DNA from: an uncultured virus (IMG/VR IMGVR_UViG_2897118514_000003)
Lineage: Duplodnaviria; Heunggongvirae; Uroviricota; Caudoviricetes
DNA: 64,000 nt
IMG/VR virus record: IMGVR_UViG_2897118514_000003
Location: 1-64,000 of that record
Reading direction: 5' to 3' (one strand)
Translations under genes and position numbers: made by a program
Notes under the pieces: generated by a model
The model's database searches: none
What the model was told of the DNA's origin: nothing
What the model saw: the letters and a program-made list of their open reading frames with translations, nothing else
Part shown: positions 1 to 64,000 of the stretch, in pieces
How the letters are laid out: each line of letters opens with the position of its first letter
Numbering within the stretch: position 1 is the first letter of the stretch

Positions 1-1230
<1,230 letters not shown>

Positions 1231-1519
1231 TTATAGGGTTTCTGACTCATAAACAACTTATTCCCCAAAGAGGTACGTGAGATGACTTTGCCAGATTTGC
1301 TTTTGCGGAGCGAAATAAAAATATGTTGAATATTTAGTACATTGTTTATTTAGTTTTGTTGTTCCCTAGTTACGTCCGTTTTTCCATTTTCTATTAAAAA
1401 AGAACACTTTGTGACATGATCATTCCCCTAAATTTTGTTTTATTGGTTGCTTTCATTAATTCGATTACAAAGTTGAACATATGATGCATGGTAGAGAAAC
1501 GAGAGTTGGAGGATAAGCC

Positions 1520-1945
1520 ATGCCTAAACAGCAAACAGCAGAACTAAAACCATTTTTCCATAACAAAACAGTTTTAGTCACTGGCGGAACGGGTTCAATC
1601 GGGAGTCAAATTGTCAAACGCCTTTTGATGCTTACACCTAAACAGGTGATTGTATTCAGCAAAGACGACAGTAAACAGTATGTCATGAGCCAAAAGTATG
1701 CGGAGGATAAGCGGCTATTATTTGTACTTGGAGATGTACGCGATCACAGAAGGGTGAATCAGGTGATGAAAGGCGTCGATATCGTATTTCACGCGGCTGC
1801 GCTGAAACAGGTTCCGACATGTGAGGACCATCCATTTGAAGCGATCCAGACCAATCTCATCGGCGGACAAAATGTGGTGGAAGCTGCCCTTTCACACCGA
1901 GTGCAGCATGTCATTAATATCAGTACAGATAAAGCTGTATATTAA
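1520..1945 (+). pseudogene. spsM: 5' fragment of spsM (yodU), spore polysaccharide dehydratase, interrupted by the prophage
   Basis: GGTGSIG Rossmann motif and HAAALKQVP; ORF stops just after STDKAV at the att core. Confidence 0.95.
1925..1940 (+). mobile_element. Prophage attachment core ACAGATAAAGCTGTAT (left junction, attL by B-O-P' convention)
   Basis: Matches the recalled 16-bp SPbeta att core in spsM; host-like sequence changes to AT-rich phage sequence here. Confidence 0.92.
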
Positions 1946-1979
1946 GATACTTACTACATATCTAACGAAAAAAAGAAGC

Positions 1980-2746
<767 letters not shown>

Positions 2747-2820
2747 TCAATCACTCTCCTAATCTATATTGAAGGTAAAATATGTATGTGCTAAAATCGT
2801 TCCTGAAAGAGGTGTACATA

Positions 2821-3063
2821 GTGAAAAAACAATGGAAACCAGTTGATTCAAGACTCAATGAGCTCATGCATGAATATAGCGTTTCAATTGAAGATCTTGT
2901 TGAACGTACTGGATTATCAAAACAACGTATTAATGATTATGTAGGTGGTTTTAAATCAAATATGAATATTGGAACAGCAATGACATTTGCTGATGCCATA
3001 GGTTGCTCTATAGAAGAGCTTTATGTATGGAACTTTAAAGAGCGCAGACAATTAACCAAATAA
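2821..3063 (+). CDS. yotL: Xre-family HTH regulator
   Basis: GTG start gives 80 aa; HTH-like, similar to the yopS-like ORF at 57624. Confidence 0.8.
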   Translation: MKKQWKPVDSRLNELMHEYSVSIEDLVERTGLSKQRINDYVGGFKSNMNIGTAMTFADAIGCSIEELYVWNFKERRQLTK

Positions 3064-3064
3064 C

Positions 3065-3259
3065 TTATAATATGGTTCCCTTTTTGACCCACCTTATTTC
3101 CTGCATTAATTCCTCATTATTGTCAGCCAAGTTAATTAAGTTACGATGTGCTCTTTGCAAATCTTTTTCTTCAATGGCCTCCTTTACTGTTTTCATTTGT
3201 CTATCCATCTTGTTATACAGCGTTTGAATTGAATGATATGCCTCGTTAATTTTTCTCAC
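3065..3259 (-). CDS. Small coiled-coil phage protein (YotK-like)
   Basis: ORF track and synteny. Confidence 0.55.
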   Translation of the reverse strand: MRKINEAYHSIQTLYNKMDRQMKTVKEAIEEKDLQRAHRNLINLADNNEELMQEIRWVKKGTIL

Positions 3260-3467
3260 CCTTCATTTTTTGGTTTTTATCTATGTAATCAATAACCATT
3301 CTGCTGACTTGTTTAACGAACTGTTCATATTTCTCGTTTTCATTATCACTGTAGATAATCTAGCCCCATGAAGTCTCTAACAATTTCGCTAGAGGAGAAA
3401 AGTTGGTCTTCAATTGTACTGAACATTGTTTTCCAATCTTTAAACTCTTTATCAATCAATGTTGTGT

Positions 3468-5531
3468 TCATTGTGTAAGCTCCTTAATTTGATTTATTTT
3501 TTTGGAACAAAATTTAAATATTTCATCAAAGCCCTTTCCTAAGTTATAATCAAAGTCCTCCTCAAATTTGGAGTGCTCATCAATTTCATAAAAAGAAATT
3601 AAAAAATTGTAAATACTGATAACAAATGTGGTGTTACGAGCGGGTATTGTTAAATCTATCCAATCAATATCATCACTGTAGGGCCCGCAATATTCCCTTT
3701 TAATTGAGAATTCTAAATTATTTTTCAATAACACCTCACAAATATAGCGTTCAATTTTTTCTAAGCTCTGCAGGTTCTTTTTATATTCTTGACATTCTTC
3801 ACATCTTTTTGCTAAAGACTTTTCAATATGCATGTGTATATTCTCATCACTTTTAACAGCATTAACAAAATCATTTAATGTAGCTCTGACCTCTCCACAT
3901 TCACAAGCGTATTCATATGGCAAGATTGCCGCTTTAATGATTTCCTTGAATTTCAAGTAATATTGCTCTTCATCAAGGTTGTGGACTTCTAGGGTGTCAT
4001 CCAATTTATATTTGCAATTAAAGCCCATATAAACTTTTAATATTCCCTTTTTAATTAAAATTCTTCCTATCTGACTCCTATCCCGACATTTCCTTTTAAT
4101 CCAAATACAAAGCTCCTCTTCGGAAGGTTTCTGCCAATCAAGCGTTACGAAGATGGATGGATCAGATATTTGATCTCTAATAAATTTAAGGGTTTGTTCT
4201 TCCCCTTGCAAAAATCTGCACAATTTTTCAGGACACGGAATCGGTTTAAGCTTTTCCTTATATTTAAATATCTTCTTATCGAAAACTTTAAATAATTTCT
4301 CTGCGTTTTTAAGTTTTTTTATCTGTGACCAGACATCTTCACAAACAGTTAAACATTTAAAACTATTGTAATAAAGGTAAAGACCGTTCCTCTTATAAAG
4401 AACTTAATACAAATCGTCGTTATATTTTTTTTGCATTTCAGATAGAGTTTCAATAAAACAACGGCTAGTTTTAATTTGTTCTATTTTTAACATATCCACC
4501 AAATCTCTTGCTACGGATTCAACGCTTTTTCCTGAAGTGAAAGAACTTATTTCAATAGAATCTTTGATGGTTTCTATGTCACTGTCTAATTTTTCAACAC
4601 TCGACACAGTAAACTCTATATGAGAATTTCCAAGTGTCTTATATTTCATTGAAAAATCATTGTTGTCATTATTGAATGTCACTTTGAATTTATGAATTTC
4701 ATCTTTAATCCGTTGTTCATTTTTAAATTGTAGATAATCAGTCTTTAATCCATTGCAACTTTTTTTATTCAATATTGATTCGATGATTTCTTTATCTTGT
4801 TCATTAAATGAATCAATAAGCAATACCATTTCTTCAATACTTATTTCATCTTTTTTGTATCTAAGAACGTCTTGCCAAAACCAATCTAATTTTTCAATCC
4901 TCATTTTATATTCATTTAATTTGACTGATTTATAGATTTCTTCCTTGTACTGCCCAATGGTTTGATGATACAGATCATTCTTTTTTGTGTATCTGCATTT
5001 CCCATCGTAAAATAAAGGAACAAGTGTATAAACTTCACCATTATGTTTAAGCCTTTTTATATCAACTTCCACAATTGTTTTATTTAGCTCTAGCCAATAA
5101 TCAATATAGTCTTCAACATTCTTCTTATTGCTATATTGCATTTCAATAATAATCTCTTGGTTACACTCTGTCTTTATGCTTAAGTCGGGGTTGTATTTCC
5201 CATTAGAAAGCTTATAAACAGGTTCAATCTTGATTTCTTTACACACATATTCAATGACATCGTCTGTCTTTATGTAAAACTTGTCACCAGGCTCTATGAA
5301 TTTATTTTTAAACCACCAGTGAACCATTGATTCAGCATTACAACTAGATAAATCAACATGAGCAAAATGAGGTGTTACTTTCTTAGACTCAATTGCTTTT
5401 GGGATTAAACTTGATCCACAAATCGGACAGAAAAATGTACTTTTTTTATTAAATTTATTAATTTTGTCAATGGTTATAACTCTATTATCAATATCTCTTG
5501 CAAACCACTGTTTTACATTCTCGAAAGACAC
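3468..5531 (-). pseudogene. CoiA-like Zn-finger/PD-(D/E)XK nuclease-domain protein interrupted by one in-frame TAA (4404-4406)
   Basis: ORFs 4404..5735 and 3468..4223 share a frame and the 180 nt between them are open; CPICG..HFAH, PDL..IEMQ motifs; internal RBS AGGAGGGGAG before GTG at 5531. Confidence 0.7.
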
Positions 5532-5794
5532 CGACTCCCCTCCTCTTTCTTTAATTATTCTTGTCCTTTGCTCAACATATTCATCCCATATAGATCCGTT
5601 TATACAATAATTATCTTTCAAACTTTTTATTATTTCCTTATAGTCTGTATCCTCTTCCTTATTGTGTATTTCAATCAAAAACCTCAATAGCTTACCTTCA
5701 AGTGTTTCCTTATGTAAACCAAATAAGGTTTCCACTTACTCTCCGCTAATTTTATTTTCATTCTAAATAAAAGACCAATTTTATTTGGATTTAT

Positions 5795-6010
5795 TTATGT
5801 AATTTCATTTAAGTTTTCGTATTTAGTAAGCTCATCGATTACTCTTTCCAACTCAGAAATAGACATTTCACTGAAATTTGGTGCGTATCCTAAGACTTTA
5901 GCTAAAAACCACCGCTTTTCTTTCAGGTTATTAAAACCTAATCGTTTAAATTCTTTGGACAATTTTCTTCTCAACACAGGGAAATAACCTAGTGTAGTGT
6001 ATACGATCAA
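5795..6010 (-). CDS. Hypothetical phage protein
   Basis: 71 aa ORF with RBS AGGAGGT. Confidence 0.6.
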   Translation of the reverse strand: MIVYTTLGYFPVLRRKLSKEFKRLGFNNLKEKRWFLAKVLGYAPNFSEMSISELERVIDELTKYENLNEIT

Positions 6011-6182
6011 TTAAATTTACCTCCTAAAAAATCTGTTATTTTCTTTAAGTCATCATTATTCAAACATATCGAAACTCTCTTGTTGTGCCTTTTGTCTTCG
6101 ATAGTTATTAAGACATGATCTTTTCCTTTGTCAAAAGTAATTCTGTCTTCCTTAGGAAAAGTACGGCATTTGAAAACTTTTT

Positions 6183-6356
6183 TCATTGAAATAACCCTCC
6201 CCAAATCACTCCAGCAGCTAAAGAAGCTATAAAGACAGAAACAAATTTCATTATAATGAAGAATTTTATATGCTTTGTTTCATCCTCAGTTAAGTTCAAA
6301 TCTGATAAAGCGAATAAACCAAACATTATCAACAAAACCCAAGCTGTTACAATCAT
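6183..6356 (-). CDS. yotH: Small two-TM membrane protein, 57 aa
   Basis: [19 protein letters not shown]...GVIWGGLFQ read manually; size and position fit yotH. Confidence 0.65.
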
Positions 6357-6905
6357 CTACTTAGAACCTCTTCCAACTGTATATCCGCCCGTAATGTCAT
6401 TTAAGATCGTGCTGCTTGGGAACAGCTTTTCACTCTTACTATCATTATTTTTAGTGTAATTAATGAAATCATCGAACTGGATTAAATACACTCCGTAAGC
6501 TGTGTTATTCAATTTATCGATGGTATCGTCACTTGGTTTGGAAAACCAGCTTTCAGTACCTTGGCCATACACTTCAAAAATTTCAAGAATCTCGTCCTTA
6601 TACTCAAAATAAGCCAGCTTATTTTCAAATTCACATTTCTCATCAACTGGATTTCCTACATGATTTGTCGCATATTCCATCATTGAAGTAAGCATGTAAC
6701 CTAATTCAACATCCGAGAAACTTAGTTGAGGTTTAGGTGTTCCGTAATAAATATCTGCTTCATTTAGAGATCCCCTTTGATTAACTTCTTTAATGATCTC
6801 TTCGATAGCAGTGTAGCCTTCATGAATAATAAAATCTCTTCGCATCTGGTCTCTTCGTTTATATTCATCTAAGAAACTTGTTATCTTAAACTCTGTATTC
6901 TTCAT
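6357..6905 (-). CDS. Hypothetical phage protein
   Basis: 182 aa ORF with RBS AAGGAGGAG. Confidence 0.7.
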   Translation of the reverse strand: MKNTEFKITSFLDEYKRRDQMRRDFIIHEGYTAIEEIIKEVNQRGSLNEADIYYGTPKPQLSFSDVELGYMLTSMMEYATNHVGNPVDEKCEFENKLAYFEYKDEILEIFEVYGQGTESWFSKPSDDTIDKLNNTAYGVYLIQFDDFINYTKNNDSKSEKLFPSSTILNDITGGYTVGRGSK

Positions 6906-7311
6906 TTAACTCCTCCTTGTATAAACCGATTATTTCTTGCATTCGTTGAAAGAAAATAATAATGCAACCTCTAGCATCAAAGGGGTATTCGCAATCAATT
7001 TCAGCACTGGATATGTATATTTCATATTCAATGCTCGATATTAGTTGAGCACTATAAGGTAACTCGAATTGCAAACACCTTTTCAGTATAGGTAGTTGCT
7101 TATTGATAAAATTCAAGAACTTCTTCTCATACTCAGGAACCTGTTCATATATTTTGTTTACAAGCTCTTCAATTGTATCTGCTTGCACCTTGTAGAGATT
7201 CTCGAACAGTTTTTTGTTGATGTCCATCAATTGGTATAAAGTCTTAACTGTTTTATACTTACCGGTTAAAGTCACTCCCCACCAATCAAACCGCTCAACT
7301 GCGTTCTTCAT
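6886..7311 (-). CDS. Hypothetical phage protein
   Basis: 141 aa ORF with RBS. Confidence 0.65.
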   Translation of the reverse strand: MKNAVERFDWWGVTLTGKYKTVKTLYQLMDINKKLFENLYKVQADTIEELVNKIYEQVPEYEKKFLNFINKQLPILKRCLQFELPYSAQLISSIEYEIYISSAEIDCEYPFDARGCIIIFFQRMQEIIGLYKEELNEEYRV

Positions 7312-7523
7312 ATACGCATCCCCTTTATAAAATTAGGCAACTTCTATCTTAATTTTCCCACCCTTATAAAACGCAGAATTTTTATAGGATCTTCTTTCTA
7401 TCTCTAATTGTTGCACAGTTGGATATCCTCCATATCCTTTCCAGAAAACATCGTTTATGAAAAGGCGATAGTTCCATTTCAAATTGCTCCAACTCCTTCT
7501 TCTAAATGAAATCAACATTTTAT

Positions 7524-7715
7524 CTACTTCCAATTGTAGTTCTCCTTTTCTTTCTCTGAATCACCTATATGCGAAAGAATCCAATTATGATAACCCTCTT
7601 CTCCACAATTAGGGCAATCCATTTCAGATATAACCTTTAATGTGTTTATCATAGGATTTTTAGCAAACAAGTGATGATTGCATTTTCTACAAAAAAACAC
7701 AACTTCATTTTCCAT
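7524..7715 (-). CDS. yotC: Small zinc-ribbon protein
   Basis: 63 aa, CRKC...CPNC; synteny. Confidence 0.7.
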   Translation of the reverse strand: MENEVVFFCRKCNHHLFAKNPMINTLKVISEMDCPNCGEEGYHNWILSHIGDSEKEKENYNWK

Positions 7716-7898
7716 GTCTCCCCTTCCCTTCTGTATAAAATTAGAATTTTATTTAGTTGCCGTAAAGATAATCTTCAAAAATGCTATCGTAACATCTATC
7801 TTCTTCAACACCTGTTAATAATGGTTCACCATAGACAATCTCATTATCTGTTTTCATTTCAACATCCCCTTAATGTAAAAAAATCAAAATAATTGAAT

Positions 7899-8726
7899 CT
7901 AAATCTCAAATGTTTTAAGTTCAAACGTTTTATATGAATCTACTTCTTCACCAGGTATCACATTGACACTCGGATAATTATCATAGTCATACGGGTATCC
8001 GATACAATTCATGTGAAAGCTCGTTTCATCTTTGTCAAACTCGGCTTGTAAATGATCATGGCCACAAATCCAATGTTTTGAGTTAATGAACGGTACATCA
8101 ACCATATAACATGTATTAGGCTCAAACGGGGAATAAGGATTGTGAACAGGTGGAACATGGGAAACAAATACATCAACTTGGATGTTTTCAAGCGTTTCGT
8201 ACCAATCCATTGATTCTTTCCACATCGCTCTTACCCCATCTTCTTTGTTATAGCCATTAATACAAATGTAATTCGAGTCATTAGATACTCCTTTAAAGAA
8301 GTCCCATCCTTCGATTCCTTTTGGAAGGTACCACATTACATCTCCTGCAAAGACTTTTCCTTTGTATGTTTCAGTTGTCTTAATTAATGGTGTTACATTT
8401 TTCATGTCAGCAGCTTTTTGAATTAGATCATTCAACCTGCCTAACGAGTCTGAGTATTTCCTTTTTTGGCTCTTGCTAAGTAAATAAAGATCATGATTAC
8501 CATATGTAAAGTAAACCTTCTCGTATTGCTTTGCTGCCTCATCTAAAACCCATAAAGTTTGTTGATTCCATTCGGTAAAATCACCGGCAATGACTAATAC
8601 CTCCCCATTACCGTTTGAGATTAACCTATTTACAATTTCTCTTGTTCGCTTCTCCCACTTAATCTGATTTACATTCCAAGGTATCCAATGATTTATATGG
8701 AGATCTGATACATAGTCAATTTTCAT
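7899..8726 (-). CDS. yotB: Calcineurin-like metallophosphoesterase
   Basis: 275 aa; SDLH, AGD, GNHD, GHDH motifs. Confidence 0.9.
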
Positions 8727-8772
8727 TTTGTCCTCCCACCTTTCTTAATGAAAAAATTTATTTCTTTGGCGT

Positions 8773-8801
8773 GTATAAATTAAAACAATCTCTCCATAAT
8801 A
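8773..8801 (+). promoter_or_regulatory. Sigma-G-type promoter of sspC
   Basis: GTATA-N17-CATAATA upstream of sspC. Confidence 0.7.
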
Positions 8802-8847
8802 TGATTCAAACAAGCTTGTTTTCATTACACTTTAGGAGATGAATAAG

Positions 8848-9066
8848 ATGGCTCAACAAAGCAGATCAAGATCAAACAACAATAATGATTTACTAATTCC
8901 TCAAGCAGCTTCAGCTATTGAACAAATGAAACTCGAAATAGCTTCTGAGTTTGGTGTTCAATTAGGTGCTGAAACTACTTCACGCGCAAACGGTTCAGTT
9001 GGTGGAGAAATCACTAAACGTTTAGTTCGCTTAGCACAACAAAACATGGGCGGTCAATTTCATTAA
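8848..9066 (+). CDS. sspC: Alpha/beta-type small acid-soluble spore protein
   Basis: 72 aa; [37 protein letters not shown] signature. Confidence 0.97.
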
Positions 9067-9071
9067 TTTAT

Positions 9072-9092
9072 GAGGGGGATTATTCCCCTCTC
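9072..9092 (+). terminator. Terminator hairpin after sspC
   Basis: GAGGGGGA-TTA-TTCCCCTC followed by T-run. Confidence 0.7.
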
Positions 9093-9173
9093 TTTTTATA
9101 ATCCTTCTCTAAACCTGTACTAATGTTACTGTATTCATCCAGAAACTCTCATAAAAATACCTCGATTATCAAT

Positions 9174-9458
9174 CTAAAGCCTGCAATAATCTTCTTTCAG
9201 CCATTTATAAATTTTTTCTCCGATCTCTGTGTCATTCCATCCCCATTCTTCTGCTAATAAATGAATATCTCTCGGCAGGTGTTTATGTATATGAATTACA
9301 GATGTCGGGTCTGGTTTTTTATCATAATAATCATAATAACAATCGTGAATCTGATCATATACTTCTTCGTTTATCCACACATAATGACAAACCGCACACC
9401 CTGGAATTCCCTTTGGACAAGGTATTTTAACCCTATACCTGCCATTGATTTTCTCCAT
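9174..9458 (-). CDS. Hypothetical phage protein
   Basis: 94 aa ORF; RBS GGAGAGGAG right after the junction palindrome at 9478. Confidence 0.65.
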   Translation of the reverse strand: MEKINGRYRVKIPCPKGIPGCAVCHYVWINEEVYDQIHDCYYDYYDKKPDPTSVIHIHKHLPRDIHLLAEEWGWNDTEIGEKIYKWLKEDYCRL

Positions 9459-9494
9459 AGCTCGTTACTCCTCTCCATAAAATACAGATTTTAT

Positions 9495-9716
9495 TTAATA
9501 ATCACTTTCTTGGACAACTTTTTCACTTATTTCAATTTCACAGTCTTCCTTAAAAACTACACACAATTTCATTCTTATGTCGTCTTCAGTTGTGTACCAA
9601 GTTTTAACCAAATATGCTTCTTGTATAAAATCTTCTTCTACTATTTCATAAACATGGCCTACAAAATTTTTGTACCATCCATGCCCCTTTATAATCCGTA
9701 AATTTTCTGGTTTCAT
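9495..9716 (-). CDS. Hypothetical protein similar to the N-terminus of ORF 45563..46099
   Basis: Shared pattern I.KG..WY..FVG..YE...VKTW...D...V..ED.E. Confidence 0.7.
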   Translation of the reverse strand: MKPENLRIIKGHGWYKNFVGHVYEIVEEDFIQEAYLVKTWYTTEDDIRMKLCVVFKEDCEIEISEKVVQESDY

Positions 9717-10013
9717 TTATTCGTCCTCCTTTGCCTGCTCAACGATCTCATCGCGGCGTATTTGTGTGCTTTTCTCCGGCCGCCATAAACGTTCCTCTAG
9801 TGTCGTACAGACCGGAGTCGTTACCGTATTCACATCGCCAGGAATAATAACAACATCTTGATTCGTTTTTGCGTAGTGAACTACAAATCTATATGAATAT
9901 GCTCCCCCAATAACGATATCTCCAAAACGAGACTTATAACCAAAATATTTATCGTCCTTCTTTTCAAATACCGTATTCGCATTATTGATTACCGTTTGAC
10001 TCACATTTTTCAT
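9717..10013 (-). CDS. Hypothetical phage protein
   Basis: 98 aa ORF with RBS AGGAGG. Confidence 0.65.
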   Translation of the reverse strand: MKNVSQTVINNANTVFEKKDDKYFGYKSRFGDIVIGGAYSYRFVVHYAKTNQDVVIIPGDVNTVTTPVCTTLEERLWRPEKSTQIRRDEIVEQAKEDE

Positions 10014-10016
10014 TTT

Positions 10017-10379
10017 TCAGCCTCCTGAGATATCATTTAATTGTTGTTTCAGGTCAAAGAATTCATTATGAAGAATTTTAAATTTATCCTTATTTATGTA
10101 TGCTTTGTCATCATTAAAATCAAAAAGATATAAGTATTTTCTTTTATTTCTTCTAATAATTCGTAAAGCAATCGTGCAGCTTACCCATTCTTCATCTTCC
10201 AATTGGGTTAAGACTTCGCTTAACTCGAATAAGAATTCAAGCTTCTCTTTGTTTTGCTGAGTTTCAAGTCTTAAAAGATCCCTCTGTTTTTCAAGTAATG
10301 TTGTTTCAATTTGATATTTCTTTTCCTTTAAGACTCTTATCTGTTCGTTGGTGTTATGTATTTTGTCTCCTGCCTCCAA
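10017..10379 (-). CDS. Hypothetical protein (YosX-like)
   Basis: 120 aa; RBS AAGGAGGTGA; synteny. Confidence 0.65.
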
Positions 10380-10639
10380 TGAATCACCTCCTTAAAGTTT
10401 GAATAAAATATTAGTTTTAAAGTAATTTTATTTTTACTCTAATTATGCATATTGAAGTCGTGTTGATTAACTTCATTTATCTTATCACCTAAAGGACTCT
10501 CGTGTCCACTGTTATTTTATTTTTACACTTAAAATCCTATAATACACTCTTGTTAAATAAACTTTAAAATGCTTGTACTAGGATTAAGACTTACAATTAT
10601 GCTATAATAATAGAAAATATTTGTAATGGAGTGAAAAAT

Positions 10640-11044
10640 ATGTCTGATAATCCAAATCCGAAATTTCCAAATGTTACACGTCCAAGGTGGGAGCCAAATG
10701 ATGATATAAACAACATCCAAGGTATAATTGATTTTATTAAAGATGAATATGGTAATTATTATACTCCCTACCAAACTTCAAAAAAAGGCGGAAAATTATC
10801 AGAAGTAACTTTAGTGCATGTCCTTTATGATGAAGCATTTAGTACAGTATTTGTGGATGATACACAAAAAGCATACCGCTTCAGTCATTTAGGGGAATTA
10901 CTACTAGATAGAATGAATGGGCATATTAAAGAGCTTGAAATTGAAGGTAGAAGAATATTTACAGTTCAAGACTTAATTAACAATGGAACTGAAGTTTATT
11001 TTTGGGACATAACTAAACCCAAAACTCAAAATAAACGACAATAA
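10640..11044 (+). CDS. Counter-oriented moron-like hypothetical protein
   Basis: RBS GGAGTG before ATG 10640; extended -10 TGCTATAAT at 10600-10608; terminator downstream. Confidence 0.7.
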   Translation: MSDNPNPKFPNVTRPRWEPNDDINNIQGIIDFIKDEYGNYYTPYQTSKKGGKLSEVTLVHVLYDEAFSTVFVDDTQKAYRFSHLGELLLDRMNGHIKELEIEGRRIFTVQDLINNGTEVYFWDITKPKTQNKRQ

Positions 11045-11062
11045 ATTTTACTTAGTCATGAT

Positions 11063-11091
11063 AGCCATTAAGCCTGAGAAGCTTAATGGCT
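11063..11091. terminator. Bidirectional terminator between moron and thymidylate synthase
   Basis: AGCCATTAAGC...GCTTAATGGCT inverted repeat. Confidence 0.75.
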
Positions 11092-11110
11092 TTCTTCTGC
11101 AAAGGCAGTA

Positions 11111-11950
11111 TTATACTGCTACCTCAAATAAAAGCTTGTCTCCGTGTTTATAGTTGATTAACTTGAAATCATCGATTGTAAAATGATAAAAATCTTTCAC
11201 TTCAGGATTGATCCATAGTTCAGGTGCTTCAAACTGTTCTCTTTCCATTTGAATTTTCAAATTGTCTATATGACGTGTGTACACATGGCAATCCCCAATG
11301 TTAAAGATATATTCACCAAGCTTATAACCAGTCACTTGAGCAATCATGCGCTGCAAAACATTGTACTGAAATACATTGAAGGGATTTCCCAATGCCATAT
11401 CATTGCTACGTGCTCTTACCTCTAGGTGGAGTTTTCCTTGCTTAACATACCATTGCGTCTCGTATACACATGGTGTTAAGGCCATTGAGTCTAATTCATC
11501 AGGATTCCAAAGCATTGTAATGTGTCTCCGTGAAGATGGGTTGTTCTTCAATTGATGCAGAAGATAATCAACCTGATCTACCTTTTCTCCATTTAGCTTT
11601 CTGTTTTTCTTGCCCAGCTGGAATCCATATGCATGTCCGATGCTGCCATCTTCTTGTTTCCACTGATCCCAAATATGTACGCCCATTTTGTTCAATTCAG
11701 TAACATCGTTCGATTTCAGCTGCCAAATCCAGAGCAACTCTTTAATCGCTGTTTTCCAGGCAACTTTTTTTGTCGTTAAAATCGGAACCTCTGAGTTGTC
11801 GAATCTCATTTGCTTACTAATCACGCTTAGTGTATGAGCAGATGTTCCATCTGATTCCCACTTGGTTCTTACATCAAACTCTTCGTCTGAGATTCCATTA
11901 TTGATGATATCCTTTATAATTGAATTGTATTGTTTATCGAATTGAGTCAT
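11111..11950 (-). CDS. thyP3: Thymidylate synthase (phi3T thyP3/ThyA type), 279 aa
   Basis: MTQFDKQY start; MALTPC, RSND, PFN, GDCHVY motifs. Confidence 0.95.
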   Translation of the reverse strand: MTQFDKQYNSIIKDIINNGISDEEFDVRTKWESDGTSAHTLSVISKQMRFDNSEVPILTTKKVAWKTAIKELLWIWQLKSNDVTELNKMGVHIWDQWKQEDGSIGHAYGFQLGKKNRKLNGEKVDQVDYLLHQLKNNPSSRRHITMLWNPDELDSMALTPCVYETQWYVKQGKLHLEVRARSNDMALGNPFNVFQYNVLQRMIAQVTGYKLGEYIFNIGDCHVYTRHIDNLKIQMEREQFEAPELWINPEVKDFYHFTIDDFKLINYKHGDKLLFEVAV

Positions 11951-12006
11951 GATTCTCAGTCCTTTTGGAAATAGTATTTGAAAAAGCAAAGCATTAATTA
12001 AATATT

Positions 12007-12423
12007 TTATACGAATATATCTGCCAAATAAAATACAACAAAAAGAAAATTCCCACAAACAAATAACAAGTAAAAATATGTGTTTTGCTTGATTCTTTCA
12101 CCGTCTAATACATCTAAAACTTTAAACATACTAAGGACAACATAAATAAGTGAAACTGCTGTCCAAGCAAGCATTAGAATGTTATCATGCATAATTAATC
12201 CGATATAAGCCAAAGGGACAATGAAAGATATCCCCTTGAGCAAAGTAAACAGGTAAATCAAATTCTTATTTCGTTTCATATTTTCAATAGTTGAATTATC
12301 GAGCACACTCTTTACTTTTCTATATGTATCACTTTCTCCTCGAACAATCAATCTGACCTCATTAATGTTTAATGCAATTAGATAAGCTGCTAGAAATAAA
12401 GTTAGATACGCTATAATAAACAT
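12007..12423 (-). CDS. Membrane protein
   Basis: 138 aa with about four hydrophobic segments; RBS AAGGAG. Confidence 0.65.
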
Positions 12424-12465
12424 CTCCTTATTTTATATTTGTCTTTTGATTTATTACTACTCTAA

Positions 12466-12681
12466 TCAAGTGATAATTAAGCATTTAGGCGAGTCATGGA
12501 AATCATAATCCCCTACTTTAAATAAATTAGTCGGTCTTGATCTATTCACTCGGCTAAGCTGGTCAAAGTTCCTCATTAATAAATCATCTTGCTGCATATT
12601 CTTATACCCATGTAAATTAATCAATTCGTTTATTTCTTCGGGTGTACCCTCAAATTCAATACCATTAATATTTGCTTTCAT
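12466..12681 (-). CDS. Hypothetical phage protein
   Basis: 71 aa, INGIEFEGTPEEI motif. Confidence 0.6.
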   Translation of the reverse strand: MKANINGIEFEGTPEEINELINLHGYKNMQQDDLLMRNFDQLSRVNRSRPTNLFKVGDYDFHDSPKCLIIT

Positions 12682-12970
12682 CCAAAAAACTCCCCTTTAA
12701 TTCATTCACTTGATCAGCAATGTTTTCTTTAATTGTATGTGGTAACTGATCAATCCCTTTTACAATCCGTTTCTGACCAGTTTTCTTGATTTTTGTAGTC
12801 ATCTCTTTAAAACACTCTAAAGCAGTATCTGAGATTTCATCATATAGCCCCTGAATTTTCACTAATACACTTAAATATTCTTCGTCACCGTCTTCAAATA
12901 GTGCCAATCCCTTTTCAAGTTTATTGATCTTTTCAATACTCTTTATTATTTTATTTTTATCCTTTAACAA
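12665..12970 (-). CDS. Hypothetical phage protein
   Basis: 101 aa ORF. Confidence 0.6.
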   Translation of the reverse strand: MLKDKNKIIKSIEKINKLEKGLALFEDGDEEYLSVLVKIQGLYDEISDTALECFKEMTTKIKKTGQKRIVKGIDQLPHTIKENIADQVNELKGSFLDESKY

Positions 12971-13268
12971 TTAATCACCCACCCAGTTTATTTTGGTCAT
13001 GTATCTTAAGGAAGTTAGTCGCTGCCTTTTTGTATCTCAGGTCTTTCTCGTACTCAGCAACTTGTCTCATATGGTCAATAAATTCATCTTCAAGTCCTTG
13101 CAATTGATTCATTTTGTTCTTTAACTAATACTTCAAATTCTGGTAAGTTTAACATTGTCATTTTCACCTCGAAAGTTCATAAAATGGTATATGAAACCAT
13201 TGTACTACTTTCTTAGCGATTGGTGAACTTTCAGTGTGAAGAATGATGTCTTATATTTAAAATGCTTT

Positions 13269-13790
13269 TTAACAGTCCTTGTGAATTTGTTCAAATACCA
13301 TTTGTCTTGGTAACATTCCGCTGCACAAATAAACACTCTGAAAAGCTGGGTTTTTAGAAGGTTTTTCTTCGTTGTAGTCTTGGAAATATGACACCCTTGG
13401 TGAAAGATACATAACCTCTATCTTCTTATCTTTGAATAGCTCCATTTTCTCTTTACTATCAAAAAGCCCAACGACACCAACCAACATAGCGAATGGTTTG
13501 CCGAGTTCAAACAATCTCTTAAACACTTCCACTTTTTTAGAATAAGGAGGATTACTTATAATGTAATCGCAATCTATATCTAAGTTGAAAAAGTCATCTC
13601 CATTGTCTATATGAGTATTTATAACCGCATGACCAGCTTTATCTAATTCGTCAACAAAATGGCTTTCTAATGTATCAAACGGACACCACACAAGCGAATT
13701 AGGTTTAATGTACTTCTTAATCGGATGAATTGCGTATGATGGTGTGTAATATTCGTCATTTTTACTTTTATTAACTTGACCACTAATCAT
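13269..13790 (-). CDS. Small phage-type N6-adenine DNA methyltransferase
   Basis: DEYYTP, WCPFD and catalytic NPPY motifs. Confidence 0.8.
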   Translation of the reverse strand: MISGQVNKSKNDEYYTPSYAIHPIKKYIKPNSLVWCPFDTLESHFVDELDKAGHAVINTHIDNGDDFFNLDIDCDYIISNPPYSKKVEVFKRLFELGKPFAMLVGVVGLFDSKEKMELFKDKKIEVMYLSPRVSYFQDYNEEKPSKNPAFQSVYLCSGMLPRQMVFEQIHKDC

Positions 13791-14118
13791 CTGACCTCTC
13801 CCTTCCCATTACAATTGGAACATTTCATGCTCAAAGTAAAACCATTAACAATCTGAGTAAAATATTTTTTACCTTTACACTTAGGACATTTCTTCATTTT
13901 GATTTCTCCTTTCACCTTAAAGTTTCAAGGAACTAAGTGGTACTCTAAAATTCTGTTAATCTATTTATCACTCTCAAAGTTCAATATCCGCTCTTTCTTT
14001 GTTGTTGATGATCTCTTTCCTCCTTATTGATTTTAGATAAAAGTATTCTTTATTTTCTAATTTAAATTGATATTTGTTATGAGGAAACCTCTAGGAGCAT
14101 CCTCATAACATTGAAAAC

Positions 14119-14301
14119 TTACTCACTACACTTCTTACAATAAACCTTATCAGAGTGTTTACTTAATACTTTGTCTAAGATACCAACAGGCATTTTCTTT
14201 TGACTTGGCAGGGTAATATGTACCACTATTTCATCACCTGAATTAAGTACTTTACCGTAGTTTGAGCACTTTAACTCTGCATTAAAGAAATTCAACCCCA
14301 T
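14119..14301 (-). CDS. Small zinc-finger-like protein
   Basis: CSNY...YCKKC; RBS AAGGAGG; own terminator near 14076-14110. Confidence 0.55.
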   Translation of the reverse strand: MGLNFFNAELKCSNYGKVLNSGDEIVVHITLPSQKKMPVGILDKVLSKHSDKVYCKKCSE

Positions 14302-14388
14302 GAAGAAACCTCCTTATTCCCTTTATAAAGTACTGCGTTAATGCTTTATAAAAGTTTCAGTCCAAAAAGAGACTGTCTACATGGTAAA

Positions 14389-14817
14389 TTACTTCGTTCC
14401 TGTTGAACCGTGCCCACCTCGGTCATCGTTGCCTAGATAGTCTACTTCAACCAATTCAACTGCCGGCATTTTCTTCATGATTCTAAATTGACAAAGACGA
14501 TCATCCTTCTTAATTTCAGTATCACGCAATGCATAAGCAGGAAAGAACCAAAAATCGTTGTCTCCCTTGTATGACTCATCGATAACACCCATTGAATTTG
14601 TTTGAATAACGCCAAAGTTCTTATATGTGCTCGACCGAGGAACGACATGTGCTTCGTAACCTTCAGGCAACTCCATTGCTACACCTAATGGAACAAGTTT
14701 AAATTCATCTTTTTTGATTGTTACATCTTCAGCTGCACGAAGATCAATCCAATCTCCTTGCTCAATTTTGCTGATTCTTGTTTGTGTATTATCTAAATAT
14801 TTGATTTTAATTTGCAT
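14389..14817 (-). CDS. yosS: Trimeric dUTPase
   Basis: 142 aa; [27 protein letters not shown]. Confidence 0.95.
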
Positions 14818-14888
14818 AATGTATTAGCTCCTTTTGTTTTTGGTATGTAAGTTCTTGTATTGCATTCTTCAGTTAAGCAAACTGTTCA

Positions 14889-15251
14889 TTATTGTTCGAA
14901 CTTTGCCCTCAACTCTTCATATAGCTTACGATCATGTTCTTCTTTCTCTTTGAGATACTTTTCCCTTTTTGCCTCTTGCTTCTTTTTCAACTCATTCTCA
15001 TACTCTTCCCACTCTGTTTCATCGATCACACCTTTTTCATGTAATTCTCTTTTCAGAGGGTGTAAGATCTTCTTTGCTTCATAAGCGTATAAAATTCTTG
15101 TCTCATAGTCATCATCCCAACCAGCTTGTTGACAAGTCATAAACACGCCCCCATCCTTAGTAATAATTGTTGTTTGCTCACAAAACTGATTTGCCCACAC
15201 ATAAGCAACTTCTTTACCAATTAATCCTTCTTGAGTTTCAATGAAATACAT
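14889..15251 (-). CDS. Hypothetical phage protein
   Basis: 120 aa ORF with RBS AAGGAG. Confidence 0.65.
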   Translation of the reverse strand: MYFIETQEGLIGKEVAYVWANQFCEQTTIITKDGGVFMTCQQAGWDDDYETRILYAYEAKKILHPLKRELHEKGVIDETEWEEYENELKKKQEAKREKYLKEKEEHDRKLYEELRAKFEQ

Positions 15252-15293
15252 TTATTAGCTCCTTTTAATTTAAATTTGATTAAAATTACCCTT

Positions 15294-15536
15294 TTATCGT
15301 AATTCCTTTAATAACTCATCAAGTTCATTAGGCTTAAAACCAACACTTCGGTTTACTTCTTCTCCCTGATCACTCAGCAGAATGGTTACCGGTACTCCCA
15401 TGACACCAAATCTTGCTGCTACTTCTGGTTCCTGTGTAACGTCCACTGTCTCAAAATGAATATCTGCTTGTTCTAAGTAATTGGACACCATTTTACATGG
15501 ATTGCAATTAGGCTGCTCTAATTTAATCAATCTCAT
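15294..15536 (-). CDS. yosR: Thioredoxin/NrdH-like protein
   Basis: 80 aa, CNPC active site. Confidence 0.9.
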
Positions 15537-17330
15537 TGAATACACCCTTTCTCGGTAAAAATAAAATCAGAATCCTTTAATGGTTCAACCGTGGCTTTTT
15601 TGTACCCGTTTCCTTTAGTTGAAAAGAAGTCATGGGATTTAGTCTTAGTGCTCAAACCATTGATAACAATTGGATTAACATCCTCTTCTTCAAACCAATG
15701 ATCAAAGCCCAGATTGTTTAAAGCTTTATTTGCGTTGTATCTGATGAATTTCTTTACATCTGGAGCTAATCCAACCTGATCATAAACATCTTCTGTATAC
15801 TCCAGTTCATTTTCGTAAAGTTCCTGCAGTAAGTTTAAAGCCCATGCGTACAGTTCTTTTTGCTTCTGTGGCGTTTGCTTCTTATAAATCTCCTGAGCTA
15901 GCAATCCGATGTATGTTCCATGTATCGCTTCGTCTCTAATACCCTTAGTTCAACCGAGTTCGCTACTATCGGTTCGTTGCCTTACCGCAACCGCCTTACG
16001 TTACCGTAAGGAGCAGACTATATCATCATCCCAGTAGGATGCCTCCCGTTTCGATTTAAGGGGTTCTCACCCACGCCAATAGCTTGCGCCCTACTCGTTT
16101 TGCGGAATTTCGCCGCCTATGCGATAGTCGTTGAACGTTCTATGCGATCCCATAAAGTCTTCCATCTTCTTTTATGTCGAATTAGACTAACGTAACGAGG
16201 ATGAAGGCTGTATTTTTCACCAGCTTCAACATTGTTCATTCCAGCAATCAAATCATAGATTAAATTTGTTGCCTCCATATTAGTGAGCTTTGACATTGAA
16301 TTACTTTCTCCAGGTTGTCCTGACATTAATCCAATTTTCATTGCATGTAGAGTATTTTCTTTAGGTGTAACTATTTCTAAGTTCCGAACGTGGTTGTTTA
16401 GTTTATTTCCATCTATGTGGTTTACAAACATTCCTTTTGGTATATCATGAATAAAATATTTTGCGACTAACCTATGTACTAAATAGTTCTGTGTTCCTTT
16501 TTTCGGATGCGTGTATCCTATCATTTCATAGCCATGTGGAGTAATAAATGTCTTTCTTGGTTTCTTTAATTTTTTTGATATGATAACTCCCGTTTCCGTT
16601 ATCCACCAAGGTGCTTCTTCGACTTCTTTCCTTATCATTTTCACCTCCTTTGGGTTCGCATAGCTTCGCTGCTGATTGTCCTAATAAGGATTTTCCAGCA
16701 ATTAGAGAGGTTCACATTTGCCGTTGCCGACAAAAGGGACTATTAAATAATCAGGTTAATGATCTCTCCACTTTGCATGAGTTTCCCTTGTCCATAAAAA
16801 TAAAGTGGGTAATAAAATCCTGAGTAGAAAAGGAAGCTCTCTAGAAACACAGATGCAACCATTGCTCTGAATAAGGAAATTTCATCGTTCTTCTCAACTG
16901 CTTTATAAATTGAAACAATTGTTCTAGCCTTCTTTTGAAGAAACCTATTGTTTTTCACCCATTCGAAGACTTCATTGATCTTCTCGGTTGGAGCCAAAGT
17001 TAGAAAGATGTTGCTGTACGACTTCGCATGGACAGCGTTCTCCATCATCGCCATAAAGTTCAGCACCGCTTTCCGCTGGTGGCCGTCTACGTGTTCAGCC
17101 ACGATCGGCATCCCCGTATTCCCCTGCTCTGTATCAAGAAGCGTAAGTCCGGCCAGTACCTTCATATAAGTATCCTGCTCATTTTTTCCGAGGTACTTCC
17201 ATGTGAGGAGATCGCCGTTTAAAGCAATCTCTTCCGGAAGCCAGAACTGTTTCACGTTTTGGTTATAGAACATTTGGGTAAAATCGTCTTCATGCTTTGA
17301 CCAGTTTGCTGCGTCATAAATTTTTGTCAA
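15533..17330 (-). CDS. nrdF: Class Ib ribonucleotide reductase beta subunit; exons 17330-16750 and 15941-15533 (329 aa)
   Basis: Splicing restores [15 protein letters not shown]; exon lengths 581+409=990 nt. Confidence 0.93.
15942..16749 (-). mobile_element. Group I intron (808 nt) in nrdF carrying an HNH endonuclease
   Basis: Exon ends in U, intron ends in G, frame restored; length equals the recalled SPbeta bnrdF intron. Confidence 0.9.
16117..16638 (-). CDS. yosQ: Intron-encoded HNH homing endonuclease
   Basis: 173 aa; VHRLVA...[29 protein letters not shown]. Confidence 0.92.
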
Positions 17331-17444
17331 AAATATTCTCCTATCTTAAAAAATTTTAGATTTGACACTGTAAAACCACCCTCTTTGAAGCCCTTATATA
17401 CGGGGTAATAAAGCCCCTAAAATTATAAGAGGATGGTTTTACTT

Positions 17445-17627
17445 ATGAATAAAAACGTTCAAAAAATTATCTTTATGTTCCTTGTTAATCTAGGGCTATC
17501 ACTGTGTTTTGAAGGGAATTTAACAAATGCTATTTTAATGAATATCCTTCTTTTAATTTCTGAACTATTGTATGAATACTATTTTTATAGAGTTAATCAG
17601 ACAACACAAGATAGACATGAATCCTGA
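17445..17627 (+). CDS. Small hydrophobic protein antisense to the nrd operon
   Basis: 60 aa, two hydrophobic stretches; RBS AAGAGGA lies in an inverted repeat. Confidence 0.45.
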   Translation: MNKNVQKIIFMFLVNLGLSLCFEGNLTNAILMNILLLISELLYEYYFYRVNQTTQDRHES

Positions 17628-19948
17628 CCAGTATCCTTAGTTCTCGCATAGTACAAGGTCTTAATTCCTCGATGATGAGCGTAGAGATCTATTCTATTCA
17701 GGTCTCTCGTTGTCATCGTATCTTTCAGGAACAAGGTAAATGAAATTCCTTGATCGACATGCTGCTGAATCGTTGCAATAAGATCAACTACCTTAAACAT
17801 ATCCATGTCATAACCTTCTTTATAAAAGAACCAGTTCTGAGGTGATAAACCTGGCATCGGATAATAAGTCTTACTGTTACCGTAGGTACGTTCTTCAATT
17901 CGCTCCATAATTGGCATTACACCTGCTGTAGATGATTGAACATATGAGATACTTCCCGTAGGTGCAATAGCCTGCCTATACGAGTGATACAGTCCATATT
18001 TCATCACATCTTCTTTAAGCTTCATCCAATCTTCAATATTCGGAATATGCTGATCTCCAAATAGTTTTTTAACCTTTTCATACTGAGGGCTATAATCATT
18101 TGTTATGTACTTTTCGAAATACTCGCCTGATTTATAAGTCGAACCATCAAACTTGTAGTATGTCTCCCCTGTTTCTCGTGCAATTTCCATTGAACGCTGC
18201 AGGGAGTAGAAGTTAACCATCATAAAGTATGTATTAACAAAATCCTTAGCTTCTTCACTTTCATAAGCAATATTATTTTGAGCTAGAAATCCATGGAGGT
18301 TCATCTGCCCTAGACCAATTGATCTCATTAGTGTATTTGCTCTCGCAACAGCTGGAGCATTTACAATGTTTGTTTTCCTTGTGACTGTGGTCAGTGAGTC
18401 AATAGCTATTCTGACTGTTGAAGCAATTGATTGATTACTCATTACATTTACAATGTTCATTGAGCCAAGATTGCAAGAGATATCTAATCCAATTTCATCT
18501 TCTTGATCGTAATCTGTATAAACTGATACCTGTGATGATTGGAGGACTTCAGAACACAAATTAGAAAACTTCACTTTTGAAATATGTTCATTTGGATGCA
18601 CTTTATTTACGTTGTCAGCAAACATGATATAAGGATAGCCAGATTCACTTCTTAGAATGGCCAATTGCTCCAACAACTTTCGAGCATTCCCTTTTGATTT
18701 TCTAACCCTCGGGTTTTCGACAAGCTCATCATACATATCATTGATATCCATCTCATCGAGATACTGCCCGTATTCTTTGTAAACTGAATGAGGATAGAAC
18801 ATGTAATAGTCCTTGTCTTCCCTTGCCAGTTCAATGAACTTATCAGGAACAACCACACCAATGGATAGTGTTTTAACTCGGACATCTTCATCAGCACTTA
18901 TTTTTTTGGTATCAAGGAAGTCTGTAATGTCTGGATGGAATACACTTAGATAAGCCGCTCCTGATCCTTGTCTTTGCAGACCATTCAAACGTGTTCGCTA
19001 AGCACGCCCCGCCATATGGCTGCTTCATGTTACCATGAAGGTTAGACTATATCTTCACCCTCTAAGGGCGCCTCCTGTTTCGACTGCCAATAGCTTGCAG
19101 CCTACGCCTTTCGGCTAGTCGTTGCACGTTCAAGACTTAGTCTTGCTTCGCTCATGATTGTCCCTGTAGGAGTTCCCATGAATTAAAGAGGTTTTCGATC
19201 ACCATTGCTGATGAAAGGGGCCAAATCAACCCATTTGGTCGGCATATCTGAAGGCATTATCTAGAAGTTTCATAACACCTACGACACCTTTAGTCGCATT
19301 CTCTACGTCTTTAATCGCTTCACCTTTGGCTCTTAGTTTGTTTAGATTTAATGCTACTCCTCCACCTAGCTTAGAAAGTTGCATGGAGATATCGATCGCT
19401 CTTGAAATATCATTCAAACTGTCGCCTATTTCAAGTAAGAAGCAGCTCACCATTTCACCTCTTCGCTTACGTCCAGCATTAAGGAAAGTAGGTGTTGCCG
19501 GCTGATACTCTTGTTTCATCATAGTATGTACTTCCTCAACTGCTTTCTCGTAATCCCCATCAGCACAATATAGAGCTACAATTGAGACACGATCCTCGTA
19601 CCTTTCCAGGATCTTTGTTTTATCGTTTGTCTTCAATGCGTAGTCATTGTAGAACTTAAATGCACTCATAAAAGATGGGAATCTGAATTTGTAACTGTAA
19701 GCAATCTTATAAATTGATTTAATCTGTTCAAATGTATATTTGCTTAGGAATTCTTCTTCGTAATAATCATTTTTAATCAGATAATCCAACTTCTCTTTTA
19801 AATCATGGAAAAAGACTGTGTTTTGATTAATGTAGTCAACAAAGTAACTATGTACGGCCTCCTTATCCTTTTGGAATTGATACTTCCCATCTTTCTGAAT
19901 CATGATCTCATTATTGAGCTTGATCCACTTTGGTATTGTGTTTGTCAA
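17597..19948 (-). CDS. nrdE: Class Ib ribonucleotide reductase alpha subunit; exons 19948-19229 and 18976-17597 (699 aa), no intein
   Basis: TTG start after AGGAGG; splicing restores YADQMGQRQGSG; FSNLCSE intact; C-terminal CLSC. Confidence 0.93.
18977..19228 (-). mobile_element. Group I intron (252 nt) in nrdE, no ORF
   Basis: Exon ends GGU, intron ends in G before CAA AGA; shares GATATAGTCT core with the nrdF intron; length equals the recalled SPbeta bnrdE intron. Confidence 0.9.
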
Positions 19949-20306
19949 TAAGTTGTACCTCCTGAATGATCTTCTGTAAGTCATGTTTCGTTCCACTAAG
20001 TTCAAATTTTAATAACAATGGTGTGTGGAACTTAGCTGAAAGCTTGTCTCCAGCTAAACCATAGTTATCACCCCAAACCTTGTTACCACTAACAGCAACT
20101 CCCCTTATTTTATTTTTATTCTTATTGATAAAACTCAAAGTCCTTTCAGGTACTTCCCCAAAGCCTATCGTATATGTAATATGTATGAACTCTTGAGTGA
20201 TGATCGTATCATCAGTTATTTCAATTGCCTCAATGTCTAACTCTTGTTGCAACGCTTTTACAAACCTTCTTACATTGCCAGTTTTACTCTCATATGTAAT
20301 GATCAC
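19911..20306 (-). CDS. nrdI: NrdI flavodoxin
   Basis: YESKTGNV, TYTIGFG, SGNKVWG. Confidence 0.95.
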   Translation of the reverse strand: MIITYESKTGNVRRFVKALQQELDIEAIEITDDTIITQEFIHITYTIGFGEVPERTLSFINKNKNKIRGVAVSGNKVWGDNYGLAGDKLSAKFHTPLLLKFELSGTKHDLQKIIQEVQLIDKHNTKVDQAQ

Positions 20307-20659
20307 TAATCGTTATAGGCTCCTGTAATTAATCTTGTAGTTGCACATTCAGCTTCATTTTCAACATGATTAAATACTTCTGATATCTCACGATTAATGT
20401 CGCCCATTTCCATGTAGCCCTGTGCCATACTTTCATATAAGGAACTCTTCTTAACTGGAACGTAATCATCTAGATTCTTTTCTAATTCAACAAATTGATT
20501 TCCCTGTTGGTCAGTTGCAATAATCTCTCCTTTTAATACAGGAAAAGATTGCCCATCAGCTAAATGAATATGAGTGTTCTCATCGGCTATTGTAAAGCTA
20601 ATAATGTTCTTCTTTTTTACATATTGTTGAGTTGGATCAATACGTCTAGCTGCCCCCAT
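20306..20659 (-). CDS. yosL: YosL, protein with a MazE-like C-terminus
   Basis: 117 aa; YESMAQGYMEMGDINREIS...ENEAE resembles the B. subtilis MazE tail and AimX. Confidence 0.85.
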   Translation of the reverse strand: MGAARRIDPTQQYVKKKNIISFTIADENTHIHLADGQSFPVLKGEIIATDQQGNQFVELEKNLDDYVPVKKSSLYESMAQGYMEMGDINREISEVFNHVENEAECATTRLITGAYND

Positions 20660-20709
20660 TTTACATCTCCTTATTTTTTGTTTTTATTTTGAATAAAGCT
20701 GTGATTTTA

Positions 20710-20910
20710 TCAAGATTTTTTGTTTGGCCATCCTTCGCCAAGAAGCTTTTTAGCCCCTTCAACATCTGTGAATCTCTCAATCTTGTGTCTATAATCATCG
20801 ATCCACCGGTAAACACATACAGCATTTTCTTCTACTTTCATGACAGTGTATTGCTGCATAGGATCTTCTAAAAGGTGAAGCTTCTGATCTTTATAAAATC
20901 CTGGAATCAT
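20710..20910 (-). CDS. yosK: Hypothetical phage protein
   Basis: 66 aa, synteny. Confidence 0.6.
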   Translation of the reverse strand: MIPGFYKDQKLHLLEDPMQQYTVMKVEENAVCVYRWIDDYRHKIERFTDVEGAKKLLGEGWPNKKS

Positions 20911-20942
20911 ATAATATCCTCCTCTTAATTTATTTTTATTCT

Positions 20943-21209
20943 TTAAAGTAAACTTCCATCCATAATCAAAACTCTTTCTTCATTACTTTGAAGTTCTTCG
21001 AGAACGTCTGATATTGGGGACAGTTCCTGATCCTCGGTTACTGTTCGGCTGTGTTTAACAGCTGCGTACAACATACCAACTTCTTTGATCTCATCTCTTA
21101 AGTTCCCGTCATCATCCGCAACTTCTTCTGTATATAGCTTTATTGCCTTTTCCTTTGTATTTGCTTTAATTAATGCGTAGTATGGGTCACACACCTCAAA
21201 GAATTTCAT
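20943..21209 (-). CDS. Hypothetical phage protein
   Basis: 88 aa, PYYALIKA motif. Confidence 0.65.
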   Translation of the reverse strand: MKFFEVCDPYYALIKANTKEKAIKLYTEEVADDDGNLRDEIKEVGMLYAAVKHSRTVTEDQELSPISDVLEELQSNEERVLIMDGSLL

Positions 21210-21225
21210 CTTATTACATCATCTC

Positions 21226-21438
21226 CTAATTGATTTTTGTAAACCTATTTACCTCTTTTCCATCAACAACAATTTTTTCAAAGAACATTTCTTTAGGCCT
21301 TGCCCACAGAATGCCATCCATGTCTTCATATGTAACAAGCTTCTCTTCTGTCTCAGTATGAATTACCTCTCCAATAACCTTATATAGACCGCCTTTATAA
21401 TGTTTAAACCGACAACCAACCACTTCGTATGTATCCAT
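21226..21438 (-). CDS. DUF1653-family protein
   Basis: FKHYKGGLYKV...HTETEE...WARP..MF. Confidence 0.75.
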   Translation of the reverse strand: MDTYEVVGCRFKHYKGGLYKVIGEVIHTETEEKLVTYEDMDGILWARPKEMFFEKIVVDGKEVNRFTKIN

Positions 21439-21472
21439 CTTATACGTTTCCTTTCTCTTTAAAATCATCCTT

Positions 21473-21829
21473 TTAAAGTAATGAATAAAATCCCAGTTCG
21501 CTGACTGCCCCGCCAGCCATTGTTTTGAGCACTTTGAATTCTAATTTAACTGCCAAGTCTCCTGCCATGTTGAAATGAATTTTATTAATGTCCACCTTTA
21601 ACACCTTTGTTTCGCCCTCATAACTTGTCAATTTCATTTTAAGTGGACTTTTTATCCCCTCATTCAAATCAAACACCTTATATGCTGTTGAATTCTTACC
21701 AGTGTTTATAGTAATCCTGTCCTCATCCTCAACAGCTTCAATGTTCTGGTAGTGAAGAACAATTTTCGTTTCCTTCGGTAAATAATTATTAAATTTTTCT
21801 TTATAAACAGAGATTTCCTTTAAAATCAT
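21473..21829 (-). CDS. Hypothetical protein bracketed by junction palindromes 21460 and 21858
   Basis: 118 aa; stop codon is part of the palindrome arm. Confidence 0.7.
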   Translation of the reverse strand: MILKEISVYKEKFNNYLPKETKIVLHYQNIEAVEDEDRITINTGKNSTAYKVFDLNEGIKSPLKMKLTSYEGETKVLKVDINKIHFNMAGDLAVKLEFKVLKTMAGGAVSELGFYSLL

Positions 21830-21870
21830 ATCTGCCTCTCCTTTTGCAAAATTGGTTTAAAATAAAACTT

Positions 21871-21996
21871 TTATTTAGACTTATTGTCGTTTTGCAAAAT
21901 GGTGTCAGCAGGTAAAGTTGTAATTTTCATTTCGCCGATTGTTTCACTAGTTGATTTCTTTTTGAAAATAATTTTTGCAGCATTGACATCACTCAT
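21871..21996 (-). CDS. 41-aa protein (YosF-like)
   Basis: MSDVNAAKIIFKKK...NDNKSK read manually; stop in palindrome arm. Confidence 0.6.
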   Translation of the reverse strand: MSDVNAAKIIFKKKSTSETIGEMKITTLPADTILQNDNKSK

Positions 21997-22013
21997 CTTG
22001 AATGCCTCCTTCG

Positions 22014-22361
22014 TTAAATAAACAGTGTGCTAACATACAGAACAATCAATGCGAAAGCTGAATGAAGTAAAGACTTACCGGCTTTCTTGAAAATGTTCTC
22101 ATCTTTTTCCTGATCTGACCGTTTTACACCTTTGACAAATACGTTGAGTAAAACACCAATAACAAATGCATGAGGTAAAGTGACATGGACATTTTGAATG
22201 TTGTATGTATCAATAAGCAAAGGATTTAACACGTGATTCAATCCGTAATAAACAATTAGTGACATAGTCAACGCTTCAACAAAAATAAGTAATCCAACTA
22301 CAATTAACGAACCTGACCCAATAAAGAAACCGCTCCAAATATCCTTTGTATCCTTATTCAA
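22014..22361 (-). CDS. yosE: Membrane protein
   Basis: 115 aa, hydrophobic; synteny. Confidence 0.6.
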   Translation of the reverse strand: MNKDTKDIWSGFFIGSGSLIVVGLLIFVEALTMSLIVYYGLNHVLNPLLIDTYNIQNVHVTLPHAFVIGVLLNVFVKGVKRSDQEKDENIFKKAGKSLLHSAFALIVLYVSTLFI

Positions 22362-22375
22362 TAAATATCTCTCCT

Positions 22376-22783
22376 TTAGTCTTTTTTAATTAGCCTCTTC
22401 CACCAGGAATTTTTACGTTTTTCTTCTTGCTCTTTAAAGCGTTCATATTCTTGTTTAAGTTGCTGATTAAATTCCTCGATATTTTCTTGTTTTTGAATTG
22501 CTTTTTCAAGACTCTCTTTATCTTCAACTGTTTTAATGATCTTGTCAGTCTGATATGTCCATTCATTTTTTGTGTTGCGTTGCCTGTCTGTTACGACTAC
22601 ATATTCGTTAAACCCTGGGATATACACTTTCCCTCCGACTTCAATTGGGTCTAAGTCGATAACTCCTTCAAAAAATGGCTGGTATTCACATTGCTGCTCA
22701 ATTGGGACAAGGGCATCACACAGGCCTAATGTCCAACTTTTTTTAATTACCTTCCCTTCAAACTTAGCTTGATGTCTCCCCAC
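22376..22783 (-). CDS. Hypothetical protein (YosD-like)
   Basis: 135 aa; RBS AAGGAGGTG. Confidence 0.65.
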   Translation of the reverse strand: MGRHQAKFEGKVIKKSWTLGLCDALVPIEQQCEYQPFFEGVIDLDPIEVGGKVYIPGFNEYVVVTDRQRNTKNEWTYQTDKIIKTVEDKESLEKAIQKQENIEEFNQQLKQEYERFKEQEEKRKNSWWKRLIKKD

Positions 22784-22795
22784 TTATTCACCTCC

Positions 22796-23116
22796 TTAAA
22801 TGTAGCTCCCCATTTCATATTCTGTTATGATTCCTTGTTCAATAAAATTGGCCATAATTTCTTGCACTTTATCATTAGTAACGTATGGGAATTCAAGTTC
22901 CTCTCTTGTGCAAGCTTTCATATAGTATTGATAATCATATGGCTGTAAGTATCTTTCATCTAATACGTCAATTTCACCCTTGAGACTCTTTTTATGTATT
23001 GTTAAATTAAATGTGATGTTAGGTTGAATTGATTTTATGAAGTACCACTTTGATTTCACCTGATCCGTAAAACCAATATCCCTCATTTGTTTATCTTCAA
23101 GAATATGAAACTTCAT
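22796..23116 (-). CDS. Hypothetical phage protein
   Basis: 106 aa ORF. Confidence 0.6.
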   Translation of the reverse strand: MKFHILEDKQMRDIGFTDQVKSKWYFIKSIQPNITFNLTIHKKSLKGEIDVLDERYLQPYDYQYYMKACTREELEFPYVTNDKVQEIMANFIEQGIITEYEMGSYI

Positions 23117-23540
23117 TATCTTCCCTCATTGATGATTTTCTTTAATGCTTTTAGAAGCATATTTAGTGATTTCTTGTCACCCATTTCATCCCGATTGACT
23201 TCAATAAAGTGAACTGCTGACGTTAATTTATCCTGCATTTCAGTTGCTCCTTTCACGATAAAAATTGAATTTTATTTAGACATTACTGATAATCAATAAA
23301 ACCAAGCCGGCTATGAATGACATTCCAGCTATAACTAATAATCCAAAAGCAATTTGAGGTTTTATTCTCCTTTTCGATCCATATGTATCTATTGATACAA
23401 GCCCAATCAACAAAAGACCGATGATTTCAAGGACATTAATTGCAAATTGCACTGTGCCACTCCTTATTATTTGTTTTGATTTGTCACATACTGCGCTTAC
23501 CCGGGAAATTATGAATATTTTCTTCTGACTATTTCCTCTT

Positions 23541-23713
23541 TTATAAGTCCACCAACAGCAACCCGTCTAACCCATACACTCTATCTCTTTCAGTTAACTT
23601 TCCGTTTTTTCTATTGTCTTCAATGCATTTTCTGCTTGTTTTCGATTTGAGTAAATATGTGGGTGGTAACCATAGAGATATTTCCCTTCACTCTTTGCAG
23701 CAATTACGAACAT
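23541..23713 (-). pseudogene. YorY-like small gene with a 1-nt deletion in an A-run near 23607
   Basis: MFVIAAKSEGKYLYGYHPH...KTIEK continues in another frame as NGKLTERDRVYGLDGLLLVDL. Confidence 0.55.
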
Positions 23714-23770
23714 GTTCATTGCTCATCTCTCCATTCTGGATAAAAGGAATATTTTATAGTAATTTTATTT

Positions 23771-23962
23771 TTATTCTAATTGTAACTTCAAAAATTTTAG
23801 TGTCTTTTCTAATTTCATGGCCATACAATGTTCCAAACAATTTTTCTGCAATTCTTCACCGCATTCTTTATGTACCGGAAATTCTTTATAATCCTTGTCG
23901 TCAGTAATTCTTATGTAATAGACAGTCCCGTCAATATGCTCTTTACATTTTGCGCACCCCAT
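23771..23962 (-). CDS. Small Cys-rich protein
   Basis: 63 aa, CAKC...HKEC; follows a promoter. Confidence 0.6.
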   Translation of the reverse strand: MGCAKCKEHIDGTVYYIRITDDKDYKEFPVHKECGEELQKNCLEHCMAMKLEKTLKFLKLQLE

Positions 23963-23988
23963 ATCCTCACCTCTCTTCTTATGAATCT

Positions 23989-24038
23989 AGCATACTCTTT
24001 ATTGTCTATCCAGTCAATAGTAATTTTAATTTTATTCT
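23989..24038 (-). promoter_or_regulatory. Sigma-A promoter with upstream repeat element
   Basis: AGAATAAAATTAAAATTACTA-TTGACT-N17-TATGCT. Confidence 0.7.
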
Positions 24039-24233
24039 TTATATTGTTTCTTTAATATTTCTTAGCTTATCAAAAGTAGCCATTATATCTATATCACACC
24101 GTTTCCAAATCTGACTCTCTTCTGGCCTAAGTGTGTTCTCCAAATAAACATAAAGCTTATCTAATATCCCTTCAACAGTATCAATATCATCGATTATAAT
24201 ATCTCTGACAGTATCCTTAATGATACCCTCTCC

Positions 24234-24461
24234 CTATGAAAAAATGGTTATTGCTTTTCCGTTGTCATTTTTTATGTATGGGGAATATTTTCGCTCTAGG
24301 TAATTCCTTGACGTTCCTTCTCCCAGGCTTACATTATAAATATCACTTACCTTATGTACTTCATGTGCTTGTTCTTTTGCTTGTTCAGGTGATAGCGCCT
24401 CTATAACCAGAGACGCGTTTTCACCTTTGCCATCTTTACATCTTACATAGTACTTTTTCAA
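24234..24461 (-). CDS. yorX: Hypothetical protein
   Basis: TTG start gives 75 aa; synteny. Confidence 0.6.
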   Translation of the reverse strand: MKKYYVRCKDGKGENASLVIEALSPEQAKEQAHEVHKVSDIYNVSLGEGTSRNYLERKYSPYIKNDNGKAITIFS

Positions 24462-24495
24462 TAAACATCCCTTTATCCTTTCATTTTTCTTCAAC

Positions 24496-24867
24496 TTAAT
24501 GAATCAAAGCTCGATATGTATTTGGTTTAATATTATGAAGATCGACTAGGCGTGTTAATCGCTCGATTTCCTTACTCATCGCATAACACTGATCAACATA
24601 AAATTTCTTTGGCATAATAACAAACTGTCCATCTTTAAACCCTTCCGCACCGGCTTCTTGCATTGCAGCAGGAAATATATCGATCAGATTCCCTTTTTTA
24701 AAGCTCTCAATATACTCATCTACTGAAATAGTGTGCAAAACCTTAGCTAATACTCCATTGGTCTTTTCATCGTTATGTACGTAAATGCTTTGTGTATGTG
24801 GTTCAATAACTACAAAATCAAGAGCGTTTACCAAGTCAATTTTTTCTTGATCAGTTAGCATATTCAC
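24496..24867 (-). CDS. yorW: Hypothetical protein
   Basis: 121-123 aa; synteny. Confidence 0.65.
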   Translation of the reverse strand: MNMLTDQEKIDLVNALDFVVIEPHTQSIYVHNDEKTNGVLAKVLHTISVDEYIESFKKGNLIDIFPAAMQEAGAEGFKDGQFVIMPKKFYVDQCYAMSKEIERLTRLVDLHNIKPNTYRALIH

Positions 24868-25082
24868 TCTCCTTTTAAATACGACTTGAAAAACTCACTT
24901 AAATTATCAGCCATAGCTGCAGCAACTTCAGAAAAGTATTTATGTCTTTTCTCCTCTGATTTCAAAAACTCAACTGTCGTTTCTGCAATTTCTTTAATCC
25001 TGTCTTCTTTGATATTTCCATTCCTAACACGCTCTTTAATCTCCTCTGTCTCTCTTTTTAGGGACTCTGGGTAACTTTCCAA
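24864..25082 (-). CDS. yorV: Hypothetical protein
   Basis: TTG start after GAGGAG gives 72 aa. Confidence 0.65.
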   Translation of the reverse strand: MESYPESLKRETEEIKERVRNGNIKEDRIKEIAETTVEFLKSEEKRHKYFSEVAAAMADNLSEFFKSYLKGE

Positions 25083-25125
25083 TCGATCTACTCCTCTAAT
25101 TTTATATTTGAGTAAAAGACAAATT

Positions 25126-25911
25126 TTATACAGTTTGGAATACTTGCTGCTCATGCTCCTTAATCCATTCTAATGAACGTCCATAATATTGATCAGGATT
25201 GTCTTTATTCCATTCAAAACAAATGTAATTCCTATTTGTGTTTATACAGGCAATCGCTGCAGTTCCAGCTCCACTACAATTATCTAAAACCGTGTCGCCT
25301 TCATTTGAATATGTTTTAATAATTTTTTCGTAAAGCTCTACGGGTTTTTGAGTCGGGTGAAACTTTCTGGGATCATCGTTATTCATTACAGGTATTCTCC
25401 AAACACTTGTTGGGTATCTGTCAGTTTGTCCGCCACCTGATATTCCTGATTTTGTTTCTCCGTAGTTTGTTCCATCACTCGTGTGCTTTGTATATGTATT
25501 TGCAGGCTTATGCCCAGTTGTTTTCTGTGGATTATAAGTCGGTAATTTTTTATAGAAAACTAAGATTTCCTCATGTGATCTCAATGGCATTTTTTTAGCA
25601 TTCAAAAAACCTGTGCTTTTATTTTTCTCCCAAATGATATCGTATCTGTACATCTTAGGGTTGCTCGCAATAAGCAATGAAGAGAAAGGTTTTACAGCTG
25701 TTAAAACAATTGCGCCATTGTCTTTAATAACCCTTTTGTATTGTTTCCATAGCTCTTCCAAAGGCAAAATTTCATCCCACTTATTTCGATTTGTTACACC
25801 ATATGGTAGATCGCGTATAATCAAATCAATTGATTTATCTGGAACACGATTCATTCCTTTATTGTGTTCATTACTTAAACAATTTTCATTGAAAAGCTTG
25901 TTCAACTCCAA
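25126..25911 (-). CDS. Beta-class N4/N6 DNA methyltransferase
   Basis: DLPY, HPTQKP, VLDNCSGAGT. Confidence 0.9.
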   Translation of the reverse strand: MELNKLFNENCLSNEHNKGMNRVPDKSIDLIIRDLPYGVTNRNKWDEILPLEELWKQYKRVIKDNGAIVLTAVKPFSSLLIASNPKMYRYDIIWEKNKSTGFLNAKKMPLRSHEEILVFYKKLPTYNPQKTTGHKPANTYTKHTSDGTNYGETKSGISGGGQTDRYPTSVWRIPVMNNDDPRKFHPTQKPVELYEKIIKTYSNEGDTVLDNCSGAGTAAIACINTNRNYICFEWNKDNPDQYYGRSLEWIKEHEQQVFQTV

Positions 25912-25946
25912 TAATCCAACTCCTTTTTCTCTTTAAAATTGATCTT

Positions 25947-26756
25947 TTATTCAGTTGCTATGTAATCCTTCAATCGTTCGTTTGCAATATCACAATATTC
26001 CTTGCTAATCTCCGTACCTATGTATTTCCGATTATTTAAAACTGCCATCTTAGCTGTTGTTCCACTACCCATAAAAGGATCCAAAACGATGTCCCCTTCA
26101 TTTGACCAAGATAGAATGTGATCTTCGGCCAGACGTTCTGGGAAAATTGCAGGGTGCTCAAATGCAACTTTATCTAGTGTTGATTTTTGATGCCCGTTAG
26201 GGATCCTCCAGATGTTGAACCTTACACCGAATTCTTTCAGTAAGTTCTGTTTGTTATGCCTTACTTTTTCGCCATCCATTTTTCTATAATGACCTTTAAT
26301 ATGCTTTTTACCGTTATACCATTTGTTTTTTCTGTCTGAAATTAAATTTATAGTTTTTGGCTTTCCTTTTGAAAAGACAAACATGTACTCGAAAATTTGA
26401 TAATATCTGTTCTTATCTGGAAAGCTTATACTGTCCTTTTCATAAATCATGGTGTCATGAAGGTTAAAACCTATCTCTTTAAAATACAATGCCTGCTTAA
26501 AACTTGTGCCTGACTCGGATCCGTTATGTGTTTTATCTCCTATCACCCATACAACAACTCCGCCATCTTTGGTAACCCTATATAATTCTCTAGCTGTTGC
26601 TTCAAAATTGAATGAATACCCATTATATTTTCTTAAATCGTCATAAGGCGGTGATGTAACGGTTAAGTCAATAGAGCAATCACCCATATTCTCCCTCATG
26701 AATTGGACGCAATCTATATTATGTATTTTGTTTAAATCCTTTCCGTTTATATCCAT
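25947..26756 (-). CDS. Beta-class DNA methyltransferase (SPPY, probably N4-cytosine)
   Basis: TSPPY, HPAIFP, VLDPFMGSGTT. Confidence 0.9.
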   Translation of the reverse strand: MDINGKDLNKIHNIDCVQFMRENMGDCSIDLTVTSPPYDDLRKYNGYSFNFEATARELYRVTKDGGVVVWVIGDKTHNGSESGTSFKQALYFKEIGFNLHDTMIYEKDSISFPDKNRYYQIFEYMFVFSKGKPKTINLISDRKNKWYNGKKHIKGHYRKMDGEKVRHNKQNLLKEFGVRFNIWRIPNGHQKSTLDKVAFEHPAIFPERLAEDHILSWSNEGDIVLDPFMGSGTTAKMAVLNNRKYIGTEISKEYCDIANERLKDYIATE

Positions 26757-26783
26757 CTCTCCTTTCTCTATAAAAGAGATATT

Positions 26784-27302
26784 TTAAAGTAATTTTCGTT
26801 CAATCTCTTCCCAGTTCATAACACGAATAAATCTGTTGTCATTCCTGTTATGGGGAGCATCAAATAGAATCTTCATTCCTTCAAATGATTCTAAGTTATG
26901 TATTCCGTCATCTATCATGATGTCTGCTTTAATTATGCTTTTATTGCCACAAAGCACTACATTGCTATGTGGGATAAATGAAAAATGCTCAGTGAGCCAT
27001 TCAAGCTTTGCTTTAAGGGACTCTGGATGGTTTGTTGCAGTAGTCACAACATACACTTCATATTTCTTCATCAGCTCTTTTACCACTCTTTGGCTACCTT
27101 CTATAACATCAAGATTTCTGAACAAATCGTAATCTAAATGTCTATAAACATTGTTGTTGGTATTTGTATATTTTTTAATGTCCCAACATAGTATTTCTTC
27201 CTCTTTGAGAAAAGGATCATCGTGTGTGTTAATGTAAGCTACCCAATCACTTAGTAAATCAGCTAATACCTGATCCATGTCAATCGCAATTACTTTTTTC
27301 AT
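26784..27302 (-). CDS. yorS: 5'(3')-deoxyribonucleotidase (HAD)
   Basis: 172 aa; IDMDQVLAD, MIDD. Confidence 0.9.
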   Translation of the reverse strand: MKKVIAIDMDQVLADLLSDWVAYINTHDDPFLKEEEILCWDIKKYTNTNNNVYRHLDYDLFRNLDVIEGSQRVVKELMKKYEVYVVTTATNHPESLKAKLEWLTEHFSFIPHSNVVLCGNKSIIKADIMIDDGIHNLESFEGMKILFDAPHNRNDNRFIRVMNWEEIERKLL

Positions 27303-27310
27303 AAATTCCC

Positions 27311-27808
27311 CTATTCCACTAAAAAGATTATGTCTTTAGCAATTTCGTCACTTGACCATTGTCCAGTATCCCATGAATATGTATGTAATCCCGCATTGCT
27401 CATAACTTCTCTGTACAACTCTAAAATTGAATCAATGTCTTTTCCTTCAATATACTCATCTCCCCGAATGCTTAACCGTTCCTTAATAACACTTGGATCA
27501 GCATGCAAGTATACAACCTTTGCTTTCAATTTAATTTTATCCTCAATAATTCTAAGCTGCTGTTCTGTAAGGATCGAGTAATCTTTGAATTTCTTTGCAT
27601 ATACCAAGTTAGAATAAACAAACCTGTCAATAATCACGCTGTCTTCGTCAGCTAATCTGTTGAAGTGCTCAAATAATTTCTGATTCCCGCTTGTGGCCAA
27701 CTCAAAGCTTGAACCTTTGATAATTGGATACTTCATAGCTTTGCTTAGCTTTGCTGCAACTGTTGATTTAAAGCAGCAATCAGGCCCCTCCAAGATAATT
27801 AATGCCAT
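27311..27808 (-). CDS. yorR: Nucleoside/nucleotide kinase-like protein
   Basis: 165 aa; EGPDCCFKST P-loop, IIDR. Confidence 0.85.
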   Translation of the reverse strand: MALIILEGPDCCFKSTVAAKLSKAMKYPIIKGSSFELATSGNQKLFEHFNRLADEDSVIIDRFVYSNLVYAKKFKDYSILTEQQLRIIEDKIKLKAKVVYLHADPSVIKERLSIRGDEYIEGKDIDSILELYREVMSNAGLHTYSWDTGQWSSDEIAKDIIFLVE

Positions 27809-27963
27809 TAATCCTCCACCTTTCTTATTTTATGAAATCCAACAACCTGGTACGTACCATCAGAATACTTCACTTCCACCTGATTGTATCGATAATCAAC
27901 TTTCGCAACAGCTCCAGTCTCACCTGTAAAATCAACAATTACCTTTTGACCTTTTTTAAACAT
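27808..27963 (-). CDS. yorQ: 51-aa protein
   Basis: MFKKGQKVIVDFTGETG... read manually; synteny. Confidence 0.6.
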   Translation of the reverse strand: MFKKGQKVIVDFTGETGAVAKVDYRYNQVEVKYSDGTYQVVGFHKIRKVED

Positions 27964-28171
27964 AAGTTAAACCTCCCTTTAGTGGTGTTAATTCATGTTC
28001 TTTAAAGTAAGTAATGTCACCTGTTTCATCGCTAACTGCATAGTCATATGTAGCTGAATGCAAATGCTCAATAATCTTTCCTTTTCTTCCAACATGATGA
28101 GGACAGCCATATCGTGCATTATTGTTAATTTCTACAGCTAGTCCAACAGGATAACTCCAGTATTTAGGCAA
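27956..28171 (-). CDS. yorP: Hypothetical protein
   Basis: 71 aa; synteny. Confidence 0.7.
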   Translation of the reverse strand: MPKYWSYPVGLAVEINNNARYGCPHHVGRKGKIIEHLHSATYDYAVSDETGDITYFKEHELTPLKGGLTYV

Positions 28172-28182
28172 TTTAATACCCC

Positions 28183-28833
28183 CTAATTAATAATTGAAAC
28201 CGTTCCATGTTGTCTCCCGAAGTTAATTGCATCATGTTCATTTGATACCAGCAAGTCCACTTTATTGCCAACAATCGCTCCACCTGTATCAATGGCTATG
28301 GCCTTAAATGAACTCCCTCCTACTTTTATTAATACTACGGAGTTAAGTGGAATAATACTTGGATCTGTAGCTATTACTCTATAACCTTTGTAAAAAATTG
28401 ATTGTGTTACATCTACGCCAGTTTTGGTTCGACCGGTGCAGCCTTCGGTACAGTTAGCAACATATGCACTAAATTCGATATCTAGTGTCTTAGCATCATC
28501 ATTTTTCACATATATAATTTTATTTTTATTCTTTATTTGTTTATTCTTGTTTTTACCCTCACCTCCCTTCTTGATACTTTTCTTTTTCACTGGTTTGGGT
28601 TTGATAATAGCTGCGTTAAGAATATCATCTCGCCGCTTTTCTTGTTTAGCTTTCTGCTTCTTAGAAACTTCATCGAACTTATTTAGCACCTGATTCTTGT
28701 GTTGTGGTAAGTTGATTTGTTTTGGTTTTCCATAAAATGATTCTTTTATTGAGTTATGATTGTTTCCGGTGTCTAAATGATGTTGTTCGAAATTTATGTA
28801 TGAAAAGGTTGCCAGTGGGATTAAAATCATCAT
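28183..28833 (-). CDS. yorM: 3D-domain cell-wall protein; true start may be further upstream
   Basis: IATDPSIIPL, AIDTGGAI, VDLL 3D motifs. Confidence 0.8.
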   Translation of the reverse strand: MMILIPLATFSYINFEQHHLDTGNNHNSIKESFYGKPKQINLPQHKNQVLNKFDEVSKKQKAKQEKRRDDILNAAIIKPKPVKKKSIKKGGEGKNKNKQIKNKNKIIYVKNDDAKTLDIEFSAYVANCTEGCTGRTKTGVDVTQSIFYKGYRVIATDPSIIPLNSVVLIKVGGSSFKAIAIDTGGAIVGNKVDLLVSNEHDAINFGRQHGTVSIIN

Positions 28834-28907
28834 AGCACACTTAGTTTTTATTGTATATAACTTAATTTTATTTTTATTCTTTATTTCTTTATAGATAAGG
28901 CTTCCTC

Positions 28908-31900
28908 CTATATTTCTGCCCTTTTTGTTGTCAAACGCATATTTCCTTCATTATCAACATTGTCTATTCTGCAGACAGTGTGATTATATATGCTATCTTT
29001 ATAGACTTTCGGAATAAAATTGTTACCTCTTCTGAAACCAGTAAACATGAGCAATGTTCCTCTGGTATACCAAGATTTCTCGACTACCTCTTTCTTTCCG
29101 CCGCCAATGGATCTAGAAATCTGTTTATTGTAATGACTAAAGCTACCCGACCACTGTTTAACTGCAACCACCCCTGTAGGTGTTAGAAGAGTAATTGTAT
29201 GTTTGTTTTTATCCCTATCTAAAACAGTGCCTATAATCCGTGTAGTCTCATATTCATAGAGAGTTTTCCCTCTCCATTGATAAGGTTTACCTTTGACCGG
29301 CTCTGCTGGCAGTTTATAAAAGTCAGCAATATCATACTTGGCAAAGTTTACACCAGAAAGCTCATGGTCATTATAATAATAGCTCAATGAATCCATTTCC
29401 CACTTGCCTAATGACCCATCGGCGTATTTTTCCCACTCTTTTATTAATAAACAATCATTCAATTTCTTCAGTGGTTCTTCTGTTGTTATCCAGGACTTTA
29501 TATTAGACATCTTGTTATCATATTCTTTTTTAAAAGCTTTTTCAGAAATGACAAGCTGCCCGTTTAACATGTCAACAACACTATCCTCACTGAAATACTG
29601 GTTATAAAATGAAGCTGATACATCATCCAATAAAAGAAGTTTATCTTTTGGCGACTTTAATGTTTTGTACACCTTTTTGCTGATGTAATCTTTAAAGCGA
29701 AAGAATCTCACTTCTTGTGCAAATTCTGAAGGAACAATGTTGTTTTCAATTAGCATTTTTAAATTAGACAACGTAAGCTTACTTTTTGGTTCTGATATTA
29801 ATCTAATAAAGGCCTTCATGATTTCTTGCCTGTCTCCAAAAGAATCAAAGCAGCCTCCTTTTATTAATTGGATTACTTGTCCTTTCTTAATAATGCCGCT
29901 CTTAAACATTCTTTCAATAAAGTCGTTAAAGTCACTATATGGTCTATTTAGAACTATATGATGAATAACATCGTCTCCAATTCCATTCATTCCTTTAAGT
30001 CCAAATAAAATTGAATTGTTGTTAATATCAGTCCTAAAACCAAAATCAGCCTTATTTATATCTGGGAGGTCTATTTTAATCCCTCTTTGTCTGATGTTTC
30101 CGATGGCTGAAGCAACTTTTCCGTAGTTTGTAGCAGCTGTCTTTTTGTTGTCTTTTGTATCCTCGGTATCTATTCCTCCGCTGTTTACCGTTAAACAAGC
30201 AGTATTCCAGTATAAAGGATTATATCGATAGTTTAAGTTCAATTCCTGTAATGCAATAATTGAATATGCCAAGGTATGAAGTAAACTAAAACTGTAGCCA
30301 AACTGTCTTTTAAATTGAACATTCCAGACATAATTCAACAGGTTATCAGAAGTGCCAATCTCCTTTCCTTTTTTAAAAAACAATTCTTCCACTTCTTTTA
30401 GTACATCTTCTTTCTTTTTTGCTATGGATTTCCTAAGATAATTTGATTCTTTAATGTCAAAGTTAGCTATATCTTTATCCATAACCATCTGCATAACCAC
30501 TTCTTGAGTATCAGCAACACCATAAATGTCCTTAAGGTGCCTCTCCATTACTCTGATTTCCTTTTCGCTTAGACCGTACCGTGTCATTTCTTCATACCAT
30601 TTATTAAGGTTATTTTTGTATTTAACATATGTATCTACAGGCTGTTCTTCACCGTCTGACATAAGCCTCATTAAAGAATTGGTTACTGCTGCTTCAAGTA
30701 AGTTCTTAGGTTTTACTTTGACAACTGATTGATGACCGACTTCAGTTGAGAACTGGAATAAATCCATGATCTCCCCATTACCAGCCATTTCCCATAGCTT
30801 ATCATCTTCATACTCAATTACGTCTGGATGGATGTATTTGTTGTATGTTTCCTTCAAGCTTCCTTGCCATTCAATTTCTTTATTCTCGATTAATTGGTCT
30901 AATGTTACTCTAATCTTATCTAAAGCTTCAATTGTAAGAAGGTCAAACTTTACTGAGCCCATGGCTTCACTGTCACCCATATTAAACTGTGTAATATAAG
31001 CTCCTTTAGGAGTTTTCATCATTGCATTCGACTTTGTATATTCATCGTTAAAGATAATTACTCCGGCTGCATGAGAAGAGCGCTTATTAGTTAACCCTTC
31101 AATTTTTAAAGCTGTTTCTTTAAGATTAGGGTATTGTTCAACCTCCCTAATAAACTCTTTAATCGGCTTCCTGCCAGTTTCTTTGTCACCATAAAAACAA
31201 TGCTTCAAAGGCCAGTTAGATCCTCTTTCAAATGGAATCATTCCACTTAAATACTGGGATATATCATTATCGATTCCTAAGCCTCTACATGCTGTCTGAA
31301 GCGCTGATTTTGAACCCTCAGTTCCAAAAGTAGCAATTTGAAGAACACGCTTGTCTCCAAACCTTTCTCTTAGTGCCTTAAGAATTTTTTGTCTTTTTGA
31401 TCCTTCAGTATCAATATCGATATCTGGTAGGTCAGGTCTCGATTTATGTATATGTCTCCAATGTGGTAAATCATATTGCATTGGATTAATTTGAGTATTG
31501 TCGAGTAGATAATTAACTAAGTAACCTGCAGCACTTCCCCTGGCTGCCCCAACTAAACTATCTCCTCCACACTCATCATCCCAAATAATATTAATGATTT
31601 CTCTAACTGTTATGTAATAAGAAGACATAGACTGATTCAGCTTTTGGCTGATTTCCCAAAGTTCACCCAGCTCAACGTTAATCCTGTTCAATATTTTATG
31701 AAAAGCTTCTCTCGTTAGTTCGCTTGTTTTTAATTTCTCTTCAAATCCGTCCTCAATTAACTTAAGGAGATATCTATCTTGTTCATCTGCTGATTCAGAC
31801 ATCTTTTTTATATATTCATATTGATCATATGCTGGTTTAAATAAATGTCTTAATTTAAAGTTTGGAAGCTCCATCTTAGGGATAATTGGTTCGTGCTCTA

Positions 31901-32825
31901 TAGTATAGTCTTCAATCATCTCACCAATGAGCATTGTATTTTTTATGGCCTGATCGATGACTTCTTTATCAATGTAATCCATTCTCTCATGAATTTCATC
32001 AACGTTTTGAACGAAACAGGCTTCATAAAAGGAATCAACTTCTCTTTCTCCATCCTTAGCGTTTAAAAAGGCTTGATGAATTGCTCTATCTTCTGGTCTT
32101 AGATAGTGAGCATCTGTTGTAACAATCATTTGCAAGTCATACCCGTTGGCTATATCTATCAGCTTCTTGTTACAGTAAATTTGTTCTTCACTCAGTGCAG
32201 GTTGAAGCTCGATAAAAAACTTATCCTTCCCAAAAACCTCAATACACCAAGTTATAAACTCATGAATCTTTAGTTTGTGCTGCTTAATTGACTGAGAATC
32301 ACCAGTTTCTTCAAAAGCCTTTATCTTTAACAGATGAATGTTTACCTCAGACCCCAGGCAAGCTGTGGTAGCAATGATGTGGCCTGGATCTGTACTTAAT
32401 AGCTCCTCTACATCCTTTTTTACTGTCGGCACTCTTTCCATTGTTCCTGTATAAAATGAGTTTTCCCAGGCTTGTGAAGACAGTATTCTTAACTGCTCAT
32501 GTCCTTTCGGATCAATTGCCAACATCAAGAAATGCGGAAATTTAGTCTCTCCCGATTTATAGTTATCTCGAACTTCCTCTAAAGAATCGACTAGATACGC
32601 TTCATTGCCCAATATCAGTTTGAAATCTTTTGGCATGTCCCCCTTCTTTTTCATTTCTCTAACTGTTCGAATAGCATCTAAATGTGCTGAGAGGACTTCA
32701 TGGTCTGTTATGGCCAGTCCCTTATATTCCATCTTCACTGCAGTTTTGAGCAGTTCTTTAACTGAGTTTGTTGAGTCTAGAAGCCTTATGTTACTCCTAT
32801 CTGTGTGGCAGTGACATCCTAACAA
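28908..32825 (-). CDS. yorL: DNA polymerase III alpha-like (DnaE)
   Basis: 1305 aa; PHP HCH/TDH, RGSAAG, PDIDID. Confidence 0.95.
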   Translation of the reverse strand: MLGCHCHTDRSNIRLLDSTNSVKELLKTAVKMEYKGLAITDHEVLSAHLDAIRTVREMKKKGDMPKDFKLILGNEAYLVDSLEEVRDNYKSGETKFPHFLMLAIDPKGHEQLRILSSQAWENSFYTGTMERVPTVKKDVEELLSTDPGHIIATTACLGSEVNIHLLKIKAFEETGDSQSIKQHKLKIHEFITWCIEVFGKDKFFIELQPALSEEQIYCNKKLIDIANGYDLQMIVTTDAHYLRPEDRAIHQAFLNAKDGEREVDSFYEACFVQNVDEIHERMDYIDKEVIDQAIKNTMLIGEMIEDYTIEHEPIIPKMELPNFKLRHLFKPAYDQYEYIKKMSESADEQDRYLLKLIEDGFEEKLKTSELTREAFHKILNRINVELGELWEISQKLNQSMSSYYITVREIINIIWDDECGGDSLVGAARGSAAGYLVNYLLDNTQINPMQYDLPHWRHIHKSRPDLPDIDIDTEGSKRQKILKALRERFGDKRVLQIATFGTEGSKSALQTACRGLGIDNDISQYLSGMIPFERGSNWPLKHCFYGDKETGRKPIKEFIREVEQYPNLKETALKIEGLTNKRSSHAAGVIIFNDEYTKSNAMMKTPKGAYITQFNMGDSEAMGSVKFDLLTIEALDKIRVTLDQLIENKEIEWQGSLKETYNKYIHPDVIEYEDDKLWEMAGNGEIMDLFQFSTEVGHQSVVKVKPKNLLEAAVTNSLMRLMSDGEEQPVDTYVKYKNNLNKWYEEMTRYGLSEKEIRVMERHLKDIYGVADTQEVVMQMVMDKDIANFDIKESNYLRKSIAKKKEDVLKEVEELFFKKGKEIGTSDNLLNYVWNVQFKRQFGYSFSLLHTLAYSIIALQELNLNYRYNPLYWNTACLTVNSGGIDTEDTKDNKKTAATNYGKVASAIGNIRQRGIKIDLPDINKADFGFRTDINNNSILFGLKGMNGIGDDVIHHIVLNRPYSDFNDFIERMFKSGIIKKGQVIQLIKGGCFDSFGDRQEIMKAFIRLISEPKSKLTLSNLKMLIENNIVPSEFAQEVRFFRFKDYISKKVYKTLKSPKDKLLLLDDVSASFYNQYFSEDSVVDMLNGQLVISEKAFKKEYDNKMSNIKSWITTEEPLKKLNDCLLIKEWEKYADGSLGKWEMDSLSYYYNDHELSGVNFAKYDIADFYKLPAEPVKGKPYQWRGKTLYEYETTRIIGTVLDRDKNKHTITLLTPTGVVAVKQWSGSFSHYNKQISRSIGGGKKEVVEKSWYTRGTLLMFTGFRRGNNFIPKVYKDSIYNHTVCRIDNVDNEGNMRLTTKRAEI

Positions 32826-32837
32826 CTTTCTTCCCCC

Positions 32838-34568
32838 TTAAAACACAAGTTCTTTTTGTTTTGTGCGAACCACCTCCAATTCATAAATCTCGATTTGAGG
32901 TGTTTTCTTGCCTTTGTATTCATTTGCCTTTGCTTTGCCAATTACATTAATGACTAACGTTCCATTTGATGCAGTAAGCTGATTAAAGTAATTCTCATCA
33001 CTTTTAAACCTTATGTATTCAATATCGCCATGCTTAAATTTAACAGTTGTCTTATTCTTTTTCCCTAAATGCTCAATTTGTTCGACTTCAATTTCAAGAT
33101 CCGTTATAGCTATTAAGGGTTCTTCAACTTTGTAACCCCAATAGTTTTTGTAACCATCAAGTTGAAGGATAAATTCTTTTCTCAATCGTTTTGCTGGTAT
33201 CTCAAAATCAACATTCTGAATATCTTCTTCGATATCTATGTCTTTAAATTTTTCATTCAGCACTTTGTTCACCAGGATTAAGTTCTGTCGTTTAATTGCA
33301 AAGCCAGCTGCATTCGGGTGACCTTCAACAAACTCAAATAATCCAGTATCTATAAGCTCTTTCTTAAAATCCTTTATAAACCCTTTATCATATCCTCGTA
33401 TAGAGCCACTCAAGATATCTTTACCTTTTTCGGGATCGTTTCTGGCTAACAAGACCGGCTTTTTATATTCTTCTGCAAGCTGATTGGCCACCAGTCCAGT
33501 TAGGCTTTTATCTAGAATTCCTTCAATGTAAACAATCAGTACTTTATTCGCTGTTAAACTTTTCTCCTCTATTCTATTTTTAATTTCAGCTCCAGCTGCA
33601 TCTGCAATCCGTTTCTGCTTTGCTTTTAGATTTCCTAGAATCCTAACTGTGTCATCATGTATTGACACAAGCTCAGTTTCACTTTGTCCACGTTTTTTGT
33701 AGGGTACCTTTTCTTTAGAAAGGAGGAATGCTCTCATCATTTGATCTTTTTCTTCACTGCTTCCAACCCTAATGGCAGCGTTAATTAAAGGGTTAATAAA
33801 GAACTGTGTATTCTGTATGCTCTTGTCACCCTTGGTTGAAAACTCTTGCTTCTTAAACAGCTTCTTTAATAATGGATGTTTTATTTTCTTCAAGCCTTCA
33901 TTCATAAAATACCTGGTTTCAAGGTTTCTTGAATCAGCCGAATCAGCAATGTTACCAATAGATACAAGGTCTAAGAATTGTTCGGCTTCATTTTTATTTA
34001 GCTTTTCATCAATTGCCTGGCAAAATTTATAGGCCATTCCTGCACCTGTCAGAGTTTTATTCGAATAATTAGGCGAAAGTTGATTATTTACTACGATCGC
34101 ATGTTCAGACACTCGTTCACATTCATGGTGATCAATAACAATTATTTCTGTGCCTCTCTTATTAAGAGCCTCATGTTCCTCAAATTGACTTGAACCTGCA
34201 TCTGGGATTATGACTAAGTCAACATCATCAGGAATTGTATCAATAAAAATCCCATGCTCTTTCCCATCTTGAATTCTGTAATGTATATTAGCTTTCGGAC
34301 AAATCTTCTTTATGTAATTTATAATGATTGAGCTGGATGTGTATCCATCAACATCACTGTCTACCTGAACAAACAATTTATTTTTATTATTTAAATGCCT
34401 GATAAGACAATCTGCAGCTTTATCAATATTATTAAGCTTTGAATAATGAATAACTGAATTGTGATCAACATTAACAAACAACTTTGGATCTTCTATGCCT
34501 CTATTTTTTAAGATAGTAGCTAAAGGATCGAAATTATAATCATTGTCGCCAATTAGTCTATACTCCAT
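32838..34568 (-). CDS. yorK: RecJ-like DHH ssDNA exonuclease
   Basis: 576 aa; DSDVDG, DHH, GHPNAAG. Confidence 0.93.
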   Translation of the reverse strand: MEYRLIGDNDYNFDPLATILKNRGIEDPKLFVNVDHNSVIHYSKLNNIDKAADCLIRHLNNKNKLFVQVDSDVDGYTSSSIIINYIKKICPKANIHYRIQDGKEHGIFIDTIPDDVDLVIIPDAGSSQFEEHEALNKRGTEIIVIDHHECERVSEHAIVVNNQLSPNYSNKTLTGAGMAYKFCQAIDEKLNKNEAEQFLDLVSIGNIADSADSRNLETRYFMNEGLKKIKHPLLKKLFKKQEFSTKGDKSIQNTQFFINPLINAAIRVGSSEEKDQMMRAFLLSKEKVPYKKRGQSETELVSIHDDTVRILGNLKAKQKRIADAAGAEIKNRIEEKSLTANKVLIVYIEGILDKSLTGLVANQLAEEYKKPVLLARNDPEKGKDILSGSIRGYDKGFIKDFKKELIDTGLFEFVEGHPNAAGFAIKRQNLILVNKVLNEKFKDIDIEEDIQNVDFEIPAKRLRKEFILQLDGYKNYWGYKVEEPLIAITDLEIEVEQIEHLGKKNKTTVKFKHGDIEYIRFKSDENYFNQLTASNGTLVINVIGKAKANEYKGKKTPQIEIYELEVVRTKQKELVF

Positions 34569-35704
34569 TAAACTCCCCCTTCATCTGTACCAATCTCAAT
34601 TTTCCTTCTCATTAGCTCCTCTAGAGTTTCCTTTCCCTTGTCAGCTGGGCTGTCCTTGTAATCCAGTAAGCCTTCATAATCCCACAAAACATACACACGA
34701 ACATAAGGAGTAAATTTTGCTGCGAGCTTTAGAATTTTCTTCTGATATTTAACCAATTTTTCTTGATATTTCTCCTCTGTCTCATGTTCTTTTGGTGGTC
34801 GGTATTTATCAAGAGCAATAAAAACTTCTTCAACACCAAGAGACAATAAAATGTCACGGTGAAAATTAGAAATATTACTTGAACAAACAGCACAGGTGAA
34901 GTTTGATTCACCGTAAAAGTCTTGGCATTTTAATACTGATTTTTCTGATTCGAAAATCAATACTTTCTTGAACCTTTCTATCGAATTTTTTGTTTTATGT
35001 AATCCATATAGATTCATCATTGTTTGATGGTTATATAAGATATTGCCAACTTTTAAAGGCATATATTTATAGCCTGCATCAACTTCTTCTTTAATCATTG
35101 AGCGCCTACGTATACCAATCAACCTATTATTTAAATCTCGATGGGGAATGGTAATCCCTTCTGTATGAGGTCTAAAATAGTACCCAATCTCAAACTCTTT
35201 TAATGTCTTGTGACTTATTCCCTCACCTAGCCACAATTGGTGAGGATAAGGCACAAATACATCTAGAACCGTTTCATTAAAGCTGGGGAGCTCAATATGT
35301 ATTTTTTTCTTCTTTTTGAACTTCCCCATCCATTCCCAGTCATCAATCAAATCATTGTTTATGTATGTCTCTCTATTCCCAAATCCAAATGTTCTTCCTG
35401 CTATTTTGGCAACATATTCGATAGCCTGATTAAAAGAGATATTAATACCTTTTTGACTTTTTGCTCTTATAACAAGTTCAAATACATCAAAATTATCTCC
35501 ACACTCTGTATAACAGTGAAACTGTTTTGCTTCATGATAGTAATACAGCTTATAGCTCCCACCAGAAGCATTGTGACAAACAGTTCTGTAAATCGGATTT
35601 CCTTGTTGATCCCACTGATTGTTCTCGCTACCTAAGTCTTTTAAAATCTTATGTATATCCTCAATGGTCAGGCTTTCTTTTACTCTGTCTTTATCATACT
35701 TCAA
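34568..35704 (-). CDS. yorJ: DNA primase-like protein
   Basis: 378 aa; CHN...CYTEC zinc region, TOPRIM-like FESEKS/ALD. Confidence 0.85.
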   Translation of the reverse strand: MKYDKDRVKESLTIEDIHKILKDLGSENNQWDQQGNPIYRTVCHNASGGSYKLYYYHEAKQFHCYTECGDNFDVFELVIRAKSQKGINISFNQAIEYVAKIAGRTFGFGNRETYINNDLIDDWEWMGKFKKKKKIHIELPSFNETVLDVFVPYPHQLWLGEGISHKTLKEFEIGYYFRPHTEGITIPHRDLNNRLIGIRRRSMIKEEVDAGYKYMPLKVGNILYNHQTMMNLYGLHKTKNSIERFKKVLIFESEKSVLKCQDFYGESNFTCAVCSSNISNFHRDILLSLGVEEVFIALDKYRPPKEHETEEKYQEKLVKYQKKILKLAAKFTPYVRVYVLWDYEGLLDYKDSPADKGKETLEELMRRKIEIGTDEGGV

Positions 35705-35719
35705 AGGGCGCTACACCCC

Positions 35720-37234
35720 TCATCCTGCTTTTATATTCAATTTCTCAACTGTGATTAATTCATTGTCAAGATTTGTTGTGAAACAGTCCTTAATCCGCAT
35801 GTTGCCCATATTGATATGAGAAAAGACTTTAACTTTGTCATACTCATTTCCCCTATTTTTAAATACATGTGTAACAAAATTTGGCTCTGGATAAAATCCT
35901 TCTTTTAAGATTGGATCAATTGCATCCTTCTCTTTTTTACTTAAAGGAAGAATTATCATTGCAGCATCTGTTTTATCTGCAATGGCCTTACTTCCTCTCA
36001 AGTAAGAAGCATCTATTACTTGTCCTTTTAACCATGCTTCTTTCCAATCACCATTCAACTGAGTTGCACTCATCATATAGACATCGTATTTGTTACATAA
36101 GCCCTTTAACTTATCCGACATAAGTAAAAGAATTTGGTCTTCCCTCAAGTTGACCCCACTTTTTTTGCTCATCTCTGAAAAAATGGTTACTGATGAGTGA
36201 ATATAATCGAAATAAACGTACTCTACATTGTTTTTAATGACGTTCTTTTCAATTGTTCTTTCAATCTCCTGAATATTAAAATCAGGCAGATGTTCGAACC
36301 ATATGTTAGACTCTTGAAGAACTTTAGCAGCCTTACGCACAAGTTGTTTTTCTTGTTCATTGATTGTGTTTCTAAGGATTTTTTTCTCTTCTACACCACT
36401 AATGTAGGCAAGTGCTAAGCTTTGCAATTCTTCGGCCATCATTTCTGTTGAAATAACCGTAGAACTTTCACTCCATGGGTTTGATACCCATTCCTTCTTT
36501 TTAGGATCATAAAGTTCGGTTGCACTTAAGCGACAAGCGTCAGCGACCATGTTTCTTGTTTTACCGCCACCTGTAATACTTGAGCGCAGATAGAACTTTT
36601 TCTTCCGTGATCCACGAAAAATTGAGGTGAGCATTTCGCTATTTAATGGAACTCCAATATCCGGGGATTCTTCGAATGAATCCAATAATTCATTAATACC
36701 TTCTCCCCCTTGGATTCCTACACTTTCTGATGAAGTTCTGAATTTTTCTTTTATGTCTACAATCTTCATTTCATAAGCTGCTAAAATCTCATCAATCGAC
36801 TTCTTATCAAACTGTTCTTGCATCTTTTCCTGTTCTTTTGGGTCAATCAGAGATTCATCATATATTTCCTTAATATCGAATCCCAATCCATCCATTTCTC
36901 TAAGCAGACTAAACTTTTTTAATCTTTTATAGTGGTAATCAAAGTTTTCGACAACTGCCAACTCTTGAATTCTTTCTATATATTCAAGACCGTTATTATC
37001 ATGGAAAATTTTATACTGAATATCGTAATCCTTTAGATATCCATCTATTTCAACCTCATTCAATACTTCAGTTCCTTGATGAAATAGATTGCTCATAGCA
37101 AAAAACAATATTGAATGAAACCTTGAAGGAAAATCATCCGAAGTTATCTTATATTTATTGCTCTCTGACAAGATTGTGGGATCTTTTAAAATGCTCCCTA
37201 AAACTTGAATTATTGCCTGTTTGTCTTGTAGCAA
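35720..37234 (-). CDS. yorI: DnaB-like replicative helicase
   Basis: 504 aa; GGGKT, STEM, FDYI, TQLN, KNR. Confidence 0.9.
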   Translation of the reverse strand: MLQDKQAIIQVLGSILKDPTILSESNKYKITSDDFPSRFHSILFFAMSNLFHQGTEVLNEVEIDGYLKDYDIQYKIFHDNNGLEYIERIQELAVVENFDYHYKRLKKFSLLREMDGLGFDIKEIYDESLIDPKEQEKMQEQFDKKSIDEILAAYEMKIVDIKEKFRTSSESVGIQGGEGINELLDSFEESPDIGVPLNSEMLTSIFRGSRKKKFYLRSSITGGGKTRNMVADACRLSATELYDPKKKEWVSNPWSESSTVISTEMMAEELQSLALAYISGVEEKKILRNTINEQEKQLVRKAAKVLQESNIWFEHLPDFNIQEIERTIEKNVIKNNVEYVYFDYIHSSVTIFSEMSKKSGVNLREDQILLLMSDKLKGLCNKYDVYMMSATQLNGDWKEAWLKGQVIDASYLRGSKAIADKTDAAMIILPLSKKEKDAIDPILKEGFYPEPNFVTHVFKNRGNEYDKVKVFSHINMGNMRIKDCFTTNLDNELITVEKLNIKAG

Positions 37235-37248
37235 ATGGACTCTCCTTC

Positions 37249-37719
37249 CTATAGCGTTGAGATATCAACTAGCCCTCTTTTCTTTCTCATTCCTTTTTTT
37301 ATGACTAACGTAATTTCTTCTCTTTTATGATTCTTTGGATCTTCAGCTGATTTTCGGATGGCTTTTTGTCTAATGTAATGCCGCTTTGCTTCATCATAAA
37401 CAAATGGAACGATTCCAATGCCATCACCTTCTCTGGGTTGATTATCCAAAGTTTCATAAAAGTACCTAAGCGCTAGTTCAATGCCTTTAAGCTTATACCC
37501 ATATTCCTCTTGAAACTCTTTAATTTGTTTCAACATCATGCCAGTTGGAGATGTAAGACCATATAAATTGCATATGTATTGAATTAACTCTTTTCTGTGA
37601 TCTGATTCTTGCTTCCAGGTATTAAAACACTTTTCATGGTAATATCTTTTTTTATAAGGAATGGCTGAGTCTTTGTCTAACTTGGTCTCGCAATAAGGAC
37701 ATTTAACTTGTCTCCCCAA
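37249..37719 (-). CDS. yorH: Zinc-finger replication-associated protein
   Basis: 156 aa; CPYC...HEKC. Confidence 0.75.
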   Translation of the reverse strand: MGRQVKCPYCETKLDKDSAIPYKKRYYHEKCFNTWKQESDHRKELIQYICNLYGLTSPTGMMLKQIKEFQEEYGYKLKGIELALRYFYETLDNQPREGDGIGIVPFVYDEAKRHYIRQKAIRKSAEDPKNHKREEITLVIKKGMRKKRGLVDISTL

Positions 37720-37761
37720 ATAATCACTCCTAATAAGGAGGAGAGAATAATCCCTCCTCTT

Positions 37762-38733
37762 TTATTCTGCTAGAAGGTCTTTTAGATCATCTAGAATTAC
37801 AGACATGACACCTACTTGCTTACGGCTGCACTCAGTAACTTTTACACCCTTACCTAAATGTTTCTCTGTAATCTCATTAACTTCTTCTAAACGGCCTTCT
37901 TCATTAAGCTTCATGCCAATTTCTTTAATTTGATCCATTAATGAGTTGAAATCAAGTTCTTCTGAAGCGTTGTTTTGTTTTTGCTCTTCGTATGTAACAG
38001 CAACAATTCCTTCTGCTTGCTCCTGTCTTTCGACTGCCTCAATAATTGCTTTTTCTAAGTTTTCTGCAGTAAATTCAGGAAGGTACGTGTCAATGTAATC
38101 AAATCGGCTACGAGCAAAATGCTCTTCAGTTTCAGCTAACCAAGCACTTGATTTGATTACTTTTCTATCTTCATCAACACCATTAGAACTTAGATAGAGA
38201 ACAATATCGCTGTTATCAATTACTGGAGCTAAAACTCGTTTATCCCCCTTCGGATATACTTTGCCTTTTTTGTCTTCAGCAGCATGAGCAATAAAGATAA
38301 CCGTAAATCCTACGCCAATTAATTTATTGATTTCTTCCCATACTTCAGTTTCATACTCTTTCCAAAGGCCAAACCCATCATTACCATCTTTAATCCGTTC
38401 TACATCATATTGCTCGCATACATATCTAGTCGCATATTTAGCAAAAGCGTCTACTTCATCAACAATGATTGTCTGATACATTTCTTTGGCTTTTTCAGCA
38501 TTTTTAGTTAACTGTTTGTTTACCTTTTTAAAATCAGCCCAACTATTGATAGGCATGAATTGGACACCGGCAATGGCATTTAATCCTTTTTCGAATGGCA
38601 GATATAACGGTTTCTTCATCCGAGTGCTTTGCTTAGTTTTACCTAAGTTGTTAGAACCGTAGATTGTGATAACTTTTCCTTCTAATCCTTTTGCTACTAC
38701 AGAAACTTGTGGGTTGAAAATATCGATTGCCAT
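37762..38733 (-). CDS. yorG: AAA/Sak4-like ATP-binding protein
   Basis: 323 aa; GSNNLGKT, IIVDE, FIAH. Confidence 0.8.
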   Translation of the reverse strand: MAIDIFNPQVSVVAKGLEGKVITIYGSNNLGKTKQSTRMKKPLYLPFEKGLNAIAGVQFMPINSWADFKKVNKQLTKNAEKAKEMYQTIIVDEVDAFAKYATRYVCEQYDVERIKDGNDGFGLWKEYETEVWEEINKLIGVGFTVIFIAHAAEDKKGKVYPKGDKRVLAPVIDNSDIVLYLSSNGVDEDRKVIKSSAWLAETEEHFARSRFDYIDTYLPEFTAENLEKAIIEAVERQEQAEGIVAVTYEEQKQNNASEELDFNSLMDQIKEIGMKLNEEGRLEEVNEITEKHLGKGVKVTECSRKQVGVMSVILDDLKDLLAE

Positions 38734-38815
38734 TTCAGTTCTCCTTTTATTTTGATTTTGTCGGGTGAGTCGGAGCTCACCCCAGTTATGTATTAGATTA
38801 ATGATCTATTATATT

Positions 38816-39730
38816 TTAGAAAGGGAGATCATCATCTGAAATTTCAACCGGCTTTGAAGGCTTGTTATTAGGAGCACTTCCACCAAAGCCAGACTTTTTA
38901 TTGTTTTCATTGCTGCTTTCGTTCTTAAGTCCTTCTAGATAAGTCTCCCTTTCAGTCAATGCTTTTTTAATTACTTCTGGATTAAAAGCATTTTTACTAT
39001 CTTCATCATAAGGATCGTTACCCCCTGTAACTAGATACTCTCTTTTTGTAATTGAAGTGATTTCTTTTTTGTCTTCTCCAAATGCAGCAGTTTTGGTTGT
39101 TACTTTTTGTTCTTTATAATTAATGATCTTCCCAAAAACGTTAACCGTAGATCCTTTTTCATAATTGTTTTCAACATATTGAGAACCTTCCTTAGTCACT
39201 ACAAATGTAAAAGGAATGACTTTCCCGCCATACAAAGGGATATAACCATTTAAATTAACTCTCCCTGTTTCTTCACCTTTAACTTTTTCTTCAGTCACAT
39301 TTTTAACAAACAGTTCAACATCAAATTCAGCTTTAGGATTAAATTCTTCATTAGCATCTAGTCTGTTTACAAAGTTGGTGGTTAACTGTGGGTACGCCTT
39401 TAAAATCCCTTGAGAGTAATATTCGTTTAATCCAATCTTCCCTTGGGTGATTCTCACTTTATCAGCTTGTTCTCTCCCATGTTCTGCAATGGACTTATAA
39501 TCACTTATGATAGTTTGATACCCTTTTGCAATAGCATTATCTGTGCCATCAGCTTTCTTATATTTCGAAAATCCTTTCACTGTATGTACTTCGTTTGGCG
39601 CAACTTCAATGTCTAATTCAATATTTAATCCATTTCCATTTTTCCATTCAGTGTGTCGTACTTCAGCTAAAGTTCCTTCAATTGTTACAATGTTATCTGC
39701 TTCGCGTAATACCGTTTTGTTTTCTGCCAT
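38816..39730 (-). CDS. yorF: SSB-like protein
   Basis: 304 aa ending DDDLPF. Confidence 0.75.
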
Positions 39731-39748
39731 GTAAATAATCAGCCTCTT

Positions 39749-40129
39749 TCATTTATTAATTTTATTTTTATTCTTATTATTTCTATAATTAGACTTGCTG
39801 CTAAACTTACAATCTCTAATACCAAGTAGTTTGTTTAGCTCTATGTATCTCTTTTTAGGAAAATTCCAAGGCTCTGGATCGCCTTTAATGTTTCTTACTT
39901 TAATGATCGTATTAAGTCTTACAGTAATCTTGAGATTTCCATATGAATATGTCTTAGAAATAAAACCCCTCTCAACTCCTTGAGGTCTGAATTCCTTCAC
40001 CAACATTACATTCCTTGTTAATTTTCTTCTAGCCTGGTCTTCTTCGATGTCATAATTCCTTTTAACATCATTTCTATAGGCTTCGATTGCAGCTGGTTTA
40101 ATTTTCAATATCTTCAATTCCTTTTTCAC
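39749..40129 (-). CDS. yorE: Basic hypothetical protein
   Basis: 126 aa; first gene after the repeat-linked promoter. Confidence 0.65.
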   Translation of the reverse strand: MKKELKILKIKPAAIEAYRNDVKRNYDIEEDQARRKLTRNVMLVKEFRPQGVERGFISKTYSYGNLKITVRLNTIIKVRNIKGDPEPWNFPKKRYIELNKLLGIRDCKFSSKSNYRNNKNKNKINK

Positions 40130-40163
40130 TTTACGACCTCCTTTCTCTCTGTGGGATATTCTT

Positions 40164-40213
40164 ATCTTACATCACCCTCACATTATCGTCAATAGTAATT
40201 TTATTTTTATTCT
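40164..40213 (-). promoter_or_regulatory. Sigma-A promoter of the replication operon with upstream repeat element
   Basis: AGAATAAAAATAAAATTACTA-TTGACG-N17-TAAGAT. Confidence 0.75.
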
Positions 40214-40262
40214 AAATAATTTTTAAGAGAAGTTCCGTTCTGAACGGAACACCTGGGCAAAG

Positions 40263-40889
40263 CTATTCATATTTCTTTTTAAGCTCTTTAAAGGTTACTT
40301 TCTTCAAATCGTAATCATCCATTGCAGATGAAGTAGCATTGTCGGTATCCAAAGCCTCTTGTTTATAAGTCTCAAGACTTCCCTTTGGTTCAATAGCCAA
40401 ATCAGACAATTGCTTTACGTTTTTATATATCTCGAGCAGATAATCATAATTATCATCGAATTCAGAAGGATGATTCTTCATCAATTTAATCTGCTTTTCA
40501 ATTGTCTCTTGAGTATCTTCTAAATCAGAAATCTTACCTTCATCTTCATAACCTGCGTAAAGCTGAACTAATGCATCATTAAAATCGCTAACATATGTTC
40601 CATTTACTTTATGTAGGTCATTAAAAATAACATCATGCCAAGTTGTCTCAACTTCGTTAATTATTTCTTCTGAACTTGCACCTAAAGAAGTCATATCAGT
40701 GACAAGACTTTCTTCTTTCTTAGAATACGCTTCTAGCTGCTCAAGTTTTTTGTTCTTTTTGTAAACTTGATAGCCATAGATTCCTCCAATTATAAGTGCA
40801 ACCACCGCACAAACTGAAACAATCCAAATAACTTTTTTAGTCTTCTTTGGCTTTTCTAAAGGTAACTCCCCTGTAGCCTCATGATCCAT
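40263..40889 (-). CDS. Single-pass membrane protein, moron-like
   Basis: 208 aa from ATG 40889; own TTGTTA-N17-TAATAT promoter and GTTCCGTTC/GAACGGAAC terminator. Confidence 0.7.
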   Translation of the reverse strand: MDHEATGELPLEKPKKTKKVIWIVSVCAVVALIIGGIYGYQVYKKNKKLEQLEAYSKKEESLVTDMTSLGASSEEIINEVETTWHDVIFNDLHKVNGTYVSDFNDALVQLYAGYEDEGKISDLEDTQETIEKQIKLMKNHPSEFDDNYDYLLEIYKNVKQLSDLAIEPKGSLETYKQEALDTDNATSSAMDDYDLKKVTFKELKKKYE

Positions 40890-41011
40890 GTTGTTTATCC
40901 CCCTATAGTAAAAAAGAATCATTAATTCAATAACATATTACCATGAAGGGAAAAACTTAACAATTCCTTTTGAAATTAAAATAAAATGATAATTTTATTG
41001 GGTTATAGGTA

Positions 41012-41157
41012 AAGAGCCACCTAACGGCAGCTCTTCGGGTTGGTCAGCCTCCGACTCTAACTTCCATAGTAGCTCATCCTCCAATAATATTAATCACTTT
41101 TTTAACCTCCAAAAACCATTTCACTACTCTCCCTTAGGATTAAGGAGAATTATATCA
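41012..41157 (-). other. Mini transcription unit with three chained micro-ORFs MVFGG (41119-41102), MINIIGG (41097-41074), MEVRVGG (41067-41044)
   Basis: Extended -10 TGATATAAT (41157-41149), an RBS before each ORF, terminator-like hairpin AAGAGCTGCC-GTTA-GGTGGCTCTT (41035-41012). Confidence 0.6.
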
Positions 41158-41171
41158 TGGATTTATAATAT

Positions 41172-41552
41172 TTAAACAATTTCACTCCATAACCATACAT
41201 CCATTGTTTGCAATGTAAATCCGTCGGGTAGATGCTTCATTTTCACATTTACATTGTATCTTCTGCCTGTTGTTTTATGTACAATAGCTAGTTCTTCACC
41301 ATTAAAGAAACGTACAATGGCCTCATCAAATTCAATAGGTTGATTAACCACATAACCTTCCTTTAAAGCTCTAATAAACAAATAAGGATCATTTTTATAC
41401 AGTTCATAAAGTATGTTCGCATATTGTTCGTTTTTGTCTCTAAGTAGTTCAAAATTAATCAACGGTATGTATAAGTCTTTGTCTGATAAATTCAATTTGT
41501 TTCTAAAGTATTTAATTGCTTCATCTTGCTCTTTAGAAATGATGTTTGGCAT
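41172..41552 (-). CDS. yorC: Hypothetical protein
   Basis: 126 aa; synteny. Confidence 0.7.
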   Translation of the reverse strand: MPNIISKEQDEAIKYFRNKLNLSDKDLYIPLINFELLRDKNEQYANILYELYKNDPYLFIRALKEGYVVNQPIEFDEAIVRFFNGEELAIVHKTTGRRYNVNVKMKHLPDGFTLQTMDVWLWSEIV

Positions 41553-41647
41553 TTTTCTAATCTCCTCTTTTATCGTTAATTTTTTATTGCTGTTAAGCTC
41601 CTTTTGTTTTCAATTAGGATATAATCAACATAACAAGAAATGGAAGG

Positions 41648-42172
41648 ATGCTTAGCATGCGAACAAAAACAACATTGTTTATTTTTTTGCTTTTCACTCT
41701 AATAATAACTGGATGTGCTTCTGAATCTGAAAAGCTCGCAGAACAAAAAGAAAAAGAAAAGTATGAGGAAACCCTAGATAAAGCATTTCCTAATGGTACT
41801 GATACTCCAACTATTGTAGAAGAGCCAAGTGTTGAAACTAAAAATGATGATTTAGAATCAGAGTCTAGTGAAGAGTTCGACAATGTCATGTTAGAACCAG
41901 TAGGGAATATGGATGATTGGCCATCCCTTTCCTCTGAAGAAAAGAAACAAATAATTGAGGATTCAATTAAATATGAACAATATCAACAGAATCAACAAAA
42001 TGTTGAAATTGAAATAGTAGGTTCAACTGATGATTTCATTAAAGTTATTGATGATCGATACCAGGAAATTGATAACTTAGAAGGATTTGAAAGAACCCGG
42101 ATGTTAGCTTCATCTATTTCCGCTCAAGTTGGAATAATGGGTCATCAAGAACATCTTATAAAATTTCGTTAG
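41648..42172 (+). CDS. Acidic lipoprotein, counter-oriented moron
   Basis: Lipobox IITGC; TATAAT upstream; long terminator hairpin about 42188-42229. Confidence 0.75.
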   Translation: MLSMRTKTTLFIFLLFTLIITGCASESEKLAEQKEKEKYEETLDKAFPNGTDTPTIVEEPSVETKNDDLESESSEEFDNVMLEPVGNMDDWPSLSSEEKKQIIEDSIKYEQYQQNQQNVEIEIVGSTDDFIKVIDDRYQEIDNLEGFERTRMLASSISAQVGIMGHQEHLIKFR

Positions 42173-42240
42173 AAAATAGTAGCCTGAAAACAGAACAGAG
42201 TGATGAGTAATTCTTACTCTGTTCTGTTTGATAAACATAA

Positions 42241-42618
42241 CTAATTAATTTGCCTTTGTTGTTCACTCATATAATCAACCCATTCAATAAAAGCGTCAAT
42301 TAAAGGTTGTGTATTGCCTGAATCTGCCCAGCCTGCAAAACCAATAAAACCATCTGGATTAAAGCTAATCGCTTCTCTTTGTGTAAAATAGTGACTGTTT
42401 ATATAAAGATAGCAACATTTTAAAGTTCCATTTGTTTTATATTTACTTTTTATTTTCTGACTCATTCTCATTGTATCAACAGACATTTTATTCGCTTTAA
42501 CTGCCTGTTTAACATGCTTATTCAGCAACATAACTAAAACACAAATATCTCCCTCATAAATGTCTTCATAACTAAGTCCCTTTTGAACAAAATAAGTTCT
42601 TGCTTCTTCTGAATTCAT
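42241..42618 (-). CDS. Hypothetical phage protein
   Basis: 125 aa; REAISFNPDGFIGFAGWAD motif. Confidence 0.7.
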   Translation of the reverse strand: MNSEEARTYFVQKGLSYEDIYEGDICVLVMLLNKHVKQAVKANKMSVDTMRMSQKIKSKYKTNGTLKCCYLYINSHYFTQREAISFNPDGFIGFAGWADSGNTQPLIDAFIEWVDYMSEQQRQIN

Positions 42619-42652
42619 TTAAACATCTCCCTGACTAGTTAAAATATCGTTT

Positions 42653-42924
42653 TTATTGAGATTCTTTTCTTATCCATTTTCTAACCTTCACTTCTTTTAA
42701 CTCCACTTCATAACAATCAACTTGATCTTCAAATTCCCAAGGGCTTTCATACTGGTTTTCAGTTGCGCCTTTGCTATAGAAAGTTTCAAAAAAGCGACCC
42801 TGATTGAGAACACAATTCTATAGTGAATGCTCCACCTAGACGTGTCAGTGATCTCTTCTAAAATTGAGGATTCCGGCAGTCCCAATTCATTTACCATGTA
42901 ATCTTTGTCTAATTTAATTTTCAT
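42653..42924 (-). pseudogene. Phage protein gene with a 1-nt frameshift near 42805
   Basis: ...SRWSIHYRIVFS continues in another frame as QGRFFETFYSKGATENQYESPWE...RKESQ, ending at the TAA of palindrome 42640. Confidence 0.65.
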
Positions 42925-43801
42925 TTAAAATAACCCCTCTTCCTTTGCAGCATTTGCATTCGACTAAAGGCTCGTTAATTTTAGCCATCAGATCATCTAA
43001 AAATTTCTTAATATTACTCTTTAAATCTTCAACATCTTTTCCACTAAACGGTTCTACAATTGGATAACTCTGATAGGCTTCAGGTGCAACCTTGTAAATC
43101 TCAACCTCTCGCTTTGTTTGAAATCTTTTTTCAAGTTTAGGCTTTCTCCGTTTGTACATTGCATTAAGATCAACTACATACTCGTGAGGCATGTAAAGTT
43201 CCAAAACCTTTACCACAGTAAAACAGAAATCATAATCACTTGTGATTCTTGCAAATTTAGGGTTTATATTGGCTTTAATATGGTTTCTAATAATTTTATA
43301 GCTTTCCGCCCGAGACAAGTAACACGGCTTTGTTTCAAGAAGCATTGGATGCGTTTGAATTCTATCCAGTAGGTTATATTTCAAGTTGAAATTTTGACTT
43401 TGAATCTTAAGTTCCCCGTTAACTTCTTCAATAATGTTCATTTCAAACTCAATCTTTTGATTCTGTTGTGGAACTTCTTCAAATTTCAATTCATATAGAC
43501 CCTTCACTTCATAGTATTCATTGTCTTCACCTATGTAAGAAGCATAAATTACTTTTGGAGTTAATTCAGATTCCTGGAACCCTTCTTTCAATTCATATCT
43601 ATGATTAATTTTTTTAGCCGGCATTTGCTTTTCAATAACACTTGGCTCCTTTTTGAGCTTAAACCAGTCTGACTTATACGTTGCAGTTGCTGGTTTACCA
43701 TCAAAAAGCAATCCTTTTAATTGACTATGAAAGTATGTCTCGCCTTGAATGTTGTCAGACACCAAAAAACAGTTATTTGTTTTAATACCAATTAGCTTCA
43801 A
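42914..43801 (-). CDS. YoqZ-like protein with C-terminal CxxCxGxG
   Basis: 295 aa; ARITSDYDFCF; synteny. Confidence 0.7.
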   Translation of the reverse strand: MKLIGIKTNNCFLVSDNIQGETYFHSQLKGLLFDGKPATATYKSDWFKLKKEPSVIEKQMPAKKINHRYELKEGFQESELTPKVIYASYIGEDNEYYEVKGLYELKFEEVPQQNQKIEFEMNIIEEVNGELKIQSQNFNLKYNLLDRIQTHPMLLETKPCYLSRAESYKIIRNHIKANINPKFARITSDYDFCFTVVKVLELYMPHEYVVDLNAMYKRRKPKLEKRFQTKREVEIYKVAPEAYQSYPIVEPFSGKDVEDLKSNIKKFLDDLMAKINEPLVECKCCKGRGVILNEN

Positions 43802-43850
43802 TGGAAATTCCCCTTTTTAATTTTATTTTTATCTTTATAAAATTTCTGTT

Positions 43851-44075
43851 TTATCTAGATCTTCTAATTTTATTTTTATCCAACAAATCAATTATGTAAG
43901 TCTCATACATGTCATCCCAATAAGGGTCTGTTCTTGCTATGTATTTCTTTACTCTTCCGTTCTCCTCAATCTTGAAGGTTTGCCCCTTTTGAATATCATT
44001 GAACTTTTTCTTTTTCCATATTCCCTTGATCAACACTTCAACTTCTTTAACCTCAACTGTTGCCTGCTGCATCAC
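43851..44075 (-). CDS. yoqX: Hypothetical protein
   Basis: 73-74 aa; synteny. Confidence 0.65.
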
Positions 44076-44225
44076 ATTCCTCCTTTTTGATTTTCATGTA
44101 TCCAGCCTGTAGATAACTATTCTCTTTAGCATGGCAACAAAATCGAATCCCATTAAGTACCACTGCCATATCGCTTTATATATCACCTTCGCTTAGCTAA
44201 TATGTTCTAAGTAGGAGGTGATATT

Positions 44226-45038
44226 TTGTTTGTATCGCCAATGCTATTGCATTCGATAAAGGAACCATTTGAGGACGAGAGCTATATTACCGAGCTGAAG
44301 TTTGATGGAATTAGACTGATCCTCTCCAAGTTTAATGATCAGATAAAGCTTTATACTCGTCACAACAATGAAGTAACAAGCAAGTTCCCAGAACTGTTGG
44401 ATCTTGATATACCCAATGGAACTGTTTTAGACGGTGAAATCATTGTAGCTACCCCAGGCGGTGCCCCTGATTTCGAAGCAGTCATGGAACGCTTTATGTC
44501 TAAGAAATCAGCTCATAAGGTGGTTTACTGTGTATTCGATGTAGTTTATATTGATGGACATTCAATCGCTAATAAGCCGCTCACTGAACGTAAGAGCATG
44601 CTTTCAGACCTAAACCTTGACCACGATAATGTCTTTGTGATCGAAGGCCTGCAAGGAAACGGATTAGCTTACTTCAATCTGGCCAAAGAAAAGAATTTAG
44701 AGGGAATCGTACTAAAGAAAGCTAACTCCCCTTATGAAATCAATAAACGTTCCCATAGCTGGCTGAAAGTGATTAATTATGAATACACAGATGTGCTTAT
44801 CACCGGCTACACCAAAGAGGATATAAAATTTCTTCTATCTTATCCTGATGGTACTGCAGCTGGATTTATGGAATTCATGCCGAACGCAGAACGAAGTAAA
44901 TTCCACTCTATGAAACATGTAAAGTCTGAAACTGACGAATATGTATTTGTAGAACCGATCTTATGTAAGGTTAAACACAGATTTAAGACTAAGCATGGCA
45001 AACTCCGCATACCTTCATTTGAATCCTGGAGAGTCTAA
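44226..45038 (+). CDS. ligB: ATP-dependent DNA ligase
   Basis: 270 aa; ELKFDGIR, LDGE, VFDV, EGIVLK, WLKV. Confidence 0.93.
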   Translation: MFVSPMLLHSIKEPFEDESYITELKFDGIRLILSKFNDQIKLYTRHNNEVTSKFPELLDLDIPNGTVLDGEIIVATPGGAPDFEAVMERFMSKKSAHKVVYCVFDVVYIDGHSIANKPLTERKSMLSDLNLDHDNVFVIEGLQGNGLAYFNLAKEKNLEGIVLKKANSPYEINKRSHSWLKVINYEYTDVLITGYTKEDIKFLLSYPDGTAAGFMEFMPNAERSKFHSMKHVKSETDEYVFVEPILCKVKHRFKTKHGKLRIPSFESWRV

Positions 45039-45111
45039 TCTCTCCGTTACATAATTCCTTAGCTCAAAGTTAATTAATTTTGATGAAAATTTAGTACATG
45101 AATCATTTAGT

Positions 45112-45525
45112 TTAACTTGCCCATTCATCAAAGCTGTAGGGGTAATCAACACTTTCAATGAAACCGATCTCCTTCGCCTTCTGACGGATTTTCATACATC
45201 CTTCATAGCTGTAAGCCCATATTTCTTTATAATCCCTCAGCTCGCCGTATTTCCCTGTTATGATGAATTTTCTGAAGCTGTTGACCAGTTGCCACATGTT
45301 GCCTCCATGCGAAAAGCCATTTGCACGCCCGTATCCCATTTCATACGGGTAAACATCAGCGCCCGTGTAATCATCAACGAAGAACAGTTTTTTCCTAAAC
45401 CTGAAATACGCTATCCGATTCTTTGACTTACAGTAGAAAGTACATCTATCAATACTTGCGATAAGCTTGATCAAATCGTTTATGTCGTTCATTCGTTTCA
45501 ATTGCTCTGCTGATGCCATCTGCAC
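45112..45525 (-). CDS. yoqU: Hypothetical protein
   Basis: 137 aa; GFSHGG; synteny. Confidence 0.65.
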   Translation of the reverse strand: MQMASAEQLKRMNDINDLIKLIASIDRCTFYCKSKNRIAYFRFRKKLFFVDDYTGADVYPYEMGYGRANGFSHGGNMWQLVNSFRKFIITGKYGELRDYKEIWAYSYEGCMKIRQKAKEIGFIESVDYPYSFDEWAS

Positions 45526-45562
45526 CCTTCCCTTCTATAAAATAACTATTTTATTTTGATCT

Positions 45563-46099
45563 TTAAATTAGTGATTCTACTTTAAACATATCTATAACTG
45601 GTTCTTCTGTAGCCTCAATTAGCTCGTCCATAGCCTGAACTAAATAATCTCTTTCTAAAATCAATGATTCATCTTCAAAGCAAGAACCGATATCCAATTT
45701 TTCAGCAATGAAATTGTGTAAATCAAGCTTTACTTTATTTATTACTTTAGCTATTTGGGGTTGCTTCCCTAAACGATGTCCCGTTACATGTGCGCTCTTC
45801 TCTGAATAACCTGCTTTAATGGCAGACTGCGTTGCACTGTGTCCGGTGAGATAGTAATAACAAAATAAGCGATGCTTATTCTTTAAAAAACTAACTTCTT
45901 TTTTCTCGCTCACCCCTTCTTCAACTACCTCAGAATCTTCAAAGCGCACAGGCAACGGATCAAGTATAATATCAGTGTTTGTCTCCCTCCATGTCTTTAC
46001 AATAAAACAGGAGCTTGAAGTATCTACATTTATTAATTCATAAGCATTGCCAACAAATTTTTCATACCAGCTGCTTCCTTTTGTAATTCGAACTCTCAA
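45563..46099 (-). CDS. Two-domain protein with a terminase-small-subunit-like HTH
   Basis: KHRLFCYYYL...SATQSAIKAGYSEKSA...RL. Confidence 0.7.
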   Translation of the reverse strand: MRVRITKGSSWYEKFVGNAYELINVDTSSSCFIVKTWRETNTDIILDPLPVRFEDSEVVEEGVSEKKEVSFLKNKHRLFCYYYLTGHSATQSAIKAGYSEKSAHVTGHRLGKQPQIAKVINKVKLDLHNFIAEKLDIGSCFEDESLILERDYLVQAMDELIEATEEPVIDMFKVESLI

Positions 46100-46920
46100 T
46101 TACCTTCCTCCTTTAATTCCACATTAATATTCAATACGTTCGCAATTCGTTTACCTACTTCATCGGAAACTGTTTGTGACACCCTTTCTTTAAATCCATG
46201 TAGTAGCTGACCTCCGTTTTCAAAACCTTCTTCAATAAGTGATTCAATCTTCTCTCCCGCAATTCTATCCAGTTTTCCTGACTCAGACATCTTCTGAACT
46301 TCATTAGAAACCGCAATACTAATCATTTCTTGTGCGTCTTGCCTTGAAATACCTAATTCATTATGTATGTAGTTTTTGACTTCTTTGTATACACTATTTT
46401 TATTTTCAAGGGTCTTCTCATGTTTATCTAGTGGGACGAGGACACGGTATTCATCGCCAAACACCAACCCAATAGTTTCTACGCTTACGTCTCCAGCAGA
46501 ATGGCGTGATTTTACCGTTCCAACTCTCCCTGTATCATAATCGTCCCCTATTACTCCGTCAGGCCTAACAATGATAATCTTCTCGCCTACTTTTGCCTTT
46601 CGGTCGACCATTTTATAGCGCTCACCGTCAATGTGGACAATGCTGGTCGGTTCGAGTACGTGGTATTCGCGATCATATAAGGCGATCGATTGCCCATTTG
46701 CGAGTATAGATTCCACATAATAACCGAGTCTTGAGTCGTCTTTTACGAATCGACTGACAAACGCCATATCACCGTTTCTATATTCGGATTGACAGTCCGC
46801 CTTAACAATAATTATTCTTTCGCCAACCTCCGCCTTCCGATCGACCTCGATGTATTCCCGCTTGATACCGCCTAGTGTTTCGTCAGCCAGTACGTGGATG
46901 TTTACGTTAGATTTCGTCAT
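46096..46920 (-). CDS. Phage protein with two tandem VDRKA.VGE.IIIV...EY.VL.P repeats
   Basis: 274 aa; repeat visible in the translation. Confidence 0.7.
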   Translation of the reverse strand: MTKSNVNIHVLADETLGGIKREYIEVDRKAEVGERIIIVKADCQSEYRNGDMAFVSRFVKDDSRLGYYVESILANGQSIALYDREYHVLEPTSIVHIDGERYKMVDRKAKVGEKIIIVRPDGVIGDDYDTGRVGTVKSRHSAGDVSVETIGLVFGDEYRVLVPLDKHEKTLENKNSVYKEVKNYIHNELGISRQDAQEMISIAVSNEVQKMSESGKLDRIAGEKIESLIEEGFENGGQLLHGFKERVSQTVSDEVGKRIANVLNINVELKEEGN

Positions 46921-47358
46921 TTATTCCGCCTCCCTTTCGCTTTTTAATTCATTTCGAATCCGCATCAGAATCTTTCCAAGTTTATTTTCACCTTGGCCTT
47001 TACACATGCCCCAAATAACATCTCCCCATGTATTTCCTTCAATTAATTCAGACGTTCCTGTTGCGAGCAAACGTTTTTTAAGGTCTCTGTTTTGTTTAAA
47101 TTTAGCTAGGACAATTTCATACATATATTGTTCTTTAACTTCTTCCCAATCATTCCGTAACTGAACGTTACGTCCTTTTCTCTTAGCAAGATTTGGTGGG
47201 AGGTCTGCGAATTGTTTTCTAATTTCGTCAGTCGTGACTTTCATAGCTTGGAATGCTGCTTCATTGTTCTGATATGTGATACCTTCGTATGTAACTGGTG
47301 AATTATAAAAGTTACTCAAAAAATAATATTTGCCTTGAAACTCATCAATTTTGTTCAT
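46921..47358 (-). CDS. NADAR (YbiA-like) family protein
   Basis: FLSNFY, EAAFQA.K, AKF.QN, LIEGN.WGD.WG, GENKLG..LM. Confidence 0.9.
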   Translation of the reverse strand: MNKIDEFQGKYYFLSNFYNSPVTYEGITYQNNEAAFQAMKVTTDEIRKQFADLPPNLAKRKGRNVQLRNDWEEVKEQYMYEIVLAKFKQNRDLKKRLLATGTSELIEGNTWGDVIWGMCKGQGENKLGKILMRIRNELKSEREAE

Positions 47359-47397
47359 TTAACTATCCTCCTAAGTTATTAAAATAAAAACTATCTT

Positions 47398-47799
47398 TTA
47401 TCTAAACTCTAATGGCTCATTCAACTCAAATGCCAATCTACACCCATTGATAAACTGTTTTAAAGTTTCTATGTATCTATTAGGTAACATACAATCATGA
47501 GGCATTTCCACATTTGCCAACTCTTCTGCATAGGGTAAGATGGCTTCTAATTCCTCTGCAACAACTTTACACATTTCAGGTGTAATTACACCATCACAAT
47601 CTGAATGACCGAAAAACTCTGTTAGCCCCTTATGGGTTATTGTTGAATAGCCTTTGCCAAAGTACCAATAGCCATCCTTAAATTTTTGGTTATCATGTGG
47701 TGGCCAACTACCTCCAATTGATTTTAATAAAAATCTTCTAAGATTATTGAATGACGAGTACGTCCCATCGAATGCTCCGTGTGTTACATATAAACCCAT
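47398..47799 (-). CDS. Hypothetical protein bracketed by palindromes 47385 and 47823
   Basis: 133 aa; HSDCDG motif. Confidence 0.7.
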   Translation of the reverse strand: MGLYVTHGAFDGTYSSFNNLRRFLLKSIGGSWPPHDNQKFKDGYWYFGKGYSTITHKGLTEFFGHSDCDGVITPEMCKVVAEELEAILPYAEELANVEMPHDCMLPNRYIETLKQFINGCRLAFELNEPLEFR

Positions 47800-47922
47800 G
47801 TATCAAGTCCTCCAATTCTGTTTAAAATCACGATTTTAATTTAACTTTAATGTGTATCATCTTGAGAAAATCCCCTTTAATTGGTAAACTCATACCTAAC
47901 TTACGTAAGAGTGGGTGATTCC

Positions 47923-48297
47923 TTGAATAAAACAATCGGTATTACTGGGTTAATCATCAGCATAGTAGTGCAATCATTTTCGGCCGATGATTCGTTATCC
48001 CACAGGATTGCTACGGGTTTGTTATTTGTATCAATAATGATTTATAATTTTGAACACGCTAAAGATTATTCTAAAAAGTCACTTGTAATTTTAGGAGTTT
48101 CCTTTATTATTTTTATGCTAGGGATTTATAAAATCCTCTCTATTACCAGCGATTACTTTGAAAAGCTTAATGTGAATTTTGGATACATTCTCTTATTTGA
48201 AATAGCATTGATTATTGCATTAGTGTCGATTGCAGTAAACGTAATGAAGTACATTGCGAATCGGTTAAGGAAAACACCTAATGGTAAAGAGCTTTGA
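47923..48297 (+). CDS. yoqO: Four-TM membrane protein
   Basis: TTG start gives 124 aa; synteny. Confidence 0.65.
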   Translation: MNKTIGITGLIISIVVQSFSADDSLSHRIATGLLFVSIMIYNFEHAKDYSKKSLVILGVSFIIFMLGIYKILSITSDYFEKLNVNFGYILLFEIALIIALVSIAVNVMKYIANRLRKTPNGKEL

Positions 48298-48310
48298 CTC
48301 TTTGCCTTTT

Positions 48311-48541
48311 TTAAGCTAAATACTTCTTCTTATGTGGTCTTCTATGTATGAAATCAAATGCGATATCAACTTTTACCGGTTGCTTCTCCTCTGCTATTCG
48401 TTCCGTAACAACAATCAATTGTCCATTTTCCTGGTGTTCAATGCTATGGACTGAATATCCTTTGCCAGCGTAATATTCACCAATAATCTCATCAACATGG
48501 TTACTAAGCAGATTCCTCTTTATCACCCGAATAACCTCCAA
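48311..48541 (-). CDS. Hypothetical protein (YoqN-like)
   Basis: 76 aa ORF. Confidence 0.55.
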   Translation of the reverse strand: MEVIRVIKRNLLSNHVDEIIGEYYAGKGYSVHSIEHQENGQLIVVTERIAEEKQPVKVDIAFDFIHRRPHKKKYLA

Positions 48542-49188
48542 TTATTTTATTTTTATTCTTTAAAAGTTTATATGTATTCCATCCGCAGCCATCAAATATG
48601 CTTATATCCGCTCCAAGATGCCACTTAAACCAAACTAAGTTAAACCAGGCTGTATCAATTATGTATTTGATGTATCCTATGCTAACGACATCCTTTCAAC
48701 TAATTTTTCAATGAATTCTTCTTTTCTTTATCAATATCTTTCTTAAGCATATCCTCAATTTCCTCCAATTTATCAACCACTTCAAATGTAAATTCATCAT
48801 CATTGGTATAGCGAATCTGATCACTTGCTTTCTTTACAAGCTCAAGCGCAACTTGTCTCGGATCTTTATAGTTCTCACTCAAATTCCCACCTCATTTCAT
48901 TGAAATAATCCTTTTATTGTGATTCTGTAGCCTTAATTAAAAATCCCATTCTTTCCTTCTTTGTTTTAGTTAAATCTCTGCTTTCTTTTAAGATGTCCTG
49001 AAACAAGTGAAATGGAATCGGGTTTAAACCAAGGCTTCTGACTTTATTACAATAGCCTCCGTAATAGGCTTGCTCGTATTCCCTCTGCTCTGATCTAAAA
49101 TTAAATGGATTCATTGGCTGTCTCCCTTCCTCTAAATATCTTAATATCATTCTTTCAAACTAAAATGATTTTTTTATTTTGTTTTTCA

Positions 49189-49806
49189 TCAAAATAGCTT
49201 ACTGTATCTATTCATTTTCTCAAGTCCACAAATCTCACAAACGCATTCCTGCTCGTAACTATTGCTTCCAACTTGTTCTTCGTCATTCTTATACCATTCA
49301 TGCTTACATTGTTTTTGCAGTTCACTTTTTTGTTTAACTAATGGTTCGATTTTTTTCTTTTTAATCTCTCTAATTTCTTTTTCAAACTGCTCGATTTTCT
49401 CGTTAACTTCTTCTAATTCATCAATTAAAATTTCTTCGTCTTTGAACGGATTTTCAGATAGTAGTTCCCAGTCTTGCTCTAACTCTCCTAACGTTTCATT
49501 GTCATAACCATTAAATACATTGTCATATAGTTTAAGCTTATAATACATTTCCCCAAGCATATGAGTGTAACTCACAAGCTCAGCAAAGCTTCCAGTTCTT
49601 TTATTTTTAAAATATAGTTCTAATGGTAAGACGGGTACAACAGGACGTTTGTCTGTGTAAATAACCTCTACCCCATCTTGCGTTTGTTTTTCTAATACAT
49701 GTCTACCGTCTCCGGCAACCCCTCTATACGTATACTTTTCCTGATTTAAATAGCATTTTTCACCTGGATTTAATTTGTTGTCTAACAATACTTCATGAAT
49801 TTTCAT
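49189..49806 (-). CDS. Hypothetical protein with coiled coil and C-terminal Zn motif
   Basis: 205 aa; CKHEW...CEICG. Confidence 0.7.
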   Translation of the reverse strand: MKIHEVLLDNKLNPGEKCYLNQEKYTYRGVAGDGRHVLEKQTQDGVEVIYTDKRPVVPVLPLELYFKNKRTGSFAELVSYTHMLGEMYYKLKLYDNVFNGYDNETLGELEQDWELLSENPFKDEEILIDELEEVNEKIEQFEKEIREIKKKKIEPLVKQKSELQKQCKHEWYKNDEEQVGSNSYEQECVCEICGLEKMNRYSKLF

Positions 49807-49824
49807 TTGATAGTGTCTCCTTTT

Positions 49825-50496
49825 TCAATTGAAATAAGTAATATCTAATTCAAAATTAAAATCAGGATGAAGTCTCCATAATTGATGTCCTAAGTAAGTT
49901 TTCCTTGCATAATTTAAGCAGTTCCTTGTACCACTTTTACTTCCATCATAAACAGCTACTATTGCCTCACTGTGATCAATCATGTATTCATTTCGCTTTT
50001 GCATCTTAGCTGGCGAAAACTCTCCTGGTTTATCTCCACTAACTTTATATTTATCTAATTCTTCAACATTAATAATCTCATCTGCCACATCAAGCATACG
50101 TTTGTACCACATTTTTTGGTCTGCAGACCACACTTTGTCTTGTTCTTTGAAAGGTGTAGCAATTATGTTTTTGATATGAGGGTGTTTCTTCTTTAGAATA
50201 TGTACACACCAGCAAGCAGCCTGGTCAGTTCCTAATGCTCCACCAGTTATAAACCTGGACTTCTCTTCTTTTATGATTAACTCCTCAATCACTTCAAGCA
50301 GCTTATTTTTGAGTTTGAGCATTGTGGGATTTTTCATATCATAGCCACCCAATTTATTTGGTCTGTGACCGGTAAAGCAAACTGTCTTCTTTCTCAGTGT
50401 TTCTTGTTCTTCTAAAAGCCGCTCTCGTTCTTTTCTTTCATCAGCCCACTGCTTTTTCCATTCTGGATCATTTAACTTTGCAAAATCAATTGCCAT
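49825..50496 (-). CDS. SLOG/YspA-like (DUF1273) protein, YoqJ-like
   Basis: CFTGHRP, GGALGTD, RNEYMIDHS, SGT.NC..YA. Confidence 0.85.
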   Translation of the reverse strand: MAIDFAKLNDPEWKKQWADERKERERLLEEQETLRKKTVCFTGHRPNKLGGYDMKNPTMLKLKNKLLEVIEELIIKEEKSRFITGGALGTDQAACWCVHILKKKHPHIKNIIATPFKEQDKVWSADQKMWYKRMLDVADEIINVEELDKYKVSGDKPGEFSPAKMQKRNEYMIDHSEAIVAVYDGSKSGTRNCLNYARKTYLGHQLWRLHPDFNFELDITYFN

Positions 50497-50793
50497 AGTT
50501 CAGCTCCTTTCTCTTTAAAACAGTCTTTTTATTCAGTGTAAGAATGCTTGACAGACCCACTTGTCTACACCATCATAAATTTCGACTTCGCAGTGTTGCC
50601 CTTTTTCATATTTCCAAATTCCTTGATATTCACCATTAAGAACATCGAATTCTTTATTTTCTTCATTAACCACTTGTGAGTCCGTTAGCTCACACATATA
50701 GTCTCCAAACTGGACAACGACCGCTTCCAAAGTTTTGTTTCTGTCATATATCACTCGGATATCTTTCACAATACAACAGCTCCTTTTTCAATT

Positions 50794-51432
50794 TTATTCA
50801 TAAATCTCTAACCTTCCCCAGCAAGATTCCCATTTAATCTTTATTCCTAGAATATCATTAATGTCATCATGAAACTTATTCATCATTCTAGTCGCAAAGT
50901 GTCTTGCATCTCGTTCGCTTTTCTGTGCAAAATAGCCAGGTTGACCTCCATCTACATAATTCGATTCTTTAATCCAAGTCATAAACTCATCTTGGTAAGC
51001 GTGTCTAAGTTCATGGTACAGCGTTTCGAGAATATAGAGCTTTATAGTCTGCTTGTAGCAAGTTAAATCTTTTGGATAATTGAATGGATAAATGTGAATA
51101 ATCCCAAACCCATTTAAACCAACCAGTTGTTTTCTAAAGATGCTTCTTATGGTTTTTAAGCAAAAAGGTGCTCCAAGGGGATTCAAAAAATTAAGTACTG
51201 CTTGAATTTTATTTTGAAACACAAATATTCTAATCCCTAGGTTATGATAATCCTTATGTAGCAGCTGTATACAGTTCTCAATCTCTTTTGCACTTATTAC
51301 AGATGATTTATTCTCTATCAAATTACTATTTAGGTTTTGCCCCGTTATCAATCGAAAGTGATCTTGATATAACCTTGCTATATCATCCTCTAGATACATC
51401 TTTACTGAGGCATTAGTTTTTTCAGCAATCAC
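50794..51432 (-). CDS. Putative HExxH metallopeptidase-like protein
   Basis: HELRHAYQ...ERDARHFA; GTG start after AGGAGGGG. Confidence 0.65.
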   Translation of the reverse strand: MIAEKTNASVKMYLEDDIARLYQDHFRLITGQNLNSNLIENKSSVISAKEIENCIQLLHKDYHNLGIRIFVFQNKIQAVLNFLNPLGAPFCLKTIRSIFRKQLVGLNGFGIIHIYPFNYPKDLTCYKQTIKLYILETLYHELRHAYQDEFMTWIKESNYVDGGQPGYFAQKSERDARHFATRMMNKFHDDINDILGIKIKWESCWGRLEIYE

Positions 51433-51484
51433 TGATCCCCTCCTGTATTTCATTTAAAACTTCAATTTTAATTAGATTCTGTTT

Positions 51485-51688
51485 TTAATCCCAATTAAAA
51501 TGTTTGGGTCTAGCGACAAATTCATAGTTCTCCTCCCAATCAAATTGTCTCAAACCATCTTCTTCAAATTCCCAGCATTCGCCGAGTAAAGGATCGTCTA
51601 ATTCAGGAACTCTTTTTTTTAAAGTTCGAAGTTTGTTGAGATGACTAGCTGTTTTAAATTTAACTTTATCCATTGGTGCAAATTTCAT
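51485..51688 (-). CDS. Hypothetical protein
   Basis: 67 aa ORF. Confidence 0.5.
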   Translation of the reverse strand: MKFAPMDKVKFKTASHLNKLRTLKKRVPELDDPLLGECWEFEEDGLRQFDWEENYEFVARPKHFNWD

Positions 51689-51906
51689 TTTTCCATCTAC
51701 TTTCTTTTAATTTTTCTTATTTCAAAACGCCATTTGTATGCATCTGTACCAATTCGATTGAATAGCTCTTTTCTTGCTTTTGTTTTTGAAGGCTCCTCAA
51801 TTCCAAAGCAAAACTTTCGTGATCTAGTACTGTAAACTCCGTATAAAACATTATTCTCCATCTTCCATCCTCCGATTCTCTTTAAAATTTTACTTTTATC
51901 TAGAAT

Positions 51907-54105
51907 TCATTTGGCTTCCAATACCACAGTTTCTTTTTCAAAATCATTTCTCAATTTGATAATGGAAGCTGATTTTAAATATCCTCTGTCTTTTGTCTTA
52001 GCCCATGCAAAAAATCTATTGTGCAAAGGAGTGTAAAGGCTTCCTGTGTTAACCATATGCTCATGTTTGTTGCTGATCTTATGCTTTACTCCCCTCATTT
52101 GTTTCCAAAAGTTATAGTAAGGGAGCTTAAGTTTTGTCATGAAGCCAGCAGCATCTTCAATTACATAACCCTCTTCCTCAATTGAAAAATCTTGTGACAC
52201 GTCCAGATACCATCTATAGAAATCTGTCCAGTTACTAAACTCCGCAACTTGTTTTTTGCACTCAATGGATAAACACTCTGCAGTAGCTTTCACTTCACTG
52301 TAAGGGAGTTTTTCATATGACATCTGTCTTTTTACTATGTCTAAGAGGACTAGTTTGTCTTGATTGTATTCAATGATATGTGGATCTTTTTCTGGAAGTA
52401 TTACTTCAAAAACGAATGAAACCTTATTTAGCTTCAGATAATATTTAATGGCATTTACCGTAAATTCATCAAAGGTCTTGAAGAACAACTCCTCGACCCA
52501 TTTCGCATGGTCATTTGATAATTGAGATGTAAAGGATTTAGAAGTGAATACCAACTGATCTGACAAAGAGTCATACCCCACAGTCCCTAAATATCCATTT
52601 GCCTTATCGAACACTGTTACAGGAAACTTCATTGTATCTACGAGATGATGCATTCTTGTTTCAGATCGTTCTCCAATGTTAAAAAATTTATCATAGCTTC
52701 TACTTACAATTTCATTATTCTGGATGTTAATAAACAAACCCCTTGCCTTAATATTTGTTTCATCCCACTTTTTCTTTCTAAAGGCTTGCTTTGTAAAATT
52801 AAATGATGAGATATTGTTTGGCATCTTGTTCTCTTGGACATATTCATGATCACGTAAGTGGGAAACCAAATCATCAATTGTTCCAACAGTTACACTATTA
52901 CTCTGCACATCACTTGAACTTTGTTTAAAAACTTTATTCTTCACCTCATGCGTTTCAATTCCGTTCTCAGACAGTGTAACGACTCTAAGATGACCTCCTC
53001 TTTCCACTTGCCCTTCCAGGTTATAAGATCTTTCTGCTGCTAACACAGGTAAACGGTACATGTTTCTATGTCCATGAATCTGTACAACATTTTGGCCAGC
53101 CGTATTTTTTGCAAATTCATAATCAATATCGTCTGAATAATCTCCAACTCCATTGATGAATTGTGTTGTTGCGGTCATCAAGAGATTTTCAGGTACGGTT
53201 GAAACTCCTCCATGAGTTACAATGTATGTAGTGTTTTTATATGTAAAGTAAGCTAACTGATGAAACTTCCTGGCCAACTGTCTAATGTCTTTTTTATCAA
53301 TGTTGGATTGTTCGATTTCTGGTTTAGTTTTGTTGTTAAATGTGCTGCTAGGTGTTTCTTCATCATTCCCATACATATTGATATATCTATCGTGATTTCC
53401 TTCCAGAATAATCACATTTTTATTATCTTTAATTTTGATCATGAATTCTAATAGCTGTGCATTTTCAATACCTCTGTCGATAAGATCTCCTACAAAGATG
53501 TATAGTTCATTTTCATTTAAATCACCGTTTAGGTACTCTTGAAGCACAGTATTGCACCCATGAACATCTCCGAAAATATGGATCTTTTTATAATCGTCAA
53601 AACATCTCGGCTTATAAGTCATCGTGTTTTCAAACTCATCTGGTTTTAGAACAGTTACCCAAGATGGCACTTTTTCTGTTGTCATTCTTTCATAAATATT
53701 AAGAATACTGCTTTCAGGAACATGTTTATGTTCAGCCCTCATTTTATTTCTTTTTAAGATTCTCCGAACATCAACATCAGAAAAATCAACTACATATACA
53801 CGGTATCTATATTTTTGAGCTAGTGGCTTATATCTTGAAATCGCACTTTGCTTTGAATGAGTTGCATCGACAATTGTGAATTCACCGCGATTCATCCTGT
53901 CTTCAAGCAATTTCATTAATAAATCCCACACCTTGTTGTCGTGTTTTGGAGAGATTTCATATTTTCCACTTTTGTTTAACACAGGTGACTGAAACAGTAA
54001 TCTAATATTGTCTGCAGAAAGAGTGTATTGCTCAAGTCCATTTTCCTTGATCCAAGTTGATTTCCCCACTCCTGGGCACCCTCTTAATAACACTAATGTT
54101 CTCAT
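51907..54105 (-). CDS. Trifunctional RNA repair enzyme: polynucleotide kinase, metallophosphoesterase, RNA ligase
   Basis: GCPGVGKST; GDVHG, GDLIDRG, GNHD, HGH; KANG, EEGYV, KLK ligase motifs. Confidence 0.85.
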   Translation of the reverse strand: MRTLVLLRGCPGVGKSTWIKENGLEQYTLSADNIRLLFQSPVLNKSGKYEISPKHDNKVWDLLMKLLEDRMNRGEFTIVDATHSKQSAISRYKPLAQKYRYRVYVVDFSDVDVRRILKRNKMRAEHKHVPESSILNIYERMTTEKVPSWVTVLKPDEFENTMTYKPRCFDDYKKIHIFGDVHGCNTVLQEYLNGDLNENELYIFVGDLIDRGIENAQLLEFMIKIKDNKNVIILEGNHDRYINMYGNDEETPSSTFNNKTKPEIEQSNIDKKDIRQLARKFHQLAYFTYKNTTYIVTHGGVSTVPENLLMTATTQFINGVGDYSDDIDYEFAKNTAGQNVVQIHGHRNMYRLPVLAAERSYNLEGQVERGGHLRVVTLSENGIETHEVKNKVFKQSSSDVQSNSVTVGTIDDLVSHLRDHEYVQENKMPNNISSFNFTKQAFRKKKWDETNIKARGLFINIQNNEIVSRSYDKFFNIGERSETRMHHLVDTMKFPVTVFDKANGYLGTVGYDSLSDQLVFTSKSFTSQLSNDHAKWVEELFFKTFDEFTVNAIKYYLKLNKVSFVFEVILPEKDPHIIEYNQDKLVLLDIVKRQMSYEKLPYSEVKATAECLSIECKKQVAEFSNWTDFYRWYLDVSQDFSIEEEGYVIEDAAGFMTKLKLPYYNFWKQMRGVKHKISNKHEHMVNTGSLYTPLHNRFFAWAKTKDRGYLKSASIIKLRNDFEKETVVLEAK

Positions 54106-54133
54106 TTTCTATCAACCTTTCTATTTTTTGCTT

Positions 54134-54484
54134 TTATCCAAACTGCTTTCTCCAAGGGACATTGCCGACAACACTGTGATCAAGAATTTCTTCACAACAT
54201 TTGCACAGAGTTGATTTAGTTATTGTCATATGAAATGAGTCCCACTTGCCACAACAGTGACAGGTCTTTTCAAAGGCTGCTGACTCCTTTTGGTTTTTCC
54301 TTTCAGAGCCGTTGCCAGTTAACAATAAGCAGTTACTATAAAGGTCGTTCTGTCTTACTTCCGCTTCTATACTCCATGGGTATATTCGCTTCTTTAAGTA
54401 CCTTTGCACTAACGACTTGCTTTGGGTATTTCCAATCTTCATGAACTCTCTATTTACAGTAAGGTCAACTGTTCTTTTCATCAC
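54134..54484 (-). CDS. Cys-rich hypothetical protein
   Basis: 116 aa; CHCCG...CKCC. Confidence 0.6.
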   Translation of the reverse strand: MMKRTVDLTVNREFMKIGNTQSKSLVQRYLKKRIYPWSIEAEVRQNDLYSNCLLLTGNGSERKNQKESAAFEKTCHCCGKWDSFHMTITKSTLCKCCEEILDHSVVGNVPWRKQFG

Positions 54485-55215
54485 TTCGCCCTTTTGAACA
54501 GCATTTTAAACCAATTTTCCTTTTCATTAACCATTGCAAATCCGGGATTATTCATCCTAAACCCATTTGCTGTCTTGTCCATGTTGTTTAACTGCTTCTT
54601 CAATTGCTCGATATCTTGGGGTGTATTGATGGTCATTGCAATATTGGATTCTTTTGCTTCCTGTACTTCGGAAATCATCTTATCTAAAGTGAGATCGCAA
54701 TATTCATCTTCCCAGTCACCTATGAAATAAAAACGTTCAATCAAAGTACCACTCGATTCATCTTGAAAAGTACCGAATAAAATTGGATCCTTATCTCTCC
54801 GTTCTTTTTCGATCTGCCTTTCAACCTTCCCTGTATAATCTGTAAACACCACATAAAACCGATCCAATTTGTCTTTCACTTTGTTGTATTTAATGATTAC
54901 ATCATCAGGGATTTCACGTTCGTAATTTTCAAGCTCAATAATTTTGACAGTATCTTTTGCAATGTTATCTATGTATTCTTCAATGTCATCTCGATAAACA
55001 AATGTATCAATGCCAAGCTTTACAATCTCTCGTTCTTTTTCAATTGATTCTAAGTGGAATATCAGTTTCTTAGCAGCTTTAATTTGATTGGTTTGCTTAT
55101 ACTTATTGAGTAATACCAAGCAATTGTCGTAATATCTTTGAAGTTCTTTGTCTGTAACCTTATTTTTCTTTGATTTAATCATTTCAAAATATTGATTTGG
55201 TTGTAACACTTCCAT
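54481..55215 (-). CDS. Hypothetical phage protein
   Basis: ATG 55215 after AAAGGAG; DPILFG...IGDWEDEYCDLT. Confidence 0.7.
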   Translation of the reverse strand: MEVLQPNQYFEMIKSKKNKVTDKELQRYYDNCLVLLNKYKQTNQIKAAKKLIFHLESIEKEREIVKLGIDTFVYRDDIEEYIDNIAKDTVKIIELENYEREIPDDVIIKYNKVKDKLDRFYVVFTDYTGKVERQIEKERRDKDPILFGTFQDESSGTLIERFYFIGDWEDEYCDLTLDKMISEVQEAKESNIAMTINTPQDIEQLKKQLNNMDKTANGFRMNNPGFAMVNEKENWFKMLFKRAK

Positions 55216-55265
55216 CTGTTCATCTCCTTTACTTAATCTAATTCCCTTTAAAATGCATCTTTTAA

Positions 55266-55700
55266 TCACTTCTTTGCAGCATAGCTTTCAAAGAATTCTT
55301 CAACTGATCTCAGGTATCCGTATTTATTTGCATCTTCCGGATCTCTAAACCTTTTCGATAGCACCAATGACCAATTAAACATCAACGGAGAAAACCTCGC
55401 CCATTTGCTAAAGCTTAATTGAAGACCTTTCCATTCTCTTCCCGCTAATTCTGCTAATTCCAGAATTTGATCTTCTTTTAAATTCACTTCTTCTTCAAAC
55501 ATCACTTGAATTTCTTCGTATGGCTTATGCCCAAAACAACAATGACGTGTTTTCAATCCCATCTTAAAATTTAAAATATCAATTAAATTAATCATTTGTG
55601 TATCAAGCTCATCATATGGAATACCATTTTTGAGGAACTTTTCTCTTTGGTTTAGTTTCATATTATCTTCAAATAGCAAATCAATAGAATTCATACTCAC
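55266..55700 (-). CDS. Hypothetical phage protein
   Basis: 144 aa; T.HCC.GH motif. Confidence 0.65.
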
Positions 55701-56119
55701 TCCGCGCCCTCCAATAACTCAGGATTCCGGTAAACGTCGCCGATGACTTCAACTTCATCACTCCGCAGCCATAAGTGCCTATAAAAACCTTCTTTTCCGC
55801 TAACGTGTTCCATTCTGTCAAATCCGTTTTTTCGCTCTATCACATAACGATCAATTATATTCTCCTTAGACATAGGATTTATATAGGATTCCTCAGTAAT
55901 ATCCTTTTGGTATATATCCTTTCCTTTCTTATCATTCAACCCTGTTCCCCACATGAGAGCCGATTTTTTTTGTTTGCTAGACGCAATACGGATGGGATAA
56001 AGAGCTCCAACGATATTGCGATACAGCCCCCATTCTCCACCTGAGATAATAAGACTCAGCTCACCATCATCCCAATAATGCATCTTCTCGCCGTCCCAAA
56101 CTCTGTATGCTGTGTTCAT
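55697..56119 (-). CDS. yopX: YopX-family protein
   Basis: YRVWD, LM..TGL.DK.GK.IY..DI, EVIG.VY.NPELL. Confidence 0.85.
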
Positions 56120-56451
56120 TCAACTGGATCCTCCTCATCCGTATTTATGATTGCTCCAATTAGCTTAGTTAAATGAATCACTTGATCTTTATTTACAGCT
56201 GTGATTGCACCATACGGATGCTCTATGAAACATACTTCATTATTTTCATCGGTATATAAAGTACAATTACATGTAGTACACACATAATTTTCGTTAATCG
56301 TTTGGCCTTCTAAATTAATTAAAGACCCTTCATCATGATCCAGCACTTCAATTTTCTTACCTTCTTCATAATCACTGATTTCAAGTTTTAACTCACCGAA
56401 AAACACTAATGGTTTAAGATAGAGCTTCAATTCATCTAATGATAATTCCAA
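56116..56451 (-). CDS. yopW: Hypothetical protein
   Basis: 111 aa; synteny. Confidence 0.6.
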   Translation of the reverse strand: MELSLDELKLYLKPLVFFGELKLEISDYEEGKKIEVLDHDEGSLINLEGQTINENYVCTTCNCTLYTDENNEVCFIEHPYGAITAVNKDQVIHLTKLIGAIINTDEEDPVE

Positions 56452-56768
56452 GTGATATCCCCCTCCAATTTGAATCTCGATAAAACTTACATTTTATTTT
56501 GATTCTTAATGATTTCATTCTTTCTCTCTTCATTTGTAAAAACAATATCCTTTAAAATAAACTGTATTTCTTCGAGGTTGTCCTTAACAAAGTCCAAATC
56601 ACCAATGGTCTTTCTTATTTCATCCTTATTCAAGTTATGTAAAGCTCTGTTGCATGAAGCAAAAACCTTTAAAAACTTTTTCATGACCATGTTTTTTATT
56701 TCTTTATTCTGCGGATCATTAATCAAATAAAAGCGACATCTCCTTTCTTTAGTATCTTTATGATTTGA

Positions 56769-56818
56769 ATTATACAGTTCATGGGATCATGTGTAAATAG
56801 TAATTTTATTTTTATTCT
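56769..56818 (-). promoter_or_regulatory. Sigma-A promoter with upstream repeat element
   Basis: AGAATAAAAATAAAATTACTA-TTTACA-N17-TATAAT. Confidence 0.75.
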
Positions 56819-56844
56819 TAATTTGGTTAAAAAACAAGCTTTAC

Positions 56845-57084
56845 TTACATAGTAAAGCCACTGTTTAATACTGTTTTAGCATCGTCCAATTTCCACAGAG
56901 TTTCATTAATTTTATCTCTAAGATCCAACAGTGCAGCCCTGTCAATCCTCAACGTTAACTTATTGCCTTTATTCTGAAAGTCAATTTCTATGTAATATTC
57001 TCCACTTGATATGTTATCAGATCCAACGTTAAAGATAATTGCTGCTAAGTTATCTCTCATATCAATTTCAATGTCCAGTTTCAT
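56845..57084 (-). CDS. Hypothetical protein
   Basis: 79 aa ORF with RBS GGAG. Confidence 0.55.
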   Translation of the reverse strand: MKLDIEIDMRDNLAAIIFNVGSDNISSGEYYIEIDFQNKGNKLTLRIDRAALLDLRDKINETLWKLDDAKTVLNSGFTM

Positions 57085-57156
57085 TTTTAAACTCCAGTCT
57101 GACTATAAAGCCATCAATTTTTTATCTCTCATGATGACTGACAAGATGTGTGAATT

Positions 57157-57558
<402 letters not shown>

Positions 57559-57623
57559 TTAAAAATCAGGTAAGAATTGATATAGTAAGATAAGGAGCAT
57601 ACATAAAATCAGGAGGTTGTCCG

Positions 57624-57845
57624 ATGCTAGAAGTGGAATTCGGACAATGTTTGATTCCAAATCTCCTTCAAAAAAGAGGGCTTTCATTGGGTCAGCTTTC
57701 GCGTATCACCGGTATCAGTACCCAAAGGTTAAGTGATTACGCTAATGGCGTTAGACCTTCTATGAACATTCGAACAGCCAAACTTATAGCTGTAGCGCTA
57801 AATTGTACCCTCGAAGACCTCTATGAATGGAAAATCAAACATTGA
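57624..57845 (+). CDS. yopS: Xre-family HTH regulator
   Basis: 73 aa HTH; convergent with the sro operon; terminator CGCTAGG...CCTAGCG. Confidence 0.75.
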   Translation: MLEVEFGQCLIPNLLQKRGLSLGQLSRITGISTQRLSDYANGVRPSMNIRTAKLIAVALNCTLEDLYEWKIKH

Positions 57846-58075
57846 AAATCGCTAGGAATTTCGCCCTAGCGAACCTCCCTGTACCCTTTTTAGGGTATAG
57901 TCTTATTTTACCACAAATTACCCCTGTTGTCTTTGTCTACTTTTGTCGAATTCTGAAAATACGAACAAAATCCTACCATCTAATATTTAAATGTCACGAT
58001 TCAGCTCATATTTATGTTAGTTATTTTATTTTTATTCTTTTTGTTATGTAAGATTAATCCCTATCAAGGGATTAA

Positions 58076-59065
<990 letters not shown>

Positions 59066-60412
59066 CTAACGAACATCAATTTCATCATAGAAAACTTTTT
59101 TCAGTTTTTTCTTCATAGCAGCATTTAATTGTTCTTCATAATTTCTGCTGCTTAACTCCTTGAATGTCTTACCTTTATCAAAATCAACCTGCTGTAGTAT
59201 CGTTGCTAGTTTAGCTAGTGGTGTGCCATTCTCTTGCATTTTTTTGGCCAAATAAATGTATCCATAAAATACAGCATTATAGTTAATGTATGATCTGTTT
59301 CTTGACTCGCTAAGATCATCTTCAAGGAAATCATCTGGAAAAGCATAAAAAAGCTCAGCAAAGAAGTCCCTTAAATACTTGGACAATTGAATAGCGTCTC
59401 TCCGTGAATTGATCTCAAAAGCATCGTCAATTGCTTCAGAAAGTGTATAATAAGTAACCAAGAATGGACTACTCATACCAATTTCACTTTGTACACTAAT
59501 TTTGTCTTTGAGTTCACTATTATATTTAAGTTGCTCAACAATAGTGGAAGAATAGCGTTTTTGACCAAGTTCTTCAATCCTTGATTTCTCAACAGGATTT
59601 ATTGTATTCATTTGGGCAAAATGACGTTTTGCTTTTTCTTCAGTATAATTTAAGATATTCAAAATAAAGGTTTGATCTAATTCAGGAGCTTCAGTAATAG
59701 CTTTAACAACTCCAGATATTCTATGGTAACCATCTAGAACATCAACTAATGTACCCTTAGTAACAGTTAAGCTTAGGTCGCTTGGATTGTACTCAATTTC
59801 TTCATCCTCATCTGATGTGCCAAACCGTGCATTAAATGTAAACATAGACACGATTAAGTCGCCCTTTTTAAAAAGTTCTTTAATCTCTTCAACTGATTTA
59901 GGATTAGTCTTTGGCACAGGTATTAAGCTTCCCTTAATGAATCTGCCTTCCCGTTGAGTATTATAGTTGTATTGTAGTATTGAGCTATTATATAGTTCAC
60001 TTAATTCTTTCGCAGTAATTGAAGTCACATAATTATCTTCATTTATTTTTATTACGTTTTTAAATGTATAAGGAAGTGTTAGAACCTCTTCACCGGCAAA
60101 AATTCTTCCGCCCTCTAACTCCTTAGCCAGCCTTGGTGGAAAATAACTCAAAGGGTCTAAAGCGGCTACGCCAGTAAGTTTGTGTAGTTCTTTAGAGAAA
60201 ATATAAACTTCCTTTTCATTCAAGCGTTGAATGTTATTATCATTGTTATTCAAAATTTCTTGTACATAACCAGGCAGCGTTTTATACTGCGCTCCCATGA
60301 TTGCTTTTAATTCCTTTACTTTTCTGGAATCATGTTTAATATCAGATGCAACTTCTTCTATTTTATTTTTAAGCTTTAAAAGCTTATCTGTTGTCAACAG
60401 ATCCTGAACCAC
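59066..60412 (-). CDS. yopQ: ParB/DndB-like repressor-operon protein (YopQ/SroE)
   Basis: 448 aa; QR, LDGYHR motifs; synteny. Confidence 0.8.
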   Translation of the reverse strand: MVQDLLTTDKLLKLKNKIEEVASDIKHDSRKVKELKAIMGAQYKTLPGYVQEILNNNDNNIQRLNEKEVYIFSKELHKLTGVAALDPLSYFPPRLAKELEGGRIFAGEEVLTLPYTFKNVIKINEDNYVTSITAKELSELYNSSILQYNYNTQREGRFIKGSLIPVPKTNPKSVEEIKELFKKGDLIVSMFTFNARFGTSDEDEEIEYNPSDLSLTVTKGTLVDVLDGYHRISGVVKAITEAPELDQTFILNILNYTEEKAKRHFAQMNTINPVEKSRIEELGQKRYSSTIVEQLKYNSELKDKISVQSEIGMSSPFLVTYYTLSEAIDDAFEINSRRDAIQLSKYLRDFFAELFYAFPDDFLEDDLSESRNRSYINYNAVFYGYIYLAKKMQENGTPLAKLATILQQVDFDKGKTFKELSSRNYEEQLNAAMKKKLKKVFYDEIDVR

Positions 60413-60496
60413 AGTATCACCTCACACATAATCATATTAAATTTATCATTACATTAACATACAAGTAAAGCATTTATATGATTATTTATATCACTT

Positions 60497-61567
60497 TTAT
60501 TTTAATTCTAAAAATTTTTTGAGCTTTTTTAGAGTGGAAACATCACAATCTAAAAAGAACTGTCTAAACTGGTCTAATGTAACAGTATCCAGGAAATCAA
60601 TATCTATATCTTGATCAATTATAACACCAGGATCTTGAGAATAATCTCTTTCCTTATTTAGATAATGATCATTTAGCACATTGATGTTTTTATGTCCTGA
60701 AAATGCTGCCACCTTTTTAATGTCTCCGCTTACATTATAAGAAAAATTAGTGGCTGTATTACGTAAACTGTGTGGCCTAAGATTTCTTTCCTGTGGAATA
60801 TTTAACACTCTGCAAACTCTGTGCCACATATCATTAATTGAGTCTACAGTTAATTTATGAAAGATCAGCTCATGCTCACCATACTCATTCTTGAGTGTTA
60901 ACAACTCCTCATAAAAGGAGCTAGAAATACCTACTGGTCTCGCTTTCTTCTGTTTAGTCTTCTTGAAATTGACTAAGTAACAATCGTGCTTCGATGAATA
61001 CGTTATGTCTTCCCATTTTACTCGTAAGACTTCTGATTTTCTTGCTCCTGTGCGTACACTAAATAAAATAAAGAGCTTTTTCATTAACCTGTTCTGTCTC
61101 TCATGGATAAATGCAGCTTCTGCAAACTCTTCAGCTTCAGGAATCCCCTCAAATGAACCAGCTGGATTCTTCTCTGTCGGCAATGGTCTAAAATTAAAAA
61201 CGCTTGATTCACAGTCGTGTTCTGACTCCAAGGATTTAATTAAACTTTTCAGTGCTGCGATTTTATTATTAATCGTAGCATTTGTATTATTTTTATTTTT
61301 AGCCAAATAAGTCCTATAATCCATTAAATCATTCTTTTTAATTATTACATCTTCTTCAGTTAAATATTCAATATCCTTACCAACTTGATAATTAAAGAAT
61401 TCTCTAATATGCCTTTCATAGGTGGTTCTAGTATTAGACTTTTCAATAAATGCTGATTTGTCATCCCTATTTCTCAAATCTAATTCATCAAACCATCTAT
61501 TTATGTCATTAAAAATGGAGTAATCCCTAACAGATGGTGTTTGCTTTTTCACTTCCAAGGTTTCCAC
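60497..61567 (-). CDS. yopP: Tyrosine recombinase-family protein (YopP/SroD) with a complete catalytic set
   Basis: TGARKSE, KTK, PHSLR, SGH, HY. Confidence 0.85.
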   Translation of the reverse strand: METLEVKKQTPSVRDYSIFNDINRWFDELDLRNRDDKSAFIEKSNTRTTYERHIREFFNYQVGKDIEYLTEEDVIIKKNDLMDYRTYLAKNKNNTNATINNKIAALKSLIKSLESEHDCESSVFNFRPLPTEKNPAGSFEGIPEAEEFAEAAFIHERQNRLMKKLFILFSVRTGARKSEVLRVKWEDITYSSKHDCYLVNFKKTKQKKARPVGISSSFYEELLTLKNEYGEHELIFHKLTVDSINDMWHRVCRVLNIPQERNLRPHSLRNTATNFSYNVSGDIKKVAAFSGHKNINVLNDHYLNKERDYSQDPGVIIDQDIDIDFLDTVTLDQFRQFFLDCDVSTLKKLKKFLELK

Positions 61568-61568
61568 C

Positions 61569-61766
61569 TCATTTAATTTTATCCATTAAATAATTATCTA
61601 ACTCATACCACAATTTTAACCAATCAGTATCTTGCTTAAAGCTTCTTAGCAGCATAATATTTGCATTGCAGATTTCTATTTGCTTCATTAAGTCATAACC
61701 GTCTAGCAACTTAATCAAAATAGATAAATTCAATAAAACACCTACTTTAAGTATATACTTGCTCAA
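61569..61766 (-). CDS. Small sro-operon protein (third position, SroC-like)
   Basis: 65 aa; position only. Confidence 0.5.
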   Translation of the reverse strand: MSKYILKVGVLLNLSILIKLLDGYDLMKQIEICNANIMLLRSFKQDTDWLKLWYELDNYLMDKIK

Positions 61767-62008
61767 TGAACAGCTGAGTATTGTTTTGTCGCCTTAATCT
61801 TGTCCCCTACATTTATCACAGGTTTACCAGTCAGTTCCTCAAAAAACTCATTTTCAAACCCTATCCATTCATCATTATGAATTTCTTCCTGCAAGTAATT
61901 AAGATATGCTTCTGATATTCCTGGTTGCTCTAAGAATTTCAAAACAATCATATGCTTTTTCCAGACTTTCTTTTTATTTTCCTCAGTATAATATTTATTG
62001 TTAGTCAT
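61763..62008 (-). CDS. Small sro-operon protein (second position, SroB/phi3T_93-like)
   Basis: 81 aa; RBS AAGGAG; position. Confidence 0.6.
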   Translation of the reverse strand: MTNNKYYTEENKKKVWKKHMIVLKFLEQPGISEAYLNYLQEEIHNDEWIGFENEFFEELTGKPVINVGDKIKATKQYSAVH

Positions 62009-62024
62009 TTTATTTTTATTCTCC

Positions 62025-62231
62025 TTATATGCATTTAATTGTATTATTTTGATCCTTAATAAGCATATGCTCTTTATGATTTCTTCTCATTGTAGTAACA
62101 TTATTAGGTGTAAACACATCTGGATCTTCCATATGAAGATTAACACGAGTAAAGCTCTTAAGTTGTTTTATGTATTGATACTGTCTTAATGAAGTAACCT
62201 TATACTCTTCGTTTTTATTTGATTCTTCCAT
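62025..62231 (-). CDS. Small sro-operon protein (first position, YopM/SroA-like)
   Basis: 68 aa from ATG 62231; follows promoter TTGCAT-N17-TATAAT. Confidence 0.55.
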   Translation of the reverse strand: MEESNKNEEYKVTSLRQYQYIKQLKSFTRVNLHMEDPDVFTPNNVTTMRRNHKEHMLIKDQNNTIKCI

Positions 62232-62381
62232 AGTCCCATCTCCCAACAACGTTATCTTATGTATCTTCATTATATCCGTTGCCAACAGATTATGCAATAA
62301 TTAATTTTATTTTTATTCTAGACAAATAAACACATGTGCTCGATGTGTTTAAAATGTCCATTTTATTTAGTTTCATTCTGC

Positions 62382-62537
62382 TTAGGAAGCCAAGGTTTTA
62401 TGTCGTGATCTAGCCATTTCCGCTTCATTCTCAAGGTGATTATCCTCTTGTGCTATTGTTGAATTGATTGCAGCCATTTCTTCATAGCCTTTTGCCATTT
62501 CTTCATAAGAAAATGTTTGTAATAATTGTTTTTTCAT
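62382..62537 (-). CDS. aimX: AimX, 51-aa MazE-mimic (phi3T type), not in ORF track
   Basis: MKKQLLQTFSYEEMAKGYEEMAAINSTIAQEDNHLENEAEMARSRHKTLAS directly downstream of aimP. Confidence 0.88.
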   Translation of the reverse strand: MKKQLLQTFSYEEMAKGYEEMAAINSTIAQEDNHLENEAEMARSRHKTLAS

Positions 62538-62550
62538 TCTAATTCCCCCA

Positions 62551-62585
62551 TGTTCTCATTTTTCAGTTTTAGAATTCCTGGAACT
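62551..62585 (-). promoter_or_regulatory. Putative AimR operator
   Basis: Imperfect inverted repeat AGTTCC-N23-AGAACA between the aimP terminator and the aimX RBS. Confidence 0.55.
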
Positions 62586-62600
62586 TTCCCTTAAAATTAG

Positions 62601-62633
62601 AAAAGACGCCTGATCCAATGGATCAAACGTCTA
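62601..62633 (-). terminator. Terminator after aimP
   Basis: AGACGTTTGATCC-ATT-GGATCAGGCGTCT followed by T-run. Confidence 0.8.
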
Positions 62634-62661
62634 AGACAGTATTATGTATTATATTTGTTTT

Positions 62662-62787
62662 TTACGCCCCACGACTAGCAGAGGCTACTGTAACATCTCC
62701 ACTTGCAGTTTCAACAGATTGTTGACCACTTACGAAACCAACAGCTAATGCAAGTAAAATAACAAGACCGAAGTAAATTTTCTTCAT
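62662..62787 (-). CDS. aimP: Arbitrium pro-peptide AimP, 41 aa, predicted mature peptide SASRGA; not in ORF track
   Basis: MKKIYFGLVILLALAVGFVSGQQSVETASGDVTVASASRGA; RBS AGGAGGTGAG. Confidence 0.93.
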   Translation of the reverse strand: MKKIYFGLVILLALAVGFVSGQQSVETASGDVTVASASRGA

Positions 62788-62817
62788 TTTCTCACCTCCT
62801 TTCAAGGATGTCAACAT

Positions 62818-63972
62818 TTAGAGTGAAATTAAATTCAATATTTCATCTGTATATCCACGTTTTTTAAGTTCAATAAGAGGCAAATTTAAACAAAGTTTAT
62901 CGCCGGATTTTTTGAACTTCTTTATGCTTTCATGAAAGAAGGAGACATCATCATACAGTAGACCTTTAACATGATTTAGAAATCCTAAGTCATCATCCAA
63001 AACATTCAATTTCTCGATTTTTTCTATAATTGATGCTGCTTTCTCTAGTTCCTTCATGTTGACTAAATAATAGGCAACCTCAATCATATCCGGTATCTCG
63101 TTTGACTGAAAATCAATCCATTTATTATCTTTTGCCCAAACATTATTAAGAAAGCAAAGAGCTAGCTCTAATTTGTAGACGTGATGAGGATTTTCTTTTG
63201 CGTATTCCATCCCCTTTTCATAACATAATTTAGCTTCTTCATAATCTTCAAATATAAATGTGTTTCCATATGTCAAATAACCAAATACAATTAATCTATT
63301 GTTATTTGTACTTTCAATAACTTTTTGGCAATGAATCCTGGTATCTTCTAATTCGTAGTCATTCAAGGATATATTGGCTTTTAAAAGTTCAATTCGGCCA
63401 TAATAACATTCTTTAATAAATCCATCAGGTAACTCTTCTATATCTAAAAATTGCGAAGTGCTTTTCATTAAACCGAATTCACCAATTTTCAGATATTCGT
63501 ACATAATTAATATGTTTGAAAATAAAAACATTTCAGGGGTTTTTATTCTGAATTTACCCGTTTCTCTTATAGCATCATTTAACGTAATTTCACTTTTATT
63601 TAATCTTCTATGTATAGAGTAAATCTGACCCCATTCACGGCTTATTGAATTAGTTGATTCACAAAGATTTTTAATTAACTGGTCAGTAAGCTCATCCCAC
63701 TGATTTAAATCGGAATATTCAACCGAGTGTCTTGCACATTTTTTGTTAGGGTCTAATTCTAAGAAGTATTCACTTAATAGCTGTTTTTCATTATCAGGAA
63801 ACAAGCTTTTTACGATGTTTATTAAACCTTCTATGTTTTCCATTTCTTTTTCTGGGGTGTTCACAAACTTATAAAAACCATTTACTTTTTCATAACCGGC
63901 CAATTTAGCAAGTCTAGCTGCAAGCTGATTATCTTTTTCGCATTCGTTCTTAATCAACTGTTTTAATTTCAA
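62818..63972 (-). CDS. aimR: Arbitrium receptor AimR (HTH plus TPR)
   Basis: 384 aa upstream of aimP; C-terminal FKKSGDK motif. Confidence 0.93.
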   Translation of the reverse strand: MKLKQLIKNECEKDNQLAARLAKLAGYEKVNGFYKFVNTPEKEMENIEGLINIVKSLFPDNEKQLLSEYFLELDPNKKCARHSVEYSDLNQWDELTDQLIKNLCESTNSISREWGQIYSIHRRLNKSEITLNDAIRETGKFRIKTPEMFLFSNILIMYEYLKIGEFGLMKSTSQFLDIEELPDGFIKECYYGRIELLKANISLNDYELEDTRIHCQKVIESTNNNRLIVFGYLTYGNTFIFEDYEEAKLCYEKGMEYAKENPHHVYKLELALCFLNNVWAKDNKWIDFQSNEIPDMIEVAYYLVNMKELEKAASIIEKIEKLNVLDDDLGFLNHVKGLLYDDVSFFHESIKKFKKSGDKLCLNLPLIELKKRGYTDEILNLISL

Positions 63973-64000
63973 CTTGTCTCCCCCCTTTATTCAGTTATCA

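Follow-up and report, generated by a model that had tools for sequence, protein, structure and literature searches.

The window, i.e., the whole stretch of 64,000 nucleotides analysed here, belongs to an SPbeta-like Bacillus phage and carries a YopP/SroD-like tyrosine recombinase gene, a YopQ/SroE-like gene, a YopR/SroF/MrpR-like master repressor gene and 27 exact copies of the dyad TAAAA-N6-TTTTA (Table 1). In 100 dinucleotide-preserving shuffles, the mean number of copies was 0.98 and the maximum 4, and none reached 27; an earlier note on this DNA had rightly estimated about one copy by chance. The exact scan recovered all 25 coordinates listed in that note and added two copies absent from its list (28733 and 35892), each within a long ORF; the three one-mismatch copies that it named (20694, 48901, 56828) are also present. 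The spacing of the arms is strict. For spacers of 0 to 14 nt, the window has 1, 1, 1, 0, 3, 0, 27, 0, 1, 1, 1, 2, 1, 2 and 2 copies, i.e., the excess of N6 over N5 and N7 on which the note had staked its claim is 27 against 0 and 0, and the swapped order TTTTA-N6-TAAAA occurs once. In a scan of 5-mer palindromes, two entries alone were far over expectation, TAAAA-N6 and the same motif read one base further out (ATAAA-N8-TTTAT). The early 72 kb hold 30 exact dyads and 16 one-mismatch copies (24.7 under a Markov null), i.e., one-mismatch dyads are not enriched there as a class, and the arms are all-or-none.

Table 1. Dyads and candidate genes in the window. Dyads are from the exact scan unless a one-mismatch scan is given; six-base centres are read on the minus (gene) strand; fractions give the relatives (7 other SPbeta-like genomes) with an identical centre.
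Feature	Position	Strand	Remarks
Junction dyad TTGGTC	5768..5783	.	not shared; 1-nt variant TCGGTC in 7/7
Junction dyad TTCTAA	7736..7751	.	7/7
Junction dyad TCTGTA	9478..9493	.	2/7
Junction dyad CTAATA	10404..10419	.	7/7
Junction dyad GGGTAA	15281..15296	.	7/7; arm TAA is upstream stop
Junction dyad GGATGA	21460..21475	.	6/7; arm TAA is upstream stop
Junction dyad GTTTTA	21858..21873	.	7/7
Junction dyad TTCAAT	23259..23274	.	7/7
Junction dyad TATTCC	23741..23756	.	7/7
Junction dyad TTTGTC	25113..25128	.	7/7
Junction dyad GATCAA	25934..25949	.	6/7
Junction dyad TATCTC	26771..26786	.	2/7
Dyad GAATCA within yorM-like ORF	28733..28748	.	1-nt centre variants in relatives
Dyad GAAGGA within helicase-like ORF	35892..35907	.	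3/7
Junction dyad TTATCA, upstream of yorE-like promoter region	40982..40997	.	identical in 2 relatives, reverse complement in 5
Junction dyad ACGATA	42640..42655	.	4/7
Junction dyad CAGAAA	43838..43853	.	1-nt variant in BUCT083
Junction dyad TAGTTA	45538..45553	.	1-nt variant TATTTA in relatives, downstream flank homologous
Junction dyad GATAGT	47385..47400	.	7/7
Junction dyad TCGTGA	47823..47838	.	0/7
Junction dyad AAATCA	49161..49176	.	1/7
Junction dyad AGACTG	50516..50531	.	7/7
Junction dyad TTGAAG	51455..51470	.	1/7
Junction dyad GTAAAA	51883..51898	.	6/7
Junction dyad GATGCA	55249..55264	.	7/7
Junction dyad TGTAAG	56481..56496	.	5/7
Junction dyad TGGACA	62350..62365	.	1/7; 1-nt variant in phi3T
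One-mismatch intergenic copy, possibly decayed	20694..20709	.	one-mismatch scan
One-mismatch intergenic copy	48901..48916	.	one-mismatch scan
One-mismatch intergenic copy	56828..56843	.	one-mismatch scan
YopR/SroF/MrpR-like master repressor gene	58076..59047	-	Pfam MrpR_N_CB + MrpR_C_cat
YopQ/SroE-like gene, DndB-type domain, weaker candidate reader	59066..60412	-	Pfam DndB, E=3.1e-11
YopP/SroD-like tyrosine recombinase gene, candidate dyad reader	60497..61567	-	Pfam Phage_integrase, E=1.6e-15

The logo of the 27 copies is symmetric and extends weakly to 28 bp. The centre opens with T or G in 22 of them and closes with A or C in as many, and outside the arms there is C at -5 in 17/27, G at +20 in 17/27 and A at +21 in 25/27. 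The dyad thus has the form TAAAA-K-N4-M-TTTTA with a weaker outer TCT/AGA, which fits a dimer on DNA. Its geometry (two inverted arms and a 6-bp centre, approximately 11+6+11 with the outer bases) resembles the core site of a tyrosine recombinase. It differs from XerC/XerD sites in that its arms are symmetric, and from attC, which is a long and imperfect site. We found no published description of it in the literature.

The genes that flank the dyads lie on the minus strand, and in 25 of the 27 copies the dyad fills the stretch from a stop codon to the ribosome-binding site that follows. With ORFs of 40 codons, the TAA of the arm is itself the upstream stop at nine exact sites (e.g., 15281 and 21460) and at the one-mismatch copy 48901, which accounts for the ten cases of the earlier note; its seven further stops within 2 nt of the arm were reduced under this rule to four sites with a stop 1 nt before the arm. 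Also as noted there, junctions of the replication module carry no dyad, yet the copy at 35892 lies inside a helicase-like gene and may be a chance or coding-constrained occurrence.

The motif is present in all relatives, with 34 to 37 dyads per genome against 0 to 1 for the backward controls. The six-base centres are collinear across the 8 SPbeta-like genomes, and no centre is repeated within any one of them. Among 31,356 cross-genome pairs of dyads, 654 had the same centre where 33.9 were expected. Flanks were alignable on both sides in 170 of these pairs, upstream only in 115, downstream only in 122 and on neither side in 247, i.e., unrelated flanks surround identical 16-mers; in 192 of the 654, no side extended more than 12 nt past the dyad, which equals the null. 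Identity stays at 0.97-0.99 throughout the 16-mer and drops right beyond it on the side that is not anchored. Of the 33 centres found in at least four genomes, 21 have at least two flank types on each side: GGATGA has five upstream and five downstream types across 7 genomes, GTAAAA has seven combinations across 7 genomes and GATGCA seven across 8, and at AGACTG the flanks of this phage and phi3T are unrelated right up to the dyad on both sides. When flanks were diverged (<90% identity), the centre was kept no better than the flank, the six bases being identical in 0.42-0.50, a comparison that is confounded because it is ungapped. The distant phage G004, with which this phage detectably shares 23 of 198 predicted proteins at the thresholds used, has 45 dyads, likewise between stop and ribosome-binding site, and their centres are wholly different.

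The ends of homology blocks are located at the edges of the 16-mer. We found 72 of 323 block ends (22%) within 20 nt of a dyad, compared with 2.3% of uniform positions and 14% of random intergenic positions. At least one block end was present at 20 of 24 dyad junctions and at 29 of 57 site-less junctions (of at least 25 nt; Fisher p=0.007); the dyads coincide with borders of exchanged gene blocks, a part of the earlier note's reading that is supported. For example, homology stops at the edge of the TCGTGA dyad in five comparisons and begins 1-8 nt ahead of the TTTGTC dyad in eight. However, since the dyad occupies the entire intergenic gap, any replacement that respects genes is bound to end close to the dyad's borders. 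For pairs with two alignable flanks, the step in identity averages 0.074 at dyads (21 pairs, 10 loci) and 0.028 at random positions (p=0.003), with no significant excess over non-dyad junctions (0.048; p=0.09). Four laboratory phi3T(s) x SPbeta hybrids were also checked against their parents, phi3Ts and SPBc2. Every change from one parental sequence to the other lies in a block common to both, 29 bp to 18.2 kb in length, and in the four sequenced hybrids no such change is confined to a dyad.

Two phage-encoded proteins with a recombinase fold retain the catalytic tyrosine. In the YopP-like translation, the pattern R..K..HxxR..H..Y is visible, with positions set by eye according to the motifs of the family. 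There were 711 hits for the YomM family, and in an alignment of 32 members R180, K217, H281, K284, H309 and Y319 do not vary; in YomM, Lys stands in place of the second catalytic Arg that is usual in the family. The AF2 model of YomM (pLDDT 84.8) has XerA, Cre and Tn1549 Int as top Foldseek matches. Of the proteins that this phage has in common with four distant phages, YomM is the best conserved (53-59% identity), and homologues with 53-55% identity occur in two phages that lack the motif, G001 (3 copies, control 2) and G003 (0 copies, control 2). The conserved Cre/Xer-like YomM and YopP are both candidate readers of the dyad. The repressors of the SPbeta family reportedly bind multiple sites. 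However, YopP/Q/R (SroD/E/F) come in two types that are 30-37% identical, and the dyad arms are the same in both and in G004, where no SroD/E/F homologue could be detected at the thresholds used; the immunity repressors are therefore unlikely readers. YopR/SroF/MrpR was rejected as reader, and the dyad as the known SPBRE/SroF operator, since two reports describe a distinct box (PMC10516654; bioRxiv 10.1101/2025.11.27.690993).

Several functions could explain such an element. The dyad is transcribed in intergenic gaps immediately 5' of the Shine-Dalgarno sequence, its left arm is overlapped by upstream stop codons, and multi-kb RNA-library contigs span the sites at 23259 and 23741 (contigs only, a weak indication). 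It could thus act as a small hairpin in mRNA processing, 5'/3' protection, antitermination or translational coupling, one of the alternatives raised in the earlier note, but we regard this as extremely improbable. The predicted hairpin is negligible (minimum free energy near 0 for the 16-mer and on average -1.4 kcal/mol for the 28-mer), the logo is strand-symmetric, and it is the sequence that is conserved, not the pairing: compensatory arm variants are not in excess (7 of 183 two-mismatch copies are still palindromic), and the bases between the arms and TCT/AGA are paired in just 7-15 of the 27 sites. No Rfam family was found at any site. The principal reading of the note, integron- or pdif-like cassettes of one to three genes that are inserted, excised and shuffled among any sites by a tyrosine recombinase tolerant of different centres, is supported only in part, by the block borders at the sites, the recombinase-core geometry and the two recombinase-fold proteins. 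It could also draw on the variable gene content between fixed sites, on a few flanks joined to different centres and on one apparent site-to-site indel (Goe11 versus Goe12/13, centres CTAATA and TTCTAA). Yet no movement of cassettes between sites was found on comparing the 8 SPbeta-like genomes, and neither cassette circles nor empty sites were seen. Pairs with homologous flanks nearly always share the centre (44 exceptions, mostly 1-nt variants), indels of two sites versus one form a single class in the 8 genomes, and both the lack of duplicated centres and the symmetry of the arms, unlike that of XerC/XerD sites, also make shuffling very unlikely.

It is possible, though we doubt it, that the dyad is mainly a regulatory or boundary operator, where a dimeric phage or host protein acts as roadblock, insulator or silencer, in the way of the 'stoperators' of mycobacteriophages. 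Mosaicism would then be a by-product: after replacement of neighbouring genes, the conserved 16-mer would be the sole common sequence and offer microhomology. The symmetric logo, strict spacing and all-or-none arms, whose sharpness suggests first-order purifying selection, are in line with an operator, as are the filling of stop-to-RBS gaps within long operons and the dyads just upstream of sigma-A-type promoters in G004 and at yorE and aimR of SPBc2. In addition, by the identity-step test non-dyad junctions are boundaries just as often, and the dyads went unused in the laboratory hybrids. On the other hand, the arms do not follow the types of SroD/E/F, and ChAP-seq of MrpR gave ten peaks at SPBRE promoters, which do not match the roughly 34 dyads (PMC10516654). 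Moreover, a protein that ignores the spacer leaves the 247 same-centre pairs with unrelated flanks unexplained, unless homology-directed exchange is added.

We therefore consider it somewhat probable that the dyad is a double-stranded DNA site for a putative symmetric protein and a fixed, individually addressed joint for module exchange. Dyads stand where the accessory-gene modules of SPbeta-like phages meet. Each such border has a six-base centre of its own, all relatives have inherited these centres in one and the same order, and the genes on either side would be swapped as blocks ending at the edges of the 16-mer. It is from these individual, collinear centres and block swaps that the copies appear as fixed addressed joints. 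Exchange would take place between related phages or prophages and would be directed by the joint itself, either because a phage recombinase of the Cre/Xer type, dependent on identical centres (YomM, or YopP/SroD), exchanges strands there or through short-homology recombination over the 16 to 28 bp of identity, the arms being retained for protein binding. We thus infer that the dyads mark the joints at which SPbeta-like phages trade genes and are probably read by a protein.

The window holds 27 exact copies of the TAAAA-N6-TTTTA dyad, against 0.98 ± 0.99 copies (at most 4) in 100 dinucleotide-preserving shuffles. The spacer is strict: counts for N0 to N14 are 1, 1, 1, 0, 3, 0, 27, 0, 1, 1, 1, 2, 1, 2 and 2, and the swapped arrangement TTTTA-N6-TAAAA occurs once. 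An earlier note on this DNA had anticipated an excess over shuffled controls and of N6 over N5 and N7, and both are borne out (27 against 0 and 0 for the neighbouring spacers). An exact pattern scan of the window also recovers each of the 25 perfect copies that it had placed, together with two that it overlooked, at 28733 and 35892, both within ORFs. The first 64 kb of an SPbeta-like phage genome of 124,254 bp make up the window; where alignable, this genome shows ~96% identity to phi3T. The whole genome has 35 dyads: 30 in the 72-kb early region, where genes lie on the minus strand, and 5 in the late region.

Each copy consists of two inverted arms around an asymmetric six-base centre, the geometry of simple (lox/FRT-like) tyrosine-recombinase targets, and all 27 centres in the window differ. 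The 5-bp arms are invariant, and the logo on the gene strand is symmetric beyond them: T, C and T occupy positions -6, -5 and -4 in 16, 17 and 15 of the 27 copies, with A at -1 in 20, and A, G and A occupy +19, +20 and +21 in 20, 17 and 25. The first base of the centre is T or G in 22/27 copies and the last is A or C in 22/27. The overall form is thus roughly an 11+6+11 dyad with soft outer triplets. These triplets (TCT/AGA) are found in only about 60-90% of window copies, are missing from the distant phage G004, and may partly reflect upstream stop codons and purine-rich leaders downstream. The arms are all-or-none: the early 72 kb contains 30 exact, 16 one-mismatch and 183 two-mismatch copies, where a first-order Markov null gives 1.2, 24.7 and 216, so one-mismatch copies are not enriched, and only 5 of the 16 are intergenic.

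The dyads are tightly fitted between genes. All but two of the 27 window copies are intergenic; at nine sites the TAA of the arm is the stop codon of the upstream gene, and at four more the stop ends 1 nt before the arm. The downstream start codon lies 12-46 nt from the dyad at 23 of the 24 sites where it could be called, so that the dyad and the Shine-Dalgarno sequence make up essentially the whole intergenic gap.

Similar numbers of dyads occur in the relatives, and some distant phages, reached through YomM homologues in IMG/VR, also carry them (see the table). In G004 they directly follow stop codons and precede an RBS or a TTGACA-type promoter; none of their centres is the same as in SPbeta. 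These distant phages have abundant elements of their own. An ATTAT-N4-ATAAT palindrome occurs 39 times in G003 (loci L137-L142) against 3.4 expected, 26 of these copies being within the first 6 kb; in G004 (loci L143-L148), about 20 TTGACA-type promoters have the box TTATAATTTAATATAA over their -10 region; and ATAATTAAATTAT lies over the promoter -10 region in G002 (loci L149-L157), in the position that TTATAATTTAATATAA has in G004. They are probably the repressor operators of those phages.

Features of the phage genome, copy numbers of the dyad in other phages, and hybrid records
Feature or phage	Position or record	Strand	Dyad copies	Control copies	Remark
SPBc2			34		
SPR, Goe11, Goe12, Goe13, BUCT083			35, 34, 36, 37, 34	0-1	backward-pattern controls
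G004 (distant phage)			45	6	YomM identity 59%
G002 (distant phage)			16	3	YomM identity 56%
G005 (distant phage)			13	4	YomM identity 61%
G001 (distant phage)			3	2	YomM identity 53%
G003 (distant phage)			0	2	YomM identity 55%
yomM-like gene	genome 101108-102109, outside window (locus L046, 609-1610)				ends 4 nt before dyad
YopP-like gene	window 60497-61567	minus			full R-K-HxxR-H-Y pattern
Second repeat RATAAAAATAAAAT, examples	5749-5762, 20107-20120, 23762-23775, 28517-28530, 28865-28878, 39759-39772, 40198-40211, 43820-43833, 43867-43880, 48544-48557, 56803-56816, 58023-58036, 62007-62020, 62304-62317	minus			
Group I intron	19023-19238	minus			Rfam RF00028, 91 bits; ribonucleotide-reductase region; only Rfam 15 match in window
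phi3Ts x SPbeta hybrids	MT366946-8, PP526179 (loci L170-L197)				

The boundaries of the mosaic between these phages concentrate at the dyads. We took block ends from the union of BLAST blocks between the window phage genome and each of the seven relatives over the early 72 kb. Of the 323 block ends, 72 (22%) are within 20 nt of a dyad, where uniform positions give 2.3% and random intergenic positions 14%. One or more block ends fall in 20 of 24 dyad junctions and in 29 of the 57 dyad-less junctions of at least 25 nt (Fisher p=0.007); for junctions of 25-60 nt the fractions are 14/16 and 9/22. The expectation in the earlier note that breakpoints coincide with the sites thus holds for most dyad junctions, but not to the exclusion of the others. 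The block ends fall at the edges of the 16-mer, at -10 to 0 when the downstream side is common and at +15 to +28 when the upstream side is common, which makes the dyad part of both neighbours. In RNA libraries (runs X1, X2, X9 and X11; window 20000-29999), the matches of contigs from related phages end at the dyad edges 23757, 25133, 25934 and 26770, and multi-kb contigs from such libraries run through the dyads at 23259 and 23741.

Centres are private to their sites and kept between phages. They are collinear across all eight genomes, 10 of the 27 window centres recur in 7/7 relatives, and no centre is present twice in any of the eight. Between genomes, the 268 sites form 654 pairs that have the same centre, where 33.9 would be expected. 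By our BLASTN criteria, both flanks are alignable up to the site in 170 of these pairs, only the upstream flank in 115, only the downstream flank in 122, and neither in 247; in 192 the ungapped match stops within 12 nt on both sides, as in random site pairs. Among the 33 centres present in at least 4 genomes, 21 have at least 2 flank types on both sides, with up to 7 upstream/downstream combinations in 8 genomes. An unrelated flank here is one not alignable as DNA, so that diverged protein homologues count as different; the BLAST-based tests were used, a simpler flank-identity measure having given 0.70-0.78 for unrelated AT-rich DNA. The centre of the dyad at 40982-40997 reads TTATCA in the window phage, phi3T and BUCT083, and its reverse complement TGATAA in SPBc2, SPR and Goe11-13. 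It appears to have been flipped in place, as its upstream flank still aligns to Goe11-13 in the same orientation.

Other measures of the contrast across the site are less clear-cut. Where both flanks are alignable (21 pairs, 10 loci), identity jumps by a mean of 0.074 across the dyad, against 0.028 at random positions (p=0.003), but this is not significantly above other junctions (0.048, p=0.09). With flanks below 90% identity, the centre is kept no better than the flank, in an ungapped profile that is confounded by indels. Islands of common 14-mers between unrelated flanks number 22 at sites and 468 elsewhere, too noisy a control to draw on, since most of the 468 are chance AT-rich matches or copies of a second repeat.

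We also painted four laboratory hybrids by parent-specific 21-mers: three phi3Ts x SPbeta hybrids that arose in an evolution experiment (bioRxiv 10.1101/2020.05.06.055103) and one further record. Every parental switch lies inside a block common to both parents, of 29 bp to 18.2 kb, and none of those in the four hybrids is confined to a dyad. Several large parent-identical blocks begin or end exactly at dyads; one of 1,404 bp extends from the GATCAA dyad to the TTTGTC dyad. According to the report of the experiment, 15 of 16 hybrid junctions were in homology and one, near yosA, was 'non-homologous' (bioRxiv 10.1101/2020.05.06.055103); a dyad, with centre TATTCC, lies near yosA.

Taken from the genome comparison, the pattern is one of exchange between like-numbered joints. 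The reading that we favour, with moderate confidence, is that a protein would bind the dyad as an addressed joint at which modules are exchanged between phages. In the most specific form of this reading, either YomM, which is expressed with the late genes, or YopP/SroD would serve as a conserved Cre/Xer-like recombinase that binds the invariant arms of about 35 sites and carries out strand exchange only between sites with matching six-base centres; co-resident phages or prophages would then swap modules between like-numbered joints and leave their own genomes unscrambled. We consider such true site-specific, centre-matched exchange by either protein rather unlikely; what else we allow to the favoured reading falls to short-homology recombination on the identical 16-28 bp. 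It is also possible, though we are inclined to doubt it, that the dyad is a regulatory or boundary operator and the mosaic pattern a by-product. Dyad-less junctions are often boundaries too, and since the dyad fills its gap, gene-respecting replacement of any kind must end near it.

The earlier note had proposed instead that integron- or pdif-like gene cassettes are shuffled among the sites. This is very unlikely: the centres are collinear, flank-homologous pairs with a different centre number only 44, mostly 1-nt variants or the inverted centre at 40982, and two-site-versus-one-site indels form only one class in the eight genomes. With genes tied to their own site and a single indel class, no cassette movement of this kind is seen. 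That the dyad acts as an RNA element is scarcely credible, as it barely folds: the minimum free energy is about 0 for the 16-mer and averages -1.4 kcal/mol for the 28-mer (-1.95 with DNA parameters). Palindrome and mismatch scans gave no enrichment of sequence-changed variants that preserve pairing, and an Rfam 15 scan of the window at gathering score placed no family at any dyad. What is conserved is the sequence itself, symmetrically on the two strands and with the middle left free, which suggests that the reader is a symmetric protein bound to double-stranded DNA.

The arms are alike in both Sro types and in G004, across all of which the reader must be conserved. No predicted protein of the window phage has homologues in G002 and G004 but not in G001 and G003, the G004 record being 66% complete. 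The genome of the window phage has two genes of tyrosine-recombinase fold, each encoding a candidate reader. YomM is 64-99% identical across the seven relatives and is the best-conserved protein common to four distant phages, with 53-59% identity where DNA polymerase and terminase have 21-33%. In its family of 711 matches, R180, K217, H281, K284, H309 and Y319 are invariant in 32 aligned members. Its only sequence match in the PDB is Cre (E about 0.002), and the AF2 model (pLDDT 84.8) matches the folds of XerA, Cre and Tn1549 Int. At 43 of the 80 IMG/VR loci examined, the yomM stop lies in, or at most 25 nt before, a TAAAA-N6-TTTTA site. Against YomM, K284 occupies a position where the usual residue is the second catalytic Arg, G001 and G003 encode the protein without having the motif, and the gene sits among tail genes. 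We found no paper on YomM.

Another candidate is the YopP-like protein. The sro-type genes of the window (58076-61567) belong to the phi3T type and have only 30-37% identity to their SPbeta counterparts, and YopP, YopQ and YopR share only 30-37% identity between the two Sro types; at the thresholds used, no homologue of the three was found in the 66% complete record of G004. The YopQ/SroE-like protein, a weaker candidate, has a Pfam DndB-type domain, and SroF is excluded as reader by its known box (bioRxiv 10.1101/2025.11.27.690993). The reader may also be a conserved protein of the host, for example the Xer pair.

The published repeated element of SPbeta is SPBRE, reportedly first described by Lazarevic et al. 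1999. The master repressor MrpR/YopR/SroF, which has a recombinase fold, uses it as operator, with ten ChAP-seq peaks at promoters (PMC10516654), and SroF is reported to bind a 24-26-bp box as a monomer (bioRxiv 10.1101/2025.11.27.690993). From the ten published MrpR target promoters, with sequences taken from SPBc2, we derived a common AAATACAAAWAATATGTATA-like box, which lies between -35 and -10 and has no relation to the dyad. SPBRE and the dyad are alike in recurring between the genes of these phages, and SPBRE has a reader of recombinase fold (PMC10516654, bioRxiv 10.1101/2025.11.27.690993), but SPBRE is a non-palindromic box of about 15-26 bp, bound by a monomer at about ten promoters, whereas the dyad is palindromic. 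We rejected their identity, as the box sequence differs and ten peaks stand against about 34 dyads (PMC10516654). We found no description of the dyad in the literature on SPbeta, SPBRE, Sro, yomM and phi3Ts, of which Brady et al. 2023 or Lazarevic et al. 1999 may mention it; the accessible part of a review of the SPbeta life cycle (PMC8270828) does not, and the two palindromes annotated in the SPBc2 record are both other than the dyad.

Two promoter functions were dropped. By eye the 16-mer has no -35/-10 pair of a sigma-A promoter, and promoters, where found, adjoin the dyad instead of lying in it. A YonO promoter was discarded because only 5/35 sites are in the late region and none marks the beginning of the SPBc2 late operon. 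A second, directional repeat, RATAAAAATAAAAT (AAGAATAAAAATAAAATTA-like), often found in the same junction as a dyad, has 24 copies at no more than one mismatch against 1.28 expected. In the whole genome, 22 copies follow the gene strand and 3 the opposite one; they stand either 5 nt before a TTGACA-like -35 box or 2-4 nt before a Shine-Dalgarno sequence. This repeat, found in 7/7 relatives, may be a promoter-proximal (UP-like) or leader element.

A defining feature sets the dyad apart from each of its nearest known counterparts: PeSLs, pdif sites, heterospecific lox sites and L5 stoperators. The PeSLs of T4-type phages, a sigma-70-like promoter with a terminator stem-loop, are described as recombining with one another and yielding mini-circles (PMC2839356). 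Like the dyad, they are short conserved intergenic elements in many copies in the accessory ('hyperplastic') regions of a large phage, at which insertions, deletions and replacements between relatives start or stop (PMC2839356). The dyad, however, has no promoter or stable stem-loop, is a strict palindrome with a copy-specific centre, and shows almost no site-to-site events in SPbeta. The arms of pdif sites are asymmetric, with an XerC side and an XerD side, whereas those of the dyad are symmetric, without such separate sides. The dif modules of Acinetobacter plasmids nonetheless resemble it in having many small recombinase-type sites of two arms and a 6-bp centre, in accessory regions where they flank adaptive genes; they occur in varied plasmid contexts (PMC6449649), whereas dyads keep their own centre, position and genes.

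Cre/loxP likewise has an asymmetric centre between palindromic arms that a single protein reads, the reader of the dyad being putative. The lox site has 13-bp arms and an 8-bp spacer and is single in the P1 genome, whereas SPbeta phages hold about 35 natural sites with differing centres, and their recombination is putative. If centres must match between partners, only like sites would recombine, which would explain the collinear, never-duplicated centres; such addressed reassortment would, if true, be the natural counterpart of heterospecific lox cassette exchange. The stoperators of mycobacteriophage L5 and cluster A also number some 20-35 copies of one short site in the short intergenic gaps of a mosaic temperate phage, often touching stop or start codons, as the dyads do in short gaps. 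Stoperators, however, are asymmetric and run in the direction of transcription; the immunity repressor reads them, and they vary with immunity group. The dyad is symmetric and does not change between two immunity (Sro) types. Finally, attC sites are long imperfect inverted repeats of variable sequence, unlike the strict 16-mer with its invariant 5-bp arms.

Large temperate phages are mosaics, and clean exchange at gene borders is mostly credited to chance and selection. SPbeta and phi3T of Bacillus subtilis carry about 35 copies of one strict sequence at module borders, with private conserved centres, and there are two or three named candidates for the protein that reads it, YomM among them. 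If the dyad is a regulatory boundary element, it would be a missing component of SPbeta gene control. If it directs exchange, these phages would have a dedicated mechanism for evolvability, and the dyads would be a ready-made set of orthogonal recombination sites.

What the first reader, a model, noticed from the sequence alone, without database searches (positions are those of the whole stretch)
41012..41157. Self-contained mini-operon of three chained micro-peptides all ending in Gly-Gly
Seen on the minus strand, in order: extended -10 TGATATAAT; a hairpin TCTCCTTA-ATCC-TAAGGGAGA covering the first RBS; ATG GTT TTT GGA GGT TAA (MVFGG); GTG ATT AAT ATT ATT GGA GGA TGA (MINIIGG); ATG GAA GTT AGA GTC GGA GGC TGA (MEVRVGG); then a GC-rich terminator-like hairpin and a junction palindrome (40982). 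Each GGAGG that encodes Gly-Gly doubles as the RBS of the next ORF, and it falls in frame before a stop all three times. Established: Phr pentapeptides have a basic second residue (PhrI DRVGA), and RRNPP/arbitrium signals are short Gly-rich C-terminal peptides. Inference: these could be leaderless cytoplasmic mimics of Rap/AimR-type signals (VRVGG resembles DRVGA) used to manipulate the host or co-resident mobile elements. Alternatively the unit is a GGA-rich sRNA sponge for CsrA or ribosomes.
Basis: partly seen in the sequence, partly recalled or inferred. Interest (0 to 1): 0.78.

Follow-up and report, generated by a model that had tools for sequence, protein, structure and literature searches.

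The report
Two conserved seven-codon phage genes
A tiny self-contained unit in SPbeta-like Bacillus prophages carries two genes of only seven or eight codons, each ending in Gly-Gly, and they evolve like real protein-coding genes, which puts them among the shortest genes known; what they do is unknown.

Summary
The window is a phi3T-like (SPbeta-like) prophage. The unit sits directly after the yorC homologue, at a spot where related phages carry other cargo.

Comparison with relatives splits the three micro-ORFs:
- ORF1 (MVFGG) is lineage-specific. It is intact in 4 of 22 distinct copies. Elsewhere it is frame-shifted, has no start codon, or is absent.
- ORF2 (MINIIGG) and ORF3 (MEVRVGG) are intact in every copy found, including a second phage clade (YorC 75-78% identical) whose flanks no longer align.

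Between the clades, the changes in ORF2 and ORF3 look like coding evolution:
- The start changes from GTG to ATG and the stop from TGA to TAA.
- One whole codon is inserted.
- Six of 7 fourfold-degenerate sites vary, against 4 of 32 other sense positions (p = 4e-4).
- The proposed frame gives 8 synonymous to 3 non-synonymous codon columns. The five control frames give at most 4 to 5.

No Rfam family matches, and predicted folding is ordinary.

Best reading (0.55): a leaderless two-gene micro-operon making cytoplasmic peptides. Their target is unknown. The PhrI resemblance holds as a sequence match (RVG, with Arg at -4) but was not tested functionally. Transcript ends and translation are not shown.

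The parts
41172..41552 (-). yorC homologue (126 aa, function unknown). The unit always follows it directly, and the -35-like hexamer overlaps its stop codon.
   Evidence: ORF list. phi3T_132/yorC annotation in phi3T and SPBc2. phrog_20815 at E = 1.2e-84. No Pfam family.
41149..41176 (-). Sigma-A-type promoter-like site: TTTAAA, 16-nt spacer, TG-extended TATAAT.
   Evidence: Scan gives 10 of 12 matches with TG. TGATATAAT is invariant in the clade-1 alignments. Clade 2 has TGGTATAAT at the matching place. The start site is not mapped.
41128..41148 (-). Inverted repeat (8 pairs, one bulge), clade-1 only. It is either an RNA hairpin in read-through RNA from yorC or a DNA operator at the start site.
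   Evidence: 97.5% of cells are paired over 16 sequences. Pair 5-16 occurs as C-G (3), U-G (11) and U-A (1). It does not beat shuffles. It is deleted in one copy (L018) and absent in clade 2.
41102..41119 (-). ORF1 (MVFGG), lineage-specific. Its GGAGG (41110-41106) is the Shine-Dalgarno site of ORF-A.
   Evidence: MVFGG is found in 4 of 22 distinct copies. 11 read MVLGV(K/E)(K/R) after a 2-nt difference. 5 have no ATG. The 2 clade-2 copies lack the ORF (alignments).
41074..41097 (-). The GGAGG at 41082-41078 is the Shine-Dalgarno site of ORF-B.
   Evidence: Intact in all copies found. Clade 2 reads ATG TC(A/C) ATC AAT TCT ATT GGA GGC TGA (MSINSIGG).
41044..41067 (-).
   Evidence: Intact in all copies. 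The variants are GAA/GGA, GTT/GTA, GTC/GTG, GGC/GGT and stop TGA/TAA. The last five residues, VRVGG, never change.
41012..41035 (-). Closing hairpin (10 pairs, GTTA loop): the terminator or what remains of one.
   Evidence: 90% of cells are paired. Pair 121-142 occurs as A-U (2), G-U (6) and G-C (8). Two G-U pairs in the stem would be mismatches on the other strand. The clade-2 counterpart is scored as a terminator with a T-run. No T-run in the window.
40980..40999 (-). AT palindrome AATAAAAT / TATC / ATTTTATT. It marks the cassette junction and is not part of the unit.
   Evidence: SPBc2 and SPR lack the unit but keep this palindrome in front of the yorE upstream block.

Best explanation
This is a free-standing micro-operon carried as cargo by SPbeta-like prophages.

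Layout: a TG-extended -10 promoter at the end of yorC starts a short RNA of about 105-135 nt. A Shine-Dalgarno site loads ribosomes on ORF-A, which has 7 codons here (MINIIGG) and 8 in the second clade (MSINSIGG). The two Gly codons of ORF-A spell GGAGG, which is the Shine-Dalgarno site for ORF-B (MEVRVGG or MGVRVGG) 7-10 nt further on. A hairpin then closes the unit.

Products: two leaderless cytoplasmic peptides that share a hydrophobic-Gly-Gly carboxyl end. Selection acts on their amino-acid sequence. The peptides themselves, rather than the RNA, are therefore the likely active parts, probably as small ligands or inhibitors of a host, phage or rival-element protein.

ORF1 of the window is a recent lineage-specific addition whose conserved role is to supply the Shine-Dalgarno site of ORF-A.

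Shown: the anatomy, the conservation and the coding-type substitution pattern.
Inferred: transcription from this promoter, translation, and action as free peptides.
Unknown: the target.
For: 1. Cassette behaviour.
- 20 of 24 phage records with a yorC match carry the unit. SPBc2 (two records), SPR and SPbetaL1 have other cargo at the same spot.
- 21 of 50 YorC loci in IMG/VR carry it.
- The gene that follows differs by lineage: a phi3T_133-like gene with its own promoter, the yorE block, or a 127-aa gene.

2. Conservation across clades.
- Five clade-2 contigs (YorC 75-78% identical) keep only ORF-A, ORF-B and the hairpin.
- Their leader, inter-ORF spacer (6 nt versus 3 nt) and tail are different.

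3. Coding signature.
- Start GTG to ATG, stop TGA to TAA, and one in-frame codon inserted.
- Synonymous variants: TCA/TCC, ATT/ATC, GGA/GGG, GGA/GGC, GTT/GTA, GTC/GTG, GGC/GGT.
- Only I/S and E/G change the peptide.
- 6 of 7 fourfold sites vary against 4 of 32 other sense positions, p = 4e-4. Third positions vary at 7 of 13 against 3 of 26 for first plus second positions, p = 0.008 (counts read).
- Frame control: 8 synonymous to 3 non-synonymous codon columns in the proposed frame, one of the 3 being GTG/ATG at the start. The other five frames give 2:8, 2:7, 1:10, 4:5 and 3:7.

4. Constraint. The ORF-A to ORF-B core varies at 5 of 54 columns. Third codon positions of neighbouring yorC vary at 30 of 95 in the same 10 sequences, p = 0.0013.

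5. The last Gly codon of ORF-A changes between GGA and GGC, which I recall are read by different tRNAs. What is kept is the amino acid, not the codon.

6. Not a structured RNA. No Rfam match in the element. Fold z-scores are -0.55, -1.0 and -0.56.

7. Strand. The G-U pairs in the closing hairpin fit only the minus-strand RNA.
Against: - No direct evidence of a discrete transcript or of translation. RNA-library contigs of three studies cover the region, but contigs are flat and show no ends. The one Ribo-seq run laid had no reads on the stretch, which is no test.
- The diversity is small: 8 distinct ORF-A/ORF-B haplotypes in two clades. The statistics rest on about 10 variable sites.
- Gly-Gly codons and a Shine-Dalgarno-like GGAGG cannot be told apart, because GGN GGN always contains GGNGG.
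- GGAGG is kept at the end of ORF-B although no ORF follows it. This hints at some selection on the nucleotides as well.
- Genes of 7-8 codons with a function as free peptides are very rare.
- No partner gene travels with the unit.
- In the window the closing hairpin lacks a T-run. The RNA may therefore run on, so the unit is not certainly self-contained.
Confidence: 0.55

Rival explanations
1. Cis-acting leader peptides. Translation of the two micro-ORFs, possibly with ribosome stalling set by the nascent peptide, decides whether the hairpin behind ORF-B forms. It thereby sets read-through into whatever gene follows (ribosome-mediated attenuation).
For: - Short ORFs directly in front of a hairpin. 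In clade 2 this is a scored terminator.
- A 127-aa gene follows 45-50 nt later, and the scan lists no promoter between.
- RNAalifold's consensus pairs the ORF-A stop / ORF-B start region (GAGCUA, AUGGAAGU) with both arms of the hairpin. This structure excludes the hairpin, like an antiterminator.
- In clade 1 only 7-8 nt separate the ORF-B stop from the hairpin.
- Regulatory nascent peptides are also conserved at the amino-acid level (general knowledge, recalled).
Against: - The gene behind the unit differs by lineage. In the window it has its own promoter-like site. In other phages the yorE promoter block follows.
- The distance from stop to hairpin is 15 nt in clade 2 against 7-8 nt in clade 1, so occlusion by a terminating ribosome is not conserved.
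- The alternative pairing shows 0 compensatory changes in 33 predicted pairs.
- The clade-1 hairpins lack a T-run.
Confidence: 0.2
2. A non-coding small RNA whose G-rich Shine-Dalgarno-like motifs are the working parts. It would act as a sponge or decoy for 30S subunits, CsrA or C-rich host sRNAs. The micro-ORFs would be by-products.
For: - Three GGAGG lie within 70 nt, the only such cluster in the genome.
- GG[AG]GG-N-T[AG]A occurs three times here, out of 9 on the strand.
- GGAGG is kept at the end of ORF-B with no ORF behind it.
- Promoter plus hairpin is the usual sRNA gene layout.
Against: - Variable sites fall at fourfold-degenerate positions of one frame (p = 4e-4). Start and stop codons are swapped for other start and stop codons, and the indel is a whole codon.
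- Motif 1 is GGGGG in most clade-1 copies and missing in clade 2.
- The middle base of the Shine-Dalgarno site in ORF-A varies (A/G).
- Duplex energies with host RoxS and FsrA are no better than shuffles. The fraction of shuffles at least as good is 0.94, 0.35, 0.76 and 0.38.
- No complement longer than 13 nt exists in the phage genome.
- No Rfam match, and ordinary folding energy.
Confidence: 0.12
3. No function of its own. The unit would be a remnant of promoter, ribosome-binding sites and gene starts left by repeated cargo exchange at this hot spot, conserved only because the phages are close relatives.
For: - The site is a recombination hot spot with many alternative cargos.
- All clade-1 copies are at least about 85% identical overall.
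- Conservation of the core is similar to that of the neighbouring coding sequence rather than far above it.
Against: - The core varies at 5 of 54 columns against 30 of 95 at yorC third positions (p = 0.0013).
- The segments around it carry indels and vary at 12 of 15 and 15-17 of 35 columns.
- The two ORFs and the hairpin survive in clade 2 while everything around them has changed.
Confidence: 0.08

Closest known systems
Phr and AimP signal peptides of RRNPP systems (Rap-Phr, arbitrium)
   Same: - The active forms are 5-6-residue peptides that act on cytoplasmic receptors.
- ORF-B's invariant VRVGG has Arg at -4 from the carboxyl end. According to the passages I read in PMC3601965, that position is basic in Phr penta- and hexapeptides.
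- VRVGG shares RVG with the RapI inhibitors DRVGA and ADRVGA tested in that paper.
- The phage carries both an arbitrium module and a Rap-Phr module.
   Different: - There is no signal sequence, no pro-peptide and no adjacent receptor gene. The ORFs are the whole 7-8 codons.
- The products would keep an N-terminal Met and one or two extra residues.
- ORF-A has Ile or Ser, not a basic residue, at -4.
- The phage's own AimP ends in SASRGA, and its own pro-Phr is a secreted precursor.
Microcin C precursor gene mccA (a seven-codon gene; recalled, not looked up here)
   Same: It is a real, translated gene of seven codons with its own ribosome-binding site. This shows that genes of this size can be functional.
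   Different: As I recall, MccA ends in Asn and is adenylated by a ThiF-like MccB encoded next to it. Here the peptides end in Gly-Gly, and none of the 9 neighbouring proteins scanned has such a domain.
Minigenes of phage lambda (bar) and synthetic minigenes that cause peptidyl-tRNA drop-off
   Same: Both are phage-borne Shine-Dalgarno-start-few-codons-stop units. The start of the abstract of PMC2490762 (search listing only) describes 3-8-codon minigenes that sequester tRNA.
   Different: That effect depends on the codon and tRNA, not on the peptide. Here the last codon switches between Gly codons (GGA/GGC, GGC/GGT) while the amino acids are kept. No drop-off or toxicity was tested.
Leader-peptide attenuators of Gram-positive bacteria (cat, erm, bmrCD or vmlR type; recalled)
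   Same: Very short conserved ORFs with strong ribosome-binding sites lie in front of a hairpin. Amino-acid-level conservation is expected if the nascent peptide stalls the ribosome.
   Different: There is no fixed regulated gene behind the unit. The geometry from stop codon to hairpin is not conserved. The alternative pairing has no covariation support.
CsrA/RsmA-titrating small RNAs
   Same: Both have several GGA-containing motifs in a short RNA with its own promoter and hairpin.
   Different: At most 2-3 GGA motifs are kept. Motif 1 is GGGGG in most clade-1 copies and absent in clade 2. The motifs are not predicted to sit in hairpin loops. As far as I recall, no such sponge RNA has been described for Bacillus CsrA.

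Membership tests
RRNPP signal peptide (Phr / AimP) | Made as a 30-60-residue precursor with an N-terminal secretion signal | tested here: not met
   The ORFs are 7-8 codons from start to stop. For comparison, the phage's own AimP-like ORF has 51 residues and its pro-Phr about 60, both with hydrophobic N-terminal parts.
RRNPP signal peptide (Phr / AimP) | Encoded next to its TPR receptor gene | tested here: not met
   AimR lies at 62818-63972, about 21 kb away, with its own AimP. Rap lies at about 120.3 kb of the genome. None of the 9 neighbours scanned is a TPR receptor.
RRNPP signal peptide (Phr / AimP) | Basic residue at -4 from the carboxyl end (Phr rule, PMC3601965 passages) | tested here: inconclusive
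   ORF-B has Arg at -4 in all 8 haplotypes. ORF-A has Ile or Ser there.
RRNPP signal peptide (Phr / AimP) | Binds and switches a Rap/AimR receptor | not testable with these tools
   The peptides are far below the 30-residue size that the complex tool asks for, so no job was sent.
Microcin C-type heptapeptide gene | C-terminal Asn and an adjacent ThiF-like adenylating enzyme (recalled definition) | tested here: not met
   The peptides end in Gly-Gly. No such domain is present in the 9 proteins between 37762 and 43801.
Drop-off minigene (lambda bar type) | Shine-Dalgarno site, start, a few codons, stop | tested here: met
   GGAGG lies 8 and 10 nt before the GTG and ATG. The ORFs have 7 codons.
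Drop-off minigene (lambda bar type) | Effect depends on the codon/tRNA, with no constraint on the peptide | tested here: not met
   Synonymous codon switches are tolerated while amino acids are kept. 8 synonymous to 3 non-synonymous columns in frame, against at most 4 to 5 in the control frames.
Leader-peptide transcription attenuator | Short ORF followed by an intrinsic terminator | tested here: inconclusive
   Clade 2 has a stem plus T-run scored as a terminator. The window and the rest of clade 1 have the hairpin but no T-run.
Leader-peptide transcription attenuator | Mutually exclusive antiterminator pairing supported by covariation | tested here: inconclusive
   An alternative pairing is predicted, but 0 of 33 pairs show compensatory change.
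Leader-peptide transcription attenuator | A fixed downstream gene in the same transcription unit | tested here: not met
   Three different downstream arrangements are found. The window's next gene has its own promoter-like site.
Known RNA family (Rfam 15) | Score at or above a family's gathering threshold | tested here: not met
   No match overlaps the element at E up to 10 within 40000-42000. The only gathering-level hit in the whole window is a group I intron elsewhere. No tRNA or tmRNA.
CsrA-sponge sRNA | Several conserved GGA motifs presented in hairpin loops | tested here: not met
   The GGA of motif 1 is lost in most clade-1 copies, and motif 1 is absent in clade 2. The motifs are not in predicted loops, and fold z-scores are ordinary.

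The most novel reading that the evidence does not exclude
The two peptides are leaderless mimics of imported quorum signals, made inside the cell. ORF-B's invariant VRVGG, with Arg at -4 and the RVG shared with PhrI, would occupy the peptide pocket of RapI of ICEBs1 or of another Rap-type receptor from within. ORF-A would do the same for a second receptor. The prophage could thereby silence the quorum circuit of a rival mobile element or of the host without any secretion-import loop.

A second bold variant: the shared hydrophobic-Gly-Gly carboxyl ends copy the tails of ubiquitin-like proteins and jam enzymes of defence systems that handle such tails.
Probability: 0.12. Interest if true: 0.9.

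Novelty: new variant of a known kind. Interest (0 to 1): 0.66.

Why it matters
Gene finders and phage annotations ignore ORFs of this size. All annotated records fetched here leave this stretch unannotated.

If the two 7-8-codon ORFs are translated and act as free peptides, they would be among the shortest functional genes known. They would also be a new type of phage cargo. They sit at a hot spot that in sister phages holds a candidate defence gene, 1.8 kb from the anti-Gabija gene gad1.

The system is easy to test, because phi3T and Bacillus subtilis 168 are standard laboratory strains.

The case also shows that comparison between clades can give a coding signature for ORFs far below the reach of protein searches.

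Tried and rejected
- **Rfam, tRNA and tmRNA scans.** Nothing in the element.
- **Longer ORF across the element on either strand.** The longest stop-to-stop frame is 60 codons on the plus strand and has no start codon. The indels of 2, 6 and 9 nt among relatives break every long frame.
- **Trans-antisense target in the phage genome.** No match longer than 13 nt, E at least 0.2.
- **Sponge for host RoxS or FsrA.** Duplex energies are within the shuffle range. The method is crude because duplex length was not limited.
- **Covariation support for the two clade-1 hairpins.** The covariation score was reached by 106 of 500 shuffles, so it is not significant. Only one pair has changes on both sides.
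- **Search of 91 species genomes of the host family with the 161-nt element.** One real match (the genome that holds L029). The other 6 hits are 21-46 nt fragments at E 9e-4 to 6e-3.
- **Degenerate pattern scans for more diverged copies.** They returned the same 21 viral contigs plus 2 metagenome contigs, with no new variant. The alignment-based YorC search added 8 loci, none with the unit.
- **RNA evidence.** Contigs from three RNA libraries cover the stretch but show no ends. The Ribo-seq raw run had 0 reads on the stretch, which is no test.
- **YorC structure.** Mean pLDDT was 51 with a 14-row alignment, too poor for a fold search, so none was run.
- **Clade-2 cassette against the phage collection.** No match.
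- **Literature.** No paper mentions the peptides or an RNA at this place. Searches. Passages read: 10.1101/2021.11.22.469490 and PMC8270828. Supplements of these papers were not opened and could hold transcript tables.
- **Complex prediction with a Rap protein.** Not sent, because the peptides are far below the size the tool asks for.
Full report
**1. What is in the sequence**

- TGATATAAT at 41157-41149.
- An imperfect inverted repeat, TCTCCTTA / ATCC / TAAGGGAGA, at 41148-41128.
- ORF1 ATG GTT TTT GGA GGT TAA (41119-41102).
- ORF2 GTG ATT AAT ATT ATT GGA GGA TGA (41097-41074).
- ORF3 ATG GAA GTT AGA GTC GGA GGC TGA (41067-41044).
- A 10-pair hairpin, AAGAGCTGCC / GTTA / GGTGGCTCTT (41035-41012).
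- An AT palindrome at 40999-40980.

The GGAGG in ORF1 lies 8 nt before the GTG of ORF2. The GGAGG in ORF2 lies 10 nt before the ATG of ORF3.

The consensus scan reports TTTAAA-16-TATAAT with a TG extension, 10 of 12 matches, and no terminator by its T-run rule.

Chance was checked three ways:
- A triple of GGAGG within 70 nt is unique in the 124-kb genome. It would arise in 0.217 of random placements, so it is weak alone.
- The longer motif GG[AG]GG-N-T[AG]A occurs 9 times on the strand, 3 of them here.
- Of 23 GGAGG-led micro-ORFs of 10 codons or fewer on both strands, only these two lie within 100 nt of each other.

**2. Context**

- The window is the first 64 kb of a 124,254-bp provirus record.
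- Around the element it is 97% identical to Bacillus phage phi3T, and it matches 24 Spbetavirus records.
- The element lies between the yorC homologue (41172-41552) and a phi3T_133-like gene of 208 codons (40263-40889).
- yorE, yorF and the Sak4-like yorG follow downstream. The anti-Gabija gene gad1 lies at 42914-43801.
- None of the fetched annotated phage records lists any feature in this stretch.

**3. A movable cassette at a cargo hot spot**

- 20 of the 24 phage records carry the element directly after yorC.
- SPBc2 (two records) has yorD there, SPR has a gene on the other strand, and SPbetaL1 has a large gene.
- SPBc2 and SPR keep the AT palindrome in front of the yorE upstream block. 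The palindrome therefore marks the junction and is not part of the unit.
- In IMG/VR, 21 of 50 YorC loci carry the unit. The others hold at least six other inserts or none.
- One alternative insert is a KAP-type P-loop protein that matches the candidate defence family PDC-S49 at E = 2e-21.
- Among one genome each of 91 species of the host family, only one holds the element.

**4. ORF1 is not conserved**

Among 22 distinct copies (alignments):
- 4 have MVFGG.
- 11 read MVLGV(K/E)(K/R), because the stretch is 2 nt shorter. Some of these have a 6-nt insertion in front.
- 5 have no ATG.
- The 2 distinct clade-2 forms have no ORF1 and no inverted repeat.

What is kept in clade 1 is the G-rich motif GG(A/G)GG at the right distance before ORF2. 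ORF1 therefore serves as the ribosome-binding site of ORF2.

**5. ORF2 and ORF3 behave like genes**

The YorC-based search does not depend on the element's sequence. It found a second clade (YorC 75-78% identical) in which five contigs carry a diverged unit directly after yorC. Its parts are:
- TGGTATAAT, then a 24-nt leader containing AAAGGAG.
- ATG TC(A/C) ATC AAT TCT ATT GGA GGC TGA (MSINSIGG).
- The spacer GTC.
- ATG GGA GTT AGA GTG GGA GGC TAA (MGVRVGG).
- After 15 nt, GAGTTGC / TATTTAA / GCGGCTC followed by TTCTTTT.

The scan calls this last element a terminator: 1 found, against a shuffle mean of 0.0. MAFFT aligns the two clades only from ORF-A to the hairpin.

Over the 8 distinct ORF-A/ORF-B haplotypes, the changes are:
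- Start GTG/ATG and stop TGA/TAA.
- One inserted codon.
- Seven synonymous sites: TCA/TCC, ATT/ATC, GGA/GGG, GGA/GGC, GTT/GTA, GTC/GTG, GGC/GGT.
- Two amino-acid changes: I/S and E/G.

Statistics (counts read):
- Fourfold-degenerate sites vary at 6 of 7, other sense positions at 4 of 32 (Fisher one-sided p = 4e-4).
- Third positions vary at 7 of 13, first plus second positions at 3 of 26 (p = 0.008).

As a control, the same haplotypes were read in all six frames:

| Frame | Synonymous : non-synonymous codon columns |
|---|---|
| Proposed (+0) | 8 : 3 (one of the 3 is the start-codon swap) |
| +1 | 2 : 8 |
| +2 | 2 : 7 |
| -0 | 1 : 10 |
| -1 | 4 : 5 |
| -2 | 3 : 7 |

The haplotypes used were found by blastn or through YorC, not by the degenerate patterns, so the N positions of my later patterns do not bias these counts.

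Within clade 1, the ORF-A to ORF-B core varies at 5 of 54 columns. Third positions of yorC vary at 30 of 95 in the same 10 sequences (p = 0.0013). The segments before ORF-A and after the hairpin vary at 15 of 35 and 12 of 15 columns and carry indels.

**6. RNA features**

- No Rfam family matches the element, even at E up to 10, and there is no tRNA or tmRNA.
- The two clade-1 hairpins are paired in 93% of cells, against 43-66% when the partner is slid. One pair runs A-U, G-U, G-C. The covariation score is reached by 106 of 500 shuffles, so the support is only suggestive.
- The closing hairpin contains two G-U pairs in essentially all copies (16 of 16 and 15 of 16), and again in clade 2. These would be mismatches in an RNA from the other strand, so the RNA is read from the minus strand.
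- The presumed transcripts fold no better than shuffles, with z of -0.55, -1.0 and -0.56. That fits a small mRNA better than a structured RNA.
- The inverted repeat at 41148-41128 begins directly after the -10 box. An RNA started 6-9 nt downstream would lack its 5' arm.
  - It may therefore belong to read-through RNA from yorC, or act as an operator.
  - It is missing in clade 2 and deleted in one clade-1 copy.

**7. Expression**

Contigs of three RNA libraries from three studies cover the whole stretch:
- X1: one 3,374-nt contig.
- X5: contigs that meet at 40948-40964.
- X13: an 855-nt contig over 40421-41274.

Contigs cannot show ends, strand or level. A Ribo-seq raw run had no read on the stretch, which is no test. 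Transcription from the unit's own promoter, and translation, are therefore inferred and not shown.

**8. Other ideas tested**

- No complement longer than 13 nt exists in the phage genome.
- Host RoxS and FsrA, found with Rfam models, pair no better than with shuffled versions of the element.
- No long ORF on either strand is conserved.
- The YorC model was too poor to use, with pLDDT 51.
- The phage has its own arbitrium pair: AimR at 62818-63972 and an AimP-like ORF ending in SASRGA.
- It also has a Rap with a secreted pro-Phr at about 120.3 kb. Neither signal resembles the micro-peptides.
- ORF-B's invariant VRVGG has Arg at -4 and shares RVG with DRVGA/ADRVGA, which inhibit RapI in vitro. 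Position -4 is stated to be basic in Phr peptides (passages of PMC3601965). This is a lead, not a test.

**9. How it most likely works**

Best reading (0.55): a two-gene micro-operon.
- A constitutive-looking promoter gives a short mRNA.
- Ribosomes start at ORF-A.
- Its Gly-Gly codons form the ribosome-binding site for ORF-B, so the two are translationally chained.
- A hairpin ends the unit.

The products are two leaderless peptides with hydrophobic-Gly-Gly ends. The amino acids are kept while codons drift, even between Gly codons that (as I recall) are read by different tRNAs. The peptide is therefore the likely active part, and a codon-specific minigene effect is unlikely.

Rivals:
- Leader-peptide attenuation of read-through (0.20). 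It is favoured by the clade-2 terminator and by an alternative pairing predicted. It is weakened by the changing downstream gene and geometry.
- A G-rich decoy RNA (0.12).
- No function (0.08).

**10. Novelty**

- I found nothing in print on this unit. The searches were made; the passages read are. Supplements were not opened.
- Genes of this size are known only as rare cases: a seven-codon microcin precursor, minigenes and leader peptides.
- This is therefore a new variant of a known kind, with an open and testable function.

Noticed in passing
window 19023-19238 (-): Group I catalytic intron (Rfam RF00028, 91.3 bits, E = 4e-22). It is the only gathering-level RNA family hit in the window.
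   Followed up: no
window 42914-43801 (-): Full-length Gad1 anti-Gabija gene (Pfam PF25705, E = 1e-147), 1.8 kb upstream of the unit.
   Followed up: partly
window 62662-63972 (-): Arbitrium module. AimR lies at 62818-63972 (PF22871, E = 3e-87). It is followed by a 51-codon AimP-like ORF whose last six residues are SASRGA.
   Followed up: partly
L137 1486-2800 (= G000 about 120.3-121.6 kb, outside the window): A Rap protein of 379 codons (RapH_N, E = 7e-28). An overlapping small ORF has a hydrophobic N-terminal part, as in a pro-Phr.
   Followed up: partly
site directly after yorC; L004 3130-3700, L010 1630-2280, L011 1630-3135, L063 1128-1778, L045, L066, L071-L074: This site is a cargo hot spot, with at least seven alternative inserts. 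They include yorD (XkdW family) in SPBc2 and a KAP-type P-loop protein matching the candidate defence family PDC-S49 (E = 2e-21) in L063; SPbetaL1 has the same sequence at the start of its insert.
   Followed up: partly
window 41074-41124 (-): In the window/phi3T type only, the ORF-A frame stays open upstream to a GTG at 41124-41122. That would give a 16-residue form ending in the same INIIGG. The B. rugosus copy has a 12-residue form from a TTG.
   Followed up: partly
L003 about 1840-1930 and the equivalent in L005-L009 (yorE upstream block): Two direct copies of ACAAAGATAAAAAATAT-like sequence flank a strong promoter-like site (TAGACA, then TATAAT) in front of yorE. It looks like an operator pair.
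   Followed up: no
window 51907-54105 (-) and 44226-45038 (+): A 732-codon protein combines a kinase-like P-loop, a metallophosphatase and a T4-type RNA ligase domain, which suggests an RNA repair enzyme. A separate ATP-dependent DNA/RNA ligase-like gene lies on the other strand.
   Followed up: no
window 59066-60412 (-): A 448-codon protein with a DndB-like domain (E = 3e-11), next to two tyrosine recombinase-type genes at 58076-59047 and 60497-61567.
   Followed up: no
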